Virus record (IMG/VR): IMGVR_UViG_3300020477_000990
Location: 62,001-126,000 of that record
Length of the DNA: 64,000 bases
Strand: one strand, 5' to 3'
Part shown: positions 1 through 64,000 of the stretch, piece after piece
Numbering within the stretch: the stretch's first letter is position 1
Layout of the letters: every line of letters begins with the position of its first letter
The notes under the pieces: generated by a model
Told to the model about the DNA's origin: nothing
The model's input: the letters and a program-made list of their open reading frames with translations, nothing else
The model's database searches: none
Made by a program: the position numbers and the translations under genes

Positions 1-22
1 GACAGCAATTGCAATTCCTTTA

Positions 23-418
23 ATGGCGATGTTTATTGCAGATTTAGTTATAGGGTTTCATCCATATATGTTATGGGTCTATGGTGCAATAGGTTTATCA
101 ACTTTAATTAGTAAATGGTCAATGCAATTTAATAAAAAGTATATTCAATTAGGAGCAATGACAATAGTATCTTCTGTATTATTTTTTATAATAACAAATT
201 TTGCAGTATGGACTATGTGGGATTACTATCCAAAAACATTAGATGGTTTAATAATGTGTTATACAATGGCAATACCATTTTTTCAAAATACATTATTAGG
301 AACTATAATATATACAGCTCTAATGGCATCTTTAACTGTAGCATTAACTCGACCTTTTGAAAATACCTATGTACTGGTAATAAGCAAAGGAAGAGATTAT
401 GTTAACAAACATTTTTAA
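23..418 (+). CDS. DUF6580-like membrane protein (putative cobalamin-uptake component), probably 5'-truncated by the window edge
   Basis: Hydrophobic; SSVLFFIITNFAVW...YPKTLDGLIMCYTMAIPFF motif as I recall it for DUF6580; reading frame stays open to position 2; directly upstream of the TonB-dependent receptor. Confidence 0.65.
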   Translation: MAMFIADLVIGFHPYMLWVYGAIGLSTLISKWSMQFNKKYIQLGAMTIVSSVLFFIITNFAVWTMWDYYPKTLDGLIMCYTMAIPFFQNTLLGTIIYTALMASLTVALTRPFENTYVLVISKGRDYVNKHF

Positions 419-2213
419 GTTAATAATAATATTTTTTATTTTTTTAGGAACAGCAAAAGCAAACGAATGCTATTGGGAAGAAATGAAAGACGAAACAATC
501 GTTTGTGATTCGTTAGTTATTAATATACCAATATTTTTTACACAAACACCTTCACATAGAAGTAATGAAATACATAATAACGAATACATATTTCCAGACA
601 ACGAAAGTATTCTAACAGATGCATTAAATGATGTAGCAAATTTTAATGCAGTACGTTCTGGATCAAAAGGACAACAAACATCGTTGTTTACTAGAGGAAC
701 AAATTCAAATCATACATTAGTAACAATAAACGGATCAGCAATTACAGATCACTCAACAACTAATGGAGCAACAGATCTTAACAATGTAAATATAAATTTT
801 GCAGATGGTATACATTTGTATACAGGTCCTATGAGTACTATATATGGACCTAATGCAATAGGTGGTGTAGTTGATATTAAAACAAGTGATGTTAAAGAAA
901 ATGAAGTAGTAGTTACTTATGGATCTAACAATACCAAACAAACACATATTACAATTAGTGAAGGACTTACAAACTTTGGAATAAATTTTGAAGAATCAGA
1001 TGGTATATCAGTTTATCCAAAAGGTGATGAAAAAGATGGATACAACATACTTGGATTTAACTTTGGGCATTTAACAAAAATTGATAATACAGAAATTAAA
1101 ATAACAGGAATAACAAATAATACAGAATCAGATTTAGATGCCTCGGGTGCAGATGATTTAGACTATACAGCAGATACTAAATTCCATTTTGGACAAATAC
1201 AAACGTCTACAGAATTTGATGATGGAATTCTTAAATCAGTTTTAGATGCTACCTATTGGGATAGAGAATATGTAAATGGAACTGAACTTGATGAATATGA
1301 TTCTTCAGCTATACATTCAGCAACTGATTGGATAACACACACAGACAAAGTATCAACTAAAACTGGAATAGATACTGTTTGGTATAGTGCAGAATTTAAC
1401 AACAGAGGATCTTATAATTCTTCTGTAGATAAAGAAGCAAATACAACTGGAATATATCATAACTTTGATTATGTAACTGATTTAGATATAGTAGTGTCAG
1501 GTGGTTTACGTTATGATTATAATTCAATAGTAGAAGGGCAATCAACATACAGGGTTGGTACAGCATACAAAGGACTTTACTTTAGTAGGTCAACAGGGTA
1601 TAGAGCACCAACACTATATGAATTATATGGTGCAGACAATTACGGGTATAGTGGTAATGAAAATTTAAAAGCAGAAACTTCTGTAACAAATGAAGTAGGA
1701 TATAAATTTGGTAACCAAACGGTAAATGGTAATATTAGTGTTTACTCTACAAAAATAGAAGATATGATTACATACGGAAATTCTACTTATAGTAATGACA
1801 GTAATGGTACGTCAACAATGAAAGGTGGAGATATAAAACTTAACTACTACAAAGGAAATTATGGTTTTCATAATAGTATAGCATTTACGTCAGCACAAGA
1901 CTCAACTGATAATTGGTTAAAAAGAAGACCACATACGATTATCAATTCATCAGTTAGTTATTATAAAGATGATTTTTATATTTCTCCAAGTATAAATTAT
2001 TTTGGAAAACACAAAGATACACATTCGGTTGATTATTCAACGATAACTGTTGGGTCTGAAATTACAGCAGATATTAAAACTGGGTATCATTTAAATGACA
2101 ATTCTAAATTGGAATTAAGCATTAATAATATATTAGATAATGATTATGAAAGGCCACATGGTTATAATCAGGACGGAAGATCAATAAATCTTACAGTAAA
2201 ATGGAAATTTTAG
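399..2213 (+). CDS. btuB: TonB-dependent outer-membrane receptor, BtuB-like
   Basis: Signal peptide; plug motif QQTSLFTRGTNSNHTLVTINGS; GPMSTIYGPNAIGGVV; NILDNDYE...GYNQDGRS; C-terminal aromatic residue (..VKWKF). Confidence 0.8.
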   Translation: MLTNIFKLIIIFFIFLGTAKANECYWEEMKDETIVCDSLVINIPIFFTQTPSHRSNEIHNNEYIFPDNESILTDALNDVANFNAVRSGSKGQQTSLFTRGTNSNHTLVTINGSAITDHSTTNGATDLNNVNINFADGIHLYTGPMSTIYGPNAIGGVVDIKTSDVKENEVVVTYGSNNTKQTHITISEGLTNFGINFEESDGISVYPKGDEKDGYNILGFNFGHLTKIDNTEIKITGITNNTESDLDASGADDLDYTADTKFHFGQIQTSTEFDDGILKSVLDATYWDREYVNGTELDEYDSSAIHSATDWITHTDKVSTKTGIDTVWYSAEFNNRGSYNSSVDKEANTTGIYHNFDYVTDLDIVVSGGLRYDYNSIVEGQSTYRVGTAYKGLYFSRSTGYRAPTLYELYGADNYGYSGNENLKAETSVTNEVGYKFGNQTVNGNISVYSTKIEDMITYGNSTYSNDSNGTSTMKGGDIKLNYYKGNYGFHNSIAFTSAQDSTDNWLKRRPHTIINSSVSYYKDDFYISPSINYFGKHKDTHSVDYSTITVGSEITADIKTGYHLNDNSKLELSINNILDNDYERPHGYNQDGRSINLTVKWKF

Positions 2214-2227
2214 GAGTTGCTATGTCC

Positions 2228-2245
2228 GATAAATACTGCTATAAT
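2228..2245 (+). promoter_or_regulatory. Promoter: ATAAATA box followed by extended -10 TGCTATAAT
   Basis: TGCTATAAT at 2237-2245 in the short gap before the desaturase-sufB operon. Confidence 0.45.
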
Positions 2246-2275
2246 AAGCTAAAGTAATTTAATAAAGTGGAAAAG

Positions 2276-3022
2276 ATGGCAAAAAAAACATTACATCCTT
2301 GGTACTTATTTTTCGCACAGGTAATAGCTCACTTGTCTATTATACCTATGATTCTATATGGCTCATGGTATCATTGGCTATTAGGTTTTGGAGTTTATTT
2401 CATAACAGGTTGTTTTGGAATGACAATGACATATCATAGATTGCTATCACATAATAGTTGGAATGCACCAAAGTGGTATGAGTATTTTGGATCATTATGT
2501 GGAACTTATGGACTAACAGGATCAACAATTGGATGGGTAGCAATACATAAAGAACATCATCATTTTACTGATCAAGAAAAAGATCCGCACTCTCCGGAAC
2601 ATCAAGGATTTTTTAGAGTGCAATGGTTAAGTATGTTTGAAGACCCTAATCCTCGATATGTTGTAAGACTAATTAGAGATCCAATTCATTTCTTTTTACA
2701 TAAATGGTATTTTGCTATTCATATTGTAATTGCAATAATTTGGTATCTTATTGATCCAATGTTATTAGTTGCCGCATATCTATTTCCAGCAATGATATTA
2801 TGGAATGCAGGATCGTTTATTAATACATTAACACATATGACAGGATATAGAAATTGGGAAACTAAAGACAATTCAACTAACATACCATTATTAGGAATTT
2901 TAATGTGGGGTGAAGGTTGGCATAATAATCATCATCATGATCCACAAAATAAATCATTCCAACATCATTGGTGGGAATTTGATATTGGTGGATATTTTAT
3001 TAGATTACTGGAACGCAAATGA
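2276..3022 (+). CDS. Membrane fatty-acid desaturase (delta-9/DesC-like)
   Basis: Three His boxes HRLLSH, HKEHH, HNNHH; GEGWHNNHH motif; ATG at 2276 preferred over GTG at 2267. Confidence 0.9.
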
Positions 3023-4485
3023 CAGATGTAAAAGATTCAATATCAAAAGAAACTATTAGTACAGTTAACAAATTGTCCGAGTATAAGCATGGCTGGGCAA
3101 CTGATATAGATAGTGATAAAATTCCAAAAGGTTTAAATGAAGATACTATTAAGTTAATATCATTTAAAAAGAAAGAGCCACAATGGATGTTACAATGGAG
3201 GCTTGATGCATACAAAGTTTGGAAAACATTAAAAGAACCTAAATGGGCAAAAGTAGATTTACCAAAAATAGATTATCAAGATTTATATTATTATTCAGCA
3301 CCAAAAGGTTTTGAAAATAAACCTAAGTCTTTAGATGAGCTAGATCCAAAACTTTTAGAAACATATGAAAAGTTAGGGATACCATTGTCAGAACAAAAAG
3401 CATTAAATGGCATAGCCGTAGATGCCGTATTTGATAGTGTATCTGTTGCTACTACATTTAAAGAAGAATTAAAAAAAGCTGGAGTAATATTTTGTCCTAT
3501 ATCAGAAGCAATAAAAGAACATCCTGAGTTAGTTAGAAAATATTTAGGTACAGTAATACCAATATCAGATCATTTTTATTCAGCATTAAATTCAGCAGTA
3601 TTTACAGATGGGTCTTTTGTTTATATTCCACCAGGAGTTAAATGTCCAATGGAGTTATCCACATATTTTAGAATTAATGAAGCAAAGACTGGGCAGTTTG
3701 AACGTACTTTAATTATAGCTGACAAAGGTAGCTATGTAAGTTATTTAGAAGGATGTACAGCACCAATGCGTGATGAAAACCAATTACACGCCGCTAACGT
3801 AGAACTTATTGCTTTAGATGATGCAGAAATAAAATATTCCACAGTACAAAATTGGTATCCAGGAGATGAAAATGGAAAAGGTGGAATTTATAATTTAGTA
3901 ACTAAACGTGGTAAGTGTAAAGGAAAGAATTCAAAAATATCTTGGACGCAAGTAGAGACAGGGTCAGCAGTAACTTGGAAGTATCCAAGCTGTATATTAC
4001 AAGGAGATAATTCTAAAGGAGAGTTTTATTCTGTAGCAGTAACTAATAATTATCAACAAGCAGATACAGGAACTAAAATGATTCACATAGGTAAGAATAC
4101 AACAAGTAGAATTATTTCAAAAGGTATATCATTAGGTAAATCACAAAATACATATAGAGGACTAGTAAATGTATTAAAAAATTCTCGTAAGTCAAGAAAC
4201 TATACGCAATGTGATTCATTGTTAATAGGAGATGAATGTGGGGCTCATACTGTTCCATTTATTAGAAATAGAAATAAAACTTCTGTAGTTGAGCATGAAG
4301 CATCAACATCTAAGATTAGTGATGATCAATTATTTTATTTAATGCAACGAGGAATAAGTCAAGAAGAAGCAGTAAGTTTAATTGTCAATGGTTTCTGTAA
4401 AGAAGTTTTACAACAACTGCCAATGGAATTTGCAGTTGAGGCACAAAAGTTAGTTAGCATTAGTTTAGAAGGTAGTGTAGGGTAA
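3019..4485 (+). CDS. sufB: Fe-S cluster assembly scaffold SufB
   Basis: [72 protein letters not shown]. Confidence 0.97.
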
Positions 4486-5087
4486 TGAAAATTGCAATCA
4501 CAGGGCATACGTCAGGAGTTGGAAAGTCTTTGTATGATAAGTTAGTAGGGCTTGGACATACGGTATTTGGATATAGTAGATCAAATGGATTTGATTTATC
4601 TAATAAAGATCAAGTTGCAAAGATAGTAAAGAAGATAGTTTATCGTGAGAATATAAATTACACTAAAGGTGGAATTAAATTTCAAGATGATGATGTAGAT
4701 GTTTTTATAAACAATGCTTATTACAATTGGTCACAAGTGGATTTATTATATAAAGTATATGAACCTTGGAAAGATAAAGATAAAATAATTATTAATATAG
4801 GTTCAGTTACAGGTGATAGTTCTAAAAAATATATGCATGAATACCAAGTGCATAAAGTTGCATTAGACAATGCCTGTAAACAATTACAACCTTTAGGTAT
4901 ATGTAAAGTAATAAATGTTCGTCCCGGGTGGGTTGATACTAATTTTAATCCTAAAAAAACTATTCCTAAAGATATTGAAATTTTAAAACCAGATCAAGTT
5001 GCAGATATTGTATTATACATTTTAAATCAACCTAAAGAAATATGTATAAAAACTATTTCTGTGGAACCATGGTATAAGGATGAGTAA
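4485..5087 (+). CDS. Short-chain dehydrogenase/reductase (SDR)
   Basis: TGHTSGVG Rossmann motif, FINNA, IINIGS, YxxxK (YQVHK). Confidence 0.85.
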   Translation: MKIAITGHTSGVGKSLYDKLVGLGHTVFGYSRSNGFDLSNKDQVAKIVKKIVYRENINYTKGGIKFQDDDVDVFINNAYYNWSQVDLLYKVYEPWKDKDKIIINIGSVTGDSSKKYMHEYQVHKVALDNACKQLQPLGICKVINVRPGWVDTNFNPKKTIPKDIEILKPDQVADIVLYILNQPKEICIKTISVEPWYKDE

Positions 5088-5692
5088 TGAAAAAACGTGT
5101 AGCAATTACTGGGCATACAGATGGTATTGGTAAAAATATATATAATACATTAAAAAAAAGTAAACAATATCTTGTTTCTGGATATTCATTAGATAATGAT
5201 TATAATATAGAAGATAGCCAAAAAATAATTAATGCTTGTATTGATGATGACATTTTTATAAACAATGCATTTGATGGATGGTCACAAGTTGACCTTCTTT
5301 ATAAATTATATACTAAATGGCAAGATCAAAATAAAACTATTATTAATATAGGTTCAGTTACTAGTGATACAAAAAATCCTGTAATAGAAAGATATCAAAT
5401 TCAAAAGAAGGCACTTGAAAATGCTTGTAAGCAATTACAGCCGTTAGGTAAATGTAAAGTAACTAATATTAAATTAGGATGGGTTGATTCTCCAATGATG
5501 GATCCATGGCTTAAAAAAGCAGACTTACCAAAAGATTTTAAAATTTTAAAGCCAAAGAATGTATCAGAAATAATATTATATATTTTAAATCAACCAAAGA
5601 ATATCTGTATAAAAGAAATTGCAATAGAACCTTGGCCATCAAGAGTATTGTTTAATCAATATAATCCAACAGCAAAAGGATGGCTAGAATAA
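5087..5692 (+). CDS. SDR, tandem paralog of 4485..5087
   Basis: TGHTDGIG, FINNA, IINIGS, YQIQK; shared NACKQLQPLG and ILNQPK.ICIK segments. Confidence 0.85.
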   Translation: MKKRVAITGHTDGIGKNIYNTLKKSKQYLVSGYSLDNDYNIEDSQKIINACIDDDIFINNAFDGWSQVDLLYKLYTKWQDQNKTIINIGSVTSDTKNPVIERYQIQKKALENACKQLQPLGKCKVTNIKLGWVDSPMMDPWLKKADLPKDFKILKPKNVSEIILYILNQPKNICIKEIAIEPWPSRVLFNQYNPTAKGWLE

Positions 5693-6297
5693 TGTCTGAA
5701 AAAATTATACAGTATAACTCATCATATAGAGTTCTTGTTGAAGAATTTTTAGAAAAAGCAAAAGAAGAAGGTAGTGCTGGAACATATACTCAAGATAAAT
5801 TTAATATAGATAATTTAGATGAGCATAGTAGTTTATGGATAGCATTAGTTGATAATAAAGTTGCTAGTATTAGCTATGCTGAAAGAAGTTTTATAACAGG
5901 TACACCTGAGTCAATTAGAAAATGTAGATACCATATACTTAAAAAACATAGGCACGGTAGATATGGATTTAAAATGATGAAACATCAAATTGCTTGGGCA
6001 AAAGAAAACGGGTTTAAACATTATTATTGGACACACGATGTCAATGATAAAGCAATTAATAAATTGTTTCAACACAAAAGAACTTACATTGTAGGTGACA
6101 ATAGTTGGTTTGAAGATGAAGATTATAAAAAACTTACTTTAGAAACTGATTTAGTATTCCACGATTCGCCAAAGTCAGATATGATACAATTTGTTTATAG
6201 TTATTATATAGATCCTAATTATAAGTGGGAACCAATTAGAGCTGTTATATGGCATAAACATAATGGAATTATAGATAATGTTGCAGAGGTATTATGA
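5692..6297 (+). CDS. Putative GNAT-like acetyltransferase
   Basis: YHILKKHRHGRYGFKMM resembles GNAT motif A (RxxGxG); ATG overlaps the upstream TAA. Confidence 0.45.
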   Translation: MSEKIIQYNSSYRVLVEEFLEKAKEEGSAGTYTQDKFNIDNLDEHSSLWIALVDNKVASISYAERSFITGTPESIRKCRYHILKKHRHGRYGFKMMKHQIAWAKENGFKHYYWTHDVNDKAINKLFQHKRTYIVGDNSWFEDEDYKKLTLETDLVFHDSPKSDMIQFVYSYYIDPNYKWEPIRAVIWHKHNGIIDNVAEVL

Positions 6298-8075
6298 AAA
6301 CAGTTCAGTTAGGTACAGTATCAGTAATTCATGAAACATGGTTGCCATATGCCGCGGCCTGTTTAATAAGTTATTGTAATAAAATACCAGAAATTAAATC
6401 AAATTATAAATTTAATAATCCAATATACAAATATAAACCTGTAGAAGAATATACAGAACAGTTTAAAAACATTGATGTATTTGGGCTAACTTGTTATGTT
6501 TGGAATCAAGCATACAACGATCAATTAATGAGTCATTATAAAGATGTTAACCCAAACGGTATCACAATGTATGGTGGTCCTAATGTGCCTGAAGATCCTA
6601 AACTTGCAGAGCAGTTTGCAAAAGAACATCCTTATATAGATATATTTTGGGTAGGTCCAGGAGAAAAATTAGTTAGTAAGTTTTTATTAAATATTGACGC
6701 TCCTATGAGTACACATGATGGAAGTTTTGGATTAACGTGGAATAATGTAGAAGTAGGACGTAAGTTATATCAAATTGGAACAGATGAAATGCCTACACCT
6801 TATATTGACGGAGTATTTGATTCAATATTAAAAGAAGAAAAAAGAGTTAAAGCATCATTTGAAACTAATCGTGGTTGTCCTTTTAAATGTGCGTTTTGTG
6901 ATTGGGGCGGACAAGCAAGATCAAAAGTTACAAAGTTTGATATGGATCCTGTGTATGAGCAGTTAGACTTTTTATATAAACATACAAACATAGCAGAAGT
7001 AGAAATACTTGATGCTAACTTTGGTATGCTACCTAGAGATTTAGATGTTGTTAAACAAATGAAAGCAAACAAAGAAGCAACAGGTAATAATCCAAAAATA
7101 TCTTATAGTGGACTTGCAAAAAATGGAAGTAAGTGGTTGCCAGAGATTATAGACATTATACATAATAATTTAGATGCAGATCAACGTAACCTTAAAGTAA
7201 GTTTTCAAACACACGCCAAAGAAACATTAAAAGTAATTAATAGAGCAAATATTAACAATGATAAACTTACACCACTTGTAAATAGTTTTAAAGCAAAAGG
7301 ATTGCCTGTTACAAGTGAAATGATTATTGCATTACCAGGTGAAACAGCAGACAGTTGGTTATATAGTTTAAACAGAGATTATGAAATTGGTATTGACTTT
7401 ATGCGAACTTACTTTTTAAATTTAGTACCTAATACAGAGTTATATACAGAAAAGTTTCAAAAAGAACATAAAGTTAAATCTAAAATACTTGCGTTTCCAT
7501 ATTCATTTTCAGGATTAGGATATAAACAATTACATAATCATCCTGAGTATAGAGATGAACGTAGTACATATGAGTTTGAAGAAATAGAAATTATGCACAG
7601 ATGTTTTTCATATAATGAAGATGAAATTGTTCGTATGTTTGACTATTGGTGGTTCTATCATAACTTTCATAATTCAAGAGCATTAAGTTATACTATGAAA
7701 GATTTATATGATACAGGTCATGACATACAATTTCAAGCTAAATGGTTTTACAAACATTTATATCAAATGCCTTTTATAGAATCATTAGTAGAAAAGAATA
7801 GACAAATTATTAGAAACATATTTAAAGATGAACCAAGAACAGAAGTTAAAGATTTAGCAACGTATTTGTATTTTTCAAGATGTTTACGTGCAGATGAGAT
7901 TTATCAATTTTGGCATAATAAAGATAAATTCCAAGAAGACTTATCAAAAGTGTATCCAGAAAAATTGGTTAAATACGATATAGCACAATGGAAAAAAGAA
8001 TTTGATATGAGTATGTATGGTACAGATGCTCGTATAAAACCAACAGATATAATTGCAGTAGGGAGCGAAAGATAA
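6294..8075 (+). CDS. Cobalamin-binding radical SAM protein (class B methyltransferase-like)
   Basis: N-terminal LPYAAACL..GLTCYVWN..YGGPNV B12-binding-type domain; ETNRGCPFKCAFC; ILDANFG; IIALPGET. Confidence 0.85.
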   Translation: MKTVQLGTVSVIHETWLPYAAACLISYCNKIPEIKSNYKFNNPIYKYKPVEEYTEQFKNIDVFGLTCYVWNQAYNDQLMSHYKDVNPNGITMYGGPNVPEDPKLAEQFAKEHPYIDIFWVGPGEKLVSKFLLNIDAPMSTHDGSFGLTWNNVEVGRKLYQIGTDEMPTPYIDGVFDSILKEEKRVKASFETNRGCPFKCAFCDWGGQARSKVTKFDMDPVYEQLDFLYKHTNIAEVEILDANFGMLPRDLDVVKQMKANKEATGNNPKISYSGLAKNGSKWLPEIIDIIHNNLDADQRNLKVSFQTHAKETLKVINRANINNDKLTPLVNSFKAKGLPVTSEMIIALPGETADSWLYSLNRDYEIGIDFMRTYFLNLVPNTELYTEKFQKEHKVKSKILAFPYSFSGLGYKQLHNHPEYRDERSTYEFEEIEIMHRCFSYNEDEIVRMFDYWWFYHNFHNSRALSYTMKDLYDTGHDIQFQAKWFYKHLYQMPFIESLVEKNRQIIRNIFKDEPRTEVKDLATYLYFSRCLRADEIYQFWHNKDKFQEDLSKVYPEKLVKYDIAQWKKEFDMSMYGTDARIKPTDIIAVGSER

Positions 8076-8839
8076 TGTGGAAAGAAATAGTTAAAAATGA
8101 AATATGGGAATATGATAACTTTCTTGATGATGCAACAATAAAAGAAATTAAAGATGATATGACTATGGCTGGTAAAACAGAACTTCAGCCTGGTGAAGCA
8201 ATATTACCTAATTTTAGAAACTCAGGAGTAAATGCTACTACTTACAATTATACAGTTCATAGAACTGATATGCATAAAAATCAAAAGTATATTGACATTT
8301 ATATGAATAAAGTAAATGAATTATTAGAGCCATTAACAAATACAAAAGTACCAACAACTAATTTAGAAGGATTGCAATTGTTTACAAAAAGTTTTAGTAA
8401 GCGAGGTTGGTATGATTTACACGTAGAGCCAATTAACAAATACGGATTGTATGCATTTCAACATTTTTTATCTACAGAAGATGGTGGCGAATTAATTTTT
8501 CCTAATAAGCAAAGTATTGAAAAATTTTTAGAAGAACACTCAGGACAAAAGGATCGTTGGCCAGAAAATGTTAGTTTAGTGGAGTCAAAGGGGTATCCGG
8601 TAAGATATTTGGATGACATTTCCATAAAACCCGTGTATAATAAGTGTGTGGTGTTTGCTATAGGTTCTGCCCATTACGTTACACCATTAAAAGGGGAAGT
8701 GTCAGAAGTATCAAGGCAAGTTGTTACAGGTTGGCCATATGCTACTAAAGATTTAATAGATAGCTTAGATAAAAATTGCAACTTTAATCACTACTTTGAT
8801 TCTGAAGAATATAAAAAACCAGTAGAACAATGTCACTAG
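8075..8839 (+). CDS. Fe(II)/2OG oxygenase (prolyl-hydroxylase-like)
   Basis: H-V-E triad start, DGGELIFP, distal H (SAHYV), RQVVTGWP. Confidence 0.7.
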   Translation: MWKEIVKNEIWEYDNFLDDATIKEIKDDMTMAGKTELQPGEAILPNFRNSGVNATTYNYTVHRTDMHKNQKYIDIYMNKVNELLEPLTNTKVPTTNLEGLQLFTKSFSKRGWYDLHVEPINKYGLYAFQHFLSTEDGGELIFPNKQSIEKFLEEHSGQKDRWPENVSLVESKGYPVRYLDDISIKPVYNKCVVFAIGSAHYVTPLKGEVSEVSRQVVTGWPYATKDLIDSLDKNCNFNHYFDSEEYKKPVEQCH

Positions 8840-8846
8840 TGAAAAA

Positions 8847-9530
8847 ATGTTAGAGATAAAAAACTTAGAAGTTACAGTACAAGATACTAAAATCATTAAT
8901 GGTCTTAGCCTTACAGTTAATAAGGGTGAGGTTCATGCGATTATAGGTCCTAATGGTTGTGGCAAAAGTACTTTAGCAAATGCAATAGTTGGTAAAAATG
9001 ATTATGAAGCAAATGGTATAGTAAAGATAAATGGAGATGATGTTTTTAAAATGGATGTTACTGAAAGGGCAAAAGCAGGATTGTTTATGAGTTTTCAATC
9101 TCCACCAAGTATTTCTGGGCTTACAAATTACAAAATAGTGCAACATCGTACATCTGATGTAAAAAAATATAAGCAAGATATTAAAAGTTTAAATTTATTA
9201 GACGATTGGGCAACTAGAGAGTTTAATGAAGGAGCTTCTGGTGGTGAACGTAAAAAAAATGAGTTATTACAATTATTACAATCTAATCCACAAATAGTTA
9301 TACTTGATGAAGTTGATACAGGACTAGATGTTGATGCATTAAAATTAGTTACAAAAATAGTAAATGAATATAAAAACAAATATGGTTGGATAGTTATTAG
9401 CCATAATACAAAAGTATTAAAAGATTTAAATCCAACGTATGTGCATATAGTAAACAATGGTACTATAGTTGAAACTGGTAGTGTTGCTGTGTTGGATAAA
9501 GTAGATAAACAAGGATTTGCAAATGAATAA
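8847..9530 (+). CDS. sufC: Fe-S assembly ATPase SufC (shortened)
   Basis: GEVHAIIGPNGCGKST, GLFMSFQSP, SGGERKKNE, LDEVDTGLDVDAL. Confidence 0.93.
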   Translation: MLEIKNLEVTVQDTKIINGLSLTVNKGEVHAIIGPNGCGKSTLANAIVGKNDYEANGIVKINGDDVFKMDVTERAKAGLFMSFQSPPSISGLTNYKIVQHRTSDVKKYKQDIKSLNLLDDWATREFNEGASGGERKKNELLQLLQSNPQIVILDEVDTGLDVDALKLVTKIVNEYKNKYGWIVISHNTKVLKDLNPTYVHIVNNGTIVETGSVAVLDKVDKQGFANE

Positions 9531-10095
9531 TCATTATGTTGTAAGTGATAAGTTAGATTGTAAAATCAATCTTAATGAAAAAGATGCAGTAACTATAAAC
9601 GTAAAAGAAAATGCCAAAGCCTGTTTATTTTTTAAAAATTCAAAAGGAACAAAATCTACAATTGATGTTACATTACAAGAAAATGCAATATGTGAAATGT
9701 TTGGATTTTTTAAAAATAAAAGTTTCGATACAGACATTAAAACAACTGTAGTTCATAAAGGTAAAAAGTCAAAATGTAATCAAGATTTTAGATTTGTCAA
9801 TAAAAAAAGCAATACATCTTTTGAAGGAAAGATAGTAATACCAAAACATATAAGTGGTTGCGAAAGTCATATGCTAAACAAAAATATTTTATTAGATAAT
9901 CAATCAGATGCATTTTCAAAACCAGAATTAGAAATACTTAATGATGATACAATTTGTACTCATGGTTGTACTATTGGAGCATTGGATGAGGAACAGTTAT
10001 TTTATTTACAACATAGAGGATTAACATATGATGAAGCTGTTGAAGTATTAGTTGAAAGTTTTACTCATGGCAGAGTAAGGAGGTTTTACGTATAA
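9523..10095 (+). CDS. sufD: Reduced SufD-like protein (about 190 aa)
   Basis: FEGKIVI, NILLDNQSDAFSKPELEILNDDTICTHGCTIG..EEQLFYLQHRGL; lacks much of the N-terminal beta-helix. Confidence 0.85.
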   Translation: MNNHYVVSDKLDCKINLNEKDAVTINVKENAKACLFFKNSKGTKSTIDVTLQENAICEMFGFFKNKSFDTDIKTTVVHKGKKSKCNQDFRFVNKKSNTSFEGKIVIPKHISGCESHMLNKNILLDNQSDAFSKPELEILNDDTICTHGCTIGALDEEQLFYLQHRGLTYDEAVEVLVESFTHGRVRRFYV

Positions 10096-10805
10096 TGTGG
10101 AAAGAAGTAGTTCAAGATCAAGTATGGTATACAGAAAACTTTATAGATGAAAGTTTAGTTGATCAAACATTAGAAAAAATACGTAGTGCAGAAACTAAAG
10201 TGTTAGATGCAGATGAACAGCCACATATTATAAGTAAATCACATTATAATTATAATCATGTAAAATATAACATACGTGAAGATAAAATAGTATTAGCTGA
10301 AACTATTTTAAAATTAAACGAATTGTTTGATAAAATCCATAGACCTATTCTTATACAAGATATAGATAATAAAAATGTATTACAATTTACTACTAAAACA
10401 TTTAGTAAGAAAAGTACCTACCATGTACATACTGAAAGGCGTGATATGTATGGTGACTTTGTTTTTATACATTATCTAACTACTGAAAAAGGTGGAGAGT
10501 TAATATTACCAGATCAAGATATATTGTCCGAACATTTTAGATTAAATCCAGATGGGCAAGCCAATTGGGAACGATTTAGACATGATTTAAAAATGGCAGG
10601 ACAACGAGTATACCTAGCTGGTCCATTAACTATTAAACCAATAAGAAATACCTGTGTTGTAATGAGAGTTGGTATAGCACATTTTGTTAATCCAGTTATT
10701 AATGCTACAGAAAATTGTCGTGCTGTTATTACAGGATGGCCATTTGCTAATAATGAATGGCGTGAAGCTCAACGAAAAAATTTAAAACAAGAAATAGTAA
10801 ATTAG
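10095..10805 (+). CDS. Fe(II)/2OG oxygenase, paralog of 8075..8839
   Basis: Shared MWKE start, H-T-E, KGGELILP, IAHFV, RAVITGWP. Confidence 0.7.
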   Translation: MWKEVVQDQVWYTENFIDESLVDQTLEKIRSAETKVLDADEQPHIISKSHYNYNHVKYNIREDKIVLAETILKLNELFDKIHRPILIQDIDNKNVLQFTTKTFSKKSTYHVHTERRDMYGDFVFIHYLTTEKGGELILPDQDILSEHFRLNPDGQANWERFRHDLKMAGQRVYLAGPLTIKPIRNTCVVMRVGIAHFVNPVINATENCRAVITGWPFANNEWREAQRKNLKQEIVN

Positions 10806-10892
10806 AAATAATATTACTAGTATTGCTGGTACTTGTTGAATTAGCAACCATTCGATCCATTTTTTTATTTTATAGCTTAAAGGATCTTTCAT
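10782..10892 (-). CDS. 36-aa membrane peptide not in the ORF track (MKDPLSYKIKKWIEWLLIQQVPAILVILFLIYYFLF)
   Basis: ATG overlaps the SET-gene stop (TAATG coupling); hydrophobic C-terminus. Confidence 0.45.
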   Translation of the reverse strand: MKDPLSYKIKKWIEWLLIQQVPAILVILFLIYYFLF

Positions 10893-11239
10893 TAGAATAA
10901 AAACTTTTGCCCTCTCGCAAATTCTTCATAGTTCATTGTAAGTTCCACACCTTTTTTAATCTTCTTTGTAGACACAAATGTTTTTTCAACAGTTATAGTA
11001 ACCTTGGTACCTATTAATTTAAGATTAGCATCTTCACTATGATTTATATACGTATCTTCGCAATTCATGTTGTGAGTGTCATTAACTGGCATTTTTCTTG
11101 GTGCTTGTTCTTTTGGTAAAGCAGGACCTTCTAATGTTACAACAGTTTTGCCTTTAGGAATATCTTCCATAGCAAACCTACCATGTCCGTGTATATCTGA
11201 ATCTTTTATTTCTGTTTTAAACAGCCACTGGTTGGGCAT
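10892..11239 (-). CDS. SET-domain protein (lysine methyltransferase-like)
   Basis: IHGHGRFA..DIPKG, YINHS.DAN, IKKGVELTMNY. Confidence 0.85.
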   Translation of the reverse strand: MPNQWLFKTEIKDSDIHGHGRFAMEDIPKGKTVVTLEGPALPKEQAPRKMPVNDTHNMNCEDTYINHSEDANLKLIGTKVTITVEKTFVSTKKIKKGVELTMNYEEFARGQKFLF

Positions 11240-12032
11240 CTGCTATAGCCTTATGTTCTTTATAATCATTGTTAATACGCAATGAACCCATATTGTTAGT
11301 TTCGTTCCAATCAGAATCATTAATTTCTTGTAAGTCTGATTGATCTTTTAAACTAAACATTAAGCTGATTCTAGGTGTTTTACCTGAATTAACTACAGTA
11401 TGTCTAAAGCCAATATTTAAAAAGTATGCTGATCCATCTGGTTCTAAATGATATGATTCTTCTTTACCTTTACGCCAAAAATAGTTTGTAGCTTCTTGTT
11501 CTGCAAATATAGGAACAATAACTCTTACGGCATACGTTGGATCGTAATCAATATGTGGAGTAAGTGTTTTGCCTGGATCAAGTCTAACAAGTCTTACTCT
11601 AATAGCATCTGCATTAAACGATTCAACTACTTCTTGAAAATAAGAACCTATGTATTTTTCTGTTGGAGTATTGTAATTGTGTTCATTAAGTCCAGGAGCA
11701 AGTCCTTTACCTAATCTAGATTTTAATTTATACTTTGCAATTTTACTAATTGCTTCATCACCAGTACCTGCTGTTTTACCCATTACTTCACAGCTTTCAA
11801 CTGTTGGTGCTTCTGCATTAGGATCAAATTCAGTAAGATTGATTTGCTTAAAATGTTTATATACACTCATAACTAATTCGTGATTGTTTGAACACAATGC
11901 CTTATTAGTTTCCATTACGTCACCATAATCATTGGCCAACTTTAAAGCTTCTTCACGAAGTCTTTCAATATCAAATTTTTTATTTTGAAACTTCCACATT
12001 GTTGGAAGTTGATACTTTTTACGAATTAACAT
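11217..12032 (-). CDS. Asp/Asn beta-hydroxylase-like Fe/2OG oxygenase
   Basis: RVRLVRLDPG..LTPHID, LNIGFRHTVVNSG..PRISL. Confidence 0.8.
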   Translation of the reverse strand: MLIRKKYQLPTMWKFQNKKFDIERLREEALKLANDYGDVMETNKALCSNNHELVMSVYKHFKQINLTEFDPNAEAPTVESCEVMGKTAGTGDEAISKIAKYKLKSRLGKGLAPGLNEHNYNTPTEKYIGSYFQEVVESFNADAIRVRLVRLDPGKTLTPHIDYDPTYAVRVIVPIFAEQEATNYFWRKGKEESYHLEPDGSAYFLNIGFRHTVVNSGKTPRISLMFSLKDQSDLQEINDSDWNETNNMGSLRINNDYKEHKAIADAQPVAV

Positions 12033-12125
12033 AGATTTCTTTCCTTATAACTTTACTACTTGTATTTATTATAAATTATCATGAGGTCAAAATCAACCAA
12101 TAAATATGTAATATAAGCATATAAC

Positions 12126-12154
12126 TTGTGATTTATAGAAAGCTAGTGTATAAT
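12126..12154 (+). promoter_or_regulatory. Sigma70-type promoter TTGTGA-N17-TATAAT
   Basis: Boxes at 12126-31 and 12149-54, at the head of the radical SAM operon. Confidence 0.55.
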
Positions 12155-12158
12155 AGTA

Positions 12159-13502
12159 ATGATAGACCCAGAAAAAAATAAAGCAATTTGTCCATATCTT
12201 TTTAAAGGGGCATTGTTGGAGCATAGTCAAGGAAACATAAGACCATGCTGTAGATGGGAAACAGATGATGTTAGAGGCGACAATGTTTGGCCAAAGAAAA
12301 ATTTTTTAATTAATAAAGATGAAAAATATAATTCATATTTTACAGAAGCTAGGCAACAGATGATAGATGGTAAACCAGTTTATGAGTGTAGAGGATGTAT
12401 TACACAAGAAAAGCATGGAATTGAAAGTATGCGTACAAATGCGTTGAAAAATTTTGTAAACGACAATGAGAGCTTAATTAAAATAGAAGATTTATATAGA
12501 AAGCCTACAGGGTTGTTAAAAGAAATAACTGTACCAAAGTTAGAATATTTAGAAATAGAAAGTGGAAGATATTGTAATTTAAAATGTAGATCATGCGGTC
12601 CTGAATTATCCACAAGTTGGGATGAGGATTTAAAATTAAGTAAAGATCTTCAAAATCATTTTTTTGGTAATGAGCCAATAAAATGGAAGAACTTATTAGA
12701 TGAAAAGTCAATAAATCAATATCTTGAAAGTATTGAATATGATACTATTAAAGATCTTAAAACAGTTAAAATAACTGGTGGTGAACCTTTTTTAAGTGAT
12801 TCAGTTTTAAAATTTTTAAATAATTTAGTTGATTTTGATATTGCTAAAAACATTATTCTGGAAGTGTTTACAAATTGTAGTTTCTTTCCAAAAGAAAAGT
12901 ACAGAGAAATTCTTCCAAAATTTAAGAGAGTTCATATTATTTTAAGTTTAGATGGTGTAGGTGAACACATGGAATTTCTTAGAAAAAAATCAAAATGGAA
13001 AGTAGTAGAAAAAGTATCTAAGTATTGGGAAGGGTTATCATTAAGCAACAAAAATATATATTTAGAAATAAATCATACAATAACTCTTTACAATGTTTTA
13101 TATATTGGAGAATTTTTGTTTTGGATATTTAAGCATTTTAGTAGAGAATTATTAGAAAAGCATAGACCAGAATTAGGAGGATTTATTAAATCAACAGAAG
13201 TATGGAATCCTAGTTACCTATGTGTGAATAATACAAGTGATATTATAAAAGAAAAAATGCTATCATCTATAAAGTCTGATCAAATCTTGCTAGAAGAAAA
13301 GCTATTAAAATTAGGATACGATGAAGAATTTTTACTACGGTTTCATATAAAAACGGTGTTCATTGAATTGTATGATTTTATTAACGGTGCAGGAAAAGAT
13401 AAAGTTAAAACGTTTATTGAGAAAGCTAATATGTTTGATTCAGTAAGAAAAGAAAATTGGAAAGAAACATTTCCAAAATTAGTAAAGATATTAAATGATT
13501 GA
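12159..13502 (+). CDS. Radical SAM protein with N-terminal twitch domain
   Basis: CPY...RPCC...CRGC N-terminal cysteines; CNLKCRSC; ITGGEPF. Confidence 0.85.
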   Translation: MIDPEKNKAICPYLFKGALLEHSQGNIRPCCRWETDDVRGDNVWPKKNFLINKDEKYNSYFTEARQQMIDGKPVYECRGCITQEKHGIESMRTNALKNFVNDNESLIKIEDLYRKPTGLLKEITVPKLEYLEIESGRYCNLKCRSCGPELSTSWDEDLKLSKDLQNHFFGNEPIKWKNLLDEKSINQYLESIEYDTIKDLKTVKITGGEPFLSDSVLKFLNNLVDFDIAKNIILEVFTNCSFFPKEKYREILPKFKRVHIILSLDGVGEHMEFLRKKSKWKVVEKVSKYWEGLSLSNKNIYLEINHTITLYNVLYIGEFLFWIFKHFSRELLEKHRPELGGFIKSTEVWNPSYLCVNNTSDIIKEKMLSSIKSDQILLEEKLLKLGYDEEFLLRFHIKTVFIELYDFINGAGKDKVKTFIEKANMFDSVRKENWKETFPKLVKILND

Positions 13503-14757
13503 TTATAAAAAACATAAAACATTTTGTCCATACCCTATAAAAGGAGCTGTGATTGAAGGATCAAATTCTATGATTAAACCTTGTTGTAGATGGGATACTA
13601 AAAATCATAAACTAGATACTGGTGTTCCTTTTAGTTATAATAATATTTGGAAAGATATTCGTACAAAAATGTTAAAAGGAGAATATGTTTCTGGTTGTGT
13701 TAAATGCTATAAGGAAGAAGCAGATGGAAATAGAAGTATGCGTACAAATGCCTTAAAGAATTTTGTTGATGATATTAAAGATGTTAATCATTCTATAAGA
13801 GGGCCATTTGGATATAAAGAAACTATTTTGAAAACAGAATTAGAATATTTAGAAATTGAATCAGGAAGATACTGTAATTTAAAATGTAGGTCATGTAGTC
13901 CTAATTTATCTACAAGTTGGGATGAAGATTTAAAAAATAACAAAGATGCTGAACAAAATTTTTATGGAGGGAATAAAGATATTCATCCAGAAATGTTAAG
14001 TAGGCCTAGCATTAATGAATCAATAGCAGAATTAACATATAATGATTGTAAACATTTAAAAGAAATAAAAGTTACTGGTGGTGAACCATTTTTAAGTGAT
14101 GCGTTTCTTAAATTTTTAGAAAATTTAGTTGAATGGGATATATCAAAAAATATTACATTAGATATATTTACAAATTGTAGTTTCTTTCCAAAAGAAAAGT
14201 ATAGAGTATTATTGCCAAAGTTTAAATGCTCGTATATAAATTTAAGTTTAGATGCAATTGGAAAACGTGCTGAATTTATAAGAAAGAAATGTAATTGGAG
14301 TATAGTAGAAAAAGTATCCCAATATTGGGAGCAAGAATCTTTAGAGCATGATAATATTAAATTACAAATTAATCATACTGTTAGTCTATTTAATGTTTTA
14401 TACCTTAATGAGTTTATAATGTGGTGTGTAACAAACTTTAATCAAGACACATTTAATGATATTTCTTTTCTAGATCTTACAATTGTATACGGACCTGATT
14501 ATTTGTGCCTAAATAATGTTAGTGAGGTATCTAAAAATAGAATAATAAGATCATTAGAATTACAAATAATAGAACTAAAACAAAAAGTAAATTTACAAAA
14601 TGCTAGTAAATTATATGATCAAGTATTAAATACTATAAAGGGAAAAGGAACAAACTTACAAAGTATTTTTATTCAAAAAACAGAAATGTTCGATACTATT
14701 AGAAAAGAAAATTGGAAAGAAACATTTCCTGAGTTAGCAGAGGTATTAAATGTCTAA
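13495..14757 (+). CDS. N-terminal-twitch radical SAM, close tandem paralog of 12159..13502
   Basis: Identical LEYLEIESGRYCNLKCRSC, FTNCSFFPKEKYR and RKENWKETFP segments. Confidence 0.85.
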   Translation: MIDYKKHKTFCPYPIKGAVIEGSNSMIKPCCRWDTKNHKLDTGVPFSYNNIWKDIRTKMLKGEYVSGCVKCYKEEADGNRSMRTNALKNFVDDIKDVNHSIRGPFGYKETILKTELEYLEIESGRYCNLKCRSCSPNLSTSWDEDLKNNKDAEQNFYGGNKDIHPEMLSRPSINESIAELTYNDCKHLKEIKVTGGEPFLSDAFLKFLENLVEWDISKNITLDIFTNCSFFPKEKYRVLLPKFKCSYINLSLDAIGKRAEFIRKKCNWSIVEKVSQYWEQESLEHDNIKLQINHTVSLFNVLYLNEFIMWCVTNFNQDTFNDISFLDLTIVYGPDYLCLNNVSEVSKNRIIRSLELQIIELKQKVNLQNASKLYDQVLNTIKGKGTNLQSIFIQKTEMFDTIRKENWKETFPELAEVLNV

Positions 14758-15970
14758 AACATTTTGCATAATGCCATTTATACATATGAACTTAAAGCCA
14801 AAAGGCTTTGTAAGTGCTTGTTGGCGTAATCATGATTCGTTAGGACATTATGGTGATAAAAAACTTAAAGAAATATGGAACAATGACAATTATAAAAATA
14901 TACGTAAAAATTTATTAAATGGAGTGCAACATGAAGGTTGTAAAAGTTGTTGGGATATGGAGAAAGCAAATATAACATCAACAAGGCAACAATGTAATGA
15001 AGATTATAAAAAATATATTCCTAAGGTAATGGAAGAAGTTGTTGATGGTGAATTGCCAATGAATGTAAAATCAATTGAATTGCGTTTTGGTAATGTGTGT
15101 GATTTAAGATGTAGACATTGCTCATCGATATATAGTTCAACTTGGGCAGTAGCAGTAAACAAACATGACGATGTCAAACGATTATTTGACAAATATCAAT
15201 TAACAGAAACAAGTACGTGGCGTGGAATTTCTAAATTACCAGTTGAAACATTTAATCAAGTAGTAAATGATATAGGACCAAGAGTAGAAGAAATAGTTAT
15301 AGCAGGTGGTGAACCTTTAATACAGCCACAGCATTATGATGCTTTAGAAAGGCTTTTACCATATGCATATCATATTACATTAGAGTATAACACTAACTTG
15401 AACAATATCATATTACAAGGTAGACACGTGAGTGATCTTTGGGTGCATTTTAAAAATGTAAATTGTCGTGTTAGTATAGATGGAGATAAAAAGATACATA
15501 GTTACTTAAGAACAGGAAGTGATTTAGAAGCAATTGAAAATAATATTAAAACATTAAAATCTGAATTGCCGGCCAATCAGTTTAATTTAACAACTACCTG
15601 TACGGTTTCTTTATATAACATTTCTAGATTTGATGATATAATTGATTATTATGTATCTTTAGATTGTCCGTTCCATTGTAGTTTAGTTCAATATCCAGAG
15701 GCCTTAAATATTCAATATATTCCAAAGAAAATGAAAGACATTATAACAAAAAGAGTTTATAATAAAATAGATAAGTTAGGAAACATTAAGGAGAATCGTT
15801 TGGCCAAGATAATTAAATGGTCAAACTATGTATTAGATTACATGAATAATACTAACATTAATAATAATATGTTGCCATCTTCAGCAAAAGAATATGTTGA
15901 AACTATGGATAGATTAAATGGAACAAACTTTTTAGAAGTGTATCCAGAGTTTAAGGAGTTTTGGCAATGA
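14750..15970 (+). CDS. N-terminal-twitch radical SAM protein
   Basis: CIMPF..SACW..CKSC; FGNVCDLRCRHC; AGGEP. Confidence 0.85.
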   Translation: MSKTFCIMPFIHMNLKPKGFVSACWRNHDSLGHYGDKKLKEIWNNDNYKNIRKNLLNGVQHEGCKSCWDMEKANITSTRQQCNEDYKKYIPKVMEEVVDGELPMNVKSIELRFGNVCDLRCRHCSSIYSSTWAVAVNKHDDVKRLFDKYQLTETSTWRGISKLPVETFNQVVNDIGPRVEEIVIAGGEPLIQPQHYDALERLLPYAYHITLEYNTNLNNIILQGRHVSDLWVHFKNVNCRVSIDGDKKIHSYLRTGSDLEAIENNIKTLKSELPANQFNLTTTCTVSLYNISRFDDIIDYYVSLDCPFHCSLVQYPEALNIQYIPKKMKDIITKRVYNKIDKLGNIKENRLAKIIKWSNYVLDYMNNTNINNNMLPSSAKEYVETMDRLNGTNFLEVYPEFKEFWQ

Positions 15971-17127
15971 ACGATTTAAAATGGAGTGAATATGATTTTA
16001 CAAAAATTCCGTACGATGATCTCGTTCGTGTGGGACAACGTACTATGCTGTATCGGGATCTTTTTACAGTCAGTTGGCTTCTTGGTAGGTTTTGTAACTA
16101 TAGGTGTAGCTACTGTTGGCCGTATGCTAGGAGTGACAGAAAAGATCATAGGCCTACTGAGTTATGTCTTGCCACCATTGATGAGATCAAAAGACAAGCG
16201 AGAGATAGAGGATTTAATTCTTTCCACTTCTCACTTTCTGGCGGCGAGCCTACATTTCATCCTGGTTATATTGATATTCTACAGCATCTCGCTGATGATA
16301 CGCCAAATACTAATTATACTTCTGTCCATATGACAAGTAATTGTTCTAGAAATATGAAATGGTTTGAAAAATATGTACAAGCAGTCGCACCGTTCCATAG
16401 AGCCAGTATCACGGCTTCTTACCACAGGGAACACGTTAACACACAAGAAAAAAGATCAGAGTTCGCAGACAAATTATGTTATGCACAAGAACACGATGTC
16501 CAAGTTACAATCAACCAAGTTATGGTACCAGAATGGTTTGATGAACTATATGAGGAATCATTATACTTCCACGATAGAGGTATTAACGTTACGCTCAAAC
16601 CTCAATCGGATCCAACAGCGTCAACGGTTGTTGAAGGCTACACGGATGAAATGCTTCAAAAGTTATACAATGGTATGCCACAACGAGGATTTACAGAGGA
16701 AAAAAATAAACACGTAGAAAGACCAAAACCTACATTTAAAATAGATGATGATAGAACATTGCAAAAGCAAACATATTCAGAAGGTGTGCCACAGCATTTT
16801 CAAGTAGAGTTTAAAGACAAAGATAACAAAGCATGGTTTATGGATCAAGCAGAAAGATTTAATGCGTTTAATTTTAATAAGTTTAGCGGATGGGAATGCT
16901 CATCTGGATATAGATCAATTATTATTAGAGAACCAGATGGCAGTATAAAAAGGAGTTATAGTTGCCATGATGAACCACTTGGAAATATTGAAACAGGATT
17001 TAAATTATTTGACAAGCCAGAAAAATGTATATCACCAAGTTGCGTATCAAGTGCTGATTCAAAGATACCAAAAAGAGCTAAAGGAACTAAATTACCTTTA
17101 TGGCCAGGAGATAAATCATACGCATGA
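15961..17127 (+). CDS. Radical SAM protein with C-terminal twitch-like cysteines
   Basis: CNYRCSYC; LSGGEPT; C-terminal CSSG...SC...CISPSCVSSAD. Confidence 0.85.
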   Translation: MAMNDLKWSEYDFTKIPYDDLVRVGQRTMLYRDLFTVSWLLGRFCNYRCSYCWPYARSDRKDHRPTELCLATIDEIKRQARDRGFNSFHFSLSGGEPTFHPGYIDILQHLADDTPNTNYTSVHMTSNCSRNMKWFEKYVQAVAPFHRASITASYHREHVNTQEKRSEFADKLCYAQEHDVQVTINQVMVPEWFDELYEESLYFHDRGINVTLKPQSDPTASTVVEGYTDEMLQKLYNGMPQRGFTEEKNKHVERPKPTFKIDDDRTLQKQTYSEGVPQHFQVEFKDKDNKAWFMDQAERFNAFNFNKFSGWECSSGYRSIIIREPDGSIKRSYSCHDEPLGNIETGFKLFDKPEKCISPSCVSSADSKIPKRAKGTKLPLWPGDKSYA

Positions 17128-17657
17128 GCGAATTAATAAAAAAGTTTGAAACAAATTTTGATTTGTATAAGATGATTGACTGTTTAGAAACTGTTGTATC
17201 TAAAACACCATGGCACTCTAAAGAAAATCAAATTGCCATTCAAGTTAGAAATGGTAGTACAGATTGGCATGATGGTTTAGGTAAAGCCGCAGTACAAACA
17301 GATAAAGGTTGGGAAGAATCTGTAAATGAGCAAGAGTATACACATATTCATCCTGAGCTTAAAGGATCATACTTTGAAGAAGTATTAAACAATTTACCTT
17401 TTAAACCTGTTAGAGCTAGGCTTATGCGTTTAATACCAAAACGTTGTTATTCAACACATTATGATTTTACTGGAAGATATCATTTAGCATTAATAACAAC
17501 TCATCATGCACATTTTGTTTTTGTAAAAGATCAGAAAGTAATTCATATACCATCAGATGGATGTTTATATTATGTAGATACAACTAAAATGCATACAGCA
17601 TTAAACGGTGCTACAGAAGATAGAATACATTTAGTAATAGGAGAAGCTAATGAGTAA
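17124..17657 (+). CDS. Asp/Asn beta-hydroxylase-like Fe/2OG oxygenase
   Basis: RARLMRL..YSTHYD..RYHL, HTALNG..DRIHL. Confidence 0.8.
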   Translation: MSELIKKFETNFDLYKMIDCLETVVSKTPWHSKENQIAIQVRNGSTDWHDGLGKAAVQTDKGWEESVNEQEYTHIHPELKGSYFEEVLNNLPFKPVRARLMRLIPKRCYSTHYDFTGRYHLALITTHHAHFVFVKDQKVIHIPSDGCLYYVDTTKMHTALNGATEDRIHLVIGEANE

Positions 17658-18555
17658 TATTGTTGAAAAAGAAAAACTTAATATTACCAATGAAATGTTT
17701 GGAGAAAGTAAAGCAATTCATTCTCCAGTTGATTATAAAATTAAAAATAATTTAAAAACATCAGTTGGTACTTATGTTGAAAGCACAAATGAAAACGACA
17801 AAACGCCTTCTGTTAAAAGAAGAAAACGTTGGGAAAATTGTCAAGAACAAATTCGTACGTTTTTAAATCCAATAGTAGATTTAAGCAGTTTAAAATATGC
17901 TTATCCAACAAATGGTATACATGAAAGTATTGATTGGATGTGTAATAAAATTGGAGCATATCAAGTTTTTGAAGGTGAATATAGGTATTCAACGTTTATG
18001 AAAAAGCCAATTCGTGTAGCAAAAACAGTAGATGATATTATACCTGGAGTACCTTTGTATATGAGTAATCCTTTTAGTGCAACAGGAAATTTTGATAAAA
18101 GGTATGATGAAGTTTGTGAAACTTATAAAGATGTTCCTGTTTACTTAGACATGGCTTTTATTGGAACAACAGGTCCACATATAGTTAAAATATATCCAAA
18201 TGTTGAACAAGTATTTTGGAGTGTTTCTAAACCATGGGGGCTTGGGTTGTTAAGAGCAGGAGTAAGGTTTTCACGTGAGGTGGAAGTAATACAAAGAGAG
18301 TTACAAGGTGTTGGGTATTTTAACCATGCTAACATTGATGTATTTAGAGAAGTTATATTATCAAGTTCTGTATTTGCTAAAAAAGAACAATATGGAAATT
18401 TACAAAAGCAAATATGTGAACAATTTAATTTAATTCCTAGTGATAGTTATTTACTGGGAACTACAAAAGATGAAGAATGGAGTAGATTTAAAAGAGAGGA
18501 CGGAACTAATAGAGTTTGTTTAACACCAGCATATGAAAAGGTAATGAATGATTAA
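17650..18555 (+). CDS. PLP-dependent enzyme (fold type I-like)
   Basis: MSNP, YLDMAF, SVSKPWGLGLLRAG (candidate Schiff-base Lys). Confidence 0.55.
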   Translation: MSNIVEKEKLNITNEMFGESKAIHSPVDYKIKNNLKTSVGTYVESTNENDKTPSVKRRKRWENCQEQIRTFLNPIVDLSSLKYAYPTNGIHESIDWMCNKIGAYQVFEGEYRYSTFMKKPIRVAKTVDDIIPGVPLYMSNPFSATGNFDKRYDEVCETYKDVPVYLDMAFIGTTGPHIVKIYPNVEQVFWSVSKPWGLGLLRAGVRFSREVEVIQRELQGVGYFNHANIDVFREVILSSSVFAKKEQYGNLQKQICEQFNLIPSDSYLLGTTKDEEWSRFKREDGTNRVCLTPAYEKVMND

Positions 18556-18823
18556 AGTTTTCTTTATAGCAAAAATAAAAAATTTTGATGAAGAATATTA
18601 TGATTATAGTAAAAGAGTTAGAGAAAAAGCAGAGACTATGCCCGGGTTCATAAATATTATATCAGAAGAAAAAGATGATGTTGAAATTACAATTAGCTCA
18701 TGGAAAACAAAAGAAGATGTAGAAGCTTGGAGGAAAGATCCATTGCACATGGAAGCAAAAGCAAAAGCAAAAGAATGGTATCATTGGGTTAAAGGAATTC
18801 ACGTAGAGGCAGTAGATGAGTAA
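18548..18823 (+). CDS. Antibiotic-biosynthesis monooxygenase (ABM) family protein
   Basis: MPGF..ITISSWK...VEAWRKDPLHMEA...WY. Confidence 0.75.
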   Translation: MIKVFFIAKIKNFDEEYYDYSKRVREKAETMPGFINIISEEKDDVEITISSWKTKEDVEAWRKDPLHMEAKAKAKEWYHWVKGIHVEAVDE

Positions 18824-19343
18824 ACGTATAGCAATAACAGGAAATACTAAAAGAATAGGTAAAGCAATATACGAAGCATTTCCAAATTCAGTTGGATGTG
18901 GCAGAGGCGATGGCGGTGATATTACAACTATAGAAGGAAGAACAATGATACTTCATCAAGCAATGAGGTGTGATGTGTTTATTAATAATGCTCATGATGG
19001 TTTTAGTCAAGTTGAAATGTTGAATATGATGTTTACTGCTTGGAAAGATAAAGAAGATAAACATATTATTAATATTGGTACTGATGCTGTACCTTATACA
19101 GATTGGCAAGTTGTTCATAGGCAATATCCTATTGAAAAAATGGCTCTTCATGCTCAAGCTGAAATGTTACAAAGTCAAGAACGTAAATGTAAGATAACAA
19201 CTTTAGCATTAGGTCATGTAGATACAGAATTTAATAAAGAATATAATGGTCCTAAATTGTCGTACAATAGTATTGTAGATACAATTAAATGGGTTATAGA
19301 TCAGCCAACAGAAATAAAATTTATAGTAGTGAGTGCAAAATGA
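18816..19343 (+). CDS. Short SDR-like oxidoreductase
   Basis: TGNTKRIG, FINNA, IINIG, YPIEK. Confidence 0.75.
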   Translation: MSKRIAITGNTKRIGKAIYEAFPNSVGCGRGDGGDITTIEGRTMILHQAMRCDVFINNAHDGFSQVEMLNMMFTAWKDKEDKHIINIGTDAVPYTDWQVVHRQYPIEKMALHAQAEMLQSQERKCKITTLALGHVDTEFNKEYNGPKLSYNSIVDTIKWVIDQPTEIKFIVVSAK

Positions 19344-20185
19344 TAAATTGGCTAATTAAAAAACCAAGTTATACAATATTGTGTAATGAGATATTTTATA
19401 ATAAAGATAAATCAATCTCTTGTGAAATAATAATTCCTGAGGTAGTTAATAATGCTAAAGTTAAAACTATAGGGATTTGGCATTCAGGAGGAATAGATTC
19501 AACAATGTTGTTGTATTTGTTAGCTAAAATAATAAAAGATAATAAGTTAGATATAAACATTCAACCAGCAACTGTCGGAATAGATTCAAGTAATAAATCT
19601 AATCTTTTAAAATATTTAAAACAATGGCATACAGCTCTTATAGAAAATCAAGATGTATCTAAAATAATAGCAAATCTTGAAGGACATAATTTATCAAATT
19701 ATATAACAGGTCCAATGCATTCAAAAGCTACAATTGATAAGATTAGTAAGTTATTAGATATTGATTTTATATTACCACAAATAGTATCGTTTGCAGACCT
19801 AACACTTAAAAGTGTTTGGAATGGTTATTTTGATACAGAAAAAGAAAATATAAAAAACGGAGTATGGAATATTTTGTATACAGGAAGAAATGCAGTTCCA
19901 CCAGATGAATTATTTGATAGAAGTCCATTTCATGAGATGATTCCATTTTGGGAATCTAGAGAGCCTGGAGTTGTACACGAAACAATTTCAGATGATGGAT
20001 CAGAATCAAAACCTTTTAGCAATGTAGATAAAAAATTTATAGCTGAATTATACGAGCAGTATAATTTATTAGATGAATTGTTTCCATTAACAAAATCGTG
20101 TTTTGATCCTTATGTTAATGGAACAAAAGGTTGTGGTAAATGTTTTCATTGTTTTGAAAAGCAATATGGATTTGGAGAATATTAA
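19340..20185 (+). CDS. QueC-like PP-loop ATPase with C-terminal Cys4 site
   Basis: HSGGIDS; SC-x10-CGKCFHC; PFSNVDK..IA. Confidence 0.75.
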   Translation: MINWLIKKPSYTILCNEIFYNKDKSISCEIIIPEVVNNAKVKTIGIWHSGGIDSTMLLYLLAKIIKDNKLDINIQPATVGIDSSNKSNLLKYLKQWHTALIENQDVSKIIANLEGHNLSNYITGPMHSKATIDKISKLLDIDFILPQIVSFADLTLKSVWNGYFDTEKENIKNGVWNILYTGRNAVPPDELFDRSPFHEMIPFWESREPGVVHETISDDGSESKPFSNVDKKFIAELYEQYNLLDELFPLTKSCFDPYVNGTKGCGKCFHCFEKQYGFGEY

Positions 20186-21666
20186 TGAGTAAAACATATT
20201 GGGGTATATGTGGGTTAGGACATGATGGTGCTCTGTCTGTTGTTAAAGATGGTGAAATACTTTTTGCTGGGCATACTGAAAGATATACAAGGCAAAAGAA
20301 TGATCCAGATTTATGTCCAGAAATTATTAATGAAGCATTAGAATATGGTGAACCAGATAAAGTTATTTGGCATGAAAGACCATGGCAAAAAAAACGTAGA
20401 CAATTATATTCAGGACAATTTAATGAAGCATTTAGTCTAAGTAACTTGCCATCACAATATATGAAAACAGTTTTTAAAACTAAATTAAGTTATGTTGGCC
20501 ATCATAAATCACACGCGGCGGCAGGAGCATTTACATCTCCATATGAATCTGCCTGTGTTATAGTAGCAGATGCAATAGGTGAGTTTGATACAATTTCAAT
20601 ATGGGATTATGTTGCTCCAGGTAAATTAACAAAATTAAAAACGTATCAATATCCAAATAGTTTAGGATTATTATATTCAGCATTTACACAAAGAGTCGGG
20701 CTAACACCAAATGAAGAAGAATATATTCTAATGGGTATGGCGGCGTATGGTGAGCCAAAGTATGCTGAAGATATTGAAAGAACATATTTTAGTAAACAAG
20801 ATCCATTTAAATTAATGCAAAATGTTCATGCAGGAGTGCAAGATTGGATGCCTCATATACCAATGATCGATGATCAATTTAAGTATGATACTGCCGCATC
20901 AATACAAATGGTAATTGAAAAGAAAGTATTAGAATTATTTAATATGGCAAAAACATTAAGTTCAAAAAAGAATTTAGTATGGATGGGAGGTGTTGCATTA
21001 AATTGTGTAGCAAACTCTTTATTGTTGAGGAAGAATCAAAATATATGGGTTATGCCTAATCCAGGTGATGCTGGTAATTCATTAGGCGCCGCGGCACTAG
21101 GGTATGGTGGTAAAGTAAATTGGCAAGGACCTTTCTTAGGTACAAACATTGAAGGAGACTATCCTGTTGATTCTGCCTGTGAAGCATTAATGAAAGGAAA
21201 TATTATTGGTGTAGCAAGTGGTAGAGCAGAGTTTGGTCCTAGAGCATTAGGTAATAGATCATTACTTGCTGATCCACGTGGTAGTAAAATTAAAGATAGA
21301 GTAAATGAAATTAAGAAGAGACAAAAGTTTAGACCGTTTGCCCCTGCTATACTTGAAGAACACGTACATGATTATTTTACAATGCCTGGTGGTATTACGT
21401 CATCACCATATATGCAGGCAGTTGCAATATGTAGAAAACCACAAGAGTTTCCAGCAATTATTCATGCTGACGGAACTTCTCGTGTACAAACAGTTACACA
21501 AAAAGAAGCTCCAGGATTTTATAATTTAATTAAAAAGTTTTACGATCAAACTGGCTGTCCAATGCTTTTGAATACATCTTTAAACATTAAAGGTGAACCT
21601 TTGGTAAATACTAGAGCACACGCAGATGCGTTTGAAACAGAACATAATGTGAGGGTTTATTCATGA
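20185..21666 (+). CDS. Carbamoyltransferase (NodU/CmcH/TobZ family)
   Basis: HDGA, ERYTRQK, HHKSHAA, LMGMAAYG, GGVALNCVAN, EFGPRALGNRS, RVQTV, LNTSLNIKGEP. Confidence 0.95.
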   Translation: MSKTYWGICGLGHDGALSVVKDGEILFAGHTERYTRQKNDPDLCPEIINEALEYGEPDKVIWHERPWQKKRRQLYSGQFNEAFSLSNLPSQYMKTVFKTKLSYVGHHKSHAAAGAFTSPYESACVIVADAIGEFDTISIWDYVAPGKLTKLKTYQYPNSLGLLYSAFTQRVGLTPNEEEYILMGMAAYGEPKYAEDIERTYFSKQDPFKLMQNVHAGVQDWMPHIPMIDDQFKYDTAASIQMVIEKKVLELFNMAKTLSSKKNLVWMGGVALNCVANSLLLRKNQNIWVMPNPGDAGNSLGAAALGYGGKVNWQGPFLGTNIEGDYPVDSACEALMKGNIIGVASGRAEFGPRALGNRSLLADPRGSKIKDRVNEIKKRQKFRPFAPAILEEHVHDYFTMPGGITSSPYMQAVAICRKPQEFPAIIHADGTSRVQTVTQKEAPGFYNLIKKFYDQTGCPMLLNTSLNIKGEPLVNTRAHADAFETEHNVRVYS

Positions 21667-22877
21667 AAAATACAAAAATAAAAGTAGCAATGATTGGTTG
21701 CGGTAAGCTAGGTCAAGATTGTGCAGAAGTTATGGCTGAGAATTATTTTGTTGAAGGGTTTGATATTGAGCCAAGACAACCAGAAAATTTTAAAATGCAA
21801 TCAACTATTAAAGAAGCAGTTAAAGAAAAAGATATAGTTTTTATTGCGGCACCAACACCACATGATCCAAGGTATGATGGTTCAACACCAACTGCACATT
21901 TGGAACCAAAAGATTTTGATTATACAATTGTAAAAAATATTTTAAGTGAAGTAAATCAATTTGTTAATAAAAAGCAATTAGTAGTTTTAATATCAACAGT
22001 ATTACCTGGCACTACAAGACGTGAACTTGAACCTTTAATTACAAATGCAAGATTTGTTTATAATCCTTATTTAATAGCAATGGGATCTGTTAAATGGGAT
22101 ATGGTTAATCCAGAAATGGTTATGATTGGTACAGAAGATGGATCTAAAACAGGTGATGCAAAAGAATTAATAGATTTTTATAAACCAATGATGCAAAATA
22201 AACCAAGGTACATAGTAGGAACTTGGGATGAATGTGAATCAATAAAAATATTTTATAACACATTTATATCAGCAAAGATTGGGTTAGTTAATATGATTCA
22301 AGACGTAGCAGAAAAGCAAGGTAATATTAATGTTGATGTAGTAACATCTGCACTTGCATATTCTGATATGCGTATTATGGGTCCTAGATATATGACAGCA
22401 GGTATGGGCGATGGAGGTGCTTGTCACCCTAGAGATAACATTGCTTTACGTTGGATGGCAGATAATTTAGGATTAGGATATGATTTATTTGATGCTATAA
22501 TGGGAGCAAGAGAAGTTCAAGCAGAAAATTTAGCAAAGAAATGTATGGAATATAATTTACCAATTGTTATAGTTGGTAAAGCATATAAGCCACAGGTTCC
22601 ATATACAAATGGATCATATAGTTTATTAATTGGACATTACATTGAAAAAGCAGGGAGAACTTTGTACTACCAAGATGAGCATACAGGTGATAAGCCACCA
22701 AAAGATTTAGGAAGGGCAGTTTATCTATTAGCACATAATCCAAAAGTTACATACGGAACAGATGATACAGCAAAGTATGATTTTCCAAAAGGTTCTATAA
22801 TACTTGATCCATGGAGACAATGTCCACAGATAGAAGGATGTCGAGTTGTCGAGTATGGAAACACAAGAAACATATAA
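21663..22877 (+). CDS. UDP-glucose/GDP-mannose 6-dehydrogenase family protein
   Basis: IGCGKLG, AAPTP, STVLPGT, YNPYL, GGACHPRD. Confidence 0.9.
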   Translation: MKNTKIKVAMIGCGKLGQDCAEVMAENYFVEGFDIEPRQPENFKMQSTIKEAVKEKDIVFIAAPTPHDPRYDGSTPTAHLEPKDFDYTIVKNILSEVNQFVNKKQLVVLISTVLPGTTRRELEPLITNARFVYNPYLIAMGSVKWDMVNPEMVMIGTEDGSKTGDAKELIDFYKPMMQNKPRYIVGTWDECESIKIFYNTFISAKIGLVNMIQDVAEKQGNINVDVVTSALAYSDMRIMGPRYMTAGMGDGGACHPRDNIALRWMADNLGLGYDLFDAIMGAREVQAENLAKKCMEYNLPIVIVGKAYKPQVPYTNGSYSLLIGHYIEKAGRTLYYQDEHTGDKPPKDLGRAVYLLAHNPKVTYGTDDTAKYDFPKGSIILDPWRQCPQIEGCRVVEYGNTRNI

Positions 22878-24228
22878 TAAATTTTTAGAAATTGCTAAAA
22901 AATATAAACATTTTTGTCCTTTGGTATATAATCATGTACATATAGGAACAACGAATGCTAAATCATATTGTTGTGTAGCCAAGGGTAATGAGATAACTAG
23001 GAACAAAAAACTTACAGACTATTGGAACTCAGAAATTGTTAATAAAGATAGAGCCGATATGTTATCTAATAGTCCTAAAGGTAAATTAAAAGAATGCACG
23101 ATTTGTTGGGACGAAGAGGAGATAGGTGCAAAGTCATATAGACATTTAGCTATTGAGAGATATGATCTTAATGAAAACGATAGCACAAAAGACGAAGTAT
23201 TAAAATTGATAGAAAACGTAGAGGCAGTTGAACAAGGCAATGAAGTACCTCATATGCCAACTAGTTATGATATAAAGTTTGGTAACTTATGCAATTTAAA
23301 ATGTCCCTCTTGCAATCCAGATAATAGTTCACAGATATATAAAGAAATAAAAGAAAATAAAAAAATATTTAATGAAATTGATAATGAACATTATTATTTA
23401 ACAACTGAAAATGATTTCAAATGGATAGAAAATAAAGAATGGTGGAAAGTTTTTGAAGAAGCAACAGCAACGCCAACGAAATTGTACAGATTTAAATCAA
23501 CAGGTGGAGAACCATTACTTAATAAATCACTTATAACTTATTTAAAAAAATTAATAACTGATGGAAAAGCAAAAGATATAAAATTAAATCTTGTAACAAA
23601 TGGAATTAAAATCTCAAAAGACCTTCTTGTAAATGTTTTAAATAAATTCAAGAGATGTAGTTTAACAATTAGTATTGATGGAACTAATAAGGAATATGAA
23701 TATTTGAGATTTCCAGGTAAATGGAAAGTATTAGATGGTAATGTAAAACAAGGTTATAAACTTGATATTAAAAATGTAAAATTTATGATTCATCCTACAT
23801 TATCAGCTATGAATATTTTATCTATTCTTCAAGTTTATGAGTATGCTTTAGGTGTTGGTACTTTGAAAGATCCGAATGTTGGCAATAGAGAATTTTCTAA
23901 GATAAGTTCATTTGCTATGGCATGGGATCCAGAGCATATTTGTATAACTAATTTATTAAATGATAATATGAAAACAAAAGTAATAGATTATTATAATAAT
24001 TATATCGATAGGTTTGAAAAATCTTATCCTTTTGCTAAAAAACGTGTTAAGGAAGAGTATATTTCACAATTTAAAGATATAATTAAATTAGTTAAACGTG
24101 CAAAAGCAGATCCAGTTTATATTCAAAAATTTGTAAAGTATATTAAAATAATCGATAGTATAAGAAATATTAGTTTTGAAAAAAGCTGTCCTAAAGAGTA
24201 TCACTTATTTAAAGAATATTTTGAGTGA
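22846..24228 (+). CDS. N-terminal-twitch radical SAM protein
   Basis: CPLV..SYCC..CTIC; KFGNLCNLKCPSC; TGGEP; SIDG. Confidence 0.85.
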   Translation: MSSMETQETYNKFLEIAKKYKHFCPLVYNHVHIGTTNAKSYCCVAKGNEITRNKKLTDYWNSEIVNKDRADMLSNSPKGKLKECTICWDEEEIGAKSYRHLAIERYDLNENDSTKDEVLKLIENVEAVEQGNEVPHMPTSYDIKFGNLCNLKCPSCNPDNSSQIYKEIKENKKIFNEIDNEHYYLTTENDFKWIENKEWWKVFEEATATPTKLYRFKSTGGEPLLNKSLITYLKKLITDGKAKDIKLNLVTNGIKISKDLLVNVLNKFKRCSLTISIDGTNKEYEYLRFPGKWKVLDGNVKQGYKLDIKNVKFMIHPTLSAMNILSILQVYEYALGVGTLKDPNVGNREFSKISSFAMAWDPEHICITNLLNDNMKTKVIDYYNNYIDRFEKSYPFAKKRVKEEYISQFKDIIKLVKRAKADPVYIQKFVKYIKIIDSIRNISFEKSCPKEYHLFKEYFE

Positions 24229-24253
24229 CATTCGTTATTAAATAGTATATAAT
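24225..24253 (+). promoter_or_regulatory. Sigma70-type promoter GTGACA-N17-TATAAT
   Basis: Boxes at 24225-30 and 24248-53, upstream of fpr. Confidence 0.5.
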
Positions 24254-24275
24254 ATGCAGTAATAAAGAGGAATTA

Positions 24276-25034
24276 ATGATTAATAAAGAAAAAGTAACAC
24301 ATATAAAGCATTGGAATGATAAAACATTTTCATTTAAAACTACAAGGAATTTTCCAAATAAGTTTAATAATGGAGAATTTGCTATGATAGGCATAGAGCA
24401 TGAAGGTAAAAAATTATTTAGGGCTTATTCATTTGCTTCAGCTAATCATGAAGACTATTTAGAATTTTTATCGATTAAGATACAAGATGGTCCGCTAACA
24501 TCAAAGTTACAGCATATTAAAGAAGGTGATGAAATATTAATTAATAGTAAAGCAACAGGCACACTTGTAATTGATTATTTGCTACCTGGACGTAATTTAT
24601 ATTTAATTGCAACTGGTACAGGACTTGCACCTTTCTTAGGAATAATAAAAGACCCAGAAACATATAATAGGTTTGAAAAAGTTATACTTACACATACAGT
24701 TCAGTATGAAAATGAATTAGCATATCATGAACCACTTAATTGGTTTAATGAAGAATGGAAAACACTTACACAAGGAAACTTTAAATACTTTAATACATTA
24801 ACTCAACAAGAATGGCCACGTAAAGGACGAATTACAAAATGGATTAAGAATAATGCGTTATATACACAAACAACTGGTGAAGCATTAGATGTAGAAAAAG
24901 ATAGATTTATGATATGTGGCTCGCAAGGTCTTAATAAAGATTTAATAGAGCATTTTGAATCATTAGGTATGCAGGAAGGTAATACATCTACACCTGCACA
25001 ATTTGTAGTAGAGAAGGCATTTGTACAAAGATGA
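24276..25034 (+). CDS. fpr: Ferredoxin/flavodoxin-NADP+ reductase
   Basis: RAYSFAS, DGPLTSKL, TGTLVID.L.PGRNLYL..TGTGLAPF, ICGS, FVVEKAF. Confidence 0.95.
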   Translation: MINKEKVTHIKHWNDKTFSFKTTRNFPNKFNNGEFAMIGIEHEGKKLFRAYSFASANHEDYLEFLSIKIQDGPLTSKLQHIKEGDEILINSKATGTLVIDYLLPGRNLYLIATGTGLAPFLGIIKDPETYNRFEKVILTHTVQYENELAYHEPLNWFNEEWKTLTQGNFKYFNTLTQQEWPRKGRITKWIKNNALYTQTTGEALDVEKDRFMICGSQGLNKDLIEHFESLGMQEGNTSTPAQFVVEKAFVQR

Positions 25035-25696
25035 TAGTATTCACACCATTAGATATACCACCAATTCCAAACAAACAATCAATACTAGATAATTTTATCG
25101 GTAATGAAAAATTTGCATGGTGGAAAGAAGAAACATTATTAGGAATTAAAGATTTATCAAAACCTTTTGGTGAACCTAAAGAATGGACAAGTAATGCAAA
25201 AGAAAAATATCCACAGTTAGTAGAATGGATAGATACATATTTTCCTTTTGAGTATAAATTTTATGTAAGGATAGCAAGGTCAACAGGAAACGTTGATCCA
25301 CACGTAGATGGAAATTATGTTAAAGCACCACACCCACATCACATGACAATTACTCAAGAAATGTTTGATCATCAAAGAGCAAATGAGCCAATAGGTTATA
25401 GATTTGTTGTAAGTGGGTCTAGAAATACTTTGTATATGTGCAATGATTATAATTACAGTAAGGATATGAGTAATCAACCTAAGCATTTTTGTACAATACC
25501 AAATGAAACAGATGCATTTTTAATTAATAATTGTACACAACCACATGGAGTTGACGTTAAACCAAATATAGATGATGATCGCATAGTAGGATTTATACTT
25601 GGTAAAGTAGTGCCAGAAGCACACCAAAAACTTATTGAAAGAAGCCAAAATAAATATAGTAAACAGGTTGTAAAAAAAGATGAGTTACGAATATAA
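25031..25696 (+). CDS. Fe/2OG oxygenase (cupin fold)
   Basis: PHVD..., distal PHGV, DRIV. Confidence 0.6.
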   Translation: MIVFTPLDIPPIPNKQSILDNFIGNEKFAWWKEETLLGIKDLSKPFGEPKEWTSNAKEKYPQLVEWIDTYFPFEYKFYVRIARSTGNVDPHVDGNYVKAPHPHHMTITQEMFDHQRANEPIGYRFVVSGSRNTLYMCNDYNYSKDMSNQPKHFCTIPNETDAFLINNCTQPHGVDVKPNIDDDRIVGFILGKVVPEAHQKLIERSQNKYSKQVVKKDELRI

Positions 25697-26411
25697 ATTA
25701 AAATTAATATTATTAGCAAATCATATATTATTAGCAATAGGCTTGATCTATGCTGATTTAAGTTGGTTATGGTTATCTCTAGTAGGGTGGATTATGTTTG
25801 GTAAAGTTGGTGGAGAAATTGCTTTACATAGATACCTATCACATAGAAGTTTTGAAACTTCCTATTGGAAGTCAAGAATGCTAATAGTATTGAGTATGTT
25901 TAATTGCTTTGGGTCACCTATTGCTTGGTGTGGAATACATAGAAAGCATCATGCAGTTCCAGAAACAAAAGAAGATCCACATGGTGGTCAAGCAATGTGG
26001 AAAGTATGGACAACTTTCTGGGAACCATTTACTATTGAAAGAAAGTTCGTAGTTGATTTAATTAAAGATAAATGGATTACATTTATACATAAACATTATC
26101 TTAAGTTATTAATAGGAATATATGGTGCTATCGCTTTAATAGACTGGCGTATAGCAGTATTTTTAATATCTATACCAGCAGTAGTAACGTTTCATAGTGC
26201 AGGAATGGTTAATACAATATGTCATAAATGGGGGTATAGATTGTTTAATACACCCGATAAAAGTACAAATAATACTTGGGTTAACTTATTAACACTAGGT
26301 AGTGGATTGCATAATACACATCATGAAAAACCAGCAAGTTGGAATAATAAAGAAAAATGGTGGGAAATAGATTTTCCTGCTTGGGTTATTAAAACCTTTT
26401 TAAAGGCATAA
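25680..26411 (+). CDS. Second membrane fatty-acid desaturase
   Basis: HRYLSH, HRKHH, HNTHH His boxes. Confidence 0.88.
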   Translation: MSYEYKLKLILLANHILLAIGLIYADLSWLWLSLVGWIMFGKVGGEIALHRYLSHRSFETSYWKSRMLIVLSMFNCFGSPIAWCGIHRKHHAVPETKEDPHGGQAMWKVWTTFWEPFTIERKFVVDLIKDKWITFIHKHYLKLLIGIYGAIALIDWRIAVFLISIPAVVTFHSAGMVNTICHKWGYRLFNTPDKSTNNTWVNLLTLGSGLHNTHHEKPASWNNKEKWWEIDFPAWVIKTFLKA

Positions 26412-26414
26412 GTT

Positions 26415-27032
26415 ATGGAAGAACAAATAAAAAATGGGTATTTAGAAATACCAAATTTTAAATTTGATCAAAATGAATTAATTGATATTGTTAAGGATAT
26501 AGATGAAAACGATGCATGGATTTATAGTGGGCTAGTTGGTGACTATGTACAAGAAAAAATACCTAGCAGTATAAGAGAAAACTTTCAGTCATTAATACAT
26601 ACATGGATGGGGTTTGTTAAATGTAAAAAAGGAAGTTCAGTTTTGCCACATAAAGATTCTCAATATAAAAAGTATTCAAAGTTTTTTGGTGACTATGCTC
26701 TTGAAGAATCATATAGTAGATTAGATAACCGTTTACATGAATTAAAAATACAAAGGAACGGATTTCGTGAATGTGCTTTATTTTTTCCTGTGTATGGAGA
26801 TTATAATGAATCACCAACAATATTGTATAGAGAAAAAGATCTTAAAGAAATTGCTAGACTGTCATTACAGTATCCTACATTAGTTGAGTTATCTGGTGGA
26901 ACTACTCTACATGGAGTTGCAGAAGTTTTTAAAGACAGAGTTACATTTCAAATGAGTTTTTATACTCCATTAAGTTTTAAAGTTGTATCTAATTTATTAT
27001 TAACAGGAAAAATATTAAATGAAGCATATTAA
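26415..27032 (+). CDS. Fe/2OG oxygenase, first of a tandem triplet
   Basis: PHKD, RECALFFPVYGD, LHGV, RVTFQ. Confidence 0.65.
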   Translation: MEEQIKNGYLEIPNFKFDQNELIDIVKDIDENDAWIYSGLVGDYVQEKIPSSIRENFQSLIHTWMGFVKCKKGSSVLPHKDSQYKKYSKFFGDYALEESYSRLDNRLHELKIQRNGFRECALFFPVYGDYNESPTILYREKDLKEIARLSLQYPTLVELSGGTTLHGVAEVFKDRVTFQMSFYTPLSFKVVSNLLLTGKILNEAY

Positions 27033-27831
27033 TATTAGTTTAGATACAGTAGTTTCAAAAATTACAAATGTATTAGATCTTAGAAGTAATAATAATTTAA
27101 CAGAAGAAAAAGATATAGTAGCATTAGAAGAGTATATGAGTATTGATACAATTAAACTTGAAGAAGATTTAAAATTTTATAAGCAATTACAACAAGGCTA
27201 TTTAGAGCTACCTCAATTAAAATGGAATAAACAAGAACTGTTAGATATAGTTGTACAGCTCGACTACGAAAATAAATGGGAAATTCATAAACCTTATCCA
27301 CACACGTTTCATAGAGGAAATAATTTTGCTACAGCGACAGTTAATTCTGTTCCAGAGGCAATTAAAAATCAATTTGCTATGCAAGTTTTTGATTCATCAG
27401 GGTTTGCAAACATTTATCCAAAGAGTGAAACACCACCACATATTGATGAAGGTTATGATAAGTCACTTAATAAAACTAAATCATTTATTGAAGATGGTAG
27501 GGAATGTGCTATATTTTTTCCTGTATATGGAGATTTTAAATTAGCACCAACAGAGCTATATAAAGTTATGGAAGATGATAAGAAAGAAATTGGAATTGAT
27601 GGTTTGAAACCTAGAGATTGGAGTGATGTACATTTATCAAATTTTTCAAAATATAAAATATCTACAATTACATTTGAACATCCAACATTAATAAGAACAA
27701 AAGGTAACATATGGCATGGAGTAAATAATGTAAGTGATTCAATGCGTATAACATATCAGATAAGTTTTAAATCTCCATATACTTTTGAGTCCATAGCACA
27801 GATGATTAGAATGGGATTAATAAATGGATAA
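27019..27831 (+). CDS. Fe/2OG oxygenase, second of the triplet
   Basis: PHID, RECAIFFPVYGD, WHGV, RITYQ. Confidence 0.65.
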   Translation: MKHINISLDTVVSKITNVLDLRSNNNLTEEKDIVALEEYMSIDTIKLEEDLKFYKQLQQGYLELPQLKWNKQELLDIVVQLDYENKWEIHKPYPHTFHRGNNFATATVNSVPEAIKNQFAMQVFDSSGFANIYPKSETPPHIDEGYDKSLNKTKSFIEDGRECAIFFPVYGDFKLAPTELYKVMEDDKKEIGIDGLKPRDWSDVHLSNFSKYKISTITFEHPTLIRTKGNIWHGVNNVSDSMRITYQISFKSPYTFESIAQMIRMGLING

Positions 27832-28333
27832 TTTATTATATAAAAAATTAAATAACTTTAAATTTGATGTAGCTCAAATTGAAGAAGCATATAATAATGC
27901 AGAGTTTGAATCAACAGGTGAAAATGAATATAGAGAAGTACAAGGTTATGCTAAAGTACCTTGCCCAAATTTTGTAAAGGAACAGTTAAAATTGCCTATT
28001 TGGAAGTCAACTGGTTTCTTAAGAGCCATGCCAAACAAAACAGTTCCAGCTCATGCAGATATGGGTAGAGTATGTGCAATTTTAATTCCATTTAAAGGAG
28101 AGCAACAAAAAAATCCATTACGTTTTTGGAAATATGATGACGAATTAGATAAAGATATTTTGATAGCCGAAACATATATTAATGAACCAACTTTAATTGA
28201 TACAACAGTTTTGCATTCAGTTGATGATAGTTCCGATGTAGAAAGAACTAACTTTACTATTTGTTTTGATTATCCATTTAGTTTTGAAGTTATGTCTGAT
28301 CTGTTATCAGAGAAAGGATTATTGTATGCATAG
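27824..28333 (+). CDS. Fe/2OG oxygenase, third of the triplet
   Basis: AHAD, RVCAILIP, LHSV, RTNF. Confidence 0.65.
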   Translation: MDNLLYKKLNNFKFDVAQIEEAYNNAEFESTGENEYREVQGYAKVPCPNFVKEQLKLPIWKSTGFLRAMPNKTVPAHADMGRVCAILIPFKGEQQKNPLRFWKYDDELDKDILIAETYINEPTLIDTTVLHSVDDSSDVERTNFTICFDYPFSFEVMSDLLSEKGLLYA

Positions 28334-29144
28334 TATTTTATATAAGAGTAAGTATACAAATCAAGATGTTGTATGGATTAAAGATGTATTAACTAAAGAA
28401 GAAATACAAGCAATGAGTGAGTATTTTGATAGTAAGTTAGATTTAATGCATGATGCATATGGTACAAAAGATTTACATAAAATATTGCCAATAGGCCCAA
28501 ATTTAAATTTAGATCGTGATATAAAATTAATATGTGATAGAGTTCATTTACCAATAGAAAATTTAATTGGCGACAATTGGTTTTTAACTGGACACCCATA
28601 TGGACCTCATGCTGATGCACCTGAAGGTGATATTGCACAATACTTGCATTGCGTAGTTCCAATTAGAAAAAGTTTTGCAGAAGAATGTTCTATGATTGTT
28701 TTTGATCAAGTATCAAAAGTAGGAACACTTACAATAAGTGGAGATTCAACGGTTGACTATGAAGAAGCAAATGAATATGCTGGTCAAGATATTGATGTAG
28801 ACCATCCTAGATTTTCTGATTGTAAAACTATTGGTTTGGGTAGTTCCAAATACTTGCATTATCTTACAGATCAAAATATAGGTGATGACTTATATAATGA
28901 ATTAGATAATACTGCGAGTCATCATACACGTGAAAGATTTTTTGGATTTACTGGAAAATCTTATAATTGGGTGCCTGGTGACATTATATTTTTTAATAGT
29001 TCACAAATGCATTGCTCAGGGAAAATGCCAAAAGATACAAATAAACTAGGAATAACAATGCTATTTAAATTTGATACTGTAGAAGAATGTCAAAGTTATA
29101 AAACAAATTCAAAGTTAAATTTTAAGGAAACTTACGATGTATAA
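28326..29144 (+). CDS. Fe/2OG oxygenase
   Basis: PHAD, WVPGDIIFFNSSQMHCS, K; ATG at 28326 preferred. Confidence 0.6.
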   Translation: MHSILYKSKYTNQDVVWIKDVLTKEEIQAMSEYFDSKLDLMHDAYGTKDLHKILPIGPNLNLDRDIKLICDRVHLPIENLIGDNWFLTGHPYGPHADAPEGDIAQYLHCVVPIRKSFAEECSMIVFDQVSKVGTLTISGDSTVDYEEANEYAGQDIDVDHPRFSDCKTIGLGSSKYLHYLTDQNIGDDLYNELDNTASHHTRERFFGFTGKSYNWVPGDIIFFNSSQMHCSGKMPKDTNKLGITMLFKFDTVEECQSYKTNSKLNFKETYDV

Positions 29145-30138
29145 AATAGAAGGTACAAATATAACGTTTGAAGATGTTGGAGCATTAAAATTAAAAGGTC
29201 TTAATGCATATGGTATAGAAGTAACCAATTTATCTTATCCATTTGAAGAAAGAGAAATAGAATTAATTAAATATTTAATTGCAGATCAATTATTAGTTGT
29301 TTTGCCAAAGTGCAATTTATCTGTAGATCAATTTTATAACTTATGTGATCAATTAGGAGTAGTTAGTACGTATGGACAATATCGTAGTCGTAAACTTCTT
29401 GATAATACAAAATTTTATTCCTATTTAGATAAAGATGATTGTCCAATATATCCTGGATTAGTAAGAGTTACAGGTGAAAAAGATAGTAAAGGAAATTTTT
29501 TAGGAATAGCACCTGGGCATAGTACGTTATTAAATTGGCATAATGATCAAGCTGGACGTGATGCTGTAAAAGTTAAAAGAAATGATAAAATAAAAGGTAT
29601 ATGGTCATACGAAAGACCACTTCCAGAAGTTATTGCTTTACAAGGAGTAAAAGGAACTAAAGGTAGTATTACTGAAATATGTCAACTAGTTGATTCTTAT
29701 AATGCTGAAGATTTAAGCATTAAAAACTGGTTTAAAAATGTTCGATTAGAATGGGGATATGTAGATGGAGAAGATAAAATATATGATTCTGATGTAGTAC
29801 ATAAGGAAGATAAAATAAAAAGAATACTTCCAATTGTAACTAAAGCAATAAATGGTAAAGAAGGGTTACATTTTTCTCCAAGCCAAACAGTAGCTATCGA
29901 TGGTAAATCAGAAAAAGAATATAATGAATTAAAAGAATATATAATGAAAAATTATGTAAATCAAAATTACATATATAGACACTATTGGAATGATGGTGAT
30001 ATTATTTTTACTGATCAAAAAACGTCAATTCATAGACGTGTTGGAACTCATAAAGAAACAATTCCTATGCAAAAATTAAGTAAAAGATTATTGCACCATG
30101 TTGAAATACATATTCATAATTTGAATAATGCCTCCTAA
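29137..30138 (+). CDS. TauD/TfdA-like dioxygenase (canonical HxD)
   Basis: WHND, HYWNDGDIIFTDQ..SIHRR. Confidence 0.8.
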   Translation: MYKIEGTNITFEDVGALKLKGLNAYGIEVTNLSYPFEEREIELIKYLIADQLLVVLPKCNLSVDQFYNLCDQLGVVSTYGQYRSRKLLDNTKFYSYLDKDDCPIYPGLVRVTGEKDSKGNFLGIAPGHSTLLNWHNDQAGRDAVKVKRNDKIKGIWSYERPLPEVIALQGVKGTKGSITEICQLVDSYNAEDLSIKNWFKNVRLEWGYVDGEDKIYDSDVVHKEDKIKRILPIVTKAINGKEGLHFSPSQTVAIDGKSEKEYNELKEYIMKNYVNQNYIYRHYWNDGDIIFTDQKTSIHRRVGTHKETIPMQKLSKRLLHHVEIHIHNLNNAS

Positions 30139-30148
30139 GAGGCATTAT
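30125..30148. terminator. Hairpin between convergent genes
   Basis: ATAATGCCTC-CTAA-GAGGCATTAT, perfect 10-bp stem. Confidence 0.75.
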
Positions 30149-30168
30149 CCTACTATTTAAAATTTTAA

Positions 30169-30447
30169 TTAGAATGATAAGTGATCAGAAGTCTCTACTA
30201 ATGGTAAAGTTTGTCCATCATATTGAGCTTTGTCACAAGGTGTAATATCTAGAGCATCGTATGCCGCTCTGTCAATGTTCCATTCTTCTGTGATAACTAG
30301 ATCAGCGCCAACCATTTCATATTTAAAGTTAACTCTTCCGTTGTTTGTAGCAAAAGTTCCATAATCAGCATCGCTGTAACCAACTAACCAATTTTGAACT
30401 GTATCTACTGCACCATCTCCGCCATTTGTTTTCCAAGATATAAACAT
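30169..30447 (-). CDS. 92-aa protein of unknown function, likely highly expressed
   Basis: Good RBS (AGGAGA); upstream ATAAATA box; C-ending codons (TTC/AAC/TAC) like the structural genes. Confidence 0.75.
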   Translation of the reverse strand: MFISWKTNGGDGAVDTVQNWLVGYSDADYGTFATNNGRVNFKYEMVGADLVITEEWNIDRAAYDALDITPCDKAQYDGQTLPLVETSDHLSF

Positions 30448-30491
30448 ATTGAGATCTCCTATAATATAGTGTATACAACTATATTTATTGA

Positions 30492-30537
30492 AAACTGGCC
30501 AGAATATAGTAGTATTTTTATTAAACTGGCCAGAATA
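30492..30537. repeat. Two copies of AAACTGGCCAGAATA, 31 bp apart
   Basis: Exact 15-bp direct repeat (30492-506, 30523-537) containing the palindrome CTGGCCAG. Confidence 0.85.
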
Positions 30538-30565
30538 ATAGTGGTATAGATAGGCATCTTTTCGC

Positions 30566-30593
30566 TTGACAGATATCTATAATATGCTATACT
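30566..30593 (+). promoter_or_regulatory. Sigma70 early-type promoter TTGACA-N16-TATACT with extended TG
   Basis: Heads the cluster of small ORFs. Confidence 0.7.
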
Positions 30594-30632
30594 ATAGAAT
30601 AATATGTTTAAATTAAAGGTGAAATAAAAAAT

Positions 30633-30905
30633 ATGAATAAAAATATAGATAATAAAATGCCTAGTCAAAACACTATTCAAATTGGAAAAAGAATATTTAA
30701 AGTTGAATTAGTGCAAGACCCTAAGACTAAACAGGCAACTTATATATTAGAAGGCAATAGGCAATCAAAATACGGATTGATTAGGAACACACATCAACCT
30801 GATTTATTGTTTGCTTATAATTTAAAAGGGTTAGATAAACAAGCCAAGGTGGCAGGATATACTTGGTTTACAGATAAAAATGGCAAATTAGAACCTGTGG
30901 GGTAG
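30633..30905 (+). CDS. Hypothetical phage early protein
   Basis: ORF with RBS-like AAGGTG after a strong promoter. Confidence 0.6.
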   Translation: MNKNIDNKMPSQNTIQIGKRIFKVELVQDPKTKQATYILEGNRQSKYGLIRNTHQPDLLFAYNLKGLDKQAKVAGYTWFTDKNGKLEPVG

Positions 30906-30908
30906 TAA

Positions 30909-31166
30909 ATGACTGAACTTACACGAGGAATATTTCAAGTAGGTAAGGGCTTTTATGAAAGTAATAAAGGTTCAATTCTTAGAACAATAGTATATACAAT
31001 AGGCCACTTTGCAATAGCAATAATATGTTTAATGCTAATTGCAGATGTATCTTTTGGAATTGCATTAACTGATGCAATTGTTGAACCACTTGCTAATTCA
31101 GTTTGGTATTTTGTATTAGATAAATGGTGGGCGTCAAAAGTAACAAAGGAGGACAATGATAGATAG
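30909..31166 (+). CDS. Small membrane protein, DUF2061-like
   Basis: SILRTIVYTIGH, ALTDAIVEP, WYFVLDKWW. Confidence 0.55.
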   Translation: MTELTRGIFQVGKGFYESNKGSILRTIVYTIGHFAIAIICLMLIADVSFGIALTDAIVEPLANSVWYFVLDKWWASKVTKEDNDR

Positions 31167-31353
31167 TCACGAACAAGACAAGACATATGAAAATGAAGGT
31201 AGTACAGTTACTATTCCTTTAAAAGAATATGATAAACTCAGAGAAAAGCAAAAGTATATTACCGATAGTGATTTAATTAATTGTATAGATAAGATTGAAG
31301 AACTAGTACGAGCATTAAGAAAGCATATAGTAAGGAGCAATTTTAATGAGTAG
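31156..31353 (+). CDS. Hypothetical protein
   Basis: AGGAGG RBS; coupled ORF chain. Confidence 0.65.
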   Translation: MIDSHEQDKTYENEGSTVTIPLKEYDKLREKQKYITDSDLINCIDKIEELVRALRKHIVRSNFNE

Positions 31354-31531
31354 GAAAAGTAAAAAAACTTTGTGGAACAAAATTTATGCAAAAGCAGATA
31401 GAATAGATAAACTATCTAAAGATATAATGCATCTATCAGATGAGATTAAAGATTTAGTTTATGAAAGCGAAGAAGCAAAAGATGATGATAGTTTTGGTAG
31501 GCATTATGGTTCATGGAAAGGCAATTTGTAA
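31346..31531 (+). CDS. Hypothetical coiled-coil protein
   Basis: AGGAG RBS; overlapping start/stop. Confidence 0.6.
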   Translation: MSRKSKKTLWNKIYAKADRIDKLSKDIMHLSDEIKDLVYESEEAKDDDSFGRHYGSWKGNL

Positions 31532-31626
31532 TGTGGTATTGGATTAAAGAATTAATAGTTGATATGGCACCATGGTTGATATCTATAGTGCTTATATTAA
31601 TTATAATAGGGATGGTATTTGCTTAA
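31531..31626 (+). CDS. 31-aa membrane peptide not in the track (MWYWIKELIVDMAPWLISIVLILIIIGMVFA)
   Basis: TAATG coupling at both ends. Confidence 0.55.
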   Translation: MWYWIKELIVDMAPWLISIVLILIIIGMVFA

Positions 31627-31898
31627 TGAAAAATATTAAAAAAAATCATTATGTTCAAAAGTTAATAAAAACATTGTGGGCATCAGATAAGAAAAAAGCA
31701 AAACATAAGGTTATTAATATAAACAACTATGAAAGATATTGGGAAGATTCTACACCAACAGGACATCAAATTAGAATTGCTTGTCAAGATGGTTCAACAC
31801 TACATTTGAATTTAAATTGGCCTAAAGGATATAACCCAAGAAATCAAAATGTTGATGCAAAGAGATGGAGGATACACAATGAAAACCAAAGTAGATAA
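31626..31898 (+). CDS. Hypothetical protein
   Basis: ATG at 31626 coupled to the upstream stop. Confidence 0.55.
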   Translation: MKNIKKNHYVQKLIKTLWASDKKKAKHKVININNYERYWEDSTPTGHQIRIACQDGSTLHLNLNWPKGYNPRNQNVDAKRWRIHNENQSR

Positions 31899-32034
31899 TA
31901 ACATATCAGTATATAGTGATTTAGCATACGAGCAAGGCAAGTTAAATGCAGTAATGCAGGCTATAATAGATTTAATGAAAAAGCAAAAAGCATTAGAAGT
32001 TAAAATTGAAAAACTAAAGAAAAAATTAAAATGA
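31879..32034 (+). CDS. Small coiled-coil hypothetical protein
   Basis: GGAGG RBS before ATG 31879. Confidence 0.55.
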   Translation: MKTKVDNNISVYSDLAYEQGKLNAVMQAIIDLMKKQKALEVKIEKLKKKLK

Positions 32035-32237
32035 CAGAATATAGTTCACACGATTGGAGAAAAAATACAGACGATGCAATAGTCGTAGATACTCAATCAA
32101 AAAATGAAATGAAAGTTAATGAAAGTAAAGTTATTTTTAAGCATCCAAAGAGTCTTCAAATAGAAGAAGTTGATGTTTCAAGATTAATTAGAGTATTTGT
32201 AAACAATCAAGAAAGTCATAAGCGGAGTGTCAAGTAA
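32031..32237 (+). CDS. Hypothetical protein
   Basis: ATGA overlap with the previous gene. Confidence 0.6.
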   Translation: MTEYSSHDWRKNTDDAIVVDTQSKNEMKVNESKVIFKHPKSLQIEEVDVSRLIRVFVNNQESHKRSVK

Positions 32238-32368
32238 TGGCAAGGCATAAAAGAAATTGGTTAGAAAGAAAACTAGATGAGTATAACCATACTATGGAAT
32301 TAGTTAGAACAATATTACCATTAATAATTTTGGTAATACAAGTGATAATATTATTAAAGGTATTGTAA
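32237..32368 (+). CDS. 43-aa membrane peptide not in the track (MARHKRNWLERK...ILLKVL)
   Basis: TAATG coupling at both ends; GGAG RBS. Confidence 0.55.
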   Translation: MARHKRNWLERKLDEYNHTMELVRTILPLIILVIQVIILLKVL

Positions 32369-32658
32369 TGCATAAAAAACAAAACTATAAAAAAATTAAA
32401 TTAGATCCACCAGTAGTTAAACACTCTGTGGCATCAGAACATGATCCTAAAGTTTGGCATCTAGAAGAACTTGAAGGAGAAATCCTTGAGTTTGCCAAAT
32501 ACATAAAAAATCATTACAACATAAAGTTTAATGATACAGCAATGGCACACCTAAATAGAATAGGTAAGTCAACAGGTAATCTAAGAATTACATCTGCTTT
32601 AGCAATGGGCAATCTTGAAGACCTTCACAAGTACGATAAAAAGTACGACAATTACTAA
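32368..32658 (+). CDS. Hypothetical protein
   Basis: Coupled ORF. Confidence 0.55.
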   Translation: MHKKQNYKKIKLDPPVVKHSVASEHDPKVWHLEELEGEILEFAKYIKNHYNIKFNDTAMAHLNRIGKSTGNLRITSALAMGNLEDLHKYDKKYDNY

Positions 32659-32659
32659 A

Positions 32660-32956
32660 ATGATAGGCGATAACTATAACAAGGTATTAGCTAATCATAT
32701 CTTCAATAGATTAGAAGAAATACAAACAGATGAGCATAGGATTCTAAATCAACCTAAATTATGGGCATCAGGCTTTCTTTTTACGGTAAATGACATTGAA
32801 AATATCATACAAGAAGTAAATAGTGCTAGTTTTGACGAAAGGGCATTATGGCACGACAAAATAAAACCCACAGAGGGCGACGTAAAGTCGGAAGTAAAAA
32901 AAGAAGAAACAGACGTAGACAAAGAAAGAAAAGAAGATAGTTCATATCTTGACTAA
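32660..32956 (+). CDS. Hypothetical protein
   Basis: ATG 32660 right after the upstream stop. Confidence 0.55.
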   Translation: MIGDNYNKVLANHIFNRLEEIQTDEHRILNQPKLWASGFLFTVNDIENIIQEVNSASFDERALWHDKIKPTEGDVKSEVKKEETDVDKERKEDSSYLD

Positions 32957-32977
32957 TCATATATTTTAAAGTATAAT
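32949..32977 (+). promoter_or_regulatory. Sigma70 promoter of the tmRNA gene, TTGACT-N17-TATAAT
   Basis: Near-consensus boxes. Confidence 0.8.
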
Positions 32978-32983
32978 TACTAT

Positions 32984-33228
32984 TGTAACGTTGAAGTTAT
33001 TGGAATAGATTATACGGACGTCGGGGCAGTACCGACCACCTCCACCAAAATTATACAAGTTTCGGGGGTGAACTAGGATCGACGGTAATTCGAAAGAATA
33101 ATGGAGTTGCCCGGATGTAAGCTCGGTTAACGCGAACACATTTACAAATGCAGATGAAAATCTAGCACTTGCGGCCTAGTTAATAGGCTAACGGGGTTGG
33201 CAAGTACCTGGCAACAGAAACTTGCCGT
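32984..33228 (+). ncRNA. ssrA: Circularly permuted two-piece tmRNA (alphaproteobacterial type), tag ADENLALAA
   Basis: Acceptor piece with T-arm GTCGG-GGCAGTA-CCGAC and CACCTCC-A-CCA (ends 33047); 16-nt intervening segment; coding piece starts GGGGGTGAACTAGGATCGAC (33064); G3.U70 pair; tag ORF 33150-33179; outer ends approximate. Confidence 0.92.
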
Positions 33229-33231
33229 TTA

Positions 33232-34584
33232 ATGTCAAATAAATATATGTATATGGAAACTAAAATAAAAAATAGTAATGTCAGCAGTTTGACTCATTTA
33301 AAAGATATTAGTAAAATTTCAAAAACTTTTTGCGTATATCCATTTACCGTAATGTTTGTTGGATCAGGTGGAACACCTGTTCCTTGTTGTATTAGTGAAC
33401 ATCATAAACATCCAGTAAAAGGAGAAGGATCTACTGAAAAAGGTGAGTTTATTCTTCCTCATAATTCATTAAAAGACTATTGGAATTCAGAAGCAATAAA
33501 CAGATTAAGACAACGATTACTTGAAGGTAAAAAAGATCCAGGGTGTAAACGTTGTTGGGTTGATGAAGCACAAGGGCAATCATCAAAACGTATTAAAGAT
33601 GCAACAAAGATACCTGGAGCAAATTTAGATGAGTTAACTTTAGAGCAATTTAAAGAGCAAGTAATTAAAAGGCCAAAAGTATTATGGATTGATTTACAAA
33701 TGGCAAACTTATGTAATATGGCCTGCCGTATGTGTAATCCATGGAACAGTTCTGAAATTGAAAGAGAATCAGAAAAGCATAAAGAATTAATATCACAAAA
33801 TAAAACATTTAAAGAACTTTGGGTAGAACCTTTACCAGAAGTAAAAAAAACAAAAGATTATTGGAGAGATCCTAAATTTACAAAAGAATTAGAAGAGTTA
33901 ATTCCTACTTTAGAATGTTTAACTGTAAGTGGTGGTGAACCAACAGTCAACAAATACTTTAATGATATTATTGATTTTTGTATTAGAGAAGGCCATGCTA
34001 AAAATTTAATACTTAAATTTAATACTAACGGACAACAAATTAATAGAAAGTATATGGATAAACTAGAGCCATTTAAGTATATTGAAATGAAAGTTAGTAT
34101 TGATGGAACTGGAACAGTTTTTGATTATATACGTCATCTAGGCAAATGGGAAACAGTATCTAAGAATAGAATTATGTTTGAAGAATATAGATCAGAACGA
34201 TTCGATGTTAATAGTGATCCAACATATCAAGTTTTAAATATATTAAATTTACCAGAACTATTACAATGGCATTTAGATAATGATTTAAAAGTTACAAATT
34301 TAAATCCAGTTCATGTTCCAGAATTTTATAATATATCTTGCTTACCAAATCAAATTCGTGAAGTTGCTTATAATAAATTGCATAAATTTCTTACAGACGA
34401 TTTGCATACTACTTTAAAAGAAAGTATTGAAAATGTTTTATTGCATTTACAGGCAGAGGATATTACTTTTCAAAATAGATGGTACCCTAAATTTTTCCAA
34501 CATACTGAAATGCTGGATAAAATGAGAGGCCAATCATTTGAAAAAATGGTTCCAGAATTATATAATTTAACCAAGAATAAATAA
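33232..34584 (+). CDS. N-terminal-twitch radical SAM protein
   Basis: FCVYPF..PCC..CKRC; ANLCNMACRMC; SGGEP; SIDG. Confidence 0.85.
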   Translation: MSNKYMYMETKIKNSNVSSLTHLKDISKISKTFCVYPFTVMFVGSGGTPVPCCISEHHKHPVKGEGSTEKGEFILPHNSLKDYWNSEAINRLRQRLLEGKKDPGCKRCWVDEAQGQSSKRIKDATKIPGANLDELTLEQFKEQVIKRPKVLWIDLQMANLCNMACRMCNPWNSSEIERESEKHKELISQNKTFKELWVEPLPEVKKTKDYWRDPKFTKELEELIPTLECLTVSGGEPTVNKYFNDIIDFCIREGHAKNLILKFNTNGQQINRKYMDKLEPFKYIEMKVSIDGTGTVFDYIRHLGKWETVSKNRIMFEEYRSERFDVNSDPTYQVLNILNLPELLQWHLDNDLKVTNLNPVHVPEFYNISCLPNQIREVAYNKLHKFLTDDLHTTLKESIENVLLHLQAEDITFQNRWYPKFFQHTEMLDKMRGQSFEKMVPELYNLTKNK

Positions 34585-34595
34585 CATTAACCCAA

Positions 34596-34624
34596 TTGAC
34601 AAAAACAGAATAATATGGTACAAT
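34596..34624 (+). promoter_or_regulatory. Sigma70 promoter TTGACA-N17-TACAAT with extended TG
   Basis: Upstream of the lipoprotein gene. Confidence 0.65.
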
Positions 34625-34650
34625 AATAGCATAAAGAAGGATAAAAACAA

Positions 34651-34854
34651 ATGAAAACATTATTAGTTACATTAGCATTGATATTTGCTTTAACTGGTTG
34701 TTCAAGTATTCCTGAAAACCCAAAAATGGCGTTTGGAAAAAAATGTGAAGTTACTCCAGATGGTACAGTAGTTACAAGCCATGTTTGGATATACAATAAA
34801 GAAACAGGACTTACAGCAAATAAAGATGATTGCGAACAATTAGAAAAGAAATAA
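34651..34854 (+). CDS. Small lipoprotein
   Basis: Lipobox LTGC; AAGGA RBS. Confidence 0.75.
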   Translation: MKTLLVTLALIFALTGCSSIPENPKMAFGKKCEVTPDGTVVTSHVWIYNKETGLTANKDDCEQLEKK

Positions 34855-34855
34855 A

Positions 34856-35071
34856 ATGTCGTATGAGTTTGAAGACTATCGCCCTCAAAAGCCAAAACCA
34901 ACTTGGTTACAATGGACACCAAATAGTCCTAGGCGATATCTTCTTATTCAACTTGCATTAAATTTCTTTATTCCTGGGTTTATGGGGGTATCATTAACAA
35001 CACTTGGCCTACTATGTAATGTAATATTAATAGATTGGTTATTATTTGTTCGTGATACAAGTAGAGCTTGA
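34856..35071 (+). CDS. Small membrane protein
   Basis: Two hydrophobic segments. Confidence 0.55.
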   Translation: MSYEFEDYRPQKPKPTWLQWTPNSPRRYLLIQLALNFFIPGFMGVSLTTLGLLCNVILIDWLLFVRDTSRA

Positions 35072-35096
35072 CTCATAATAGGATATATATTATAAT
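35068..35096 (+). promoter_or_regulatory. Sigma70 promoter TTGACT-N17-TATAAT
   Basis: Directly upstream of the DsbA/GapR-like gene. Confidence 0.7.
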
Positions 35097-35114
35097 AAAG
35101 AAAAAGGAGTAAAA

Positions 35115-35372
35115 ATGGCATTAACAATTGGACCAGAAGAAAAGGCAAAGTTAGTGAAGTTGCTCGATGAAGGTACGCAAGTACTACAAGAAGCAGACGA
35201 TTTAAGAGCTGGCTTAAGAGATACAGTAAAACATATTGCACAAGAGCTTGACGTTAAACCAAATGTTTTGAGCAAAGCAATTAAAATAGCACATAAAAGA
35301 AGCTTATCTGAAGAACGTGATATGTTTGAAGATATAGAAGCGATTTTAGATACAGTTAAAAGAGGAAGTTAG
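35115..35372 (+). CDS. dsDNA-binding protein, T4 DsbA/GapR-like
   Basis: Helical pattern LRDTVKHIAQELDVKPNVLSKAIKIAHK..EEERDMFEDIEAI typical of this family; AGGAG RBS. Confidence 0.65.
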   Translation: MALTIGPEEKAKLVKLLDEGTQVLQEADDLRAGLRDTVKHIAQELDVKPNVLSKAIKIAHKRSLSEERDMFEDIEAILDTVKRGS

Positions 35373-35373
35373 T

Positions 35374-35526
35374 ATGTGGAGTCCTTGGCAAGTCCCAACA
35401 GAGCTATCTGAAGAAGAAAGAAAAAAATGGGAAGCTATACCAGTTAAGAAGTTTTGGACTATTATGGCAATCATAATAGTTACTATGGCTTTACTTGGTA
35501 TAGTACTAGGATTTTTTATTGCATGA
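35374..35526 (+). CDS. 50-aa membrane peptide not in the track (MWSPWQVPTELSEEERKKWEAIPVKKFWTIMAIIIV...)
   Basis: Fills the gap; ATGA overlap with the next gene. Confidence 0.55.
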   Translation: MWSPWQVPTELSEEERKKWEAIPVKKFWTIMAIIIVTMALLGIVLGFFIA

Positions 35527-35834
35527 TATACATAATTGACATTGATGGAACTATTTGTAAAGAAGTATTTTTACCAAATGGTAAAAAGGATTATAAAAAT
35601 CATGAACCTATGAAAGACAGAATAGAAAAAGTAAATAAAATGTTTGACGAAGGCCATGAAATACATTATTGGACAGCACGTGGTGCCGTTAGTGGTGTAG
35701 ACTATACAGAGTTAACTACAAAACAATTAGACAGTTGGGGATGTAAATATACAAGTGTAAGAGTTGGCGGCAAACCACACTATGATATATGGGTAGATGA
35801 TAAAGCTCATAACTCAGAGGAGTTTTTTAAGTAA
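35523..35834 (+). CDS. Small HAD-family phosphatase
   Basis: DIDGTIC, YWTARG, GGKPHYDIWVDDK; ATG 35523 preferred. Confidence 0.8.
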   Translation: MIYIIDIDGTICKEVFLPNGKKDYKNHEPMKDRIEKVNKMFDEGHEIHYWTARGAVSGVDYTELTTKQLDSWGCKYTSVRVGGKPHYDIWVDDKAHNSEEFFK

Positions 35835-36412
35835 TGGATACAAATTTTTATAAAGACCCTGATATTAAATTTGATATTGCTAAATTACAATCAGCATTGA
35901 AAGAAGTTGACTCAAGAGTAGCAAGACAATCTCCACTGGGTGAAAGAGATATTAATGCAATTTGCTTAACACAAATACCAGGAGATCCTAATTCAATAAC
36001 AGGTGGTAATGTTAGAGGATTATTTTGGACTAAACCAGATAGTACTTATGAAGAAGTTCAAAGAGAAGCCCCAATCGATGAATCACAATATTCAGAATTT
36101 GTAAAACTATTTGAAGATACTTATTTTAAAGATGTGTATGATGCATTAACAAAAAAATATACATTAGGAAGAATTAGATTGCTTTGGAAATTGCCACGTA
36201 CTACATTAAGTTGGCATAGAGATCCAGAGCCAAGACTACACATACCTATAATTACAAACTATGGTGCTCGTATGTGTATTGATACAGAAGTACGTCATAT
36301 GCCAGCAGATGGATCTGTTTGGATAACTGACAATACAAAATACCATAATGCATTCAATGGTGGAGAAGAAGATAGAGTTCATTTAGTAGCAACGGTAATT
36401 AATCAACAATAG
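35834..36412 (+). CDS. Asp/Asn beta-hydroxylase-like Fe/2OG oxygenase
   Basis: LSWHRDPEPRLHIPI, HNAFNGG..DRVHLV. Confidence 0.8.
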   Translation: MDTNFYKDPDIKFDIAKLQSALKEVDSRVARQSPLGERDINAICLTQIPGDPNSITGGNVRGLFWTKPDSTYEEVQREAPIDESQYSEFVKLFEDTYFKDVYDALTKKYTLGRIRLLWKLPRTTLSWHRDPEPRLHIPIITNYGARMCIDTEVRHMPADGSVWITDNTKYHNAFNGGEEDRVHLVATVINQQ

Positions 36413-36422
36413 GAAATTTTTT

Positions 36423-36911
36423 ATGAAAGATTGGTTGTTAAGGCAATTTGAATGGCTGAAGAAAGTTGAACTTATCGAACTAGATCATATAGATCCTTCT
36501 GAAGATCCAGTTAGACCAGAATTAGATAATTGGTTTAGACAGCAATACGGTAGAAAAATTTATGGCCTTAAAGATGGCGATGAAATAGTAGCCGTAATGT
36601 GCTTTGCATTTACAAATGAAGTACCAGCAGATATAAAAGAATTAGACGACTTTAGTAAAGATGCTTTTACCCAAGCTATACACAGAGCAGGGCAACAAGG
36701 ATCTATAGCTATTGCTTATACCGTTTGGTCTAAGAAAAAAGGCGGTGGCAAAAAAATTGTACATGAAGTTTATAAAATGATTAAAAAATCTAATCACTTA
36801 CATCGACTAGTTACCTTATCACCTATGACTGATATGGCTAGGAAGTTCCATTTAAAAAATGGAGCAAAAGAATTAAGAGTCAATAAAACGACTATTAATT
36901 ACGAGTACTAA
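36423..36911 (+). CDS. GNAT-like hypothetical protein
   Basis: AYTVWSKKKGGGKK..., VTLSPMT..A..FH.KNG. Confidence 0.45.
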   Translation: MKDWLLRQFEWLKKVELIELDHIDPSEDPVRPELDNWFRQQYGRKIYGLKDGDEIVAVMCFAFTNEVPADIKELDDFSKDAFTQAIHRAGQQGSIAIAYTVWSKKKGGGKKIVHEVYKMIKKSNHLHRLVTLSPMTDMARKFHLKNGAKELRVNKTTINYEY

Positions 36912-36914
36912 TAT

Positions 36915-36991
36915 GGCAGAGTAGCTCAGTTGGTTAGAGCGCCGGACTCATAAGCCGGAGGTCGCTGGTTCGATCCCAGCCTCTGCTACCA
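36915..36991 (+). tRNA. tRNA-Met(CAT), probably elongator
   Basis: Full cloverleaf, loop CTCATAA, encoded CCA; G1 paired, so not fMet; Ile2 not excluded. Confidence 0.9.
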
Positions 36992-37006
36992 AAAATAAAT
37001 AACAGT

Positions 37007-38062
37007 ATGATACATATTATCGGTGGCGGTATTATCGGTTTAAGTACGGCTTATCAATTAAGTAAGCATTGTGACGTCACGGTTTACGAAAAGGATAATA
37101 GTTTCAGTTTAAGTAGTTTTGCTAGAAGTTGTGGCGGCTTTAGAAGTCAGTTTTATACACCTACAAATATTGATATGAGTAGATATAGTATAGATTTTAT
37201 AAAGAATCATACTGACGTAGAGTTTACAAGCAATGGTTATTTAATGTTGTTTGGTAATAATCAAAAAGAAGATCATGATGCTAGTATTGAAACACAAAAG
37301 GCACACGGTGCTACGACTATAAGTTTAACGCCTAGTCAAATTAAAGATAAGTTTCCACAAATATATGTAGATGATTTATACAGAGGTTGTATTACTACTG
37401 ATGATTCTGAAGGATGGCTTGACCCTGTAACTTTACACAAATGGTTTAAAGATCAAGCACAGGCAAATGGTGTTAAAATTATATACAAAGATGGATTAGA
37501 AGTTGATCATAGTTCAGCAGATAAAATTATTATAACCTGTGGGTGTTGGACTAATGATGTAGCTAAACATTTTAATATAAATGTTCCTGTTAAAGGACAT
37601 AAGCATACAGTCTTTAATGTATCTACACAAATAGAGCAAATAAAACATTTACCATTAGTTGCAGATTTAATAACCGGAATTTATATACGTCCAGAAGGTA
37701 ATGATTATATTGTTGGGTATGATGGTAATGCAGAATGGGATAGTGATAATTTAGATCCTAATTATAATAGTTGGGACAAAGTATGGGAGTACTTATATCA
37801 TAGATTTCCAACTGTATTTGATGCCGCGAAAATGGAAGGTGCGTGGGCTGGATATTATGATACATCAACTATTGATAATAATGCAATTATAGATAATGTG
37901 GATAACATTTATTTTGCTACAGGATTTACAGGTAGAGGCCTTATGCATAGTCCAGCAGTTGGATTAACTCTAACAGAAATGATACTTGATAAGCAATTGA
38001 CTTTTGACGTAGAATCTTATAAACTACAACGTAACCCAAACATTGAAAAATATGTTATTTAA
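37007..38062 (+). CDS. FAD-dependent oxidoreductase (DAO/sarcosine-oxidase-beta-like)
   Basis: IIGGGIIGLS, WAGYYD, ATGFTGRGLMHSPAVG. Confidence 0.88.
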   Translation: MIHIIGGGIIGLSTAYQLSKHCDVTVYEKDNSFSLSSFARSCGGFRSQFYTPTNIDMSRYSIDFIKNHTDVEFTSNGYLMLFGNNQKEDHDASIETQKAHGATTISLTPSQIKDKFPQIYVDDLYRGCITTDDSEGWLDPVTLHKWFKDQAQANGVKIIYKDGLEVDHSSADKIIITCGCWTNDVAKHFNINVPVKGHKHTVFNVSTQIEQIKHLPLVADLITGIYIRPEGNDYIVGYDGNAEWDSDNLDPNYNSWDKVWEYLYHRFPTVFDAAKMEGAWAGYYDTSTIDNNAIIDNVDNIYFATGFTGRGLMHSPAVGLTLTEMILDKQLTFDVESYKLQRNPNIEKYVI

Positions 38063-38064
38063 TT

Positions 38065-38141
38065 CTGCCCGTAGCTCAGTTGGATAGAGCGTCAGTTTGC
38101 GGAACTGAAGGTCGGAAGTTCGACTCTTCCCGGGCAGGCCA
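38065..38141 (+). tRNA. tRNA-Arg(GCG)
   Basis: CTGCCCG/CGGGCAG acceptor; TCAGT-TTGCGGA-ACTGA anticodon arm; A20; encoded CCA. Confidence 0.88.
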
Positions 38142-38142
38142 T

Positions 38143-38216
38143 TGGAGCATAGCCAAGCGGTAAGGCATCGGTTTTTGGTACCGACATCCTAGGTTCGAAT
38201 CCTAGTGCTCCAGCCA
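38143..38216 (+). tRNA. tRNA-Gln(TTG)
   Basis: TGGAGCA/TGCTCCA acceptor; loop TTTTGGT; AGCCAAGCGGTAAGGC D-arm; CCA. Confidence 0.92.
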
Positions 38217-38321
38217 ATATCATAAGTTGTAAAAATTTAATATTTCTGTAACATTTCTTCTTGATTTTTTTCATAAGTATCTATATAATAAAAACTTAAC
38301 TAACACAGAGAGTGAATTAAT

Positions 38322-39290
38322 ATGTTTGAAACTTTTACGTTATGGATGTTCTTAGGTTTCATGTTTGCGGCGTATTCAGTTGTTGCAAATGATAGTGTGC
38401 AAACCCTCGGCACATGGATGGCATCTAATCAAAATAAATTTAAATGGTATTACCTATGGGCGGCCGCAACAATTGTGTTATGGTTTACTATATGGTGGGG
38501 GTGGAATATTAATGATGGCGATATTACTTATGGACGATTAAATAAAATCCCATTTCAAGAAATACAATGGTATCATGCCTGTGCTCCATTAATATTATTG
38601 TTATTAACTAGAGTAGGTATTCCTGTATCTACAAGTTTTTTAGTTTTATCAGCATTCGCTAGTACGTTTGTATTAGAAAAGATGCTTGTTAAATCTATTA
38701 TAGGTTATGCACTTGCGGCAATAGTTGCTTATGCGGCATGGAATATAATAGAAAGAATAATAGACGAAAAGAAAAATAAAATATCAGACCAAAGAGTTGC
38801 AAGACGTTGGCGAATAGCTCAATGGTGTAGTACTGCCTTCTTATGGTATACTTGGCTATCACATGATATGGCAAACATCGCAGTCTTCTTACCAAGAAGT
38901 GTTCCTATGGAATGGATGTTTATTATATCAATTGTGTTTGCCTCTTTCTTAGGATATACATTTTATGAACGAGGTGGTAAGATACAAAAGATTGTAATAG
39001 AGAAAACAGGTACAAGGTTTGTTAGATCTGCTACACTAATTGATTTGGTTTATGCTTTTATACTATTGTTCTTTAAACAATACAATGATATACCAATGAG
39101 TACAACGTGGGTGTTTGTAGGATTGTTATGTGGTAGAGAACTTGCAATATCAACACTAATGAAAGATTATAAATTTAAGTATGTCTTTCCGATTATTGCT
39201 AAAGACTTCTTAAAGATGTTATTAGGATTAACTGTATCAGTAGGTATTGTACTAGCTATTCATTATGTAATAGTACCAAACGGGTTTTAG
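38322..39290 (+). CDS. Multi-pass membrane protein, distantly PiT-permease-like
   Basis: ANDSVQTLGT, GIPVSTS, HDMANIA, IPMSTTWVFVG resemble the two PiT signature repeats. Confidence 0.55.
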   Translation: MFETFTLWMFLGFMFAAYSVVANDSVQTLGTWMASNQNKFKWYYLWAAATIVLWFTIWWGWNINDGDITYGRLNKIPFQEIQWYHACAPLILLLLTRVGIPVSTSFLVLSAFASTFVLEKMLVKSIIGYALAAIVAYAAWNIIERIIDEKKNKISDQRVARRWRIAQWCSTAFLWYTWLSHDMANIAVFLPRSVPMEWMFIISIVFASFLGYTFYERGGKIQKIVIEKTGTRFVRSATLIDLVYAFILLFFKQYNDIPMSTTWVFVGLLCGRELAISTLMKDYKFKYVFPIIAKDFLKMLLGLTVSVGIVLAIHYVIVPNGF

Positions 39291-39294
39291 TTGG

Positions 39295-39332
39295 TTGACA
39301 AATAACTAAAATATGCTATAATTGTATAAATA
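39295..39332 (+). promoter_or_regulatory. Composite promoter: TTGACA-N16-TATAAT (extended TG) plus TATAAATA late box
   Basis: Boxes at 39295-300, 39317-22 and 39325-32. Confidence 0.65.
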
Positions 39333-39340
39333 AAAGAAAG

Positions 39341-39369
39341 TTTTGCTCTTAGGTGAGCAAAATTTTTTT
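39341..39369 (+). terminator. Intrinsic-terminator-like hairpin in a gene leader
   Basis: TTTTGCTC-TTAGGT-GAGCAAAA followed by T7. Confidence 0.6.
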
Positions 39370-39400
39370 GACTGATGGAAAAAAGAAAAGAGGATATAAT

Positions 39401-40225
39401 ATGACACAATTAATAAATCCAAGTAAATTTACAGATGTTTCGGGCCGTTTACGGTCCTTTTTTTTGGCTAAAGGTTTTCAAGAAGTTCATACACAGAATA
39501 GATTAAGTATATTGGCGGCTTGTGAAGACCCTGGTACGGTATCAACCTATAACTATGCCGGGCAAGTCTGGCCCTTACCACAAACGGGCCAAATGTGGCT
39601 CGAATATGAATTACTTACAAAGCCAGCTACGCCTGGCTTTTTTTGTGTCTCCACTTCCTATAGGCAAGAACCAAATCCTATAGATGGTAGACATGATTTA
39701 ATATTTCCAATGTTTGAGTTTGAGTTCCCTGGAACAATTAAAGACTTAGAAGTAATGGAAAAGGAATTAGTAGAATATATGGGGTATTGTAAACAAGAAG
39801 ATGTAGTTGCTAAAGATTACATTGATTGGGCTAAAGAGTTTAATACAAATGAATTAGGACATGATCACGAAGAACAAATGTGTGAAGGCAATAAAATATG
39901 TATGATACAAAACTTTCCAAATTATACATCACCGTTTTGGAATATGAAACAAAATGGAGATGGAACAGCGGCTAAAATAGATGTTATTATAGCAGGTCAA
40001 GAAACAATAGGTTCAGCTGAAAGATCAACTGATAAAGCAGAGATGAGAGATATGTTTAATACAATTAGTGAAGGAATGTATGCTGATTTATTGTTTGGTA
40101 AGTTTGGTAAAGATAGAGTAAACAAAGAACTAGATGAATTTTTAAGTTATGACTTTATGCCTAGAGTAGGTGGCGGAATAGGATTAACTAGATTAATTCG
40201 TGCTGATAGTATAATTAATGGTTGA
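39401..40225 (+). CDS. Class II (Asp/Asn/Lys) aminoacyl-tRNA-synthetase catalytic-domain paralog
   Basis: SYRQE..RH..FPMFEFE (motif 2), ETIGSAER, GGGIGLTRL (motif 3); no anticodon-binding domain. Confidence 0.8.
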   Translation: MTQLINPSKFTDVSGRLRSFFLAKGFQEVHTQNRLSILAACEDPGTVSTYNYAGQVWPLPQTGQMWLEYELLTKPATPGFFCVSTSYRQEPNPIDGRHDLIFPMFEFEFPGTIKDLEVMEKELVEYMGYCKQEDVVAKDYIDWAKEFNTNELGHDHEEQMCEGNKICMIQNFPNYTSPFWNMKQNGDGTAAKIDVIIAGQETIGSAERSTDKAEMRDMFNTISEGMYADLLFGKFGKDRVNKELDEFLSYDFMPRVGGGIGLTRLIRADSIING

Positions 40226-40257
40226 CAGGAAAGTTGACCTATATTATTATAATAGGT

Positions 40258-40344
40258 GCGGTCTTGGTGGAATTGGTAGACACGTTAGATTTAAAATTTA
40301 ATGTCCATTAGGACTTGGGGGTTCAAGTCCCTCAGACCGTACCA
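40258..40344 (+). tRNA. tRNA-Leu(TAA)
   Basis: GGTGGAATTGGTAGACAC D-arm, loop TTTAAAA, long variable arm, A73, CCA; TTGACA-N17-TATTAT upstream. Confidence 0.9.
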
Positions 40345-40408
40345 TAAGGGGTTAATTTAGGAAGGGTGGTGCCTAAACACCGCCCGCCCCTACATCATAA
40401 ATACTTGT

Positions 40409-41131
40409 ATGAAACCAACAGCAAGTGATATAGAAACTCATAAAAAATTAATAGAAGATACTTACGATACTAAAGTAACGTTTATTGAAACTCAACAATT
40501 GAATACAGGTTGGATAGTATATTCTGATAATGATTATGTCTATAAAACTTGGTATTATGAGAATACTATTGGGCATTCCTTAAACGAAGTTCATAAAGAA
40601 TTTTATGCATATCATAAAAGTAAAATGTTAGTAGACTATAGAACATTTAAACCTTATGGTTGTATTATGAAGCTAATTAAAATACCAGGAGTTCCATTAA
40701 GATATGTAGATTATAAAACTCGTATTAAAATAAATTTAGATAATTTTATAGAGTGGTGGGTAAAAGAAACAGTTCATATACATGAAGTTGGCTTAAAATT
40801 ATCTAGTGTAAGTGAAAGGTTTCAAATTCCAAAGTATTCAACTACAAAATCATTAATGTTTACTAATTGGCCCGAACACATCGGGTATGTTTTTTGCTTT
40901 GCTGATTTAAATGATGAAAATATAATGTATGATGAAAAGTCTGATACATTTAATTTTATTGACTTTGAACCAATTGGATGGATGCCACGCGATATGTATT
41001 GGTGTCTTAATGATGCATATTTAATACTTTTGCTTGAAAATACTTTTGACTGTAAGACTCAGGGAGTTAAAGCTTCAAAATATTTAGACACCGTATCATC
41101 AGAATTAAAAAGAAGATTAGAACTAGTCTAG
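40409..41131 (+). CDS. Protein-kinase-like/phosphotransferase-fold protein
   Basis: VYK, ADLNDENIM catalytic-loop-like segment, FIDFE. Confidence 0.5.
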   Translation: MKPTASDIETHKKLIEDTYDTKVTFIETQQLNTGWIVYSDNDYVYKTWYYENTIGHSLNEVHKEFYAYHKSKMLVDYRTFKPYGCIMKLIKIPGVPLRYVDYKTRIKINLDNFIEWWVKETVHIHEVGLKLSSVSERFQIPKYSTTKSLMFTNWPEHIGYVFCFADLNDENIMYDEKSDTFNFIDFEPIGWMPRDMYWCLNDAYLILLLENTFDCKTQGVKASKYLDTVSSELKRRLELV

Positions 41132-41143
41132 TTCGCTAGTCAT

Positions 41144-41179
41144 AAAAAAAGGAAGGAGTGTTTTTAGTACACCCCTTCC
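41144..41179 (-). terminator. Intrinsic terminator of the acidic-protein gene
   Basis: GGAAGG...CCTTCC stem with A7 on the + strand (U-tract on -). Confidence 0.7.
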
Positions 41180-41203
41180 ATCCATTCACGTGGGTATTTA
41201 AAT

Positions 41204-41569
41204 CTATTTTTTGTCGTCCTCGTCTTCGTAATCACCATCAATAACATCGTCATCATCTTCTTCAAAGTCATCATCTTCGTCATCATAACGATAATCTTCG
41301 TCATCATCAAAGTCATCATCTTCGTCATCTGAATCATCTTCGTCATCATCAAAGTCATTATCACAAGCACAAGGTGCCTCATAACAATCGTCACAAACTT
41401 CATCAGCATCATAGTCATCATCTGAATCATCTTCGTGATCGTCATCATAGTCATAGTCATCATCATAATCATGTACTGAATCTAAATTTAAATGATCAAA
41501 AAGCTCTTCTAATTTGTTTTTGATAACATCTAATTCGTTTTCAATTTGTTCAATTCTGTCTTTGTCCAT
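41204..41569 (-). CDS. Asp-rich polyanionic protein with a CxxC-x4-CxC motif
   Basis: N-terminal coiled coil, long D/E tract, CDDCYEAPCAC; AGGAG RBS; own terminator. Confidence 0.8.
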   Translation of the reverse strand: MDKDRIEQIENELDVIKNKLEELFDHLNLDSVHDYDDDYDYDDDHEDDSDDDYDADEVCDDCYEAPCACDNDFDDDEDDSDDEDDDFDDDEDYRYDDEDDDFEEDDDDVIDGDYEDEDDKK

Positions 41570-41710
41570 GTCTACACTCCTACCAGTATCAATTTATTAC
41601 TAATGTATTTAGGTATCTTTACTGTATGATTAAGTATTTGTATAACGCAATAACTTATGTTATAATGTAAAATAAATATAGTAATAGCTATAGATAAAGA
41701 AGGTAAAACA

Positions 41711-42361
41711 ATGCCATATTTTTTAAAAACATACAACAAAACTTTAGTGTATCATTTATGTCCAAAGAATGCTTGTACAACAATTGCTCATATGTTAATT
41801 CAAGCTGATGGTAATGGATATGTTAATGACACACATAAAGATTATTATATAGTGCATAGTTTATCTAATCCAAATAATAATTATGAGTATTGGACTAATT
41901 GTGATGCAGAAATTAAGTTAGCAGTTAAACGTGATCCAGTTAAACGTTTTGTTAGTGCATATAAAAATAGAATTGTGTATCATGATGATTTAAGTAAAGA
42001 TGAATATTTTGATAAAGCATTAGAAAAAGATTTTAAACCTTGGCCAATTTATAATAGATCATCAGATAAAACTATAAATGAGTTTATACAAAATTTTGAC
42101 AAGTATTGGGAAAATCCGTGGGTGCAAGGGCATTTTAAATCACAAACAACTTTCTTAGGAAAGCAAGATTATTATACACATATATTTGATATGTCTGAGT
42201 TAGATAAAGTACGAGACTTAATTGCTGAAGTATCTGGTAAAGAAATAGTATTACCTTGCTTACAAACAGGTGGAAATGATATTAGTGTAGACTTATCAGA
42301 AGATAGTATAAAATGGATTAATGATAGGTATGCTGAAGATTATGAAAACGGATGGTATTAA
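41711..42361 (+). CDS. Sulfotransferase family 2-like protein
   Basis: PKNACTT, RDPVKRFVSAY, HFKSQT. Confidence 0.8.
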   Translation: MPYFLKTYNKTLVYHLCPKNACTTIAHMLIQADGNGYVNDTHKDYYIVHSLSNPNNNYEYWTNCDAEIKLAVKRDPVKRFVSAYKNRIVYHDDLSKDEYFDKALEKDFKPWPIYNRSSDKTINEFIQNFDKYWENPWVQGHFKSQTTFLGKQDYYTHIFDMSELDKVRDLIAEVSGKEIVLPCLQTGGNDISVDLSEDSIKWINDRYAEDYENGWY

Positions 42362-43746
42362 ATACAAGTATGGAAAACATTAAAATAAATTTAGTTTGGG
42401 ATAACTGGTCTGATAAAGGACCTTTACCAAATGGGCTACATCCAAAATATATAAATGAATGGGAAACTAAATGGAAGGACAGATATGATATTAATGTTCT
42501 TACACGTTTTATTCCGTTAGATAGATATAATTTAGGATTTTTTCCTTTGCTATGCGATCAAGCTGGAATAGATATAACACATATAAAGCCAGAAGAAATA
42601 GGAGCAAATATTTCTAGTACACCTGATTGGTATGTAATGGAACCAAATCATATGGATCTATCATTGCTAACAGAAAATATGTTTGGTAATATAAATGAGC
42701 ATACTTTAAAAATGTTACGTGAAGGACAAACAAAACTAATATTGTATTATGCATATGAAGCCTTTCCAGTAAATCAAGTGAACTGGATTAATGTTATTGA
42801 AAGAAGTTTAGGCTGGCTTAAAATACCAAAAGAAAACTTTATATTAATATTTGGTGATCAAAAGTTTGATGAAAATTATCAAAAATATCTAGCATCTGGG
42901 CAAGGTCCTTTTTATGCTTATTACTTACAAAATGTTTTTGTGTATGATCATTTTGCTTGGGAGTTTTCAGATTATATTAAAAGTATGGTAATAGGAACTG
43001 AAAGAGAATCAAAAGAACTTGTTCCTATTGATGGTGATACAATGTATAAGCCAAGACCTAAAAAATTTTTATGTTTAAATGGTGGAGGTCGTCCACATAG
43101 AAAATGGCTAATGACAGAGTTAAAAAGAAATAATCTATTAGATCATGGAATAGTTAGTTATCTAAATAAATTTGATATACCATATGATCCAGCTGACTTT
43201 GTTTTTGTTCCAAGTGAAAAAGGTACTGGTGATACAGCATTGTTAGAAGCAGTTCGGTATCATCATGAGCATGGAAATGATATAAAAGAAATACAATTAG
43301 ATGTTGATCCTGTGCATGATGCTTGGCATAATAGAGGAATGACAGTACAACATTATAAAGATACATACTTTAATGTTACAACAGAAACATGGCCAGCTGA
43401 ACCTAGTTTCTTTGTTACTGAAAAATTATTTAAACCAATTATTAATATGCAACCTTTTATACTAGTAGGGCACCCTGGCTTATTAAAATATTTACATGAA
43501 GAAGGTTATGAAACATTTGATCAAATTTGGTTTGATGAGCATTATGATTCTATTCCTAACCATAAAGAACGTTTTTATCATGTAATGGAAAATATTAAAA
43601 ATGTTTGTGCATTAGATCAATCAGAGTTACAAAATATGTATGTTAAAGTATGGGATAAATTAAGACACAATCGAGAATTATTTTTAAAGAAAAATCATAC
43701 TAACTATTGGATTGAACTTATAAAAACAATGATAGAGATAAAATGA
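42352..43746 (+). CDS. Putative glycosyltransferase (C-terminus resembles GT10/GT-B)
   Basis: YFNVTTET...FVTEKLFKPI..QPFILVG motif. Confidence 0.45.
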   Translation: MVLNTSMENIKINLVWDNWSDKGPLPNGLHPKYINEWETKWKDRYDINVLTRFIPLDRYNLGFFPLLCDQAGIDITHIKPEEIGANISSTPDWYVMEPNHMDLSLLTENMFGNINEHTLKMLREGQTKLILYYAYEAFPVNQVNWINVIERSLGWLKIPKENFILIFGDQKFDENYQKYLASGQGPFYAYYLQNVFVYDHFAWEFSDYIKSMVIGTERESKELVPIDGDTMYKPRPKKFLCLNGGGRPHRKWLMTELKRNNLLDHGIVSYLNKFDIPYDPADFVFVPSEKGTGDTALLEAVRYHHEHGNDIKEIQLDVDPVHDAWHNRGMTVQHYKDTYFNVTTETWPAEPSFFVTEKLFKPIINMQPFILVGHPGLLKYLHEEGYETFDQIWFDEHYDSIPNHKERFYHVMENIKNVCALDQSELQNMYVKVWDKLRHNRELFLKKNHTNYWIELIKTMIEIK

Positions 43747-45014
43747 GTAACTATAAAGAAACTATAGATAAACTTGATAAAGATTTTGGTAAAACTTTTT
43801 GTATAAAACCTTTTACTGAAATATCAACGTCATCAGTTGGGCATATGAAATTATGTTGCTTTTCACAAAGCATTGGTAGTAATAATATGGCATATTATCA
43901 AGATAAATTTGAAAATGTTTTTCAAAATAATAATGATTTAATAACAATTAGAAAAGCAATGCTTGAAGGAAAAGCAATTAAAGAATGTCGTAATTGTTAT
44001 GTTGAAGAAAAAAATGGAAAAATATCTCAACGACAAGAAGAAAACTTTATAATGTATAATGAAAACAAAGAATTATTTAATAATATAATAAACAAAGGAA
44101 CAGCAATAGTAAAAAGTATTGATTTAAAGTTTGGTAACAAATGTAATTATGCCTGTATAATGTGTGATACAGGATCAAGCTCTTTACATTCAAAAGAAAT
44201 AGAAGCTAATCCACATCCTGATGATGTTAGAAAAGTAATAAATTTTGAACCATACTATTTTAATTTTCCTGATGAAAAAATGGATGATCTTTTATCAATA
44301 TCATCTAACTTGGGACGTGTTAAAAGTACAGGTGGAGAGCCATTTCTTTTAGATGGCTTTAAAGATTATATTAAAAAATTAGTTGACAACGGCTATGCTA
44401 AAAATATTGATTTTACAACGGTGTCAAATGGCACAGTTGATTGTACTGATCTTTTACCATATATGAATCAATTTAAATCATTTAGATTAAGATGGTCAAT
44501 TGATGGAACTGATAAAGTTTATAATTTTATTAGATACCCTGGTAGTTTTGATAGAATGAGTAGAGTACATAAAAAAATATCTGAAAGCATTATTAGTAAT
44601 AACTATACTAATGTTGAAGTTCAATTAGATCCTACAATACAATTGTTTAATGTGCATAACATAGTTGAGTTATTAAAATATGCAGAGTCTTTAAAAATAA
44701 TTAGTAGAGTAGAAATGGGGTACATTTATAAAGAACCTAGGTATTTAGATACATCATTAATGCCTATAGACATTTTACGCAATATATTTGATAGTGCTGA
44801 CAACGAAATTAAAAATATTAATGTAGTAAGCAATTATAATGATATTAAAGAACTTGCTTTTAAAAAGCATAATGAATATACAGAAAGTCAAAAGAAAGAT
44901 ATTTTTAATTTAACAAAAAGTATGGTTGCTTATTGGAAAAGAGTAAGAAAGTTAGAAGCTAAAGAGCATATTTCAACTTATGATAAACTAATAGAACATT
45001 ATTCTAAGATGTAA
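43743..45014 (+). CDS. N-terminal-twitch radical SAM protein
   Basis: FCIKPF..KLCC..CRNC; KFGNKCNYACIMC; TGGEPF; WSIDG. Confidence 0.85.
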   Translation: MSNYKETIDKLDKDFGKTFCIKPFTEISTSSVGHMKLCCFSQSIGSNNMAYYQDKFENVFQNNNDLITIRKAMLEGKAIKECRNCYVEEKNGKISQRQEENFIMYNENKELFNNIINKGTAIVKSIDLKFGNKCNYACIMCDTGSSSLHSKEIEANPHPDDVRKVINFEPYYFNFPDEKMDDLLSISSNLGRVKSTGGEPFLLDGFKDYIKKLVDNGYAKNIDFTTVSNGTVDCTDLLPYMNQFKSFRLRWSIDGTDKVYNFIRYPGSFDRMSRVHKKISESIISNNYTNVEVQLDPTIQLFNVHNIVELLKYAESLKIISRVEMGYIYKEPRYLDTSLMPIDILRNIFDSADNEIKNINVVSNYNDIKELAFKKHNEYTESQKKDIFNLTKSMVAYWKRVRKLEAKEHISTYDKLIEHYSKM

Positions 45015-45222
45015 TAAATCTTTTTGGTATTTTTTTATATTTCTTTTTAAATGCTTCTTCAAATCCTACTTCAGATTCTTCCGTTTCGTTATTGCCCCAT
45101 AATCTACCAAAGCATCTATCAGCCATAGACTCTATTTCTTCGTCAGTCCAATGTAATGGAATTAAATGTCCTTTGTCAATCCAAAGTAGCCTATTAGCTT
45201 CTTTAAATTGTTTCCAAGTCAT
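45004..45222 (-). CDS. Hypothetical protein
   Basis: 72-aa ORF, ATGA-coupled to the upstream peptide. Confidence 0.55.
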   Translation of the reverse strand: MTWKQFKEANRLLWIDKGHLIPLHWTDEEIESMADRCFGRLWGNNETEESEVGFEEAFKKKYKKIPKRFITS

Positions 45223-45353
45223 GATAATGGAGGCCAGTTATTGTATTCTGGATATTTTGATTTTCTTTTGTTAATTGCTTTAGTAGGTTTTGCTTTTTTA
45301 TTTCGTCCACCTGCCGTACGGTCAATTCTTCTAGGAGTCCTATTAGTAGACAT
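45219..45353 (-). CDS. 44-aa Lys/Arg-rich peptide not in the track (MSTNRTPRRIDRTAGGRNKKAKPTKAINKRKSKYPEYNNWPPLS)
   Basis: Upstream CTAAATA box on the - strand; ATGA overlap with the next gene. Confidence 0.55.
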   Translation of the reverse strand: MSTNRTPRRIDRTAGGRNKKAKPTKAINKRKSKYPEYNNWPPLS

Positions 45354-45419
45354 ATTCTTTTTAGAAGTCATATATTGTATTTAGTTTGGCCGGGAAAAAC
45401 CCCTGTATATTGTATTTTA

Positions 45420-45900
45420 TTTGTATGTGCGGTCAAATTTTTAGGAAGTCCTATTTTAATGTAAAACTCACTATCAAATCACTTCGTGATTTTCATATTC
45501 GTTTTCCCATTACAGTATGCCACCGTTCTTGACGCTGTTTCAGATAGCAAGTGGGGGTGCAAGAACAGATTCTCACTGGCTCTACTGCGACTTATCTTGT
45601 AGAGATATGATAGATGGCGAGTGGATGGATGTTGGGGCCTAATAGAACATATCTAAAGAGTAGAGACGTACTTGAGAATATTCTGACTCGATGGATGTAA
45701 TAAACTAATCTGAATTAAGCGGTTCTGACGGTAGTTTATGAAGTCCTAGAGTTGAATTGATGTGTCCCCTATAAAAATGAATATGAGTTAGAGCTGTTCT
45801 ATACGATCTTATATTGAAATACGATACGTCTACTACTTCTAGATAGCCGCCGAGGGGTAAAAATACCCCTGCGTTATGCGTAACTGGCGTTCCGCATACT
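45420..45900 (+). ncRNA. Candidate large structured RNA of unknown class
   Basis: ORF-free; about 41% GC over 45511-45900 by hand count; many nested and long-range complementarities; G.U pairs favour the + strand; boundaries uncertain. Confidence 0.5.
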
Positions 45901-46698
45901 TTATATGTATCTGTTAAATCCCCAGAATCGTTCGCGACACCACCAACACTCTTTGCAATGGAATTCCATGTTAGGGTCTTTCATGTATTCGACATCTCCA
46001 CCATTTTCACAACTTCTAGTAATAGGAAATAGCTCGTCTAGTATACCTTGACTTTTATATAATTCTGCTATAGATCTTTTATTAAAGTTTCTAAATGGTT
46101 GTTGCCAACACCAACCTTCTGCTTCTTCTAATTCTTCTGTAGTAGATCCTGTTTCGTATGTAACATCTGGATCTCTTTCATATAGATATGCCGCTTGATC
46201 CATTCTCATGTGTTTAATGCCATCATGATAATCTTCATATAATTCTCTTAGATCTTTAGGAGGATTAGCTGTCATACCATTAAAGAATATAACTCCGCGG
46301 CCTTCTGGATTGTTTTCTTGTGCTAAAATATTAGCTTCGTTTTCTTTTTGAGCTTTGTCATAGTTACTTAATCTAACTTGTTCATCTGAATCACTACCTA
46401 AATATGTTACTTCGTCAACTTTCATTTGGTTTTGACGTCTATCAGACATATCAATACCTGTAAGTTCTTGTATTTTATCACAGACTTTATTAGTATATCT
46501 AATGTGCCAATCTTTTGGAGGATATCCATTTGTTGTTGCTATAATTATTTTAAGATCTGGTCTTTCTTCTTTTTTATACTTTGCAATACAATATGCCATC
46601 ATAGCACTATCGGCACCACCTGACATTTTAAGTATGGCTGTATGATGATTGCTAGGTATATCTAAATTCCAATTTCCTTGTGGGGTAGTAAAAATCAT
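45901..46698 (-). CDS. QueC-like PP-loop ATPase (second paralog)
   Basis: MSGGADS; SC...CKECWWC; PFRNFNK..IA. Confidence 0.75.
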   Translation of the reverse strand: MIFTTPQGNWNLDIPSNHHTAILKMSGGADSAMMAYCIAKYKKEERPDLKIIIATTNGYPPKDWHIRYTNKVCDKIQELTGIDMSDRRQNQMKVDEVTYLGSDSDEQVRLSNYDKAQKENEANILAQENNPEGRGVIFFNGMTANPPKDLRELYEDYHDGIKHMRMDQAAYLYERDPDVTYETGSTTEELEEAEGWCWQQPFRNFNKRSIAELYKSQGILDELFPITRSCENGGDVEYMKDPNMEFHCKECWWCRERFWGFNRYI

Positions 46699-46701
46699 TT
46701 A

Positions 46702-47721
46702 TTATCCTAATATTTTCTTTACTCTTAATTCGTCTTGATCAGTAACTACATGAAATTCTATTCTATGTAGTAATCTTCTTTCTAATTTTTTCATTGTAAG
46801 TCCTGCAACGTCACCTTTAACATCAGTACGTCTATGGATACAGTTAACTTGGTCCATATATAATATATCGCCATCGTCCCATATATGATCATATATGTAA
46901 TCTTCTTGTACATAATTGTCCATAAAGTAATTTTTAAAATCAATGAACTCACTAGTAGACGCACCTATAATTTCTGTTACTTGTGATGGAGAAAAGTGTA
47001 CACCTTCTTTACCATTAGTACAAATTGCTACTAAAGGTTTAACTTTATTCATAAGGTGGTCTCCACCATGACCAAATTCTATATTTCTATAACTTTCATC
47101 TACGTCTGGGATAATACCTTCTTCACCATCAACAAAGCCCCAACGTACTTGAGTGTTACGCATCCAAAATTTATGTTCAGCACTTTCTTTTTCAAACCTA
47201 TCAATAGTTTGACATACTTGAGTAACTGAACCTGTAGTTCCTTCTACACCTTGTAAGCCAACAAACTCTGGTAATGGTCTTTCAATGTAACCTTTAATTG
47301 ATTTATTACCTGGTAAGTAAAAAGGAATTTTATCACGTAATGATTCTGCATTGTGCCAATTTAATCTTTTACTAAAGCCTGCGGCAACACCTTCATATGA
47401 TGTACCTTTTTTATTAGACCATTTTTTCTTTGCTGTTACTTTGTCAAGTCCAGGATATATCGGACAACCGTCTTCATCATAGTAACCAGTAAGGTGTTTA
47501 GTTGGAACATCTTTCTTTTGTCCATGAGTTGCTACTGTACCTAATAAACCTGATAGTTCATAAAATTGTTCTACATTAAAATTAACTTTTTTAAGAGCTA
47601 CAACTAATTCTTGTTTTAGTAAGTGTGCAAGGTCATGTACGTCTTGATAGTTGAAAGGATATTTTAATCCTGTAACTTTAACACCATATTTTCCAAATAG
47701 TTTTTTCTTTTGTACTTTCAT
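46702..47721 (-). CDS. TauD-like Fe/2OG enzyme with HxA motif
   Basis: WHNAES in place of WHND; HIWDDGDILYMDQVNCIHRR. Confidence 0.78.
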   Translation of the reverse strand: MKVQKKKLFGKYGVKVTGLKYPFNYQDVHDLAHLLKQELVVALKKVNFNVEQFYELSGLLGTVATHGQKKDVPTKHLTGYYDEDGCPIYPGLDKVTAKKKWSNKKGTSYEGVAAGFSKRLNWHNAESLRDKIPFYLPGNKSIKGYIERPLPEFVGLQGVEGTTGSVTQVCQTIDRFEKESAEHKFWMRNTQVRWGFVDGEEGIIPDVDESYRNIEFGHGGDHLMNKVKPLVAICTNGKEGVHFSPSQVTEIIGASTSEFIDFKNYFMDNYVQEDYIYDHIWDDGDILYMDQVNCIHRRTDVKGDVAGLTMKKLERRLLHRIEFHVVTDQDELRVKKILG

Positions 47722-48755
47722 TAAACCATAACCTCTAATCTATTTAATAAACGTTCTTCTAACGCAGTCATATCTAAACCATCAACAGCATAATTCATAT
47801 CTGTTCTTCTATGCATACAAGTAATTTGATCCATATAAAATATATCACCATCTTGCCATACATGATCATAGATATATTCTGGAGTAACATACTCATCCAT
47901 AATTCTTTGTTTAAGTTCTTTCCATTGATTTGATGCTACATAATCTTCAGCTAATATTTTTTTATGTTCATCATCGTATAATATTTTAGTAGTACCATCA
48001 GCAATTTCATTTGATATATCAACAACTTGACTAGGAGTAAATCTTAAACCTTCTTTACCATTTGGAGCAACTTGTACTAATGGTTGTTGTTTAATGTTTA
48101 ATTTAATAGCATCTTTATATTTGTCCATATCTTCTTTAGTTGACATTTCATCAGTACCATGAATATCATCATAACCTTCTTCACCTGGTTTAGGTAAGTC
48201 TGGCATAATACCTTCATCACCTGGAACTACACCCCAAAGTACATTTAATTTTTTTAATAGTTCTTTGTTTTCTTGAGGTTCTTTTTCAAATCTATCTATC
48301 ATTTGGCATACTTGAGTAATACTACCTGTTGTTCCTTTAACTCCTTGTAGTCCTACAAAGTTTGCCGCAGGATTAGTACTATCAGTTTCATTGTTATGCC
48401 AATTTAATCTTTTAGAAATACCAGTAGGCATTCCAGCATATCTTCCTTCTTTTGTTTTCTTTGCTGTTACTTTCCACATACCAGGAAGTATAGTTTTACC
48501 TTCATCATCTAAATAGCCAGTCCAACCAGTTGGTTCTGGGATACCTGCTTGTAATCCAAATGTGCTAATTTTACCTAGGCGTCCTGTAAGCTCATAATAC
48601 TGCTTTGCTGTATAGTTAATTTTAGGTAACACTACAACTAGTTCGTTAGTTAGCAATTTTTTAAGCTCAGCTATTTCGCCCCATTTAAATGGATATGAAA
48701 GCTCTGTTACAGATGCCCCCATATTTCCAAATCCTTTGAGTGGTGATACTTTCAT
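47721..48755 (-). CDS. TauD-like Fe/2OG enzyme with HxN motif
   Basis: WHNNETD; HVWQDGDIFYMDQITCMHRR. Confidence 0.78.
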   Translation of the reverse strand: MKVSPLKGFGNMGASVTELSYPFKWGEIAELKKLLTNELVVVLPKINYTAKQYYELTGRLGKISTFGLQAGIPEPTGWTGYLDDEGKTILPGMWKVTAKKTKEGRYAGMPTGISKRLNWHNNETDSTNPAANFVGLQGVKGTTGSITQVCQMIDRFEKEPQENKELLKKLNVLWGVVPGDEGIMPDLPKPGEEGYDDIHGTDEMSTKEDMDKYKDAIKLNIKQQPLVQVAPNGKEGLRFTPSQVVDISNEIADGTTKILYDDEHKKILAEDYVASNQWKELKQRIMDEYVTPEYIYDHVWQDGDIFYMDQITCMHRRTDMNYAVDGLDMTALEERLLNRLEVMV

Positions 48756-48931
48756 GGCTATTTTCTCCTGCTTTTATTTTATTTATCGAGAAATATATAA
48801 TTATATAATCACTTATTTTTAGCTTAAAATGGTTAAATATAACTGAGCAGGGAGACGCGACTCGGCTCGGAATCTATAATAACATATAAACAAAGTATAT
48901 GTATAATATATCGATATAGGAGCAAATTAAA

Positions 48932-50284
48932 ATGGCAAGTTATGCAATTCAAAGACGTAGAGGAACAGCAGTAGAACACGGTTCTTTTACAGGTTTAGCA
49001 GGCGAGTTGACAGTTAACACTACGAGAAATTCAGTTCACGTACATGACGGTTCAGCGGCAGGCGGTCACGAATTAGCGAAAATCGACTTATCGAACGTAG
49101 CTTCAACTTCAATCGGTGCTCACTTACTTCCTTCAGCAAACGTAACTTACAACTTAGGTTCATCTTCAAAAATGTGGGGTGATATCTACGTAGGTCCTTC
49201 AACACTTTATATTAATGGTGTTGCGGCAATGGGTGTTGACTCAGGTGACGTTACTTTATCTGGTGATACAGATGAAAACGTTGTTGTAAAAGCACTTGGT
49301 TCAGGTGATGTTGAATTAACTCCAGCAACTGGTTCAGTTCAGTTAAAAGGTAACATTCAAGTTGCAGATGGAAAAGCATTTTCATCAGCAGGTTCGGAAA
49401 TCGACTTCAATTCTGACATTCAATTAAATTCAAACGATATCTTAGGCGTTGGTACAGGTAACATAGGCGCAAGTTCGGCTATGCCTAGATCATATGCTGA
49501 TACTAGATATGCAATGTTAACTGGCGCACAAAACATCGCTGGTAACAAAACATTCGATAATAACGTAATTGTTTCTGGAGACTTAACAGTTTCTGGTACA
49601 ACTACAACAGTTAATACAGAAACTATCAAATTAGCTGACAACTTAATTGAGTTAAACTCAAACGAAACTGGTGCACCATCAGACAACGCAGGTATTGAAA
49701 TTAACAGAGGTACTTCTGCAAACGTTCAATTCAGATGGAATGAAACTTCAGATATTTGGGAATTAACTTTAGACGGTACTACATTCTACCAAACGTATTC
49801 TACTAATGATGCGGCTACGGCTAATACAGCTAGTAAACTAGTTCTTAGAGATGGTTCAGGTAACTTTGCGGCAGGTACTATAACTGCTACAGCAACTTCG
49901 GCGCAATACGCGGATTTGGCTGAGAGATATGGTTCTGATGCACAATACGATGCAGGTACAGTTGTTGTATTTGGCGGCGATAAAGAAATTACTATGTCTT
50001 CAGCGGCATATGATCATAAAGTAGCAGGTGTTATTTCTTCAGCACCAGCGTACATGATGAACGCAGAAGCAGGTGATGACGCTACTCACCCATTTGTTGC
50101 ACTTACAGGAAGAGTTCCTTGTAAAGTAACAGGTACAGTTAGAAAAGGTGATTTACTTTGCACTTCAGACGTGGCAGGTCATGCTATGGCTGGCGAAGCA
50201 AAATGTGGTCACATGATTGGTAAAGCATTGGAAGATTTCGATGGCGAAACAGGTGTTATCGAAGTATTAATTAACTTAATGTAA
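48932..50284 (+). CDS. Tail fibre/structural protein with Mtd-like N-terminus and C-terminal chaperone-like domain
   Basis: IQRRRGT..FTGLAGELTV..VHDG; IKLADNLIELN..AGIEINRG; YADLAERY...IGKALE. Confidence 0.8.
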   Translation: MASYAIQRRRGTAVEHGSFTGLAGELTVNTTRNSVHVHDGSAAGGHELAKIDLSNVASTSIGAHLLPSANVTYNLGSSSKMWGDIYVGPSTLYINGVAAMGVDSGDVTLSGDTDENVVVKALGSGDVELTPATGSVQLKGNIQVADGKAFSSAGSEIDFNSDIQLNSNDILGVGTGNIGASSAMPRSYADTRYAMLTGAQNIAGNKTFDNNVIVSGDLTVSGTTTTVNTETIKLADNLIELNSNETGAPSDNAGIEINRGTSANVQFRWNETSDIWELTLDGTTFYQTYSTNDAATANTASKLVLRDGSGNFAAGTITATATSAQYADLAERYGSDAQYDAGTVVVFGGDKEITMSSAAYDHKVAGVISSAPAYMMNAEAGDDATHPFVALTGRVPCKVTGTVRKGDLLCTSDVAGHAMAGEAKCGHMIGKALEDFDGETGVIEVLINLM

Positions 50285-50306
50285 TTTAAAGGATAGGAGA
50301 TTCAAA

Positions 50307-50564
50307 ATGGCAAACATTAGATATTTTAACCTTAAAGCATTTAACAATGTTAGAGTTAAGAACTTGGAAATTAAAACTAACGTAAGAAAAGTTTTTGATC
50401 CAGGTAACGGCTTCACTAACTATGGTGATTTAAATGCGGCTACTAGTTTACCACACCGTTATAAAGGTGCTGGTGTACAAGGTACTCCATTATCAACTGG
50501 TTTTGATATGGGAAGCATTGCAAAATCTTCAGTTGACACAATCGACTGGGGTTCGATCGCTTAA
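50307..50564 (+). CDS. Small probable virion protein
   Basis: AGGAG RBS; C-terminal DMGSI/DWGSI repeats; structural-gene codon usage. Confidence 0.55.
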   Translation: MANIRYFNLKAFNNVRVKNLEIKTNVRKVFDPGNGFTNYGDLNAATSLPHRYKGAGVQGTPLSTGFDMGSIAKSSVDTIDWGSIA

Positions 50565-50578
50565 TAATTAAAATATTT

Positions 50579-50611
50579 GAGAAGGGCTTACAGAAATGTA
50601 GGCCCTTTCTC
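50579..50611 (+). terminator. Intrinsic terminator
   Basis: GAGAAGGGCTTAC-AGAAAT-GTAGGCCCTTTCTC. Confidence 0.75.
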
Positions 50612-50663
50612 TTGGTATATAAACTTATACGTTAATATACAATGATAATCATAGCTAATATGC

Positions 50664-50671
50664 TATAAATA
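50664..50671 (+). promoter_or_regulatory. T4-type late promoter TATAAATA
   Basis: Exact box in the gap upstream of the 1028-aa fibre gene; short motif in an AT-rich genome. Confidence 0.6.
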
Positions 50672-50794
50672 ACTTTACAACCACCCCGAACGAAGGTGGA
50701 TAATAGAATAACAACGAGGCAGACCCTCCCGAAACTTTAATTTAATTTAATCGAGGAATAAACAAAATGTTTATTCACAAGGGAGAAATATACT

Positions 50795-53700
50795 ATGGCT
50801 AATGTTAAAAACTTTGGGCTATCAGGTATCGGTTCTGACGTACAATTTGGTAAAAGTGGCGGTCGTTTAATTTACGATTCAGCTTCTTCTTTCTTCAAAT
50901 TTACTACAGACGGTTCAACACTTGCACAGATTAGAGTTGCTACGACTCCATCTAACGCAAATGATGTTGCTTCTAAATCGTATGTTGATGCTACTAAATC
51001 AGGTCTTGATGTAAAAGATTCTGTTAGAGTGGCTACAACTGCGGCTGGTACTTTAGCTTCTAGCTTTGAAAACGGCGATGCTATCGACGGCATAACACTT
51101 GCGACTGACGATAGAATCTTAATTAAAAACCAGGCTGACGGTTCTGAAAATGGTGTTTACACAGTAAACGCATCAGGGGCTCCAACTAGAGCAACTGACT
51201 ACGACGCGAACTCTGAAGTTTCTGGTGGTGCTTTCTGTTTTGTAGAAGAAGGTACAACTAACGCAGATACTGGTTGGGTATTATCAAATGATGGTGCTAT
51301 CACAGTTGGTACAACTGCATTGACTTACACTCAGTTCTCTGGTGCAGGCTTAATTACAGCTGGCGCTGGTATGACTAAATCAGGTAACACTTTATCAGTT
51401 AACGTTGATGATACTACATTAGAAGTTAACGGTTCAGACAACCTGCAAATTAAATCAGACTGGACAGGTCAAAATACAATTACTACACTAGGTTCAATTG
51501 CTACTGGAACTTGGGCGGCAACTGATGTTGCTGTAGCACACGGTGGTACAGGTGCTTCTACGGCTTCTGGTGCAAGAACTAATTTAGGTGTTGCAATCGG
51601 ATCAGACGTACAGGCATACGATGCTCAATTGGCAGATGTTGCCGGTTTAGCGGTAACTGACGGTGGTATCATCGTTGGTGACGGTTCTAACTTCGTGTTA
51701 GAAACTGGTAATACAGCAAGAACATCACTAGGCTTAGGTACTGGTGATACTCCGACTTTCAACGGTGCGGCAATGGGTTCAGCGGCTATTACAGGCGTTG
51801 CAGATCCTTCAAACGCACAAGATGCCGCTACTAAGGCATACGTTGACGCGGCTACGGCTGGTCAAGATACACTTGCTGAAATGTCTGACACTAACATCAC
51901 AACTCCAGCTGATGGTTCTATGTTATTATATGACACAGGAAACTCAAAATGGATTGACAATGTAATGTCAGGTGATGCTACTATGACTGATGGTGGTGTT
52001 ATTACTTTAACAGACGGAAACTCTACAAGAACTAATTTAGGTCTTGCTATTGGTTCTGATGTACAGGCATATGACGCTCAATTGGCTGACGTGGCTGGCT
52101 TGGCTGTTACTGATGGTGGTTTCATTGTTGGTAATGGTTCTAACTTCGTATTAGAAACAGGCGCAACTGTTAGAACATCTTTAGGTTTAGGTTCAATTGC
52201 AACTCAAGCCGCTGATGCAGTAGCAGTAACAGGTGGTTCAATTACTGGAATCACTACATTTACTACAGGTACTTTAGGTTCTACAGCTACTTTCACTGGC
52301 GACGGTGAATTTACTGGTAACTTAACAGTTGGTGGTAACTTAACAGTTTCAGGTTCTAAAATTACTTTAGACGTTGGAACTGTGTCTTCAGAAGACAAAT
52401 ACATCCAAGTTAACTCTGGTGCAACTTCGCAAGAAACAGGTTTAGCAGGTGGTTTAGAAGTTAAAAGATCTTCTACTGCTGACACTAACCAATTTGCTTT
52501 CATTTCATTTGATGATTCAATTGACACATGGGCATTTAAAACTGGTTCGGCTAACCAAGCATCTACATCAGACGCAACTGTACGTTTTGGTACAGTTTCA
52601 GCTGGTACTTGGAATGGTACTGCAATTAGCAGAACATACGGTGGATTCGGCGCTTCAACTGCCGGTCACGGTAACAACTCACTTGTTGAAGCAGACGGTG
52701 GCGAGATCACTGTAGGCTCTTCAGGTCAATACTTAAGATCAGACGGTACTAACTATGCGGCATCTGCCTTACAGGCAAGTGACTTAAACGGTACTGTAGC
52801 TGTTAACCAAGGTGGTACTGGTATTACTGCTTTAGGATCAGCGAACAAATTCTTAGGTTCAACTGGTTCAGCTAACCAATATGACTACATCGGCGCTATC
52901 AGAGATACATCTGGTGTTGTTGGTTTAGAAATTAATGGTGCTTTAACAGATAATATCAAATTAAGATTGTCAAATACTTCATCTAACGTAACACTTCAAG
53001 CTATCGACCCTGATAACGGTTCAGCTGACATCGACCTAGTTCTTAAAGGACAAGGCGACGGTGTTGTTGTAATTTCTGAATCAGCTGGTGGTAACTCACT
53101 TGTTATGGCGGACGACAATATGGACTTAACTATCTCAGGTGGTGCGGCGAGCGGTGCTCATGCTGGTGACTCTGTTATCAAAGGTGGTAACGGTACTGGT
53201 GCGTACAATTCAGGTGACGTTAAAATCCAAGGTGGTACTGGTGGTGCGGCTGAAGGTAAAGTTAAAATTTTAGACTCATCTTCAAACGAAGTTGCATTGT
53301 TCGAAAGAACTGCTTCTGCTGTTAATGAATTATCATTCACTAACGCGGCGGCTTCAGGTGCTCCAACTATTTCATCAACTGGTGATGACACTCATATTAA
53401 CATCGCATTATCTCCAAAAGGTAATGGTGTTGTTACAGTTCCAGCGAACTATGAGTCATTAACTATTACTGATGACACTCTTGTTACTAAAGCATGGGTG
53501 AATGCTAACGTAGTTACTTCAACTGATGACCTGACTCTTAGAGCGGCTATCACTACAGGTGCAACTACAGGTGCAATTGGTACAATGCCAAATGCAGGTT
53601 CAACAACTTATTACGTATCTAAAGTAATCGTATACGTTTCAACTGCTTTCTCAGGAAACTCAGTTGATCACGTTACTTTATCAGATGGTACTACAACTTG

Positions 53701-53881
53701 GGTAGCTGATGCTGACGCTGATGTTTCTACAGCTGGTACTTACGTAATTGATGTTCCTTTTGCTACAGCAACGGCTGGCGGCGCTACTTTCACTTTATCT
53801 TACAGAGATGCAAGTGCAAATTTAGTTGCTCCAACAGGTGGTGCTGGTATTGTTACTGTTGAATACAAAGCATTAACTTAA
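50795..53881 (+). CDS. Long tail-fibre/virion structural protein (1028 aa)
   Basis: Gly/Ala/Thr/Ser-rich; DVASKSYVD and DAATKAYVD knob repeats; LDVKDSVRVATT..DRILIKNQ..ENGVY fibre module; internal duplication. Confidence 0.85.
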   Translation: MANVKNFGLSGIGSDVQFGKSGGRLIYDSASSFFKFTTDGSTLAQIRVATTPSNANDVASKSYVDATKSGLDVKDSVRVATTAAGTLASSFENGDAIDGITLATDDRILIKNQADGSENGVYTVNASGAPTRATDYDANSEVSGGAFCFVEEGTTNADTGWVLSNDGAITVGTTALTYTQFSGAGLITAGAGMTKSGNTLSVNVDDTTLEVNGSDNLQIKSDWTGQNTITTLGSIATGTWAATDVAVAHGGTGASTASGARTNLGVAIGSDVQAYDAQLADVAGLAVTDGGIIVGDGSNFVLETGNTARTSLGLGTGDTPTFNGAAMGSAAITGVADPSNAQDAATKAYVDAATAGQDTLAEMSDTNITTPADGSMLLYDTGNSKWIDNVMSGDATMTDGGVITLTDGNSTRTNLGLAIGSDVQAYDAQLADVAGLAVTDGGFIVGNGSNFVLETGATVRTSLGLGSIATQAADAVAVTGGSITGITTFTTGTLGSTATFTGDGEFTGNLTVGGNLTVSGSKITLDVGTVSSEDKYIQVNSGATSQETGLAGGLEVKRSSTADTNQFAFISFDDSIDTWAFKTGSANQASTSDATVRFGTVSAGTWNGTAISRTYGGFGASTAGHGNNSLVEADGGEITVGSSGQYLRSDGTNYAASALQASDLNGTVAVNQGGTGITALGSANKFLGSTGSANQYDYIGAIRDTSGVVGLEINGALTDNIKLRLSNTSSNVTLQAIDPDNGSADIDLVLKGQGDGVVVISESAGGNSLVMADDNMDLTISGGAASGAHAGDSVIKGGNGTGAYNSGDVKIQGGTGGAAEGKVKILDSSSNEVALFERTASAVNELSFTNAAASGAPTISSTGDDTHINIALSPKGNGVVTVPANYESLTITDDTLVTKAWVNANVVTSTDDLTLRAAITTGATTGAIGTMPNAGSTTYYVSKVIVYVSTAFSGNSVDHVTLSDGTTTWVADADADVSTAGTYVIDVPFATATAGGATFTLSYRDASANLVAPTGGAGIVTVEYKALT

Positions 53882-53931
53882 TAGGTTAGTATAGAGCTAA
53901 CTTGTTAAGCTCAAACACTAATTAATAATTG

Positions 53932-53963
53932 AACCCGGGTCTAGAAATAGGCCCGGGTTTTTT
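53932..53963 (+). terminator. Intrinsic terminator
   Basis: AACCCGGGTCT-AGAAAT-AGGCCCGGGTT followed by T-run. Confidence 0.85.
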
Positions 53964-53968
53964 GTTGA

Positions 53969-54196
53969 TTATTTTTTATCTACGAATGAATATAATTCAT
54001 TAGCACAATCAAGTATTTCTTTAGTACTAGGAAATACTGGAGCATCTTTTGTTGAAAGTATAACTCCTGTTTCAGGATGTCGTGTTACAGACATTTCCCA
54101 AGTTTGATATGCTCTATTATATTTTTCTTGAAGTAATCCCTGAGCTTGACCTAAGATGTCAGCACGGATTTCGTATGCGTTTTTATTTGTAGACAT
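53969..54196 (-). CDS. Small hypothetical protein of a type common in T4-like marine phages
   Basis: NAYEIRADIL..A..LL, P...EIL..A.ELY.FV pattern; AGGAGG RBS. Confidence 0.65.
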   Translation of the reverse strand: MSTNKNAYEIRADILGQAQGLLQEKYNRAYQTWEMSVTRHPETGVILSTKDAPVFPSTKEILDCANELYSFVDKK

Positions 54197-54328
54197 AATA
54201 TCCTCCTTTGTGTATGTTTGTGTGTATCTAATCTACAGTTCATTATAGCATTTATAGTTTTAAAAGTCTATATTTAATATAGAATTCTATAGTTTTAACA
54301 TAGGTGCCTATACCTGTAAATAATAGTA

Positions 54329-54402
54329 GGCTCTATAGTTCAATGGTAGAACGCAACTTTCAGGTGGTTGAAATTCGGGTTCAATCCCCGGTAGAGCTAC
54401 CA
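54329..54402 (+). tRNA. tRNA with CAG anticodon (Leu by anticodon) but a short 4-nt variable loop
   Basis: GGCTCTA/TAGAGCT acceptor, A73, CCA; CAACT-TTCAGGT-GGTTG anticodon arm; TCGGG-TTCAATC-CCCGG T-arm. Confidence 0.8.
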
Positions 54403-54528
54403 AACATTCATTTAGTTTTAATGTTTGTATAGAGTTCTATAAATAATGCACACAAGGGAAAACACGACTCGCGTCAGATAGTTTTCCGATTCCAATAAAT
54501 GGTCTAAACATTATTTTACTCATATTGC

Positions 54529-54562
54529 AAAAAGACAAGAGGGGCTTTGCCCCCTTGTCTTT
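54529..54562. terminator. Bidirectional intrinsic terminator
   Basis: AAAGACAAGAGGGG-CTTTG-CCCCCTTGTCTTT. Confidence 0.75.
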
Positions 54563-54645
54563 AGTTTAAATGCGTCTGTAATGGTGTCTTAATCCGCTTT
54601 TAAGCCGTCTGTGTCCGCTTTTTTATCGTTTATAGTGTCAAAGTG

Positions 54646-55881
54646 CTACTGTGAAATTCGCCCTAATATTGAACACATTTTTTCAGCTGAATACCCACGT
54701 GCTTTATCATAATAGGCCAATAAATCTTGGGTGTTTTTGTAGGTGTACGTTGTTTTACGTTTTTTAATTAGTTCTATAAAGTCAGATACAAAACTATATT
54801 TTGTAGCTTCAAAAGGCGATCCTGCTGATCTAATTAATAAAAGAACTTCATTAATAACTTCTTCTTTTATATCATCTGGAAGTATAGCCAAGTCTAATGG
54901 TTTAGGCCACATTACTAATACAGGAATAAATTCATCAAAGTTATTTTCTTCTGTGTATCTAATTAAATCAGGAAGTTGATCTAAATTTAATAATTGTATT
55001 GCTGATGTTAATACTGAACTAATATTATTAAAACCTTTTTCTTTAATTAATCTGTTAAACTTATATTGATTATTAAAAACTTTATTCCAAGTTGCAGGCC
55101 ATCTAATATATTCAAATGTACTACCCATTCCATCTGTAGACCAATGCACTTCAAATTTTTGAAACTTATTCATTATGTCTATCATCTTTGTTAAGTCAGT
55201 TGTACCATTTGTTACCATCATTATAGAAATGTTTCTTGCATATTTTGTTTCAGATAATCTTTTAATAAATTCTCTAAAGCCTTCTAATAATGTAGGCTCA
55301 CCTCCTGTAAATTTTATTTTTTGTATAGTATGAGCTGTACCTAATAATTCATTTAATTGCTTTTCATGGAAGTTAGTATTATGAGCATCATCTGGAATAT
55401 GTTTTTTTAAATGTAAAGGAACTTTATGTTGCTCTTTTTCTTTAACGTGTAAAGATGAACTATGTCCATCACACATAATACAAGCAAGATTACATTTGTT
55501 ACCAAACTTTATATCTAATGTTCTTAATTCTAAATGTTTATCTTTTTTAATTTTATTTAAAAAATCTGGATCAATATCTTCATAACGTTTTGTAATAGAA
55601 TATCTTTTACTCATATTGTATGCACCAGACTGTTCATATTGATAACATCTAGTACAAGACTTAACTGGTTTATTATCTAACATTTTTTGTCTAATGTCAT
55701 TTAATACTTTACTGTTTTTCCAATTATTAATAAATGAATCTTTATATAAATCTGCTTCAACAGTTTCTGAATAACAACATAACATTGAATGGCCTTGTGC
55801 TGAATTGGCTATTTCAGTAAATGGTAAAGCACAAAAATACTTGCCATGATCATTTAAAAACTTTTCATATTCTCTACTCAT
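54646..55881 (-). CDS. N-terminal-twitch radical SAM protein (similar to 43743..45014)
   Basis: FCALPF..LCC..CTRC; KFGNKCNLACIMC; TGGEP. Confidence 0.85.
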   Translation of the reverse strand: MSREYEKFLNDHGKYFCALPFTEIANSAQGHSMLCCYSETVEADLYKDSFINNWKNSKVLNDIRQKMLDNKPVKSCTRCYQYEQSGAYNMSKRYSITKRYEDIDPDFLNKIKKDKHLELRTLDIKFGNKCNLACIMCDGHSSSLHVKEKEQHKVPLHLKKHIPDDAHNTNFHEKQLNELLGTAHTIQKIKFTGGEPTLLEGFREFIKRLSETKYARNISIMMVTNGTTDLTKMIDIMNKFQKFEVHWSTDGMGSTFEYIRWPATWNKVFNNQYKFNRLIKEKGFNNISSVLTSAIQLLNLDQLPDLIRYTEENNFDEFIPVLVMWPKPLDLAILPDDIKEEVINEVLLLIRSAGSPFEATKYSFVSDFIELIKKRKTTYTYKNTQDLLAYYDKARGYSAEKMCSILGRISQ

Positions 55882-57130
55882 TTAGTTCTGCCCCAATGAC
55901 AGGTGTTAATCCTTTTACTGCTTTATTAAACATAGCTTCTGTCATATCGTTATGTTTTGATTTTTGTACACATAATCCACAGCCACATATTTTATTTGGA
56001 CAAGTTATTACAGGCATTTTACCTGTTGCTAATTGTTTTTCTAATCTTAATAATACTTTTTCACTTTCTGATATCTTACCAATAGGCCCACGTTTACCAC
56101 CAAAATTTGCACGACAAGTTTGATGGTGTAGTATATTATCATATTCTTGTTCAATATGTAACCAATTCCAATTAATTAAGCAAGACCAATCTTTGTATTC
56201 TGTTGAACACGCAAACACACTTGGATTCCATTTATCAGTATCAAGTTCTTTATTATTGTTATTATAATGATCATCAGTTAATGTATAAAATGTTCTTTGC
56301 CCACAGCAAGGTCTTCCTAAACTTTTTCTACCTTCATCTTTTTTAGGTTCAACTTTTGCTTTTTGTTTTTGTACTTTTTCTTGATCATCTTTATATTCAT
56401 ATTCAGCATCATTGTTTTCATCTATTTTTTTAGGTTGCTTTTGATTATTTTCTTTTTTATTTCTAATTGCCCAAAACTCTCTAAACCATTTATGTTGTTC
56501 TGGAGTATATCTATGATTGTACTTGTCATTTTCATAGCTCTCTCCAATAATTCTTGGTACAAATTTTACATTATCTCTTGTAAACTTTCCAACTAAATCA
56601 ATACATTCATTAAAGTATTCTTCTTTAGCATGAAACATTAAATTAACTTTGTGTCTAACATTTGAATCTTTTAATTGATAAATTCTATCTATTACTTTAT
56701 TTTTTATTTTTTGATCTGCTTCACAATGATAACTTACTGTTACACTATCAACATTATCAATTAATTTTGTACAATATTTTTCTGACATGGCACCATTAGT
56801 TGTTACATCAACTATTACATCATCATCATTTTGATTGTGTATGTATTCACACATATCTAAAAAGTTTGGATTGTTAGTTGGCTCACCGCCTGTAAAACCA
56901 ATGTTCCACTTACGTTTGTAAGTCATATATGATTGTAAAAGTTTTTTATAATCAAAAACAAACTTACTTGTTTTAATTAATGTTTCTAAACTTGCGTGAG
57001 GTGAAGTATTATTATGTCTATGTGAAGGACAATATGTACAATCAAAATTACATCTTAAACCTAAATCCCAAGTTACTTCAAATGAGTAAGGATTTTTTAT
57101 ATTATTATCTATTGCAATTATCTCTGACAT
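55874..57130 (-). CDS. Radical SAM protein with C-terminal twitch-like cysteines (same type as 15961..17127)
   Basis: WDLGLRCNFDCTYC; FTGGEPT; C-terminal C...CPNKICGCGLC. Confidence 0.85.
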   Translation of the reverse strand: MSEIIAIDNNIKNPYSFEVTWDLGLRCNFDCTYCPSHRHNNTSPHASLETLIKTSKFVFDYKKLLQSYMTYKRKWNIGFTGGEPTNNPNFLDMCEYIHNQNDDDVIVDVTTNGAMSEKYCTKLIDNVDSVTVSYHCEADQKIKNKVIDRIYQLKDSNVRHKVNLMFHAKEEYFNECIDLVGKFTRDNVKFVPRIIGESYENDKYNHRYTPEQHKWFREFWAIRNKKENNQKQPKKIDENNDAEYEYKDDQEKVQKQKAKVEPKKDEGRKSLGRPCCGQRTFYTLTDDHYNNNNKELDTDKWNPSVFACSTEYKDWSCLINWNWLHIEQEYDNILHHQTCRANFGGKRGPIGKISESEKVLLRLEKQLATGKMPVITCPNKICGCGLCVQKSKHNDMTEAMFNKAVKGLTPVIGAELNE

Positions 57131-57846
57131 TAATATCTATTAAACGCCCAATATCTTTCATGACACCACCAACAATCTTCACAAGGTGTAAGGTAACCAT
57201 TTGTTTGTTCAAATGTTCCTTCACATGACCAAGTCAACGGAAATAAATTGCTCATTAAGTTTTCTTGTTTGTAAATGTCAGCAATAAATTTTTTATCTGT
57301 ATTAAAAAAAGGTCTATGAGAAGAACCATCACTAGTAACTAGTTCATGATTAACTTTTGGATCTCGTCTATTTTTTTGATCAGTATCATAAGGCATTTCC
57401 CCTTTCGGTGGGTTAGATGTTATACCATCATATAAGACATCCCACACGCCTGTTTCTTCATTTTGTTTATTTCTATCTTGAAACTCTTTCCATTCAGTTT
57501 GATTTACATCTTTTAAATCTGGATAATAAACTAAATGAGGTAACATATTTCTAAAATTAAGTATTTCAGTAATTTTATTAATAACATGGGTTGCTTTTAT
57601 AGGATTCCATGGACGTTGTCTTCTAACTGACATTGGTTGTATCTTTACATCTAAATTATTTCTTATTACTTCTTTACAAAGTAAGTAAAGTAAAGCACTA
57701 GAGTCTGCTCCACCAGAACACCATATTCCTAGAGTCTTAACCTTGCGTCCATTATTGACAACACTTGGAATTATGATTTCAACTGATTCTGTTTTATCAA
57801 TATTATAATATTTTGCCGATACTTCTGTTAGTATTTCAAATGTCAT
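57130..57846 (-). CDS. QueC-like PP-loop ATPase (third paralog)
   Basis: CSGGADS; SC...CEDCWWC; N-terminus like 19340..20185 (EIIIP.VVNN). Confidence 0.75.
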   Translation of the reverse strand: MTFEILTEVSAKYYNIDKTESVEIIIPSVVNNGRKVKTLGIWCSGGADSSALLYLLCKEVIRNNLDVKIQPMSVRRQRPWNPIKATHVINKITEILNFRNMLPHLVYYPDLKDVNQTEWKEFQDRNKQNEETGVWDVLYDGITSNPPKGEMPYDTDQKNRRDPKVNHELVTSDGSSHRPFFNTDKKFIADIYKQENLMSNLFPLTWSCEGTFEQTNGYLTPCEDCWWCHERYWAFNRY

Positions 57847-57870
57847 ATTATTACCCTGTTATATGTATAT

Positions 57871-58620
57871 TTATTTGTAGTTTTTAATTACATTTTCTGA
57901 GTAGTCATTCAATGCACTTCTATCGTATCCACCGTCAACATTTGTATCAATTAATGAATGCATTATGAAGTCTGCCATTATATTATGTTTTTCTTGTGTG
58001 TTAAAATGATTTTCACATGACTCAATGTCTTCTATAGAGCACCCGTCCATAGTTGCAATGCTCATACAACTTGGTCTTATTTCTAAACCATTTTCCCAAG
58101 TATGCAAATATTTTATATTATCAGGATGATAGTCAGTAACATTATGCCCATAAGACCATAAGTGAATTATTTTTCTGTCGGTTGGAATTTTACTCAAAAC
58201 AGTTTGATCAAACCAAAACAAACAAGATTGATATTCAGCTATTTCTTTTTTATCATCTTGAATATATTTAAAATATTTTTCACTTGCATCTACATATTCA
58301 TCTTTAACTTTACCTTTTTTCCACCATACTTTTTTTGGATCAGGGTTTAAATGAATACCATCTTTGTTATAAATTCTAGCACTAGAAGTCCAGCAAAATA
58401 TTAATATATCTGGAACATTAATAATACCTTCTTCGTTTGGTTTTAATGTAAATTGATTTAATGGAATATCCCAATATGATGTTCCACCTTGCCCAGAATG
58501 AACAATGTCTAGATTAAATTTTTCTGCAACAATGTGAGGCCAAGTTTTGAGATCACCTTTTTTTTCTTTCCAAACTTCTACAAAGCTATCTCCGTATAGG
58601 CCAATTTTAATATGACTCAT
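57871..58620 (-). CDS. SGNH/GDSL-like hydrolase or acyltransferase
   Basis: YGDSF block I, WP..V, GQGG, NHF near the C-terminus. Confidence 0.55.
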   Translation of the reverse strand: MSHIKIGLYGDSFVEVWKEKKGDLKTWPHIVAEKFNLDIVHSGQGGTSYWDIPLNQFTLKPNEEGIINVPDILIFCWTSSARIYNKDGIHLNPDPKKVWWKKGKVKDEYVDASEKYFKYIQDDKKEIAEYQSCLFWFDQTVLSKIPTDRKIIHLWSYGHNVTDYHPDNIKYLHTWENGLEIRPSCMSIATMDGCSIEDIESCENHFNTQEKHNIMADFIMHSLIDTNVDGGYDRSALNDYSENVIKNYK

Positions 58621-58633
58621 ACTTATATTTATT

Positions 58634-59224
58634 TTAAGTTTTGTATACTTCGTGAACGTAATTGTAGATGTCTTCCCAATTGTTAACTTTTTTAACTTTT
58701 GGATTTGAATATTGTACGTTGTACGGATGGTTCATTAATATAGGATGAAGATTTTGCTTTAATGCTGTTTCAATATTAATGATTCTATCATCAATGAAAA
58801 GTAAATTATTATTTTTAAACTCTTCTAATGCTTCAGATTTATCAGCACCTGCTGGTAAACATTTAACATCAATAAAAGTTTCCACATCAAAATAATCTTC
58901 AAGGTTTAAGTAGCGATAGTATTGTGCAATAGGTTTATCACTTAAAGAAGTAATAGCAATAAATTTAAAGCCTTCTTCTTTAAGTTTAGGAATCCATATC
59001 TCTGCTTCACGTAAAGGTTCTAAAATTGAACACGCCATTGACGAATTAAATTCTTCTCTCTTTATCATTCCTTCTTGAAATGCTATTCCAAACTCGTTAT
59101 GTATCTCTGCATCATGATGTATTACACCTGTTGATGAATAGCCTTGAAGTTCCATCCATTTAACAAATGCTGTATGCCAATCAAATACAACGCCGTCAAT
59201 GTCAGTTAAGATAATTTTTTCCAC
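58634..59224 (-). CDS. HAD-family nucleotidase-like phosphatase
   Basis: LTDIDGVV, AITS, FIDDR..N, HPYN; GTG start with AGAGG RBS. Confidence 0.8.
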   Translation of the reverse strand: MEKIILTDIDGVVFDWHTAFVKWMELQGYSSTGVIHHDAEIHNEFGIAFQEGMIKREEFNSSMACSILEPLREAEIWIPKLKEEGFKFIAITSLSDKPIAQYYRYLNLEDYFDVETFIDVKCLPAGADKSEALEEFKNNNLLFIDDRIINIETALKQNLHPILMNHPYNVQYSNPKVKKVNNWEDIYNYVHEVYKT

Positions 59225-59564
59225 GATATAATACCTCTCTCTGTATAATATTTAATGTGAATGAGATGTATATTATCTGCAGGATAATTGAAATTAAAAA
59301 TATCTTTCTTTAAGTATTAAGAAAACCATTTATAACATATTTTTATGGAGGTCTGTGTGGGATAATTACATACACCTACTAGGCAAAAAGAGTTCATTAA
59401 ATTGAAGCTCATATATAGTTAGGTTTATTATTAGTAAGTTAGCTACGATAATCGTTTAAAAATGCTTATAAATTTACTTACATTATAAACAATAATAACC
59501 TATAATGTTAGAGGCTAGACGACTTATAATAGTTTAAAAATGTCTTTTATAATGCCTCATTAGA

Positions 59565-59655
59565 GAGAACCTTAGATGTTCTCATTTTAGGAAGCCACAG
59601 TTTGCTTCCATTTAGGAAGACTTAGATTCTTCCATTTCGTAGACATTTGGTCTAC
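59565..59655. repeat. Array of four 6-bp hairpins at 24-25-nt spacing
   Basis: GAGAAC-CTTAGAT-GTTCTC; GGAAGC-CACAGTTT-GCTTCC; GGAAGA-CTTAGAT-TCTTCC; GTAGAC-ATTTG-GTCTAC; ATTT linkers. Confidence 0.85.
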
Positions 59656-59701
59656 ACCGAAGGTGTACTAAAGTACTTAAAATGGCCTTCTTGCAGTTAT
59701 A

Positions 59702-59735
59702 CCTCGGCCGTCGATGACATAAGCCCGAGGTTTTT
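59702..59735 (+). terminator. Terminator-like hairpin closing the non-coding region
   Basis: CCTCGG...CCGAGG followed by T5. Confidence 0.55.
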
Positions 59736-59795
59736 GCATATAATACGCAACAATTTAACAAATATGGTTAAATAACTTTAAGGAACCTAAATAAT

Positions 59796-60056
59796 ATGGC
59801 TCGTAAAAAGCAAACCTACACTATCGGTGACATTCCTAAAGCAAAAGAAGTGAAGAAAGTAACTCACACTATTCCTTCAACGCCTAAAAAATCATCTAAG
59901 CCAAAGAAAACAACTAAAATTAATAAGAAGATATCTAAAAGAGAAAAATTTCACGATTACCAGCAGGAAGAATCTAAAGGCATTGTAATGAACAATGCGT
60001 TTGCAGAAGCCTTTGCAAAAGCTGGGATAACAAAAGAAAGTTTTAATAAAAAGTAA
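59796..60056 (+). CDS. Lys-rich small basic protein
   Basis: AGGA RBS; TAAATA boxes upstream; PKK/KK-rich tract. Confidence 0.6.
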   Translation: MARKKQTYTIGDIPKAKEVKKVTHTIPSTPKKSSKPKKTTKINKKISKREKFHDYQQEESKGIVMNNAFAEAFAKAGITKESFNKK

Positions 60057-60245
60057 TTACTTTTTAGGTTTAAACTGAGTAAGTTTAGTTACTTTACCTT
60101 TTGCAACATCAACTGATCTACTAACTTTACTACCAACACCTTTAACACCGTCTACTGCTTTAGACGTAATGCCTTTAGCACCGTCAGTAATTTTAGATCC
60201 CGCTTTCTTAATAGGGTCTGTAATTTTTTTAAATAAGTTTTTCAT
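60057..60245 (-). CDS. Basic peptide with 11-residue amphipathic repeats
   Basis: KKAGSKITDGA/KGITSKAVDGV/KGVGSKVSRSV/DVAKGKVTKLT. Confidence 0.6.
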   Translation of the reverse strand: MKNLFKKITDPIKKAGSKITDGAKGITSKAVDGVKGVGSKVSRSVDVAKGKVTKLTQFKPKK

Positions 60246-60251
60246 AATGTA

Positions 60252-60473
60252 CTATTTATCTAGATTTTCTACTATTACAGGTAGTACAGGATAATTATCT
60301 TCTACTGTACGTTCTTCTTCAGTAGTTATTGCCTTAGGCATAACAAATGTCTTTTGAATGCTTATATCTGGCATATCATTGAAGCTATTGCCCGAAATAC
60401 TTACTTTAGTACCACTACAAGCTGTTAATAACAGCAATACTAATATAATTATAACTAACCAAAATACTCTCAT
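60252..60473 (-). CDS. Small lipoprotein
   Basis: Hydrophobic leader and lipobox LTAC. Confidence 0.65.
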   Translation of the reverse strand: MRVFWLVIIILVLLLLTACSGTKVSISGNSFNDMPDISIQKTFVMPKAITTEEERTVEDNYPVLPVIVENLDK

Positions 60474-60658
60474 GTAGAAGTTTTACCGCTAAATCCTTTA
60501 GCTACTTTACCCTTATTAGGACCTTTTTTGATAACATAACTTTGTGTACCATGCCCACCAATTTCAACTTCTTTACGTAAAGTCCTATGAAGTACTTTTT
60601 CTTTATTCTTTTTTTGAAGATTCTTACTATGTGCTTCTAATCCTTTAGTATCTCTCAT
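60470..60658 (-). CDS. Small basic hypothetical protein
   Basis: Coupled ORF in the minus-strand operon. Confidence 0.55.
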   Translation of the reverse strand: MRDTKGLEAHSKNLQKKNKEKVLHRTLRKEVEIGGHGTQSYVIKKGPNKGKVAKGFSGKTST

Positions 60659-60660
60659 AA

Positions 60661-60894
60661 CTAATCCTTTTTAGAAAATATATCGCCGTACTTGGATCTA
60701 AAAGATGCAACACGACCTTTTTCTTTAACACGTTTTGCTTTGCCTGGATTCCATGCTGGATGATCTGTTGGATCGGTTTCTAGTTTCATTACATCACCTT
60801 CTTTACCCCATGTTGATTTTGTTTTAAAGGTAGTACCATCAGTTCGTTGAACGATGATCATATGGTAGTCAGGATGTGTACCGTCTTTTTTCAT
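60661..60894 (-). CDS. rpmE: Ribosomal protein bL31, Cys-free alphaproteobacterial type
   Basis: [34 protein letters not shown]....GRV..F..KY. Confidence 0.9.
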
Positions 60895-60895
60895 A

Positions 60896-61108
60896 TTACT
60901 CCAATATCAATTTATTAATGGACCATGATCCATCAATGTTTTGCTCTAGCTCTGCTTTAGATCTGATACATTTATATTGTATCTGATTTTTGGCTTGTCT
61001 TTCGGCTACTCTCTTGCCTTTTAAACATTCGGACATAGAGTCTTGTATTCTATGTTCCTTAATCTCATGATTAACAAACATTAAAAGAGCTATAACTGTT
61101 TCGATCAT
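60896..61108 (-). CDS. Small hypothetical protein (two Cys, hydrophobic N-terminus)
   Basis: [25 protein letters not shown]; GGAG RBS. Confidence 0.6.
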
Positions 61109-61515
61109 TTATTATCTCCATTAGCAAAATCTCTCTGCTTATCTTTTAACTTCTCAATATCTGTTGCCATCTTTTCAACTTGTTTAGTTAAGAAGTCAAT
61201 GTTAACTTTGTTAGTCATATTTGATTCTAGAATCTTTTCCATTTTTTCCACAGATTTATATAAGTCTTCAACTAACATAAAAAGTTCTGCTTCACCAGAT
61301 GATTTACCTAACTCACCACGTGGATATTTGATTCTAAATTCTGTATTTTGTTCTAAATCTTTTTCAATTAAAGTTAATTTTGTGCTATGCTGATTAAGTT
61401 GTTCAGTAACACCAAAGTAAGCCCAAACTCCAATACATACGGCACCAATTATGGCAATCATATTACGGATTGGCATACTAATAGAAGTGTTATCTGATAC
61501 ATCTAATCGTTTCAT
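61105..61515 (-). CDS. Membrane-anchored coiled-coil protein
   Basis: One TM helix (MIAIIGAVCIGVWAYFGV) then heptads. Confidence 0.65.
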   Translation of the reverse strand: MKRLDVSDNTSISMPIRNMIAIIGAVCIGVWAYFGVTEQLNQHSTKLTLIEKDLEQNTEFRIKYPRGELGKSSGEAELFMLVEDLYKSVEKMEKILESNMTNKVNIDFLTKQVEKMATDIEKLKDKQRDFANGDNK

Positions 61516-61538
61516 AGCGATTAGTATTTATTTGATTG

Positions 61539-61697
61539 CTACATGAATAAAGGTGAGAAGAAAAACAGGTCATACAACCAATATGCTAGTATTCCGTATA
61601 CTAGACCTTTTATGAAAGAAACCCAAGCTAATCCATACCAGCTCATACCAGTTATTTTCATGAATTTCTCACACATCTTTTTATGCCAGTTAATCAT
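61539..61697 (-). CDS. Small membrane protein
   Basis: ATG 61697 (MINWHKK...) preferred over the track start. Confidence 0.5.
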   Translation of the reverse strand: MINWHKKMCEKFMKITGMSWYGLAWVSFIKGLVYGILAYWLYDLFFFSPLFM

Positions 61698-61726
61698 ACT
61701 AATATTTATTTGATAAGTATACGTAT

Positions 61727-62431
61727 ATGTTAGAAGATTATCGTAAATTATGGGAAAGTCAAATAGATGAATTAAATAAATCTGAGTCTCCCATTCCAAG
61801 ATTATTAGCAAATAGATTTACTAGTAAAAGATTTGATACAACACCTGTACCTGAAAAGCATATGAAAGAAATAATGGATTCCATACAATGGACACCATGC
61901 AAAGGGGCTGTTCAAACATTTAAAGTTTGGGCAATAACAGATAGTTCTGAGGGCAAAGATCTTAAGCAAACAATATATAAAGAAGTTGCTACAACGTCAC
62001 CATTAAAAGCAAAAGAACTATTAGGCGAAGTAACTAATCCACAAGTACTTGCTCCGTTAGTATTAGTATTTTGGTCATATAGATATGGTGAAGAAGATGG
62101 TTATACAGGTTATGATATAGAGCAAAAAGAAATAATTGAAGGTCAACTAAACAGCAATTATGATGGACATAATACTGATCCAATTGCAATGGCGGCAATG
62201 AATGCTATACTAACTGCTGAATCATTAGGGCTTAATACTGCTTATTGTAAATGCTTTAATGAGCATGGATCAAAAAAGTTATTAGCTGGTAATAAAGATA
62301 AAAACTATAAACAATTAGAACTAATGGTAGGTATTGGTTACAACAGTATAGAAACTGCACAAAATAGAAAATGTTTTAATATTGGTAATGCTAATGCAAA
62401 AACAAGAACAGATTTATTTACTATAGTGTAA
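61727..62431 (+). CDS. Nitroreductase-family flavoprotein
   Basis: RFTSKRFD..PV, TP, AAMNAILTAESLGLNTAY, VGIGY. Confidence 0.75.
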   Translation: MLEDYRKLWESQIDELNKSESPIPRLLANRFTSKRFDTTPVPEKHMKEIMDSIQWTPCKGAVQTFKVWAITDSSEGKDLKQTIYKEVATTSPLKAKELLGEVTNPQVLAPLVLVFWSYRYGEEDGYTGYDIEQKEIIEGQLNSNYDGHNTDPIAMAAMNAILTAESLGLNTAYCKCFNEHGSKKLLAGNKDKNYKQLELMVGIGYNSIETAQNRKCFNIGNANAKTRTDLFTIV

Positions 62432-62750
62432 CGCCAGGCGCTTCAGCAATATTTTGATAATCAACTAAATCATAAAACTCATCTTTAGTTAATAAAACAC
62501 CCATTTCTTTTAATTCTTCCCAATTGTCATTTAAATGACTTAATAAATGATCACGTTGTTCATGAACACCTTGCTCTACATCTTGATCCCATTCATTTAT
62601 TTCATAGATAGAATCTAGTCGCTCATCTATTTCAAGTATTTTTGCTACAATCAAATGACTTTGGTTAATTAATTCCCGGTATTTTTTATGATCCAGTTTT
62701 AGTTTTATTATTAATTCATCATATTTTCTTTTCATAAAAGTATTTAGCAT
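62421..62750 (-). CDS. Hypothetical helical protein
   Basis: 109-aa ORF with an upstream CTAAATA box. Confidence 0.55.
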   Translation of the reverse strand: MLNTFMKRKYDELIIKLKLDHKKYRELINQSHLIVAKILEIDERLDSIYEINEWDQDVEQGVHEQRDHLLSHLNDNWEELKEMGVLLTKDEFYDLVDYQNIAEAPGVTL

Positions 62751-62771
62751 AGAAAATGACGTATTTTCTCA

Positions 62772-62800
62772 TTGACATCGTCCAATAATTCAGCTATTAT
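62772..62800 (+). promoter_or_regulatory. Sigma70 promoter TTGACA-N17-TATTAT
   Basis: Upstream of 62807..63043. Confidence 0.55.
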
Positions 62801-62806
62801 TTTATT

Positions 62807-63043
62807 ATGTTTATAGATAATGAAAAAGAAAATACTGAATTAATTTATGATGAATACATGACCTTCACATTTAATTTAATTAAAGAAGGAACTGATCCTC
62901 TACAATGTGCTGGAGTAATGATGGCTCAAGCATTAATGCATTATAAATCAGCATTAAGCCATGATGAGTATAATAAAATGGTTGAATTAATGTATGACTC
63001 TAAAGATTCTGTAAAGCAATTTCCAAAGCCAAAGTTGAATTAA
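62807..63043 (+). CDS. Hypothetical protein
   Basis: ORF directly after a promoter. Confidence 0.6.
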   Translation: MFIDNEKENTELIYDEYMTFTFNLIKEGTDPLQCAGVMMAQALMHYKSALSHDEYNKMVELMYDSKDSVKQFPKPKLN

Positions 63044-63900
63044 AAGTTAAATAATTTACGATTAACTGAATTATTGTTAATAATTAAATTATTTTTATTA
63101 TATTTTAGTTCATTATTTTTATCTAAGTTAAATGTTTTAGATATAAGATCCCAATCTTCCCAAAATAATTTTTTATTTTTAATTAATTTTATCTTTTCGT
63201 CAGTTGAATTAAACATTTTTCTTGCAGTACCTTTACCAGGAACAATAGGGTTGTCTCCACCTCCTTGATAATATTGATCCCCTAGTAATATTTTTGCATC
63301 AGATTGACTATAATCTCCTTTTAAATCTTCATAAAATGCAATATGATTTATTGTTAAAGGATAAAAATGTAATAATGAATAATCAATTGTTAATTCTTTA
63401 ATAAAATCAATAGCCATTTTGTGATTATAATCTATTTCACCTGTTTTTAATAAGTCTTTTATTATTTCTTTATTCAAATCACACAAAATACCTCTACTAA
63501 TACTTTTCTTATCTTTTCCTTTTCCTAGTATATCCCAATGCTTTCCACCTTCTGGTAGCAATATTTGAGTATGCACTAAAAAGGATAAAAATACTTCAAA
63601 TATATTCTTTCTAATTAATAATATAGTATGATAATACTCTTTTTTTAATTTTCTATCTAGATATGGTAATGCTTTGTAAAAATCAACAGCCATTTGCGGA
63701 CTACTTATAATAACATTATGCTCATCTTTTATTTTAGCTTTTTCATATAGGTTATAATTCGTCAATTTTGATCTATAATAATTTCTCATATTAATAGGCT
63801 TATATCCTCGCGGTGCTTTATATTCAGCTATTAAATCACTACCGTAGGTACTCCCATTGTGACTTAACCCTATAAAAATGATATCTTTATCTTTGCTCAT
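63040..63900 (-). CDS. Possible sulfotransferase-like (Stf0/P-loop) protein
   Basis: GLSHNGSTY resembles the 5'-PSB loop; LLIRKNIFEVFLS resembles the 3'-PB segment; FYEDL. Confidence 0.4.
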   Translation of the reverse strand: MSKDKDIIFIGLSHNGSTYGSDLIAEYKAPRGYKPINMRNYYRSKLTNYNLYEKAKIKDEHNVIISSPQMAVDFYKALPYLDRKLKKEYYHTILLIRKNIFEVFLSFLVHTQILLPEGGKHWDILGKGKDKKSISRGILCDLNKEIIKDLLKTGEIDYNHKMAIDFIKELTIDYSLLHFYPLTINHIAFYEDLKGDYSQSDAKILLGDQYYQGGGDNPIVPGKGTARKMFNSTDEKIKLIKNKKLFWEDWDLISKTFNLDKNNELKYNKNNLIINNNSVNRKLFNF

Positions 63901-63931
63901 TGTATATGTATTTAACTACCATTGAATTAAC

Positions 63932-63962
63932 TTGACTTTTCCGCAGAAAACTGCTATAAATA
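63932..63962 (+). promoter_or_regulatory. Composite promoter: TTGACT-N17 with TGC-TATAAATA
   Basis: -35 at 63932-37; TATAAATA at 63955-62; ATG at 63969 of a gene running out of the window. Confidence 0.6.
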
Positions 63963-64000
63963 TAGAGTATGGAAAAGAAAATAAAGAAATTATTATCAAA

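What the first reader, a model, noticed from the sequence alone, without database searches (positions are those of the whole stretch)
1..8075. Cobalamin import genes next to a cobalamin-dependent radical SAM gene
Seen: a DUF6580-like gene and a BtuB-like receptor lie about 4 kb from the only B12-binding radical SAM in the window. Known: BtuB needs host TonB/ExbBD, and class B radical SAM enzymes methylate unactivated carbon or phosphorus. Inference: the phage installs a vitamin-scavenging route for its own methyltransferase, which would redirect a limiting marine micronutrient. A phage-encoded receptor could also alter superinfection.
Basis: partly seen in the sequence, partly recalled or inferred. 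Interest (0 to 1): 0.68.

Follow-up and report, generated by a model that had tools for sequence, protein, structure and literature searches.

The report
Phage-borne vitamin B12 uptake genes
A 328-kb T4-like marine phage, probably of SAR11 bacteria, carries a two-gene vitamin B12 uptake module (a BtuB-type outer-membrane receptor plus a small DUF6580 membrane protein) at the head of a gene block that holds a B12-dependent radical SAM methylase, so the virus seems to secure a scarce ocean vitamin for its own chemistry.

Summary
The window lies in a complete 328-kb T4-like phage (Gp23 capsid, large terminase, terminal repeats). It starts inside a DUF6580 gene, followed by a 604-aa TonB-dependent receptor. 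Its only full-length solved relative is E. coli BtuB. A TokK/CysS-like class B radical SAM gene lies 4.1 kb downstream, the only one of that class in the genome.

The receptor clade is sister to Pelagibacteraceae receptors. 22 of 27 cellular homologue loci carry a cobalamin riboswitch directly upstream, as do 16 of 29 IMG/VR phage contigs. DUF6580 sits beside the receptor in 25 of 29 phage contigs and 10 of 11 SAR11 loci. It folds as an ECF S-component, with the solitary B12 transporter BtuM as best match.

This phage lineage has lost the riboswitch.

The receptor-methylase link is conserved in its close relatives and paralleled in SAR11 chromosomes, but most phages with the import pair have no such methylase within 10 kb.

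No TonB was found in the phage or in four SAR11 genomes. The superinfection idea is untested.

Verdict: a real feature, a new variant of a known kind. Neither a paper on it nor a deposited phage genome carrying it was found.

The parts
1..418 (+). DUF6580 membrane protein, 3' part. The full gene starts 133 nt before the window (L001:13867-14418, 183 aa). Candidate inner-membrane cobalamin transporter.
   Evidence: PF20221 E 7.6e-44. AF2 model pLDDT 85.6 has an ECF S-component fold. Best match is BtuM 8OVV, Z 14.2, rmsd 3.0 over 157 aa; 15 S-components lead the list before Z drops to 8.5. H23, H65, C131, D59, N111 and W115 are invariant. In relatives it is the first gene after an AdoCbl-II riboswitch.
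399..2213 (+). BtuB-like TonB-dependent outer-membrane receptor, 604 aa. It has a signal peptide, a TonB-box-like DSLVINI, a plug, a barrel and a C-terminal Phe.
   Evidence: The N-terminal alignment puts DSLVINI on E. coli DTLVVTA. The tree places it with BtuB, sister to Pelagibacteraceae. Homologues are riboswitch-controlled.
2267..3022 (+). Short membrane fatty-acid-desaturase-like di-iron protein, 251 aa, with His boxes HKEHH and HNNHH.
   Evidence: PF00487 E 1.2e-12; DesA family 95 bits, below cut-off; His boxes. Conserved beside the rSAM in L005-7, L099 and L114-116.
3019..4485 (+). SufB, Fe-S cluster assembly scaffold. Inserted in the cassette in this genome only.
   Evidence: NF008773 903 bits, cut-off 717. 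Absent at this place in L005-7 and L114-117.
4485..5087 (+). Short-chain dehydrogenase-like protein, 200 aa. Its counterpart is conserved in relatives.
   Evidence: adh_short E 6e-8. A 200-aa gene sits at the same place in L005-7; 42-43% identity in L115/116.
5087..5692 (+). Second SDR-like protein, 201 aa, a paralogue of the first.
5680..6297 (+). GNAT acetyltransferase-like protein, 205 aa.
   Evidence: PF00583 E 2.7e-6. A GNAT precedes the rSAM in L099 too.
6294..8075 (+). Class B (cobalamin-dependent) radical SAM enzyme of the TokK/ThnK/CysS type, 593 aa. Probable C-methylase.
   Evidence: W70 and W204, invariant in 30 homologues, align with TokK Trp76 (beneath the corrin) and Trp215.
8075..8839 (+). 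2OG-Fe(II)-oxygenase-like protein, 254 aa. Always follows the rSAM in relatives.
   Evidence: No Pfam hit. 29% identical to the 2OG oxygenase at 10095-10805, E 4e-32. The atlas places it among viral 2OG-FeII_Oxy_3 clusters, score 0.97. Synteny.
8847..9530 (+). SufC, Fe-S assembly ATPase.
   Evidence: TIGR01978 240.9 bits, cut-off 212.8.
9517..10095 (+). Short SufD/SufB-core protein, 192 aa.
   Evidence: SUFBD_core E 9.6e-35.
10095..10805 (+). 2OG-Fe(II) oxygenase, 236 aa. Conserved end of the cassette.
   Evidence: PF13640 E 3.6e-5. Same position in L005-7.

Best explanation
The phage carries a captured two-gene cobalamin uptake module.

Proposed mechanism:
1. During infection the BtuB-like receptor is exported to the host outer membrane and takes up cobalamin.
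2. The small DUF6580 protein, which has the fold of a solitary vitamin-binding S-component like BtuM, carries the vitamin across the inner membrane.
3. The vitamin loads the phage's TokK/CysS-type class B radical SAM methylase. That enzyme works with the neighbouring desaturase-like, SDR, GNAT and 2OG-oxygenase genes on a substrate still unknown.
4. SufB, SufC and a short SufD-like protein, interleaved only in this genome, supply 4Fe-4S clusters for this and five further radical SAM enzymes nearby.

Origin and regulation: the module comes from the SAR11 lineage, where riboswitch-btuB-DUF6580 is chromosomal and is often flanked by a class B rSAM. Many related phages keep the AdoCbl-II riboswitch. 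This lineage has replaced it with a short promoter-like leader, so expression would no longer be shut off by B12.

Shown: gene identities by homology and fold; phage nature; phylogenetic placement; riboswitch control and synteny in relatives.
Inferred: cobalamin as the substrate of this particular copy; the DUF6580 transport role; delivery to the phage methylase; the host; the energising system.
For: - Phage.
- Receptor is BtuB-like.
- Tree: the phage/metagenome clade is sister to Pelagibacteraceae (100 SH-aLRT), inside a group with E. coli BtuB and riboswitch-controlled proteobacterial receptors, apart from FepA/CirA.
- Riboswitches: a cobalamin riboswitch lies directly upstream in 22 of 27 cellular loci; 2 of the 5 without are cut short upstream. 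An AdoCbl-II riboswitch lies upstream in 16 of 29 IMG/VR phage contigs and in L012/L015.
- DUF6580 adjacency: 25 of 29 phage contigs, 10 of 11 SAR11 loci, and none of 14 other proteobacterial btuB loci.
- DUF6580 fold. Invariant His/Cys.
- rSAM: with TokK facts from 10.1101/2021.07.10.451909.
- The cassette DUF6580-TBDR-desaturase-SDR-rSAM-2OG oxygenase is conserved in L005-7 and L114-116.
- In SAR11 a class-B-like rSAM flanks the pair in 7 of 11 loci.
- The phage RNR is class Ia, so it is not a B12 consumer. No other class-B rSAM is in the genome.
- The same DNA recurs without differences in another sample's contigs, and the stretch or parts of it are held by runs of about 10 studies.
- BtuM precedent: a solitary S-component-like B12 transporter found by co-localisation with btuB (PMC6072759).
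Against: - This copy has no riboswitch.
- It is only 28-32% identical to the SAR11 proteins and about 26% identical to enterobacterial BtuB (Salmonella hit), and far below NCBIfam's BtuB cut-offs. Specificity could have drifted.
- DUF6580 has no detectable sequence similarity to BtuM or any solved protein. The S-component fold is shared by transporters of many vitamins, with Z values within 1 of each other.
- 21 of 29 phage contigs with the pair lack a class-B rSAM within 10 kb. The SAR11 neighbour rSAM is a different subfamily, about 22% identical.
- No TonB C-terminal domain was found in the phage or in four SAR11 genomes.
- RNA evidence is limited to short contig pieces at 94-100% identity in two metatranscriptomes.
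- Pfam's B12-binding domain scores below its threshold on this rSAM (18.1 against 32.1 bits).
Confidence: 0.6

Rival explanations
1. The import pair is a general B12 supply for the infected cell. It would serve host B12 enzymes, or phage functions encoded elsewhere. Its position next to the TokK-like methylase in this lineage would be incidental gene-island packing.
For: 21 of 29 phage contigs with the pair have no class-B rSAM within 10 kb. In T4-like contigs it sits among replication genes or beside ThyX and Clp genes. DUF6580 also occurs alone in other phage contigs.
Against: The cassette order is conserved in all seven close relatives. An independent rSAM association exists in SAR11 and in L127, L136, L140 and L141. 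No other B12 enzyme was found in this phage.
Confidence: 0.2
2. The receptor and DUF6580 of this riboswitch-less lineage import something other than cobalamin. Candidates are another corrinoid or precursor, or the substrate of the neighbouring tailoring enzymes.
For: No riboswitch here. 61-62% identity even to the nearest phage clade, and about 40% to the riboswitch-bearing phage clades. The S-component fold is not substrate-specific.
Against: The copy nests inside a clade whose other branches are B12-riboswitch-controlled. A cobalamin enzyme is conserved 2-4 kb away. No riboswitch of another class appeared in any locus scanned.
Confidence: 0.1
3. The phage-made outer-membrane protein mainly changes the cell surface, for superinfection exclusion, as a decoy or to mask a receptor. 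Nutrient uptake would be secondary.
For: TonB-dependent receptors, BtuB included, are common phage receptors (established knowledge). No direct evidence here.
Against: Tight pairing with an inner-membrane S-component-like gene and control by a B12 riboswitch in relatives both point to transport.
Confidence: 0.05
4. The stretch is cellular DNA, from a SAR11 chromosome or plasmid, wrongly binned as viral.
For: Many cell-like genes: suf genes, tmRNA, tRNAs, DnaK, ClpS.
Against: It is one 328-kb contig with terminal repeats, a T4 Gp23 capsid and a terminase, no rRNA, and tail-fibre-like genes 10 kb upstream. The cassette also lies in other IMG/VR contigs.
Confidence: 0.02

Closest known systems
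BtuB, the TonB-dependent cobalamin receptor of Gram-negative bacteria (E. coli 1NQE/1NQF)
   Same: Same size class (604 against 614 aa). Plug plus barrel alignable end to end. TonB-box-like segment at the same place. Groups with BtuB in the tree. Relatives sit behind cobalamin riboswitches.
   Different: About 26% identity to enterobacterial BtuB (Salmonella hit), and far below the curated equivalog cut-offs. Encoded by a phage. No riboswitch in this copy. It has an N-terminal Cys-x-Trp...Cys motif shared with the SAR11 proteins. No TonB recognisable in the likely hosts.
BtuM of Thiobacillus denitrificans, a solitary ECF-S-component-like B12 transporter (PMC6072759; 8OVV)
   Same: Small (about 20 kDa) six-helix membrane protein with the S-component fold. 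Encoded next to btuB. The family has an invariant Cys, and BtuM uses a Cys as its cobalt ligand. Best structural match, Z 14.2.
   Different: No detectable sequence similarity. It belongs to a different Pfam family (DUF6580). The Cys position has not been mapped onto BtuM Cys80. Binding and transport are untested.
TokK / ThnK / CysS cobalamin-dependent radical SAM sequential methylases
   Same: Three-domain architecture including the TokK-type C-terminal domain (TM 0.82). CxxxCxxC present. Equivalents of Trp76 and Trp215 are conserved.
   Different: 23% identity. Phage-encoded. It lies in an island of desaturase, SDR, GNAT, 2OG-oxygenase, SET and twitch-rSAM genes rather than an antibiotic cluster. 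Substrate unknown. Below the KedN5-family cut-off.
Nutrient-acquisition auxiliary genes of marine phages (for example pstS; the cobS/cobT-like pair)
   Same: A host-derived uptake function carried by T4-like marine phages, sometimes with the host's own regulatory element.
   Different: An outer-membrane receptor plus an inner-membrane vitamin transporter, controlled in many relatives by a riboswitch. Neither gene was found in any true phage of the GenBank phage collection.

Membership tests
BtuB (TonB-dependent cobalamin receptor) | Plug domain plus 22-strand barrel of BtuB size, alignable over the full length | tested here: met
   Pfam Plug and barrel. BtuB 1NQF aligns residues 72-602 to 42-592, E 2e-26.
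BtuB (TonB-dependent cobalamin receptor) | Reaches the curated equivalog score (TIGR01779, NF007926) | tested here: not met
   199.8 against 599.7 bits; 152.9 against 836 bits. It is still the best family, by 112 bits.
BtuB (TonB-dependent cobalamin receptor) | Groups with cobalamin receptors rather than siderophore or thiamine receptors | tested here: met
   Tree. The outgroup sample was small (FepA, CirA, FhuA), FhuA was not resolved apart from the BtuB-side groups (open fork), and there was no thiamine receptor. No TPP riboswitch appeared in 27 homologue loci.
BtuB (TonB-dependent cobalamin receptor) | Cobalamin riboswitch in the leader | tested here: not met
   None in this genome (RF00174; RF01689; all Rfam families on 15 kb upstream; own model). 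Present in 22 of 27 cellular and 16 of 29 phage homologue loci.
BtuB (TonB-dependent cobalamin receptor) | TonB box near the mature N-terminus | tested here: inconclusive
   DSLVINI aligns with E. coli DTLVVTA. No TonB partner was identified.
BtuB (TonB-dependent cobalamin receptor) | Binds and transports cobalamin | not testable with these tools
   Needs complementation or binding assays.
BtuM-like solitary S-component B12 transporter | ECF S-component fold | tested here: met
   Model pLDDT 85.6. BtuM Z 14.2. The top 15 matches are all S-components.
BtuM-like solitary S-component B12 transporter | Sequence homology to BtuM | tested here: not met
   No PDB sequence hit at E up to 10. It is filed as an analogue, not a member.
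BtuM-like solitary S-component B12 transporter | Cysteine cobalt ligand in a periplasm-facing loop | tested here: inconclusive
   C131, H23 and H65 are invariant in 25 sequences. Structural equivalence to Cys80 was not examined.
BtuM-like solitary S-component B12 transporter | Gene context with btuB and B12 regulation | tested here: met
Class B (cobalamin-dependent) radical SAM | CxxxCxxC radical SAM core | tested here: met
   C195, C199 and C202 are invariant. PF04055 39.9 bits.
Class B (cobalamin-dependent) radical SAM | N-terminal Rossmann cobalamin-binding domain | tested here: met
   Pfam B12-binding scores only 18.1 bits, cut-off 32.1. But the TokK alignment starts at residue 15, the model superposes on TokK over the full length, and homologues at 37-46% identity carry PF02310.
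Class B (cobalamin-dependent) radical SAM | TokK/CysS subfamily signature Trp under the corrin and Trp after the cluster motif | tested here: met
   W70 and W204 are invariant. They align with Trp76 and Trp215.
Class B (cobalamin-dependent) radical SAM | Contains cobalamin and methylates a substrate | not testable with these tools
   Needs anaerobic purification and assays.
KedN5-family C-methyltransferase (NF033712) | Curated subfamily score | tested here: not met
   156.6 against 700 bits, and only the first 390 residues match.
T4-like (Straboviridae-type) phage | Gp23-type major capsid protein and large terminase on the same contig | tested here: met
   Terminal repeats.

The most novel reading that the evidence does not exclude
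DUF6580 is an uncharacterised family of solitary inner-membrane cobalamin transporters. Together with a SAR11-type BtuB that works without a canonical TonB, it forms a minimal two-gene B12 uptake system. T4-like pelagiphages have repeatedly captured this system, often with its AdoCbl-II riboswitch, to feed phage-encoded B12 radical SAM chemistry. That would make vitamin B12 a contested resource in infections of the ocean's most abundant bacteria.
Probability: 0.4. Interest if true: 0.8.

Novelty: new variant of a known kind. Interest (0 to 1): 0.68.

Why it matters
- B12 is scarce in the surface ocean and shapes plankton communities. SAR11 is usually treated as marginal to B12 cycling.
- Here a riboswitch-btuB-DUF6580 locus, often with a class B radical SAM gene, appears in SAR11 chromosomes, including cultured HIMB114, and in at least 29 viral contigs.
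- That gives three testable points: a candidate new B12 transporter family; viruses that bring their own vitamin uptake, and in many cases its riboswitch; and an outer-membrane receptor clade with no recognisable TonB.
- It also ties phage Fe-S assembly genes (sufBCD) to a large set of phage radical SAM enzymes.

Tried and rejected
- Cobalamin riboswitch in this phage: none with RF00174, RF01689 at E up to 1, all Rfam families on 15 kb upstream, or my own model.
- tonB/exbD in the phage: no TonB_C. There is one ExbB-family gene 219 kb from the receptor, with unexplained neighbours. It has no homologue in any other fetched locus, so no link is claimed.
- B12-dependent ribonucleotide reductase as the consumer: rejected. 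The RNR is class Ia NrdAB, above cut-off.
- A PF02310 scan of the genome found nothing, but it also missed the known rSAM, so it is uninformative.
- The 254-aa gene after the rSAM as a TonB or a binding protein: rejected. It has no membrane segment and is a paralogue of a 2OG oxygenase. The 256-aa gene beside the receptor in L012/L014 is a different family.
- Sequence search of DUF6580 against solved structures: blank.
- Literature: no paper holds 'DUF6580'. None was found on phage-encoded BtuB or B12 riboswitches in marine phages.
- GenBank phage collection: the only receptor hits are bacterial records or a distant Acinetobacter record; no DUF6580. A megablast of the region against the collection found nothing.
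- Identity of contig L010: unresolved.
- Expression: the metatranscriptome runs hold only short contig pieces, so there is no verdict.
- No complex prediction was run.

Full report
**What is there**

The window is bases 62001-126000 of a single 328,149-bp IMG/VR record with direct terminal repeats. GC is about 32%. The record has no rRNA. It encodes a T4-type Gp23 capsid protein (E 5.9e-97), a large terminase and tail-fibre-like proteins just upstream of the window. It is therefore a complete jumbo T4-like phage, not a cell.

The finding's region is one co-directional gene string:

| Window coordinates | Gene |
|---|---|
| 1-418 (starts 133 nt before the window) | DUF6580 |
| 399-2213 | TonB-dependent receptor |
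| 2267-3022 | short desaturase-like protein |
| 3019-4485 | SufB |
| 4485-5087, 5087-5692 | two SDR-like proteins |
| 5680-6297 | GNAT |
| 6294-8075 | radical SAM enzyme |
| 8075-8839 | 2OG-oxygenase-like protein |
| 8847-9530 | SufC |
| 9517-10095 | short SufD-like protein |
| 10095-10805 | 2OG oxygenase |

**The receptor**

- Among NCBIfam models the TonB-B12 equivalog is best by 112 bits, though far under its cut-off.
- Among solved structures only E. coli BtuB aligns end to end (E 2e-26). The next hit, CirA, matches the plug alone.
- The protein has a signal peptide, a terminal Phe and a segment, DSLVINI, that aligns with the BtuB TonB box.
- In a maximum-likelihood tree the phage and metagenome sequences form one clade. 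That clade is sister to the Pelagibacteraceae receptors (100 SH-aLRT). Both lie with E. coli BtuB and other proteobacterial homologues, apart from FepA and CirA. FhuA was not resolved apart from them, and the outgroup sample was small.

The strongest functional evidence is regulatory.

- Of 27 cellular homologue loci scanned with Rfam, 22 have a cobalamin riboswitch immediately upstream. These are the AdoCbl-II class in Pelagibacteraceae, including cultured HIMB114 beside its rRNA operon, and the classical class elsewhere. Two of the five without are cut off upstream.
- No riboswitch of another vitamin appeared.

**DUF6580**

- Pfam and NCBI give it no function, and no paper in the library mentions it.
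- It is the gene next to the receptor in 25 of 29 IMG/VR contigs (upstream) and in 10 of 11 Pelagibacteraceae loci (downstream). It is absent from 14 other proteobacterial btuB loci.
- In phage contigs L012, L015 and 14 more it is the first gene after the AdoCbl-II riboswitch.
- A confident model (pLDDT 85.6) has the six-helix ECF S-component fold. The best of 48,161 chains is BtuM with hydroxycobalamin (Z 14.2, rmsd 3.0 A over 157 residues). Fourteen other S-components follow before the score drops to 8.5.
- BtuM is a solitary S-component-like B12 transporter, first predicted from its position next to btuB, and it binds cobalt through a cysteine (PMC6072759). DUF6580 has an invariant Cys and two invariant His.
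- It shows no sequence similarity to BtuM. I therefore call it a likely functional analogue, not a member.

**The radical SAM enzyme**

- It aligns with TokK from residue 15 to 388 (E 5e-49) and with CysS.
- Its model (pLDDT 89.6) superposes on TokK across all three domains, including the C-terminal domain particular to TokK (TM 0.82).
- The cluster cysteines and two tryptophans, W70 and W204, are invariant in 30 homologues. The tryptophans align with TokK Trp76, which lies under the corrin, and Trp215. [quoted passage not shown]
- Pfam's B12-binding model is under threshold on this sequence, but it is over threshold on many homologues at 37-46% identity.
- It is the only enzyme of this class in the genome.
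- The phage's ribonucleotide reductase is the B12-independent class Ia.

**Is the link between import and methylase real?**

For it:
- In the closest relatives (L005-7, L114-116) the order DUF6580, receptor, desaturase, SDR, rSAM, 2OG oxygenase is kept. The suf genes, second SDR and GNAT are absent there, so those are insertions in this genome.
- In SAR11 chromosomes a class-B-like rSAM of a different subfamily (about 22% identity) flanks the pair in 7 of 11 loci.

Against a general link:
- 21 of 29 phage contigs with the pair show no such gene within 10 kb.
- The TokK-like gene also occurs without the receptor nearby.

**Regulation and energy**

- This phage has no cobalamin riboswitch by four searches.
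- The 76-nt leader holds a TTGACA-17-TATAAA promoter-like site. A terminator-like hairpin precedes the gene before it. This is inference only.
- No TonB C-terminal domain is found with two models in the phage or in four Pelagibacteraceae genomes. Each of the two of these genomes scanned for it has a single TolQ/ExbB-family gene. How this receptor clade is powered is unexplained.
- A phage ExbB-family gene with two membrane-protein neighbours lies 219 kb away. Nothing ties it to the receptor.

**Occurrence**

- The stretch or parts of it are held by marine metagenome runs of about ten studies. Contigs of a run from another sample and study match positions 1-3672 and 4252-6000 with few or no differences.
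- Two metatranscriptomes hold only short pieces, which is no proof of expression.
- Neither gene occurs in a true phage of the GenBank phage collection.

**Host**

The host is inferred to be Pelagibacterales, from the receptor's sister group, the alphaproteobacterial two-piece tmRNA and the base composition.

**Verdict**

The import interpretation is well supported by comparative genomics. The 'for its own methyltransferase' step is partly supported. The superinfection idea is untested. Overall this is a new variant of a known kind, a nutrient-uptake auxiliary gene set, with a candidate new B12 transporter family inside it.

Noticed in passing
G000:C1:281253-283096 (L008:1210-3053), outside the window: A MotA/TolQ/ExbB-family gene (187 aa) is followed by a 235-aa protein with an ExbD/TolR-like transmembrane segment carrying an Asp, and by a 188-aa membrane protein. 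The trio lies between DnaK and ClpS genes. The 235-aa protein falls in viral-only atlas clusters. It may be a phage-encoded proton-driven motor.
   Followed up: partly
window 10892-24228: An island of tailoring enzymes: five more radical SAM genes (four of the N-terminal-twitch type NF033640), a SET-domain gene, an Asp/Arg-hydroxylase-like gene, a NodU-like carbamoyltransferase and an NDP-sugar dehydrogenase. Similar islands lie in other marine phage contigs (L098-L100).
   Followed up: partly
window 3019-4485, 8847-10095: sufB, sufC and a short sufD-like gene are interleaved with the cassette in this genome only. IMG/VR contigs L140 and L141 carry a SufB (69% identity) near a more distant receptor and a class-B-like rSAM.
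   Followed up: partly
window 32937-33270; tRNAs at 36915, 38065, 38143, 40258, 54329: An alphaproteobacterial two-piece (permuted) tmRNA with tag ADENLALAA, and five tRNA genes, in a phage genome.
   Followed up: no
L001:6087-7178 and 9605-10855 (4-8 kb upstream of the window): A MoxR-like AAA ATPase (phrog_1297) and a DUF2201 metallopeptidase/VWA protein (phrog_1314). From memory, this pair is often labelled cobS/cobT in marine phages. It is conserved upstream of the cassette in L115-L117. No NCBIfam match.
   Followed up: partly
L017 (HIMB114), L019-L023, L025, L039: Pelagibacteraceae chromosomes carry AdoCbl-II riboswitch, btuB-like receptor and DUF6580, often beside a class-B-like rSAM. 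No TonB C-terminal domain is detectable in four such genomes. This bears on whether and how SAR11 uses B12.
   Followed up: partly
L010 (ENA contig, 52.7 kb, 28% GC): A cell-like contig (aldehyde dehydrogenase, TauD, PanB, bactofilin, tRNA) with riboswitch and receptor divergent from DUF6580 plus a B12-binding rSAM. Its receptor nests inside the phage/metagenome clade. The organism is not identified.
   Followed up: partly
window 2267-3022: The desaturase-like gene follows the receptor. An earlier metagenome survey (PMC2211319) reported a cobalamin riboswitch before an ole1-like desaturase in Sargasso Sea data, possibly the same kind of cassette.
   Followed up: no
window 50795-53881: A 1028-aa ORF in a stretch of higher GC (about 41% against 30%) matches phage head-decoration and tail-fibre PHROGs.
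   Followed up: no

What the first reader, a model, noticed from the sequence alone, without database searches (positions are those of the whole stretch)
1..58620. Phage-borne tailoring-enzyme supercluster that supplies its own Fe-S, B12 and reducing power
Seen: 10 radical SAM proteins, 13 Fe/2OG oxygenases, 3 QueC-like ATPases, a carbamoyltransferase, SET, GNAT, kinase-like, PLP, ABM, 3 SDR and sulfotransferase genes, mostly in translationally coupled operons. They are interleaved with sufB/C/D, fpr, a BtuB-like receptor and a DUF6580-type gene. Known: radical SAM enzymes need [4Fe-4S] clusters and a flavodoxin/Fpr reductant, and class B enzymes also need cobalamin. Inference: this is a coherent pathway with its own cofactor logistics, not a scatter of auxiliary metabolic genes. 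No PKS/NRPS scaffold is present, so the substrate is probably a macromolecule: virion proteins or glycans, phage DNA/tRNA, or the host surface. I know of no described pathway with this composition.
Basis: partly seen in the sequence, partly recalled or inferred. Interest (0 to 1): 0.88.

Follow-up and report, generated by a model that had tools for sequence, protein, structure and literature searches.

The report
Jumbo-phage radical-SAM and oxygenase tailoring gene block
A 328-kb marine jumbo phage carries a conserved, very enzyme-rich gene block (10 radical SAM enzymes, about 13 iron/2-oxoglutarate oxygenases, sugar-tailoring genes) with its own iron-sulfur scaffold genes; similar cassettes occur in many ocean phages, but what they modify is unknown.

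Summary
The window is bases ~62,001-126,000 of a 328,149-bp Tara Oceans contig (IMG/VR UViG_3300020477_000990) that is a jumbo phage.

I confirmed:
- 10 radical SAM genes: 7 N-terminal-twitch paralogs (NF033640), 2 MoaA-like, 1 B12-type.
- 13 Fe/2OG-type oxygenases: 8 by Pfam or paralogy, 5 by motif only.
- 3 QueC-like PP-loop ATPases.
- SufB, SufC, a truncated SufD, an Fpr-like reductase, and a BtuB-like receptor overlapping an ECF-S-fold DUF6580 gene.

- For: the left ~23 kb is a syntenic block kept at 60-92% amino-acid identity in at least four other viral contigs. A core cassette (N-twitch rSAM, MoaA-like rSAM, QueC-like, AspH-like, GT-B glycosyltransferase) recurs across well over 100 IMG/VR loci.
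- Against a single supercluster: tRNAs, a tmRNA, small ORFs and tail-fibre genes interrupt the region, and more rSAM/SET genes lie outside the window.
- Cofactor supply is incomplete: no SufS/SufE and no flavodoxin. The suf genes move or are absent in the syntenic relatives.
- Precedents exist: Nishimura 2017 and Zaragoza-Solas 2020.

The substrate is unknown. I favour a surface glycoconjugate. Verdict: a new variant of a known kind.

The parts
1..418 (+). DUF6580 membrane protein with an ECF S-component fold. The gene starts ~133 nt upstream of the window; the full gene is L007:9469-10020 (183 aa).
   Evidence: Pfam PF20221, E 2e-28. AF2 pLDDT 78; the top 8 Foldseek PDB hits are all ECF S components, including BtuM 8c7p at TM 0.56. 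It overlaps the receptor gene by 20 nt.
399..2213 (+). TonB-dependent outer-membrane receptor, BtuB-like
   Evidence: Plug plus barrel domains. Best NCBIfam family is TIGR01779 TonB-B12: 199.8 bits, E 7e-59, below the cut-off. It has a signal peptide. A 62%-identical ortholog sits in the same position in relatives.
2267..3022 (+). Membrane FA-desaturase/hydroxylase-like di-iron enzyme. A paralog lies at 25680-26411.
   Evidence: PF00487. The two paralogs are 32% identical.
3019..4485 (+). SufB
   Evidence: NF008773, 903 bits, above the 717-bit cut-off.
4485..6297 (+). Two short SDR paralogs (4485-5087, 5087-5692) and a GNAT acetyltransferase (5680-6297)
6294..8075 (+). Class-B (B12-type) radical SAM, KedN5-like C-methyltransferase family
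   Evidence: PF04055. NF033712 E 7e-46 over profile positions 61-391, score below the cut-off. Orthologs at 79-92% identity in 7 viral contigs.
8075..8839 (+). 2OG-oxygenase-like (HxE...H), paralog of 10095-10805
8847..10095 (+). SufC (8847-9530) and a truncated SufD-like protein (9517-10095, 192 aa)
   Evidence: TIGR01978, 240.9 bits, above the 212.8-bit cut-off. The SufD profile is matched only over positions 82-264 of 275, at 131.7 bits, below the 222-bit cut-off.
10095..10805 (+). 2OG-Fe(II) oxygenase
   Evidence: PF13640, E 3.6e-5.
10892..12032 (-). SET-domain methyltransferase (10892-11239) overlapping an Asp/Asn-beta-hydroxylase-family 2OG oxygenase (11217-12032)
   Evidence: The pair is conserved in relatives. 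A second SET plus partner pair lies outside the window.
12159..15970 (+). Three tandem N-terminal-twitch radical SAM paralogs
   Evidence: NF033640, 250 and 324 bits for the two tested (12159, 14750), above the 170-bit cut-off; 13495 is assigned by 46% identity to 12159. The Cys residues of the auxiliary and rSAM clusters are invariant.
15961..17127 (+). MoaA/viperin-like radical SAM; the most conserved gene of the set
   Evidence: PF04055, E 2e-13. Orthologs at 74-92% identity.
17124..19343 (+). AspH-like 2OG oxygenase (17124-17657), PLP-aminotransferase-like protein (17650-18555), ABM-like protein (18548-18823), SDR (18816-19343)
19289..20185 (+). QueC-like PP-loop ATPase. Paralogs at 45901-46698(-) and 57130-57846(-).
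20185..22877 (+). NodU/CmcH-type carbamoyltransferase (20185-21666) and NDP-sugar dehydrogenase (21663-22877)
   Evidence: Orthologs at 76-91% identity in relatives.
22846..24228 (+). N-twitch radical SAM
   Evidence: NF033640, 273.8 bits.
24276..25034 (+). Ferredoxin/flavodoxin-NADP reductase-like protein (Fpr)
   Evidence: PF00970 plus PF00175. PRK10926 E 2e-38, score below the cut-off. In the closest SufB relatives it lies directly upstream of sufB.
25031..30138 (+). Six 2OG/cupin-like genes (25031, 26415, 27019, 27824, 28266; TauD-family 29137) and the FA-desaturase paralog (25680)
   Evidence: Pfam support exists only for 25680 and 29137. The others rest on the HxD...H(R) motif.
33232..34584 (+). 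N-twitch radical SAM
   Evidence: NF033640, 319 bits.
35834..36412 (+). AspH-like 2OG oxygenase
   Evidence: PF05118, E 6e-10. An 87%-identical copy lies next to sufB in the 242-kb relative L029.
37007..42361 (+). FAD oxidoreductase (DAO, 37007-38062), membrane protein (38322-39290), class-II aaRS-core-like protein (39353-40225), kinase-like protein (40409-41131), sulfotransferase (41711-42361). tRNA genes lie between them.
   Evidence: Their membership in the pathway is not shown.
42352..43746 (+). GT-B-fold glycosyltransferase-like protein from a family without a Pfam model
   Evidence: AF2 pLDDT 92. The top Foldseek hits are VldE, trehalose-6-P synthases and glycogen synthase. It is present in 27 of 56 cassette loci.
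43743..45014 (+). N-twitch radical SAM
   Evidence: NF033640, 238 bits.
45901..48755 (-). QueC-like ATPase (45901-46698) and two TauD-family oxygenases (46702-47721, 47721-48755)
   Evidence: No other viral relative of the TauD gene 47721-48755 was found.
48932..53881 (+). Two virion / tail-fibre-like genes (Mtd_N N-terminus; a 1028-aa repeat protein) at 40% GC, embedded among the cassettes
54646..59224 (-). Cassette on the minus strand, listed in order of transcription: HAD (58634-59224), unknown protein with a GDS motif (57871-58620), QueC-like (57130-57846), MoaA-like rSAM (55874-57130), N-twitch rSAM (54646-55881)
   Evidence: The same family set recurs in 56 viral loci. KVP40 has QueC-like, two N-twitch rSAMs and a HAD gene together.
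61727..62431 (+). Nitroreductase-family protein, an occasional companion of the cassettes
   Evidence: It lies next to N-twitch arrays or QueC-like genes in L082, L118, L177 and L178.

Best explanation
SHOWN: the interval is part of a ~328-kb marine jumbo myophage. Its left ~23 kb is a conserved operon-like block. The whole interval contains three copies or variants of a recurrent, largely virus-specific cassette: arrays of N-terminal-twitch radical SAM enzymes, a MoaA-like radical SAM, a QueC-like PP-loop ATPase and an AspH-family oxygenase. The cassette often comes with a GT-B glycosyltransferase, an SDR, a PLP-aminotransferase-like protein, an NDP-sugar dehydrogenase and a carbamoyltransferase.

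INFERRED:
(1) These enzymes act in series as a tailoring pathway on a common scaffold. Tandem duplication of the rSAM and oxygenase genes diversifies the product.
(2) The most likely scaffold is a sugar-containing surface macromolecule: host envelope glycan or glycolipid, or glycosylated virion proteins. The cassettes sit around the tail-fibre genes, as in the 'host recognition cluster' of pelagimyophages. The outcome would be altered surface recognition, for example superinfection exclusion or virion decoration.
(3) SufB, SufC, the truncated SufD and Fpr act in trans. They raise Fe-S scaffold capacity and NADPH-derived electron supply for the phage's >=11 Fe-S enzymes. Sulfur mobilisation (SufS/SufE) and the flavodoxin or ferredoxin carrier would come from the host.
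(4) The BtuB-like receptor and the ECF-S-like DUF6580 protein import a corrinoid for the single class-B radical SAM that follows them.
For: Phage identity.

Conserved synteny: at least four other viral contigs keep the block at 60-92% amino-acid identity.

Cassette linkage, N-twitch-anchored set: in 80 loci (69 non-redundant), 72 have at least 2 N-twitch copies (up to 7). MoaA-like is present in 56, AspH in 33, QueC-like in 31, SDR in 16 and PLP-like in 11. In 65 SufB-anchored control loci the counts are 0, 2, 0, 0 and 0 (Fisher p from 1e-3 to 3e-21).

Cassette linkage, independent anchor (MoaA-like rSAM, 56 loci): N-twitch in 50, AspH in 34, QueC-like in 32, GT-B in 27. GT-B versus control gives p = 5e-6.

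Sugar-related genes: NDP-sugar dehydrogenase, NodU-type carbamoyltransferase, GT-B fold protein, aminotransferase-like motif, SDRs, GNAT, sulfotransferase and HAD. NeuB and a CMP-sugar synthetase lie next to an N-twitch array in L082.

Tail-fibre genes lie inside the region. Published parallel: the pelagimyophage host recognition cluster holds tail fibres, glycosyltransferases and rSAM cassettes, and AspH is a core gene there (PMC7029224).

Fe-S support: SufB and SufC reach equivalog level. A compact fpr-sufB-x-sufC-sufD' operon exists in the nearest SufB relatives. N-twitch rSAMs lie within 10 kb of sufB in 4 of 65 other viral sufB loci. Published precedent: a T4-like viral genome with an A-type carrier plus 12 rSAM genes (PMC5332604).

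B12: DUF6580-TBDT stays 2-4 genes upstream of the class-B rSAM in five contigs. DUF6580 has the ECF-S fold, and BtuM is among the top hits. btuB-btuM co-localisation is documented in bacteria (PMC6072759).
Against: No enzyme has an assigned substrate. The N-twitch family is uncharacterised.

Some dense rSAM arrays contain no recognisable sugar genes (L185).

SET, GNAT, AspH-family and SPASM/twitch rSAM enzymes are typical protein- or peptide-modifying families.

The suf genes are absent from the syntenic block in four relatives, and Suf and Fpr are absent within 10 kb in all 136 cassette loci. Physical linkage of cofactor genes and cassettes is therefore peculiar to this phage and a few relatives.

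SufD is truncated. SufS, SufE and flavodoxin were not found in the ~102 kb examined.

The receptor scores far below the BtuB cut-off, has no cobalamin riboswitch and has no relative in 185,579 genomes by the pattern search. A 73%-identical DUF6580 lies in other phages beside a DnaB-like helicase, with no receptor nearby.

Five of the 13 'oxygenases' rest on a motif only.
Confidence: 0.4

Rival explanations
1. Protein or peptide post-translational modification. The rSAM arrays, AspH-like hydroxylases, SET and GNAT would modify a ribosomal peptide (RiPP-like, as in proteusin-type clusters), or virion or host proteins such as tail fibres or the translation apparatus.
For: - SPASM/twitch rSAMs give weak hits to many peptide maturases, e.g. 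SkfB at E 7e-8.
- The SET-AspH pair is conserved and duplicated.
- GNAT is conserved next to the class-B rSAM.
- The phage encodes bL31, bL12, a tmRNA and an aaRS-core-like protein.
- Some arrays contain no sugar genes.
- From my own knowledge: polytheonamide-type clusters combine class-B rSAM, rSAM epimerase, 2OG hydroxylase and methyltransferase.
Against: - No precursor-like repeated small ORFs, and no Pfam leader or RRE hit, among the ten small ORFs scanned with Pfam and the small ORFs read by eye in 30-36 kb.
- The N-twitch enzymes carry a Cys-rich domain where an RRE usually sits.
- No peptidase or exporter was found.
- GT-B, NDP-sugar dehydrogenase and carbamoyltransferase recur with the cassette.
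Confidence: 0.22
2. No common pathway. The region is an accretion zone (hypervariable island) in which independent auxiliary metabolic cassettes and paralog expansions pile up. Each acts on a different host metabolite, and the Suf/Fpr/TBDT genes are general host-boosting AMGs.
For: - The interval is interrupted by tRNAs, a tmRNA, small ORFs and structural genes.
- Gene content differs between relatives by cassette gain and loss: the QueC-like gene 19289, the duplicate 12159 and the suf genes are variable.
- The TauD gene tested (47721-48755) has no detected viral relative.
- Fe-S AMGs are common in viromes irrespective of rSAM genes.
Against: - A 17-gene order is conserved at 60-92% identity across contigs from different samples.
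- Four to six families are strongly and reproducibly linked in 136 loci.
- Start/stop overlaps are pervasive.
Confidence: 0.2
3. Import and remodelling of a small molecule. The receptor and the ECF-S-like protein would bring in a corrinoid, siderophore-like or nucleoside compound, and the downstream enzymes would modify it, for example by cofactor remodelling.
For: - A transporter pair heads the conserved block.
- BtuB is the best-matching family.
- DUF6580 has the ECF-S fold, and BtuM is among the top hits.
- Nitroreductase-family genes (the family of BluB, from my own knowledge) accompany some arrays.
- A MoxR/VWA pair lies nearby.
Against: - Most cassette loci have no transporter.
- No cob or cbi genes were seen.
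- No riboswitch was found.
- The sugar-nucleotide genes are not explained.
Confidence: 0.1
4. Nucleic-acid hypermodification. The enzymes would build a modified base or sugar adduct on phage DNA or on tRNA: GT-B enzymes as DNA glycosyltransferases, and QueC-like plus rSAM as a deazapurine-like branch.
For: - QueC-like ATPases sit beside MoaA/QueE-like rSAMs.
- T4 DNA glucosyltransferases have the GT-B fold (my own knowledge).
- The phage carries its own tRNAs.
- Kinase-like and FAD-oxidoreductase genes are present, as in thymidine hypermodification clusters (my own knowledge).
Against: - No FolE, QueD or DpdA/TGT, no dNMP hydroxymethylase, and no TET/JBP Pfam hit in the window.
- The QueC match is only a weak C-terminal one.
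- The NCBIfam QueE hits are weaker than the MoaA hits.
Confidence: 0.08

Closest known systems
Fe-S-related AMG sets in marine environmental viral genomes (Nishimura et al. 2017, PMC5332604): T4-like TARA_ERS488813_N000010 with an A-type carrier and 12 radical SAM genes
   Same: An uncultured marine phage combines many radical SAM genes with its own Fe-S assembly gene. The authors' interpretation was that viral Fe-S assembly serves virus-encoded Fe-S enzymes.
   Different: Here the assembly genes are SufB, SufC and a truncated SufD plus Fpr, rather than an ATC or IscU. The backbone is PA5oct/SCTP-2-like jumbo rather than T4-like. A BtuB-like receptor, 13 oxygenases and sugar-tailoring genes are added. 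I show conserved synteny and cassette co-occurrence, which that paper did not address (to my reading of the passages).
Host recognition cluster (hypervariable island) of pelagimyophages and cyanomyophages (Zaragoza-Solas et al. 2020, PMC7029224)
   Same: [quoted passage not shown] An Asp/Asn beta-hydroxylase is a core gene. Divergence proceeds by cassette addition.
   Different: The phage backbone and genome size differ. The enzyme density is much greater. Suf/Fpr/TBDT genes are present. Part of the region is syntenic across relatives rather than hypervariable.
Vibrio phage KVP40 (NC_005083.2, 133.5-137.7 kb): QueC-like, PF04095-like, two radical SAM genes and a 30.2-like HAD gene
   Same: Both KVP40 rSAMs are N-twitch-family members (tblastn E 4e-13 and 1e-11 to window gene 14750-15970). 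They sit with a QueC-like gene and a HAD gene, like window 54646-59224.
   Different: Identity is only 22-25%. The QueC-like and HAD proteins were not detectably similar by tblastn. No MoaA-like rSAM, oxygenases or Suf genes are nearby. The function in KVP40 is unknown as well.
SUF Fe-S assembly system (SufABCDSE)
   Same: SufB and SufC meet the equivalog models. The SufD-like fragment keeps the C-terminal core that pairs with SufB.
   Different: SufS, SufE and SufA are absent. SufD lacks its N-terminal half. The genes are split by unrelated genes here, and their position varies in relatives.
BtuB-BtuM cobalamin uptake pair (Rempel et al. 2018, PMC6072759)
   Same: A small TonB-dependent receptor is adjacent to a ~20-kDa solitary S-component-fold membrane protein, next to a B12-type enzyme.
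   Different: No sequence match to BtuM was found. The invariant Cys lies elsewhere in the sequence (C131, versus Cys80 in BtuM; not compared structurally). The receptor scores below the BtuB cut-off. There is no riboswitch. The pair is encoded by a phage.
Proteusin / polytheonamide-type RiPP clusters (own knowledge)
   Same: The enzyme palette is similar: class-B rSAM, further rSAMs, 2OG hydroxylase and methyltransferase.
   Different: No precursor, leader-peptide family, protease or RRE was detected. Sugar-nucleotide genes are present.

Membership tests
Radical SAM superfamily | CxxxCxxC cluster motif and PF04055 core | tested here: met
   All 10 genes meet both. Two of the Pfam scores are just below the gathering cut-off, but the NCBIfam scores are strong.
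NF033640 N-terminal-twitch radical SAM subfamily | Whole-protein score above the curated cut-off (170 bits), with a Cys-rich domain N-terminal to the rSAM core | tested here: met
   Scores of 238-324 bits for the five tested. The other two are paralogs (E 1e-17 to 1e-137). Four N-terminal Cys and the CxxxCxxC motif are invariant in all seven.
Class B (cobalamin-dependent) radical SAM | N-terminal cobalamin-binding domain followed by the rSAM core | tested here: inconclusive
   6294-8075 aligns to the KedN5 B12-rSAM profile at positions 61-391 (E 7e-46) and to several other B12-rSAM models. All scores are below the cut-offs, and there is no Pfam B12-binding hit at E<=0.001.
SUF Fe-S assembly system | SufB, SufC and SufD scaffold | tested here: inconclusive
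   SufB and SufC are above the equivalog cut-offs. SufD is a 192-aa fragment below the cut-off.
SUF Fe-S assembly system | Cysteine desulfurase SufS with SufE/SufU | tested here: not met
   None was found among the Pfam-scanned window genes or in the gene tables of the flanks, contig 43-145 kb. The rest of the contig was not seen.
Fpr (ferredoxin/flavodoxin-NADP reductase) | FAD_binding_6 plus NAD_binding_1 two-domain architecture; equivalog score | tested here: inconclusive
   Both domains are present. PRK10926 scores 131.8 bits against a 390-bit cut-off. No flavodoxin or ferredoxin partner was found.
BtuB (TonB-dependent cobalamin receptor) | Plug plus 22-strand barrel; family score; cobalamin riboswitch or btu neighbours | tested here: inconclusive
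   The domains are present and BtuB is the best family, but the score is 199.8 against a 599.7-bit cut-off. No riboswitch was found. The neighbour has an S-component fold.
BtuM (solitary ECF-S-type B12 transporter) | S-component fold; invariant Cys in loop 3 ligating cobalt | tested here: inconclusive
   The fold is met weakly (TM 0.56, E 0.4; ThiT and RibU fit equally well). There is no sequence match. The invariant Cys is at position 131 and was not mapped onto BtuM Cys80.
Fe(II)/2-oxoglutarate oxygenases | HxD/E...H facial triad in a DSBH fold | tested here: inconclusive
   Eight are supported by Pfam or paralogy. Five are supported by motif only, and the profile comparison was negative or uninformative. 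No structure was predicted for them.
QueC (7-cyano-7-deazaguanine synthase) | PP-loop SGGxDS, Zn-binding C-terminal Cys; pathway partners FolE, QueD, QueE | tested here: not met
   The motifs are present. Only the C-terminal ~60 residues match PF06508, at 22-25 bits. No NCBIfam QueC hit and no FolE or QueD were found. I describe the genes as QueC-like, not as QueC.
RiPP biosynthetic gene cluster | Precursor peptide gene(s), RRE or leader-recognition domain, peptidase or exporter | tested here: not met
   None was recognised among the small ORFs. Divergent precursors cannot be excluded.
Diversity-generating retroelement (Mtd target) | Reverse transcriptase plus TR/VR repeat pair | tested here: not met
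   Only the 36-residue Mtd_N domain matches. There is no RT Pfam hit. The repeats in 44.5-55 kb are internal to the fibre gene or lie between the TauD paralogs.
Pelagimyophage-type host recognition cluster | Tail fibres with glycosyltransferases and rSAM cassettes; T4-like backbone between VrlC and gp14 | tested here: inconclusive
   The composition is met. The backbone looks PA5oct/SCTP-2-like rather than T4-like. VrlC and gp14 were not searched for.

The most novel reading that the evidence does not exclude
The N-terminal-twitch rSAM arrays, together with the MoaA-like rSAM, the QueC-like ATPase, the AspH-like oxygenase and the Pfam-less GT-B enzyme, form a virus-specific biosynthetic system. 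It would be in effect a viral biosynthetic gene cluster family present in hundreds of marine phages. It would build a new class of radical-tailored glycoconjugate or peptide. In this jumbo phage it has recruited its own Fe-S scaffold, reductase and corrinoid-uptake genes.
Probability: 0.3. Interest if true: 0.85.

Novelty: new variant of a known kind. Interest (0 to 1): 0.64.

Why it matters
Marine phage genomes are known to carry radical SAM cassettes, 2OG oxygenases and Fe-S assembly genes. These have been treated as loose auxiliary genes of unknown role.

This work shows three things:
- A defined set of families travels together across well over 100 viral loci.
- One ~23-kb version is syntenic in several related phages.
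- The main enzyme family (N-terminal-twitch rSAM, at least 1,500 homologs) is almost absent from 185,579 cellular species genomes by a pattern-limited search.

This turns a vague category into a testable system: a conserved block that can be cloned and expressed. If the product is a surface glycoconjugate, it bears on how abundant ocean phages manipulate receptor landscapes. If it is something else, it is new enzymology.

A phage-encoded outer-membrane receptor plus an S-component pair next to a B12-type enzyme would be an unusual case of a virus importing a vitamin for its own enzyme.

Tried and rejected
Searches that found nothing or little:
- Megablast of bases 1-25,000 against phage records gave no match.
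- The genome-contig scan for the receptor found no relative. The scan with the closer alignment A6 found only two Bdellovibrionales/Bacteriovoracaceae MAG contigs. As a result the host could not be inferred from SufB or the receptor.
- Sequence searches of PDB were uninformative for DUF6580, the QueC-like trio, 42352, 17650 and 15961.
- hhalign of the motif-only oxygenase trio against the other oxygenase groups was inconclusive.
- Pfam on 60 homologs of 42352 gave no family; only the structure prediction identified the fold.
- The Rfam scan upstream of DUF6580/TBDT found no cobalamin riboswitch.
- Literature searches found nothing on DUF6580, NF033640, or QueC-like plus rSAM in phages. The marine jumbo-phage paper (PMC9123017) does not mention the search terms I used.

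Ideas considered and set aside:
- The small ORFs at 30-36 kb as RiPP precursors: no repeats or leader domains; they include a lipoprotein and membrane proteins.
- A DGR around the Mtd_N gene: rejected.
- 'Marine virus AG-345-D19' as a relative: only 3-5 weak hits.
- GenBank 'Microcystis phage MaAM05' as a cultured-phage precedent for sufBCD: rejected, because the region looks bacterial.
- A cellular genomic island: rejected on the structural-protein homology and the flanking genes.

Full report
1. WHERE THE WINDOW COMES FROM

Exact-protein look-ups place the window at about bases 62,001-126,000 of JGI metagenome contig Ga0211585_10000017 (328,149 bp, sample 3300020477). This is IMG/VR entry UViG_3300020477_000990. 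Identical genes occur on many other marine assemblies.

The DNA is ~30% G+C, apart from 40% in 50-54 kb.

Evidence that the contig is a phage and not a cellular island:
- Genes 48932-50284 and 50795-53881 hit PHROGs for tail, tail fibre, head decoration and virion structural proteins. They also match virion proteins of jumbo phages.
- A 658-aa protein just left of the window is 34-39% identical over its full length to a structural protein of Salicola phage SCTP-2 and Pseudomonas phage PA5oct.
- The flanks (contig 43-62 kb and 126-145 kb) hold very large ORFs (1,845 aa; an S8 peptidase with He_PIG), an HNH endonuclease, a MoxR/VWA pair, a cell-wall hydrolase, a polysaccharide lyase and dozens of small ORFs without Pfam hits.
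- The window has five tRNA genes and an alphaproteobacterial-type permuted tmRNA.
- No terminase, portal or capsid gene fell in the ~102 kb I could see.

2. THE OBSERVATION

Pfam, NCBIfam and PHROG scans of about 70 ORFs, plus an all-against-all BLASTP, confirm the inventory.

Radical SAM genes (ten in all):
- Seven are paralogs that pass the curated cut-off of NCBIfam NF033640, 'twitch domain-containing radical SAM protein'. Five were tested directly (238-324 bits against a 170-bit cut-off). All seven share four invariant N-terminal cysteines and the CxxxCxxC motif.
- Two (15961, 55874) are a MoaA/viperin-like pair.
- One (6294-8075) aligns best to B12-dependent C-methyltransferase models (KedN5 family, E 7e-46, score below the cut-off).

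Oxygenases: thirteen candidates fall into five groups.
- An AspH-family trio.
- A TauD-family trio.
- The pair 8075/10095.
- A trio plus 25031 sharing PHxDxxY...HGV.
- 28266.
Eight are supported by Pfam or paralogy. Five rest on the HxD...H motif alone.

QueC-like genes: three paralogs have the PP-loop SGGxDS and a C-terminal Cys cluster, but match QueC only weakly.

Cofactor-related genes:
- SufB (903 bits) and SufC (241 bits) reach equivalog level.
- 'SufD' is a 192-aa C-terminal fragment.
- The Fpr-like protein has both FNR domains.
- The 604-aa TonB-dependent receptor has a signal peptide, plug and barrel. BtuB is its best-scoring family, at 199.8 bits against a 599.7-bit cut-off.

Its family keeps an Asp...Ala and SxSK...GxRxG pattern typical of fold-type-I aminotransferases. 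ABM and the kinase are weak hits.

Thirty-nine of 53 same-strand neighbours overlap or lie within 10 nt.

The last has no Pfam hit but folds with pLDDT 92 into a GT-B glycosyltransferase-like structure; all of the top ~30 Foldseek PDB hits are GT-B enzymes.

3. IS IT ONE COHERENT THING?

Three comparisons bear on this.

(a) Close relatives. A scan with the class-B rSAM found seven viral contigs with 79-92% identical orthologs. In four of them (UViG_3300001460_000019, 3300007541_007157, 3300020469_004256, 3300020420_000873) the gene order is kept at 60-92% amino-acid identity:

DUF6580, TBDT, FA-desaturase, (SDR), GNAT, class-B rSAM, 2OG, 2OG, SET(-), AspH(-), N-twitch, N-twitch, MoaA-like rSAM, PLP-like, (ABM), SDR, carbamoyltransferase, NDP-sugar dehydrogenase.

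The left ~23 kb of the window is therefore a conserved block, not a chance juxtaposition. The differences are cassette-like:
- The window has an extra N-twitch copy (12159, a 46%-identical tandem duplicate of 13495).
- It has an extra QueC-like gene (19289).
- It has sufB inserted after the desaturase, and sufC-sufD' inserted between the two 2OG genes.
Two other relatives (including the 242,646-bp contig from the same sample) keep sufC-sufD' in that position but lack the receptor. In that 242-kb contig, sufB lies ~90 kb away next to an 87%-identical AspH-like gene.

(b) Distant relatives. At least 529 stretches in IMG/VR encode N-twitch rSAMs. The protein database holds at least 1,519 homologs at E<=1e-10. 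In 80 loci anchored on an N-twitch gene (69 after removing near-duplicates):
- 72 have two to seven copies.
- The window's other families recur: MoaA-like rSAM in 56, AspH-like in 33, QueC-like in 31, SDR in 16, GT-B in 14, PLP-like in 11, FA-desaturase in 8, carbamoyltransferase in 7.
- In 65 control loci anchored on viral sufB, MoaA-like, QueC-like, SDR and PLP-like are absent and AspH-like is present in 2.

An independent anchor, the MoaA-like rSAM 55874, gave 56 further loci. N-twitch was present in 50, AspH in 34, QueC-like in 32 and GT-B in 27.

Recurrent gene orders include:
- QueC-like, N-twitch, MoaA-like on one strand, with a divergent AspH.
- FA-desaturase, AspH, GNAT, six or seven N-twitch genes, GT-B, NDP-sugar dehydrogenase, carbamoyltransferase.

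A 303,728-bp contig has about eight N-twitch genes plus a 76%-identical ortholog of 15961 within 21 kb. Cultured Vibrio phage KVP40 has a small version: QueC-like, two N-twitch rSAMs and a HAD gene.

(c) Cellular genomes. A pattern scan of 185,579 species genomes with a subfamily alignment found only two MAG contigs, from Bdellovibrionales and Bacteriovoracaceae. The sensitivity of that scan is limited. Even so, the family looks predominantly viral.

Against 'one supercluster':
- The interval is broken by ~3 kb of ordinary small phage ORFs, the tmRNA, tRNAs and two virion genes.
- The TauD gene tested (47721-48755) has no detected viral relative.
- Another SET plus partner pair and another rSAM/SPASM gene lie at contig ~143-145 kb, outside the window.

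4. THE COFACTOR-LOGISTICS CLAIM

Fe-S:
- The scaffold genes are real, but the sulfur donor (SufS/SufE) is missing from the ~102 kb inspected, and SufD is half-length.
- In the nearest SufB relatives (82% identity), fpr-sufB-x-sufC-sufD' forms a compact operon 6 kb from an Mtd_N-like fibre gene. Fpr and Suf therefore belong together as a module.
- That module is not part of the tailoring block in most relatives. None of the 136 cassette loci has it within 10 kb.
- N-twitch genes do lie within 10 kb of sufB in 4 of 65 other viral sufB loci. My rough estimate is that this is well above background.
- The reading I favour is support in trans, as Nishimura et al. proposed for a T4-like viral genome with an A-type carrier and 12 rSAM genes.
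- Fe-S AMGs, including sufB, are already reported from viromes and phage genomes.

Reducing power: Fpr is present, but no flavodoxin or ferredoxin was found.

B12:
- The DUF6580-receptor pair heads the conserved block, with the only class-B rSAM two to four genes downstream, in five contigs.
- DUF6580 folds as an ECF S component. The top eight PDB hits are all S components, and BtuM is among the best at TM 0.56.
- btuB-btuM co-localisation is known in bacteria.
- Against: there is no riboswitch, no sequence match to BtuM, and the S-component fold does not reveal specificity.
- Also against: a 73%-identical DUF6580 sits in other phages after a DnaB-like helicase, near NadA and SufE, with no receptor.
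- I rate the B12 reading plausible but unproven.

5. WHAT IT MOST LIKELY DOES

Shown: a conserved, translationally coupled, phage-borne set of redox and group-transfer enzymes.

Inferred: they act in series on one scaffold, with paralog arrays diversifying the product.

The substrate is not established. I favour a sugar-containing surface macromolecule, for these reasons:
- The recurrent companions are an NDP-sugar dehydrogenase, a NodU-type carbamoyltransferase, a GT-B enzyme, an aminotransferase-like protein, SDRs, a GNAT, a sulfotransferase and a HAD.
- One N-twitch array sits beside NeuB and a CMP-sugar synthetase.
- The cassettes surround tail-fibre genes, as in the pelagimyophage 'host recognition cluster'. 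There, glycosyltransferases and rSAM cassettes accompany tail fibres and AspH is a core gene.

The main rival is protein or peptide modification. SET, GNAT, AspH-family and SPASM/twitch rSAMs are typical protein-modifying families, and some arrays have no sugar genes. Against it, no precursor, RRE, protease or exporter was seen.

Small-molecule or corrinoid remodelling, nucleic-acid hypermodification, and 'no common pathway' are less likely but not excluded.

6. COMPARISON AND NOVELTY

The phenomenon is known in outline. Marine myophages carry rSAM cassettes, many 2OG oxygenases and Fe-S AMGs.

New here:
- The scale in a single jumbo phage: at least 11 rSAM and about 13 oxygenase genes.
- The SufB/SufC/truncated-SufD plus Fpr set.
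- The BtuB-like receptor with an S-component gene at the head of the block.
- The demonstration of a syntenic block and of a statistically linked core cassette across many viral contigs.
- The finding that the frequent partner 42352-43746 is a GT-B enzyme from a large family with no Pfam model: 8,184 representatives at E<=1e-3.

I found no paper on the function of the N-twitch family or of DUF6580.

I file the finding as a new variant of a known kind, with interest 0.64. It is real and rich, and can now be tested as a defined block, but it has no established product.

Noticed in passing
window 32937-33228 (+): Alphaproteobacterial-type permuted tmRNA (Rfam RF01849, 131.6 bits; also RF04321) on the phage. 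It ends just before the start of the rSAM gene at 33232. It suggests an alphaproteobacterial host.
   Followed up: partly
window 36915-36991, 38065-38216, 40258-40344, 54329-54402: Five tRNA genes (Met, Arg, Gln, Leu-TAA, Leu-CAG) are interspersed with the enzyme genes. A class-II aaRS catalytic-core-only protein (39353-40225) lies between tRNA-Gln and tRNA-Leu.
   Followed up: partly
window ~60661-60894 (-); L081 16414-16812: The phage encodes homologs of ribosomal proteins bL31 (in the window) and bL7/L12 (contig ~141.4 kb).
   Followed up: no
window 48932-53881: The two virion / tail-fibre genes have 40% G+C against ~30% elsewhere. The 1028-aa gene contains internal 180-nt repeats (51573 / 52026, 78% identical). 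Only the first ~36 residues of 48932-50284 match Mtd_N, and there is no DGR reverse transcriptase or TR/VR pair.
   Followed up: partly
L081 17607-18744 and from 19999 (contig ~142.6-145.3 kb): A second SET-domain gene overlaps a ~281-aa partner, the same arrangement as window 10892-12032. A further rSAM/SPASM gene lies outside the window.
   Followed up: no
L007 1689-2780 and 5207-6457 (contig ~54-59 kb): A MoxR-type AAA ATPase and a DUF2201/VWA protein form a pair left of the window. From my own knowledge, this kind of pair is often annotated CobS/CobT-like in marine phages.
   Followed up: no
window 42352-43746: This protein belongs to a very large family (8,184 cluster representatives at E<=1e-3) with no Pfam model in any of 60 members scanned. 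The predicted fold is a GT-B glycosyltransferase.
   Followed up: yes
L168-L171 (6001-6507): A 73%-identical DUF6580 gene sits in other marine phage contigs directly after a DnaB-like helicase. It is near RecA/UvsX-like, PolB, NadA (an Fe-S enzyme), SufE and MT-A70 genes. DUF6580 is therefore a widespread phage gene independent of the receptor.
   Followed up: partly
L172 (GenBank MW495066.1, 259.8-273.9 kb): The end of the record 'Microcystis phage MaAM05' carries pxpA, panB, panC and sufBCDS-iscU. It looks like bacterial DNA, so it is a doubtful precedent for sufBCD in a cultured phage.
   Followed up: partly
window 34651-34854 (+): A 67-aa ORF has a lipoprotein-type signal peptide and lipobox (…LTGC…). 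It lies among small membrane-protein ORFs downstream of the rSAM gene at 33232.
   Followed up: no
window 57871-58620 (-): This 249-aa protein has no family hit but has an N-terminal GDS motif reminiscent of SGNH hydrolases. It sits between the QueC-like and HAD genes.
   Followed up: no
L164 / L082 (MAG contig JAYUQP010000091.1, 178,731 bp): A contig binned as Bdellovibrionales carries at least five N-twitch rSAM genes with AspH and a nitroreductase, next to NeuB, a CMP-sugar synthetase, an LPG-synthase-like gene and an M16 peptidase. Whether it is cellular or viral was not resolved.
   Followed up: partly

What the first reader, a model, noticed from the sequence alone, without database searches (positions are those of the whole stretch)
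12159..57130. Expansion of seven N-terminal-twitch radical SAM paralogs plus two C-terminal-twitch enzymes
Seen: 12159, 13495, 14750, 22846, 33232, 43743 and 54646 share the order C..P/PCC/CxxC, then GNxCNxxCxxC..SS, GGEP and SIDG, i.e. the auxiliary cluster lies before the catalytic domain. 15961 and 55874 form a second type. The 12159/13495 pair is a recent tandem duplication. From memory this matches the functionally unknown NCBIfam N_Twi_rSAM family, found mostly in uncultured marine and aquifer sequences. Inference: many such sequences may be phage-borne, and each paralog may act on a different site of one macromolecular substrate.
Basis: partly seen in the sequence, partly recalled or inferred. 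Interest (0 to 1): 0.7.

Follow-up and report, generated by a model that had tools for sequence, protein, structure and literature searches.

The report
Radical-SAM enzyme island in jumbo phage
A complete 328-kb marine jumbo phage gives about 9% of its genome to 23 radical-SAM enzymes; 14 belong to an uncharacterised family whose extra iron-sulfur domain sits at the front, and that family is shared with predatory Bdellovibrionota bacteria, where it lies among sugar-polymer genes.

Summary
The seven ORFs are real N_Twi_rSAM members: NF033640 scores 238-324 bits against a cut-off of 170. ORFs 15961 and 55874 are a second radical-SAM type, but a C-terminal twitch could not be shown.

The window is part of a complete 328,149-bp marine jumbo myophage. 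Its capsid protein is 65-69% identical to those of the PA5oct and CBB group. Genome-wide the phage has 14 N_Twi genes and 9 other radical-SAM genes. It also has SufS and SufBCD, an FNR-like reductase and a TokK-like B12 radical-SAM enzyme.

The paralogs are old (15-37% identity). The 12159/13495 pair is 46-50% identical, so it is not a recent duplication. Each paralog has closer orthologs in other genomes than in its own.

The family is not only viral. It passes the cut-off in 110 of 401 sampled Bdellovibrionota genomes, against 3 of 401 Bacteroidota. In a tree, phage and bacterial members interleave.

In the bacteria the islands are interleaved with glycosyltransferases, an ABC-2 exporter and nucleotidyltransferases. 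In the phage they sit with a UDP-sugar dehydrogenase, a carbamoyltransferase, sulfotransferase and acetyltransferase genes, and GT-B-like proteins.

Best reading (about 0.45): a glycan-tailoring assembly line in which each paralog does one radical C-H functionalisation. The chemistry is untested.

The parts
12159..13502 (+). N_Twi_rSAM paralog 1. Sits in the fast-evolving slot and is the tandem partner of 13495.
   Evidence: NF033640 250 bits, cut-off 170. CX3CX2C at residue 139. 46-50% identical to 13495, 41% to the single gene in that slot of relative L019.
13495..14757 (+). N_Twi_rSAM paralog 2.
   Evidence: NF033640 279 bits. Its start overlaps the stop of the upstream gene.
14750..15970 (+). 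N_Twi_rSAM paralog 3, part of the conserved backbone.
   Evidence: NF033640 324 bits. Pfam SPASM on residues 6-68. 87% identical in relatives L019-L022 and 40-46% in more than 100 other contigs. AF2 model pLDDT 87.
15961..17127 (+). Type-2A radical-SAM enzyme. No N-terminal twitch; four invariant C-terminal Cys.
   Evidence: Pfam Radical_SAM 51 bits. 72-93% identical across phage relatives and 60% to Bdellovibrionota. Highest metatranscriptome contig depth in the stretch laid.
22846..24228 (+). N_Twi_rSAM paralog 4, in a variable slot. The TTG start is doubtful.
   Evidence: NF033640 274 bits, aligned from residue 21. The slot is empty in L019, L022 and L023 and holds a 31%-identical gene in L021.
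33232..34584 (+). N_Twi_rSAM paralog 5, directly after the tmRNA gene.
   Evidence: NF033640 319 bits, aligned from residue 30. SPASM on residues 34-109. Sister of the genome copy at 145014.
43743..45014 (+). N_Twi_rSAM paralog 6. Its start overlaps the stop of the GT-B-like gene.
   Evidence: NF033640 238 bits. Sister of 54646 at 32-34% identity.
54646..55881 (-). N_Twi_rSAM paralog 7.
   Evidence: NF033640 267 bits.
55874..57130 (-). Type-2B radical-SAM enzyme with a Cys-rich C-terminus.
   Evidence: Pfam Radical_SAM 38 bits. BLAST-clusters with 15961. 16 Cys.
6294..8075 (+). Cobalamin-type (class B) radical-SAM enzyme, TokK/CysS-like.
   Evidence: Radical_SAM 40 bits plus a weak B12-binding hit. 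TokK E 5e-49, CysS E 9e-33. 91-92% identical in relatives.
3019..4485 (+). SufB (Fe-S cluster scaffold).
   Evidence: SUFBD_core 267 bits plus SufBD_N. Absent at the syntenic place of relatives L019-L023.
8847..9530 (+). SufC-like ABC ATPase.
   Evidence: ABC_tran 86 bits, and it lies between SufB and the SufD-like gene.
9517..10095 (+). Short SufD-like protein.
   Evidence: SUFBD_core 120 bits.
24276..25034 (+). FNR-like FAD/NAD(P) oxidoreductase, a candidate electron supplier.
   Evidence: FAD_binding_6 plus NAD_binding_1. 79-88% identical in relatives.
42352..43746 (+). GT-B-like putative glycosyltransferase, one of six paralogs in the genome.
   Evidence: No Pfam hit. AF2 pLDDT 63. All 50 best PDB matches are GT-B-type structures (glycosyltransferases and close relatives): VldE, OtsA, GtfA, SdgB, a phage glycosyltransferase; E from 5e-4, TM 0.36-0.40. 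Atlas lead to GT10.
20185..21666 (+). NodU/TobZ-type carbamoyltransferase.
   Evidence: Carbam_trans_N and Carbam_trans_C, 143 and 190 bits. 81-84% identical in relatives.
21663..22877 (+). UDP-glucose/GDP-mannose dehydrogenase family enzyme.
   Evidence: UDPG_MGDP_dh_N and the central domain. 90-92% identical in relatives.
19289..20185 (+). PP-loop ATPase (QueC/NAD-synthase-like). Paralogs at 45901-46698(-) and 57130-57846(-).
   Evidence: Weak QueC and NadE hits. Three-member paralog family. 57130 abuts the type-2B radical-SAM gene.
11217..12032 (-). Asp/Asn-hydroxylase-family 2OG oxygenase. Paralogs at 17124-17657(+) and 35834-36412(+).
   Evidence: PF05118 hits. The same family lies next to radical-SAM genes in 18 related loci.
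46702..48755 (-). Two TauD-family dioxygenases. A third lies at 29137-30138(+).
   Evidence: PF02668 hits.
41711..42361 (+). Sulfotransferase.
   Evidence: Sulfotransfer_2, 38 bits.
399..2213 (+). TonB-dependent receptor at the head of the island.
   Evidence: Plug plus TonB_dep_Rec_b-barrel. 62% identical in relatives.

Best explanation
What it is. The nine ORFs are real radical-SAM genes, and seven are true N_Twi_rSAM members. They belong to an island in a complete marine jumbo myophage that carries 23 radical-SAM genes in all, 14 of them N_Twi.

The phage also brings supply genes:
- Fe-S assembly: SufS plus SufB, SufC and a SufD-like gene.
- An FNR-like reductase.
- A TonB-dependent receptor.
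- A B12-type radical-SAM methylase.

Most likely function. The island is a carbohydrate-tailoring assembly line that works in the infected cell. Sugar building blocks or a growing glycan are made and decorated by a UDP-sugar dehydrogenase, a carbamoyl-, a sulfo- and an acetyltransferase, PP-loop amidating enzymes, short-chain dehydrogenases, 2OG oxygenases and GT-B-like glycosyltransferases.

Proposed mechanism of one N_Twi enzyme:
1. The CX3CX2C cluster cleaves SAM to the 5'-deoxyadenosyl radical.
2. The radical abstracts a hydrogen from one particular sugar carbon.
3. The four-Cys N-terminal auxiliary cluster accepts or returns the second electron, as in BtrN or anSME. The outcome would be oxidation, epimerisation, deoxygenation or C-C bond formation.
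4. Each paralog is specific for a different sugar or position.

A conserved backbone with swappable N_Twi slots would diversify the product, in the way O-antigen loci diversify.

Shown here: gene identity, copy number, domain order, age of the paralogs, distribution, neighbourhoods, and hints of transcription.
Inferred: the substrate class, the reaction type, the role of the auxiliary cluster, and where the product ends up (host envelope or virion).
For: - Membership and motifs. BtrN twitch match.
- 23 genes with intact CX3CX2C, 28.8 kb, 8.8% of the genome.
- Supply genes: SufB/C/D, SufS (E 5e-107), FNR-like reductase, TokK-like B12 enzyme, TonB-dependent receptor.
- Sugar-type enzymes in the same operons: UDP-sugar dehydrogenase and carbamoyltransferase between N_Twi-3/type-2A and N_Twi-4; SDR-like and GNAT; sulfotransferase, kinase-like, AsnA-like.
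- A GT-B-like gene overlaps the start of N_Twi-6, and another abuts the genome copy at 147382.
- Independent bacterial contexts. In four Bdellovibrionota chromosomes the radical-SAM islands are interleaved with GT2, GT1 and PMT_2 glycosyltransferases, NTP_transf_3, a GNAT and an ABC_tran plus ABC2_membrane exporter. In a fifth they sit beside NeuB and a CMP-sugar-type transferase.
- These islands hold orthologs of phage genes at 49-64% identity.
- Cooperation between paralogs: tandem 2x and 3x N_Twi fusions and an FkbM-methyltransferase fusion.
- Backbone plus variable slots.
- Related viral loci are a median 43% radical-SAM genes.
- BtrN and BlsE, both sugar-modifying, are among the nearest solved relatives.
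Against: - No substrate or product has been seen.
- The phage has no detectable GT2, sugar nucleotidyltransferase or sugar aminotransferase.
- The GT-B call rests on a low-confidence model (pLDDT 63, TM about 0.4).
- GT-B adjacency to N_Twi in the phage is only suggestive (P about 0.055).
- The best structural neighbours of the N_Twi model are mostly peptide-modifying SPASM/twitch enzymes (CteB, SkfB, SuiB, MftC, PqqE, anSME).
- TPR and Sel1 fusions, Asp/Asn hydroxylases, a SET domain, nitroreductase and M16 peptidase fit a peptide or protein substrate as well.
- Many neighbours have no recognisable family.
- Only five bacterial contexts were read.
Confidence: 0.45

Rival explanations
1. Peptide or protein maturation. 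The N_Twi enzymes would be SPASM/twitch-type maturases that install crosslinks, epimerisations or oxidations at several sites of a ribosomal peptide or of a phage or host protein.
For: - Nearest solved and Swiss-Prot structures are mostly peptide maturases.
- TPR and Sel1 fusions exist.
- Asp/Asn beta-hydroxylase-family oxygenases recur next to the radical-SAM genes.
- A SET domain, a GNAT and a nitroreductase are in the window.
- M16 peptidase lies near two bacterial islands.
- A conserved 74-77-aa protein sits next to radical-SAM genes in 14 loci.
Against: - There is no RRE/PqqD-like domain; the N-terminus is the twitch domain and the C-terminus is a helical bundle.
- No Cys/Ser/Thr-rich, leader-core-like small ORF is conserved. 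The 74-77-aa family is evenly conserved and has no Cys.
- The two fibre proteins in the window have ordinary composition.
- The interleaved glycosyltransferases and ABC-2 exporter are not explained, unless the target is a glycoprotein.
Confidence: 0.2
2. Diffusible secondary metabolite. The island would make an aminoglycoside-, pseudo-oligosaccharide- or nucleoside-like small molecule rather than a surface polymer.
For: The enzyme set resembles aminoglycoside and nucleoside pathways:
- a twitch radical-SAM enzyme like BtrN;
- a class B radical-SAM enzyme like TokK;
- a TobZ-type carbamoyltransferase;
- an APH/choline-kinase-like kinase, a DAO oxidoreductase, TauD oxygenases, a HAD and a GNAT;
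- best GT-B fold matches to the pseudo-glycosyltransferase VldE;
- BlsE as a structural neighbour.
Against: - No cyclitol synthase or sugar aminotransferase was found; the single DegT-like hit is SufS.
- The ABC-2 exporter and GT-C (PMT_2) genes in bacterial islands point to polymers or lipid-linked glycans.
- Resemblance of the enzyme set is not a membership test.
Confidence: 0.12
3. No common pathway. The paralogs would have unrelated targets (host metabolism, cofactor repair, counter-defence) and be clustered only because phage accessory genes accumulate in hyperplastic regions.
For: - The copies are spread over six places of the genome.
- Some slots vary in presence or absence.
- Earlier papers read radical-SAM-rich phages as general metabolic boosters (PMC2853527; PMC5332604).
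Against: - Multi-module fusions exist.
- Tandem, often overlapping genes are the norm.
- The same sets of orthogroups travel together in phages and in bacterial chromosomes.
- Radical-SAM genes are mostly adjacent to other radical-SAM genes in 58 loci.
Confidence: 0.1
4. Lipid tailoring. The enzymes would carry out radical C-H chemistry on acyl or isoprenoid chains of envelope lipids.
For: - Two FA_desaturase-family genes are in the island.
- From background knowledge, the lipid A hydroxylase LpxO belongs to the Asp/Asn-hydroxylase family.
- GDGT-MAS and GMGT synthase appear among the fold neighbours.
- LPG_synthase_TM lies near one bacterial island.
- SGNH/GDSL-like neighbours occur.
Against: - The fold matches are weak (TM 0.28-0.39).
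- There are no acyl carrier, acyltransferase or isoprenoid genes next to the N_Twi genes.
- The sugar enzymes and glycosyltransferases are left unexplained.
Confidence: 0.08
5. Nucleic-acid hypermodification. The enzymes would modify phage DNA or tRNA bases.
For: - QueC-like PP-loop genes sit next to radical-SAM genes here and in KVP40.
- Weak viperin-like similarity of the cores.
- From background knowledge, the GT-B fold is also that of the T4 DNA glucosyltransferases.
Against: - No TGT/DpdA and no thymidylate-synthase-like hydroxymethylase is in the complete genome.
- QueE and QueC scores are far below their cut-offs.
- The bacterial chromosomal islands beside polysaccharide genes do not fit.
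Confidence: 0.05

Closest known systems
NCBIfam NF033640 N_Twi_rSAM (twitch domain-containing radical SAM protein; uncharacterised)
   Same: All seven ORFs, and 14 genome-wide, match end to end above the curated cut-off. They have the N-terminal Cys domain followed by the CX3CX2C core.
   Different: Nothing differs; this is membership. The family has no known reaction. A full-text search found no paper naming N_Twi_rSAM or NF033640.
BtrN (2-deoxy-scyllo-inosamine dehydrogenase, twitch radical-SAM enzyme) and anSME
   Same: A radical-SAM core plus a Cys-ligated auxiliary [4Fe-4S] domain. The BtrN twitch aligns to N_Twi residues 5-71 (E 2e-4). anSME is among the fold neighbours. BtrN acts on a sugar-like substrate.
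   Different: The auxiliary domain is N-terminal here, not C-terminal. Core similarity is only at superfamily level (TM about 0.4; anSME 19-23 bits against a cut-off of 349). There is an extra C-terminal helical bundle.
RiPP maturases with SPASM/twitch domains (CteB, SkfB, SuiB, MftC, PqqE)
   Same: They are the best Foldseek matches (E 2e-7 to 1e-5).
   Different: No RRE domain, a permuted domain order, 11-17% identity, TM 0.35-0.43, and no precursor peptide found.
Radical-SAM-rich myophages: Campylobacter phages CP220/CPt10 (11-12 genes; PMC2853527) and the marine genome TARA_ERS488813_N000010 (12 genes plus an Fe-S carrier; PMC5332604)
   Same: Large myophages with many radical-SAM genes and, in the marine case, Fe-S assembly genes. 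Function is unknown in both.
   Different: CP220 has no N_Twi member at E 1e-10 or better. This phage has about twice as many radical-SAM genes and a full SufS plus SufBCD set. Whether the TARA genome carries N_Twi genes was not tested.
TokK/CysS class B (cobalamin) radical-SAM methylases, for ORF 6294-8075 only
   Same: E 5e-49 to TokK over residues 15-388.
   Different: The Pfam B12-binding hit is below threshold (18 against 32 bits). The substrate is unknown.

Membership tests
NCBIfam NF033640 N_Twi_rSAM | Whole-protein HMM score at or above the curated cut-off (170 bits) with near full-length alignment | tested here: met
   238-324 bits, model positions 1 or 2 to 391-398 of 398, for all seven ORFs. 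14 copies over the cut-off in the genome.
NCBIfam NF033640 N_Twi_rSAM | SPASM/twitch-like Cys domain placed N-terminal to the radical-SAM core | tested here: met
   C6, C64 and C67 are invariant and C24 is present in 13 of 14, all upstream of C117/C121/C124. Pfam SPASM hits the N-terminus of 14750 and 33232. BtrN twitch match.
Radical SAM superfamily (PF04055) | CX3CX2C motif and a Radical_SAM domain hit | tested here: met
   All 23 genes have one CX3CX2C. Pfam hits are 27.7-51 bits for the nine ORFs; only 12159 (27.7) is just under the 29.5 cut-off.
Radical SAM superfamily (PF04055) | Binds [4Fe-4S] clusters and cleaves SAM | not testable with these tools
   Needs anaerobic reconstitution, EPR or Moessbauer spectroscopy, and a 5'-deoxyadenosine assay.
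Canonical SPASM/twitch radical-SAM enzymes (auxiliary domain C-terminal): claimed for 15961 and 55874 | Recognisable SPASM or twitch domain after the core | tested here: not met
   No SPASM hit. A PDB profile search matches the core only. hhalign against the N_Twi profile aligns the core only. Four invariant C-terminal Cys remain compatible with some auxiliary cluster.
   MoaA up to 42 bits against 284; QueE up to 27 against 200-300; anSME up to 23 against 349; viperin up to 40 against 180.
SUF Fe-S assembly system | SufS desulfurase plus a SufB/SufC/SufD scaffold | tested here: met
   SufB 267 bits; SufD-like 120 bits; ABC ATPase between them. SufS at genome 125-1333, E 5e-107 to solved SufS. 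SufE and SufU were not looked for.
GT-B glycosyltransferases (for 42352-43746 and five paralogs) | Two Rossmann-like domains, with fold matches to glycosyltransferases | tested here: inconclusive
   All 50 top PDB matches are GT-B-type structures, but the model has pLDDT 63 and TM 0.36-0.40. There is no sequence-level hit.

The most novel reading that the evidence does not exclude
Jumbo phages and predatory Bdellovibrionota share a mobile radical-SAM glycan-diversification island. Each of the dozen or more N_Twi orthogroups would catalyse a different, so far undescribed radical reaction on a sugar, such as C-C bond formation, epimerisation or oxidation at unactivated carbons. The island would then build surface glycans unlike any known. 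The phage would bring its own Fe-S assembly to run this oxygen-sensitive chemistry in an aerobic ocean host.
Probability: 0.25. Interest if true: 0.85.

Novelty: new variant of a known kind. Interest (0 to 1): 0.72.

Why it matters
N_Twi_rSAM is a large family: 8,502 clusters at 50% identity match the profile at E 1e-30 or better. No reaction is known for it, and its domain order is reversed relative to all studied SPASM/twitch enzymes.

This work places the family in two reservoirs, aquatic jumbo phages and Bdellovibrionota. It shows that the paralogs are old, separately conserved specificities that travel as sets. It ties them to glycan genes in independent lineages.

It also names cultured systems in which the function can be tested:
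- Pseudobdellovibrio exovorus JSS, 8 copies.
- Ralstonia phage RsoM2USA, 2 copies.
- KVP40-like vibriophages, 3 distant copies.

If the glycan reading holds, it opens a new area of radical carbohydrate chemistry. It would also explain why some phages spend about a tenth of their genome, plus a private Fe-S assembly line, on radical-SAM enzymes. That question has been open since CP220 in 2010 and the Tara genomes in 2017.

Tried and rejected
- Megablast of the island against 50,697 phage records: no match.
- The search for related loci with the 14-paralog alignment failed because the alignment was too divergent. It was repeated with one orthogroup. The genome scan was therefore narrow and at first wrongly suggested the family was almost purely viral, with 2 real hits. 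The family-HMM sample of Bdellovibrionota corrected this.
- Misbinned-phage explanation for the Bdellovibrionales MAG hits: rejected. Copies lie in single-contig chromosomes of 2.2-2.9 Mb with bacterial neighbours such as DnaK/GrpE and YceG, at GC 36-45%.
- Bdellovibrionota as the host: not supported. The phage's tmRNA is alpha-type (132 bits), and no alpha-type tmRNA reached the cut-off in 121 Bdellovibrionota.
- 7-deazaguanine or hydroxymethyl-pyrimidine DNA modification: no TGT/DpdA and no ThyA-like gene.
- The DegT-like hit turned out to be SufS.
- A search for a C-terminal twitch in the type-2 enzymes found nothing.
- RiPP precursor hunt. The small ORFs at 30.1-33.2 kb show nothing precursor-like. 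The conserved small families are a Cys-free 74-77-aa protein and stand-alone twitch-like proteins.
- The fibre proteins at 48932 and 50795 were considered as a modified substrate. Their composition is ordinary and nothing links them to the enzymes.
- Many conserved neighbours gave no Pfam or NCBIfam hit.
- Metatranscriptome contigs are patchy and do not exclude DNA carry-over.
- Complex prediction was not used, because no specific protein pair is claimed to bind.

Full report
**1. Observation**

ORFs exist at all nine stated coordinates. The seven ORFs at 12159, 13495, 14750, 22846, 33232, 43743 and 54646(-) match NCBIfam NF033640 (N_Twi_rSAM) over nearly the whole 398-position model. Their scores are 250, 279, 324, 274, 319, 238 and 267 bits against a curated cut-off of 170. 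Every other radical-SAM equivalog scores far below its own cut-off.

The same HMM reaches its cut-off in none of 14 model genomes, so seven copies in 64 kb is not chance.

Invariant positions, numbered on ORF 14750, are:
- C6, C64, C67 and E71, with C24 present in 13 of 14;
- then C117-x3-C121-x2-C124 and S129;
- then G186-G187-E188, N216, S242 and R254.

Pfam SPASM hits the N-terminus of two copies. A profile of the 14750 orthogroup aligns residues 5-71 to the twitch domain of BtrN (E 2e-4). An AlphaFold model (pLDDT 87) shows an N-terminal hairpin-plus-helices domain, a partial TIM barrel and a C-terminal helical bundle.

ORFs 15961 and 55874 are a distinct type. Their CX3CX2C lies near the N-terminus, they have no N-terminal Cys domain, and they cluster with each other. 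A C-terminal twitch was not detectable by Pfam, a PDB profile search or profile-profile comparison. Four C-terminal cysteines are invariant across 18 homologs.

**2. Where the window lies**

The window is bases 62001-126000 of a 328,149-bp IMG/VR virus record with direct terminal repeats. CheckV rates it 100% complete. GC is 31.8%, and it has 16 tRNA genes and a permuted alpha-type tmRNA.

It has a gp23-type major capsid protein and a large terminase. The capsid protein is 65-69% identical to those of the jumbo myophages PA5oct, Phosso, Vibrio phage 2.275.O and CBB.

Near-identical DNA occurs in at least 18 marine or seawater metagenome runs from several studies. Two marine metatranscriptomes hold patchy contigs, most at 99% identity or more. 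They are deepest on the type-2A gene and the tmRNA. This suggests transcription but does not prove it.

**3. The full complement**

Genome-wide, 14 ORFs pass the N_Twi cut-off. Nine further ORFs are other radical-SAM enzymes. All 23 have one intact CX3CX2C and together they cover 28.8 kb, or 8.8% of the genome.

ORF 6294-8075 is a class B enzyme related to TokK (E 5e-49) and CysS.

The phage also encodes:
- SufB, a SufC-like ATPase and a short SufD-like protein inside the island;
- SufS at genome 125-1333 (E 5e-107);
- an FNR-like flavoprotein;
- a TonB-dependent receptor at the head of the island.

Reading these as a supply chain for iron or B12, clusters and electrons is an inference.

**4. 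Age of the paralogs**

In-genome identities are 15-37%. The exception is 12159/13495 at 46-50%.

ORF 14750 has orthologs at 87% identity in near relatives and at 40-46% in more than 100 other contigs. Its best in-genome paralog is only 29-30% identical.

A tree of 59 sequences shows most genome copies in separate, well-supported orthogroups shared with other phages and with bacteria. Three in-genome sister pairs appear: 12159/13495, 43743/54646, and 33232 with the copy at 145014.

Synteny with near relatives L019-L023 shows a conserved backbone:
- B12 radical-SAM enzyme, 91-92% identical;
- N_Twi-3, 69-87% (86-87% in L019, L021 and L022);
- type-2A, 90-93%;
- carbamoyltransferase, 81-84%;
- UDP-sugar dehydrogenase, 90-92%.

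Fast or variable slots interrupt this backbone. The 12159/13495 slot holds a single gene in the relatives, only 40-44% identical. The 22846 slot is empty in three relatives and holds a 31%-identical gene in a fourth. SufB, SufC and SufD are absent at those places in the relatives.

So 'recent tandem duplication' is wrong as a statement about sequence age. The tandem state itself is lineage-specific.

**5. Size and range of the family**

A profile of the 14 copies finds 48,250 representatives at E 1e-3 or better and 8,502 at E 1e-30 or better, among 1.84 billion cluster representatives. These include proteins of 800-1,400 aa with two or three N_Twi modules in tandem. Other fusions carry TPR or Sel1 repeats or an FkbM methyltransferase.

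Phage side:
- One orthogroup alone gives 76 IMG/VR loci.
- These loci hold a median of about five N_Twi genes within 10 kb either side.
- A median 43% of their ORFs are radical-SAM genes, mostly adjacent to one another.
- Relatives of 231-289 kb carry 7-14 copies over the cut-off.
- The nearest ESM Atlas clusters are 92-100% viral.

Bacterial side:
- 110 of 401 sampled Bdellovibrionota genomes pass the cut-off, usually with several copies.
- Only 3 of 401 Bacteroidota do.
- The bacterial copies lie in chromosomes, for example CP003537.1 of 2.66 Mb with 8 copies. From memory, this is Pseudobdellovibrio (Bdellovibrio) exovorus JSS.
- These islands contain orthologs of phage genes at 49-64% identity, including the type-2A enzyme at 60%.
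- Phage and bacterial rows interleave in the tree; well-supported branches force at least 10-12 changes of label.

Cultured phages:
- Ralstonia phage RsoM2USA has two full members.
- KVP40 has three sub-threshold ones, next to a QueC-like gene and a HAD.
- CP220, known for 11 radical-SAM genes, has none.

**6. Likely function**

No characterised relative is close. The best solved and Swiss-Prot structures are CteB, SkfB, SuiB, BlsE, viperin, anSME, MftC, PqqE and MoaA. They match the core only, at TM 0.35-0.43 and 11-17% identity.

The neighbourhood is the main evidence. In the phage the radical-SAM genes share operons with:
- a UDP-glucose/GDP-mannose dehydrogenase and a NodU/TobZ-type carbamoyltransferase;
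- SDR-like proteins and a GNAT;
- a sulfotransferase, a kinase-like protein and an AsnA-like ligase;
- three PP-loop ATPases and a HAD;
- several 2OG oxygenases (three TauD, three Asp/Asn-hydroxylase-like, one 2OG-FeII_Oxy_3 plus a Pfam-negative paralog);
- two FA-desaturase-like proteins, a DAO oxidoreductase and a nitroreductase.

A six-member family without any Pfam hit includes 42352-43746, whose stop overlaps the start of N_Twi-6. It folds with low confidence into something whose 50 best PDB matches are all GT-B-type structures.

In Bdellovibrionota, the four islands examined are interleaved with GT2, GT1 and PMT_2 glycosyltransferases, a nucleotidyltransferase, a GNAT and an ABC_tran plus ABC2_membrane pair. 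An N_Twi gene overlaps a GT2 gene in one of them. A fifth island lies beside NeuB and a CMP-sugar-type transferase.

I therefore favour a carbohydrate-tailoring assembly line. Each N_Twi paralog would perform one radical C-H functionalisation on a sugar, and the N-terminal cluster would act as the second-electron conduit, as in BtrN or anSME. Confidence is about 0.45.

Rivals:
- Peptide or protein maturation: supported by the fold neighbours, the TPR fusions and the Asp/Asn hydroxylases, but no RRE domain or precursor was found.
- A diffusible aminoglycoside- or nucleoside-like metabolite.
- Lipid tailoring.
- Nucleic-acid modification: weakened by the absence of TGT/DpdA and ThyA-like genes.
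- No shared pathway at all.

**7. Host**

The alpha-type tmRNA scores 132 bits. No such tmRNA reached the cut-off in 121 Bdellovibrionota. The host is therefore more likely an alphaproteobacterium than a Bdellovibrionota member. If so, the shared island reflects gene flow or a shared need rather than a simple host-to-phage capture. This is inference only.

**8. Novelty**

The family is catalogued but uncharacterised, and the full-text search found no paper naming it. Radical-SAM-rich myophages have been noted before without explanation: CP220/CPt10 (PMC2853527) and a Tara genome with 12 radical-SAM genes plus an Fe-S carrier (PMC5332604).

New here:
- the scale: 23 genes plus SufS and SufBCD;
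- the identification of N_Twi as the expanded family;
- the reservoir in both phages and Bdellovibrionota, with shared orthogroups;
- the backbone-plus-variable-slot architecture;
- the recurrent link to glycan genes;
- cultured systems in which to test function.

Noticed in passing
window 32937-33228 (Rfam); ARAGORN gives 32952-33270: A permuted two-piece alpha-type tmRNA (RF01849, 132 bits; tag ADENLALAA) ends at or inside the annotated start of N_Twi-5 (33232). The family HMM aligns only from residue 30, so the true start is probably one of the downstream ATGs. No alpha-type tmRNA reached the cut-off in 121 Bdellovibrionota, which hints at an alphaproteobacterial host.
   Followed up: partly
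window 3019-4485, 8847-10095; genome 125-1333 (L001): The phage carries SufB, a SufC-like gene, a SufD-like gene and SufS. SufB, SufC and SufD are missing from the otherwise syntenic islands of near relatives L019-L023, so they look like a recent insertion into the island.
   Followed up: partly
window 399-2213: A phage-encoded TonB-dependent receptor (Plug plus beta-barrel) opens the island and is 62% conserved in relatives. Its ligand (iron, B12 or something else) is unknown.
   Followed up: no
window 48932-50284 and 50795-53881: Two fibre-like proteins sit in a stretch of 37-41% GC against about 30% elsewhere. The first starts with an Mtd_N (major tropism determinant) domain. A diversity-generating retroelement was not looked for. 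Peptidase_S74 fibre-like giants also lie next to Bdellovibrionota radical-SAM islands (L110, L111).
   Followed up: no
L028:847-1137, L043:3819-4118, L049:3710-4012 and others (11 loci): Stand-alone proteins of about 100 aa look like the N_Twi twitch domain alone (C...CC...C..C). They are flanked by radical-SAM genes in related phage contigs.
   Followed up: no
genome 277002-277295 (L013:7002-7295) and 22 related loci: A well-conserved, Cys-free protein of 74-77 aa (97 aa in this genome's ORF call) lies next to radical-SAM genes in 14 loci. Its function is unknown and it is not precursor-like.
   Followed up: partly
window 26415-28333: Three consecutive paralogous ORFs (205, 270 and 169 aa) have no detectable family. 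Several other small paralog families are also confined to the island.
   Followed up: no
window 10892-11239 (-): A 115-aa SET-domain protein is encoded on the opposite strand, just upstream of the radical-SAM array.
   Followed up: no
L099 (KVP40 133498-137744): KVP40 keeps a compact cassette: a QueC-like PP-loop gene, a PF04095-like gene, two divergent N_Twi-like radical-SAM genes and the HAD gene 30.2, next to NadV. It echoes window 54646-59224 (N_Twi, type-2B, PP-loop, unknown, HAD).
   Followed up: partly
genome ends (1-76 and 328075-328149): The record begins and ends with the same tRNA-Ala gene, which is the terminal repeat that marks it as complete.
   Followed up: no
window 22846: The TTG start of N_Twi-4 overlaps the UDP-sugar dehydrogenase gene by 32 nt, and the HMM aligns only from residue 21. 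The real start is probably further downstream.
   Followed up: no
L063 (IMGVR_UViG_3300027833_000001, 165 kb): This 'viral' contig carries six N_Twi genes and three GT-B-like genes. Its N_Twi genes group closely with those of CP003537.1. It may be a phage of Bdellovibrionota or a misclassified bacterial contig.
   Followed up: no
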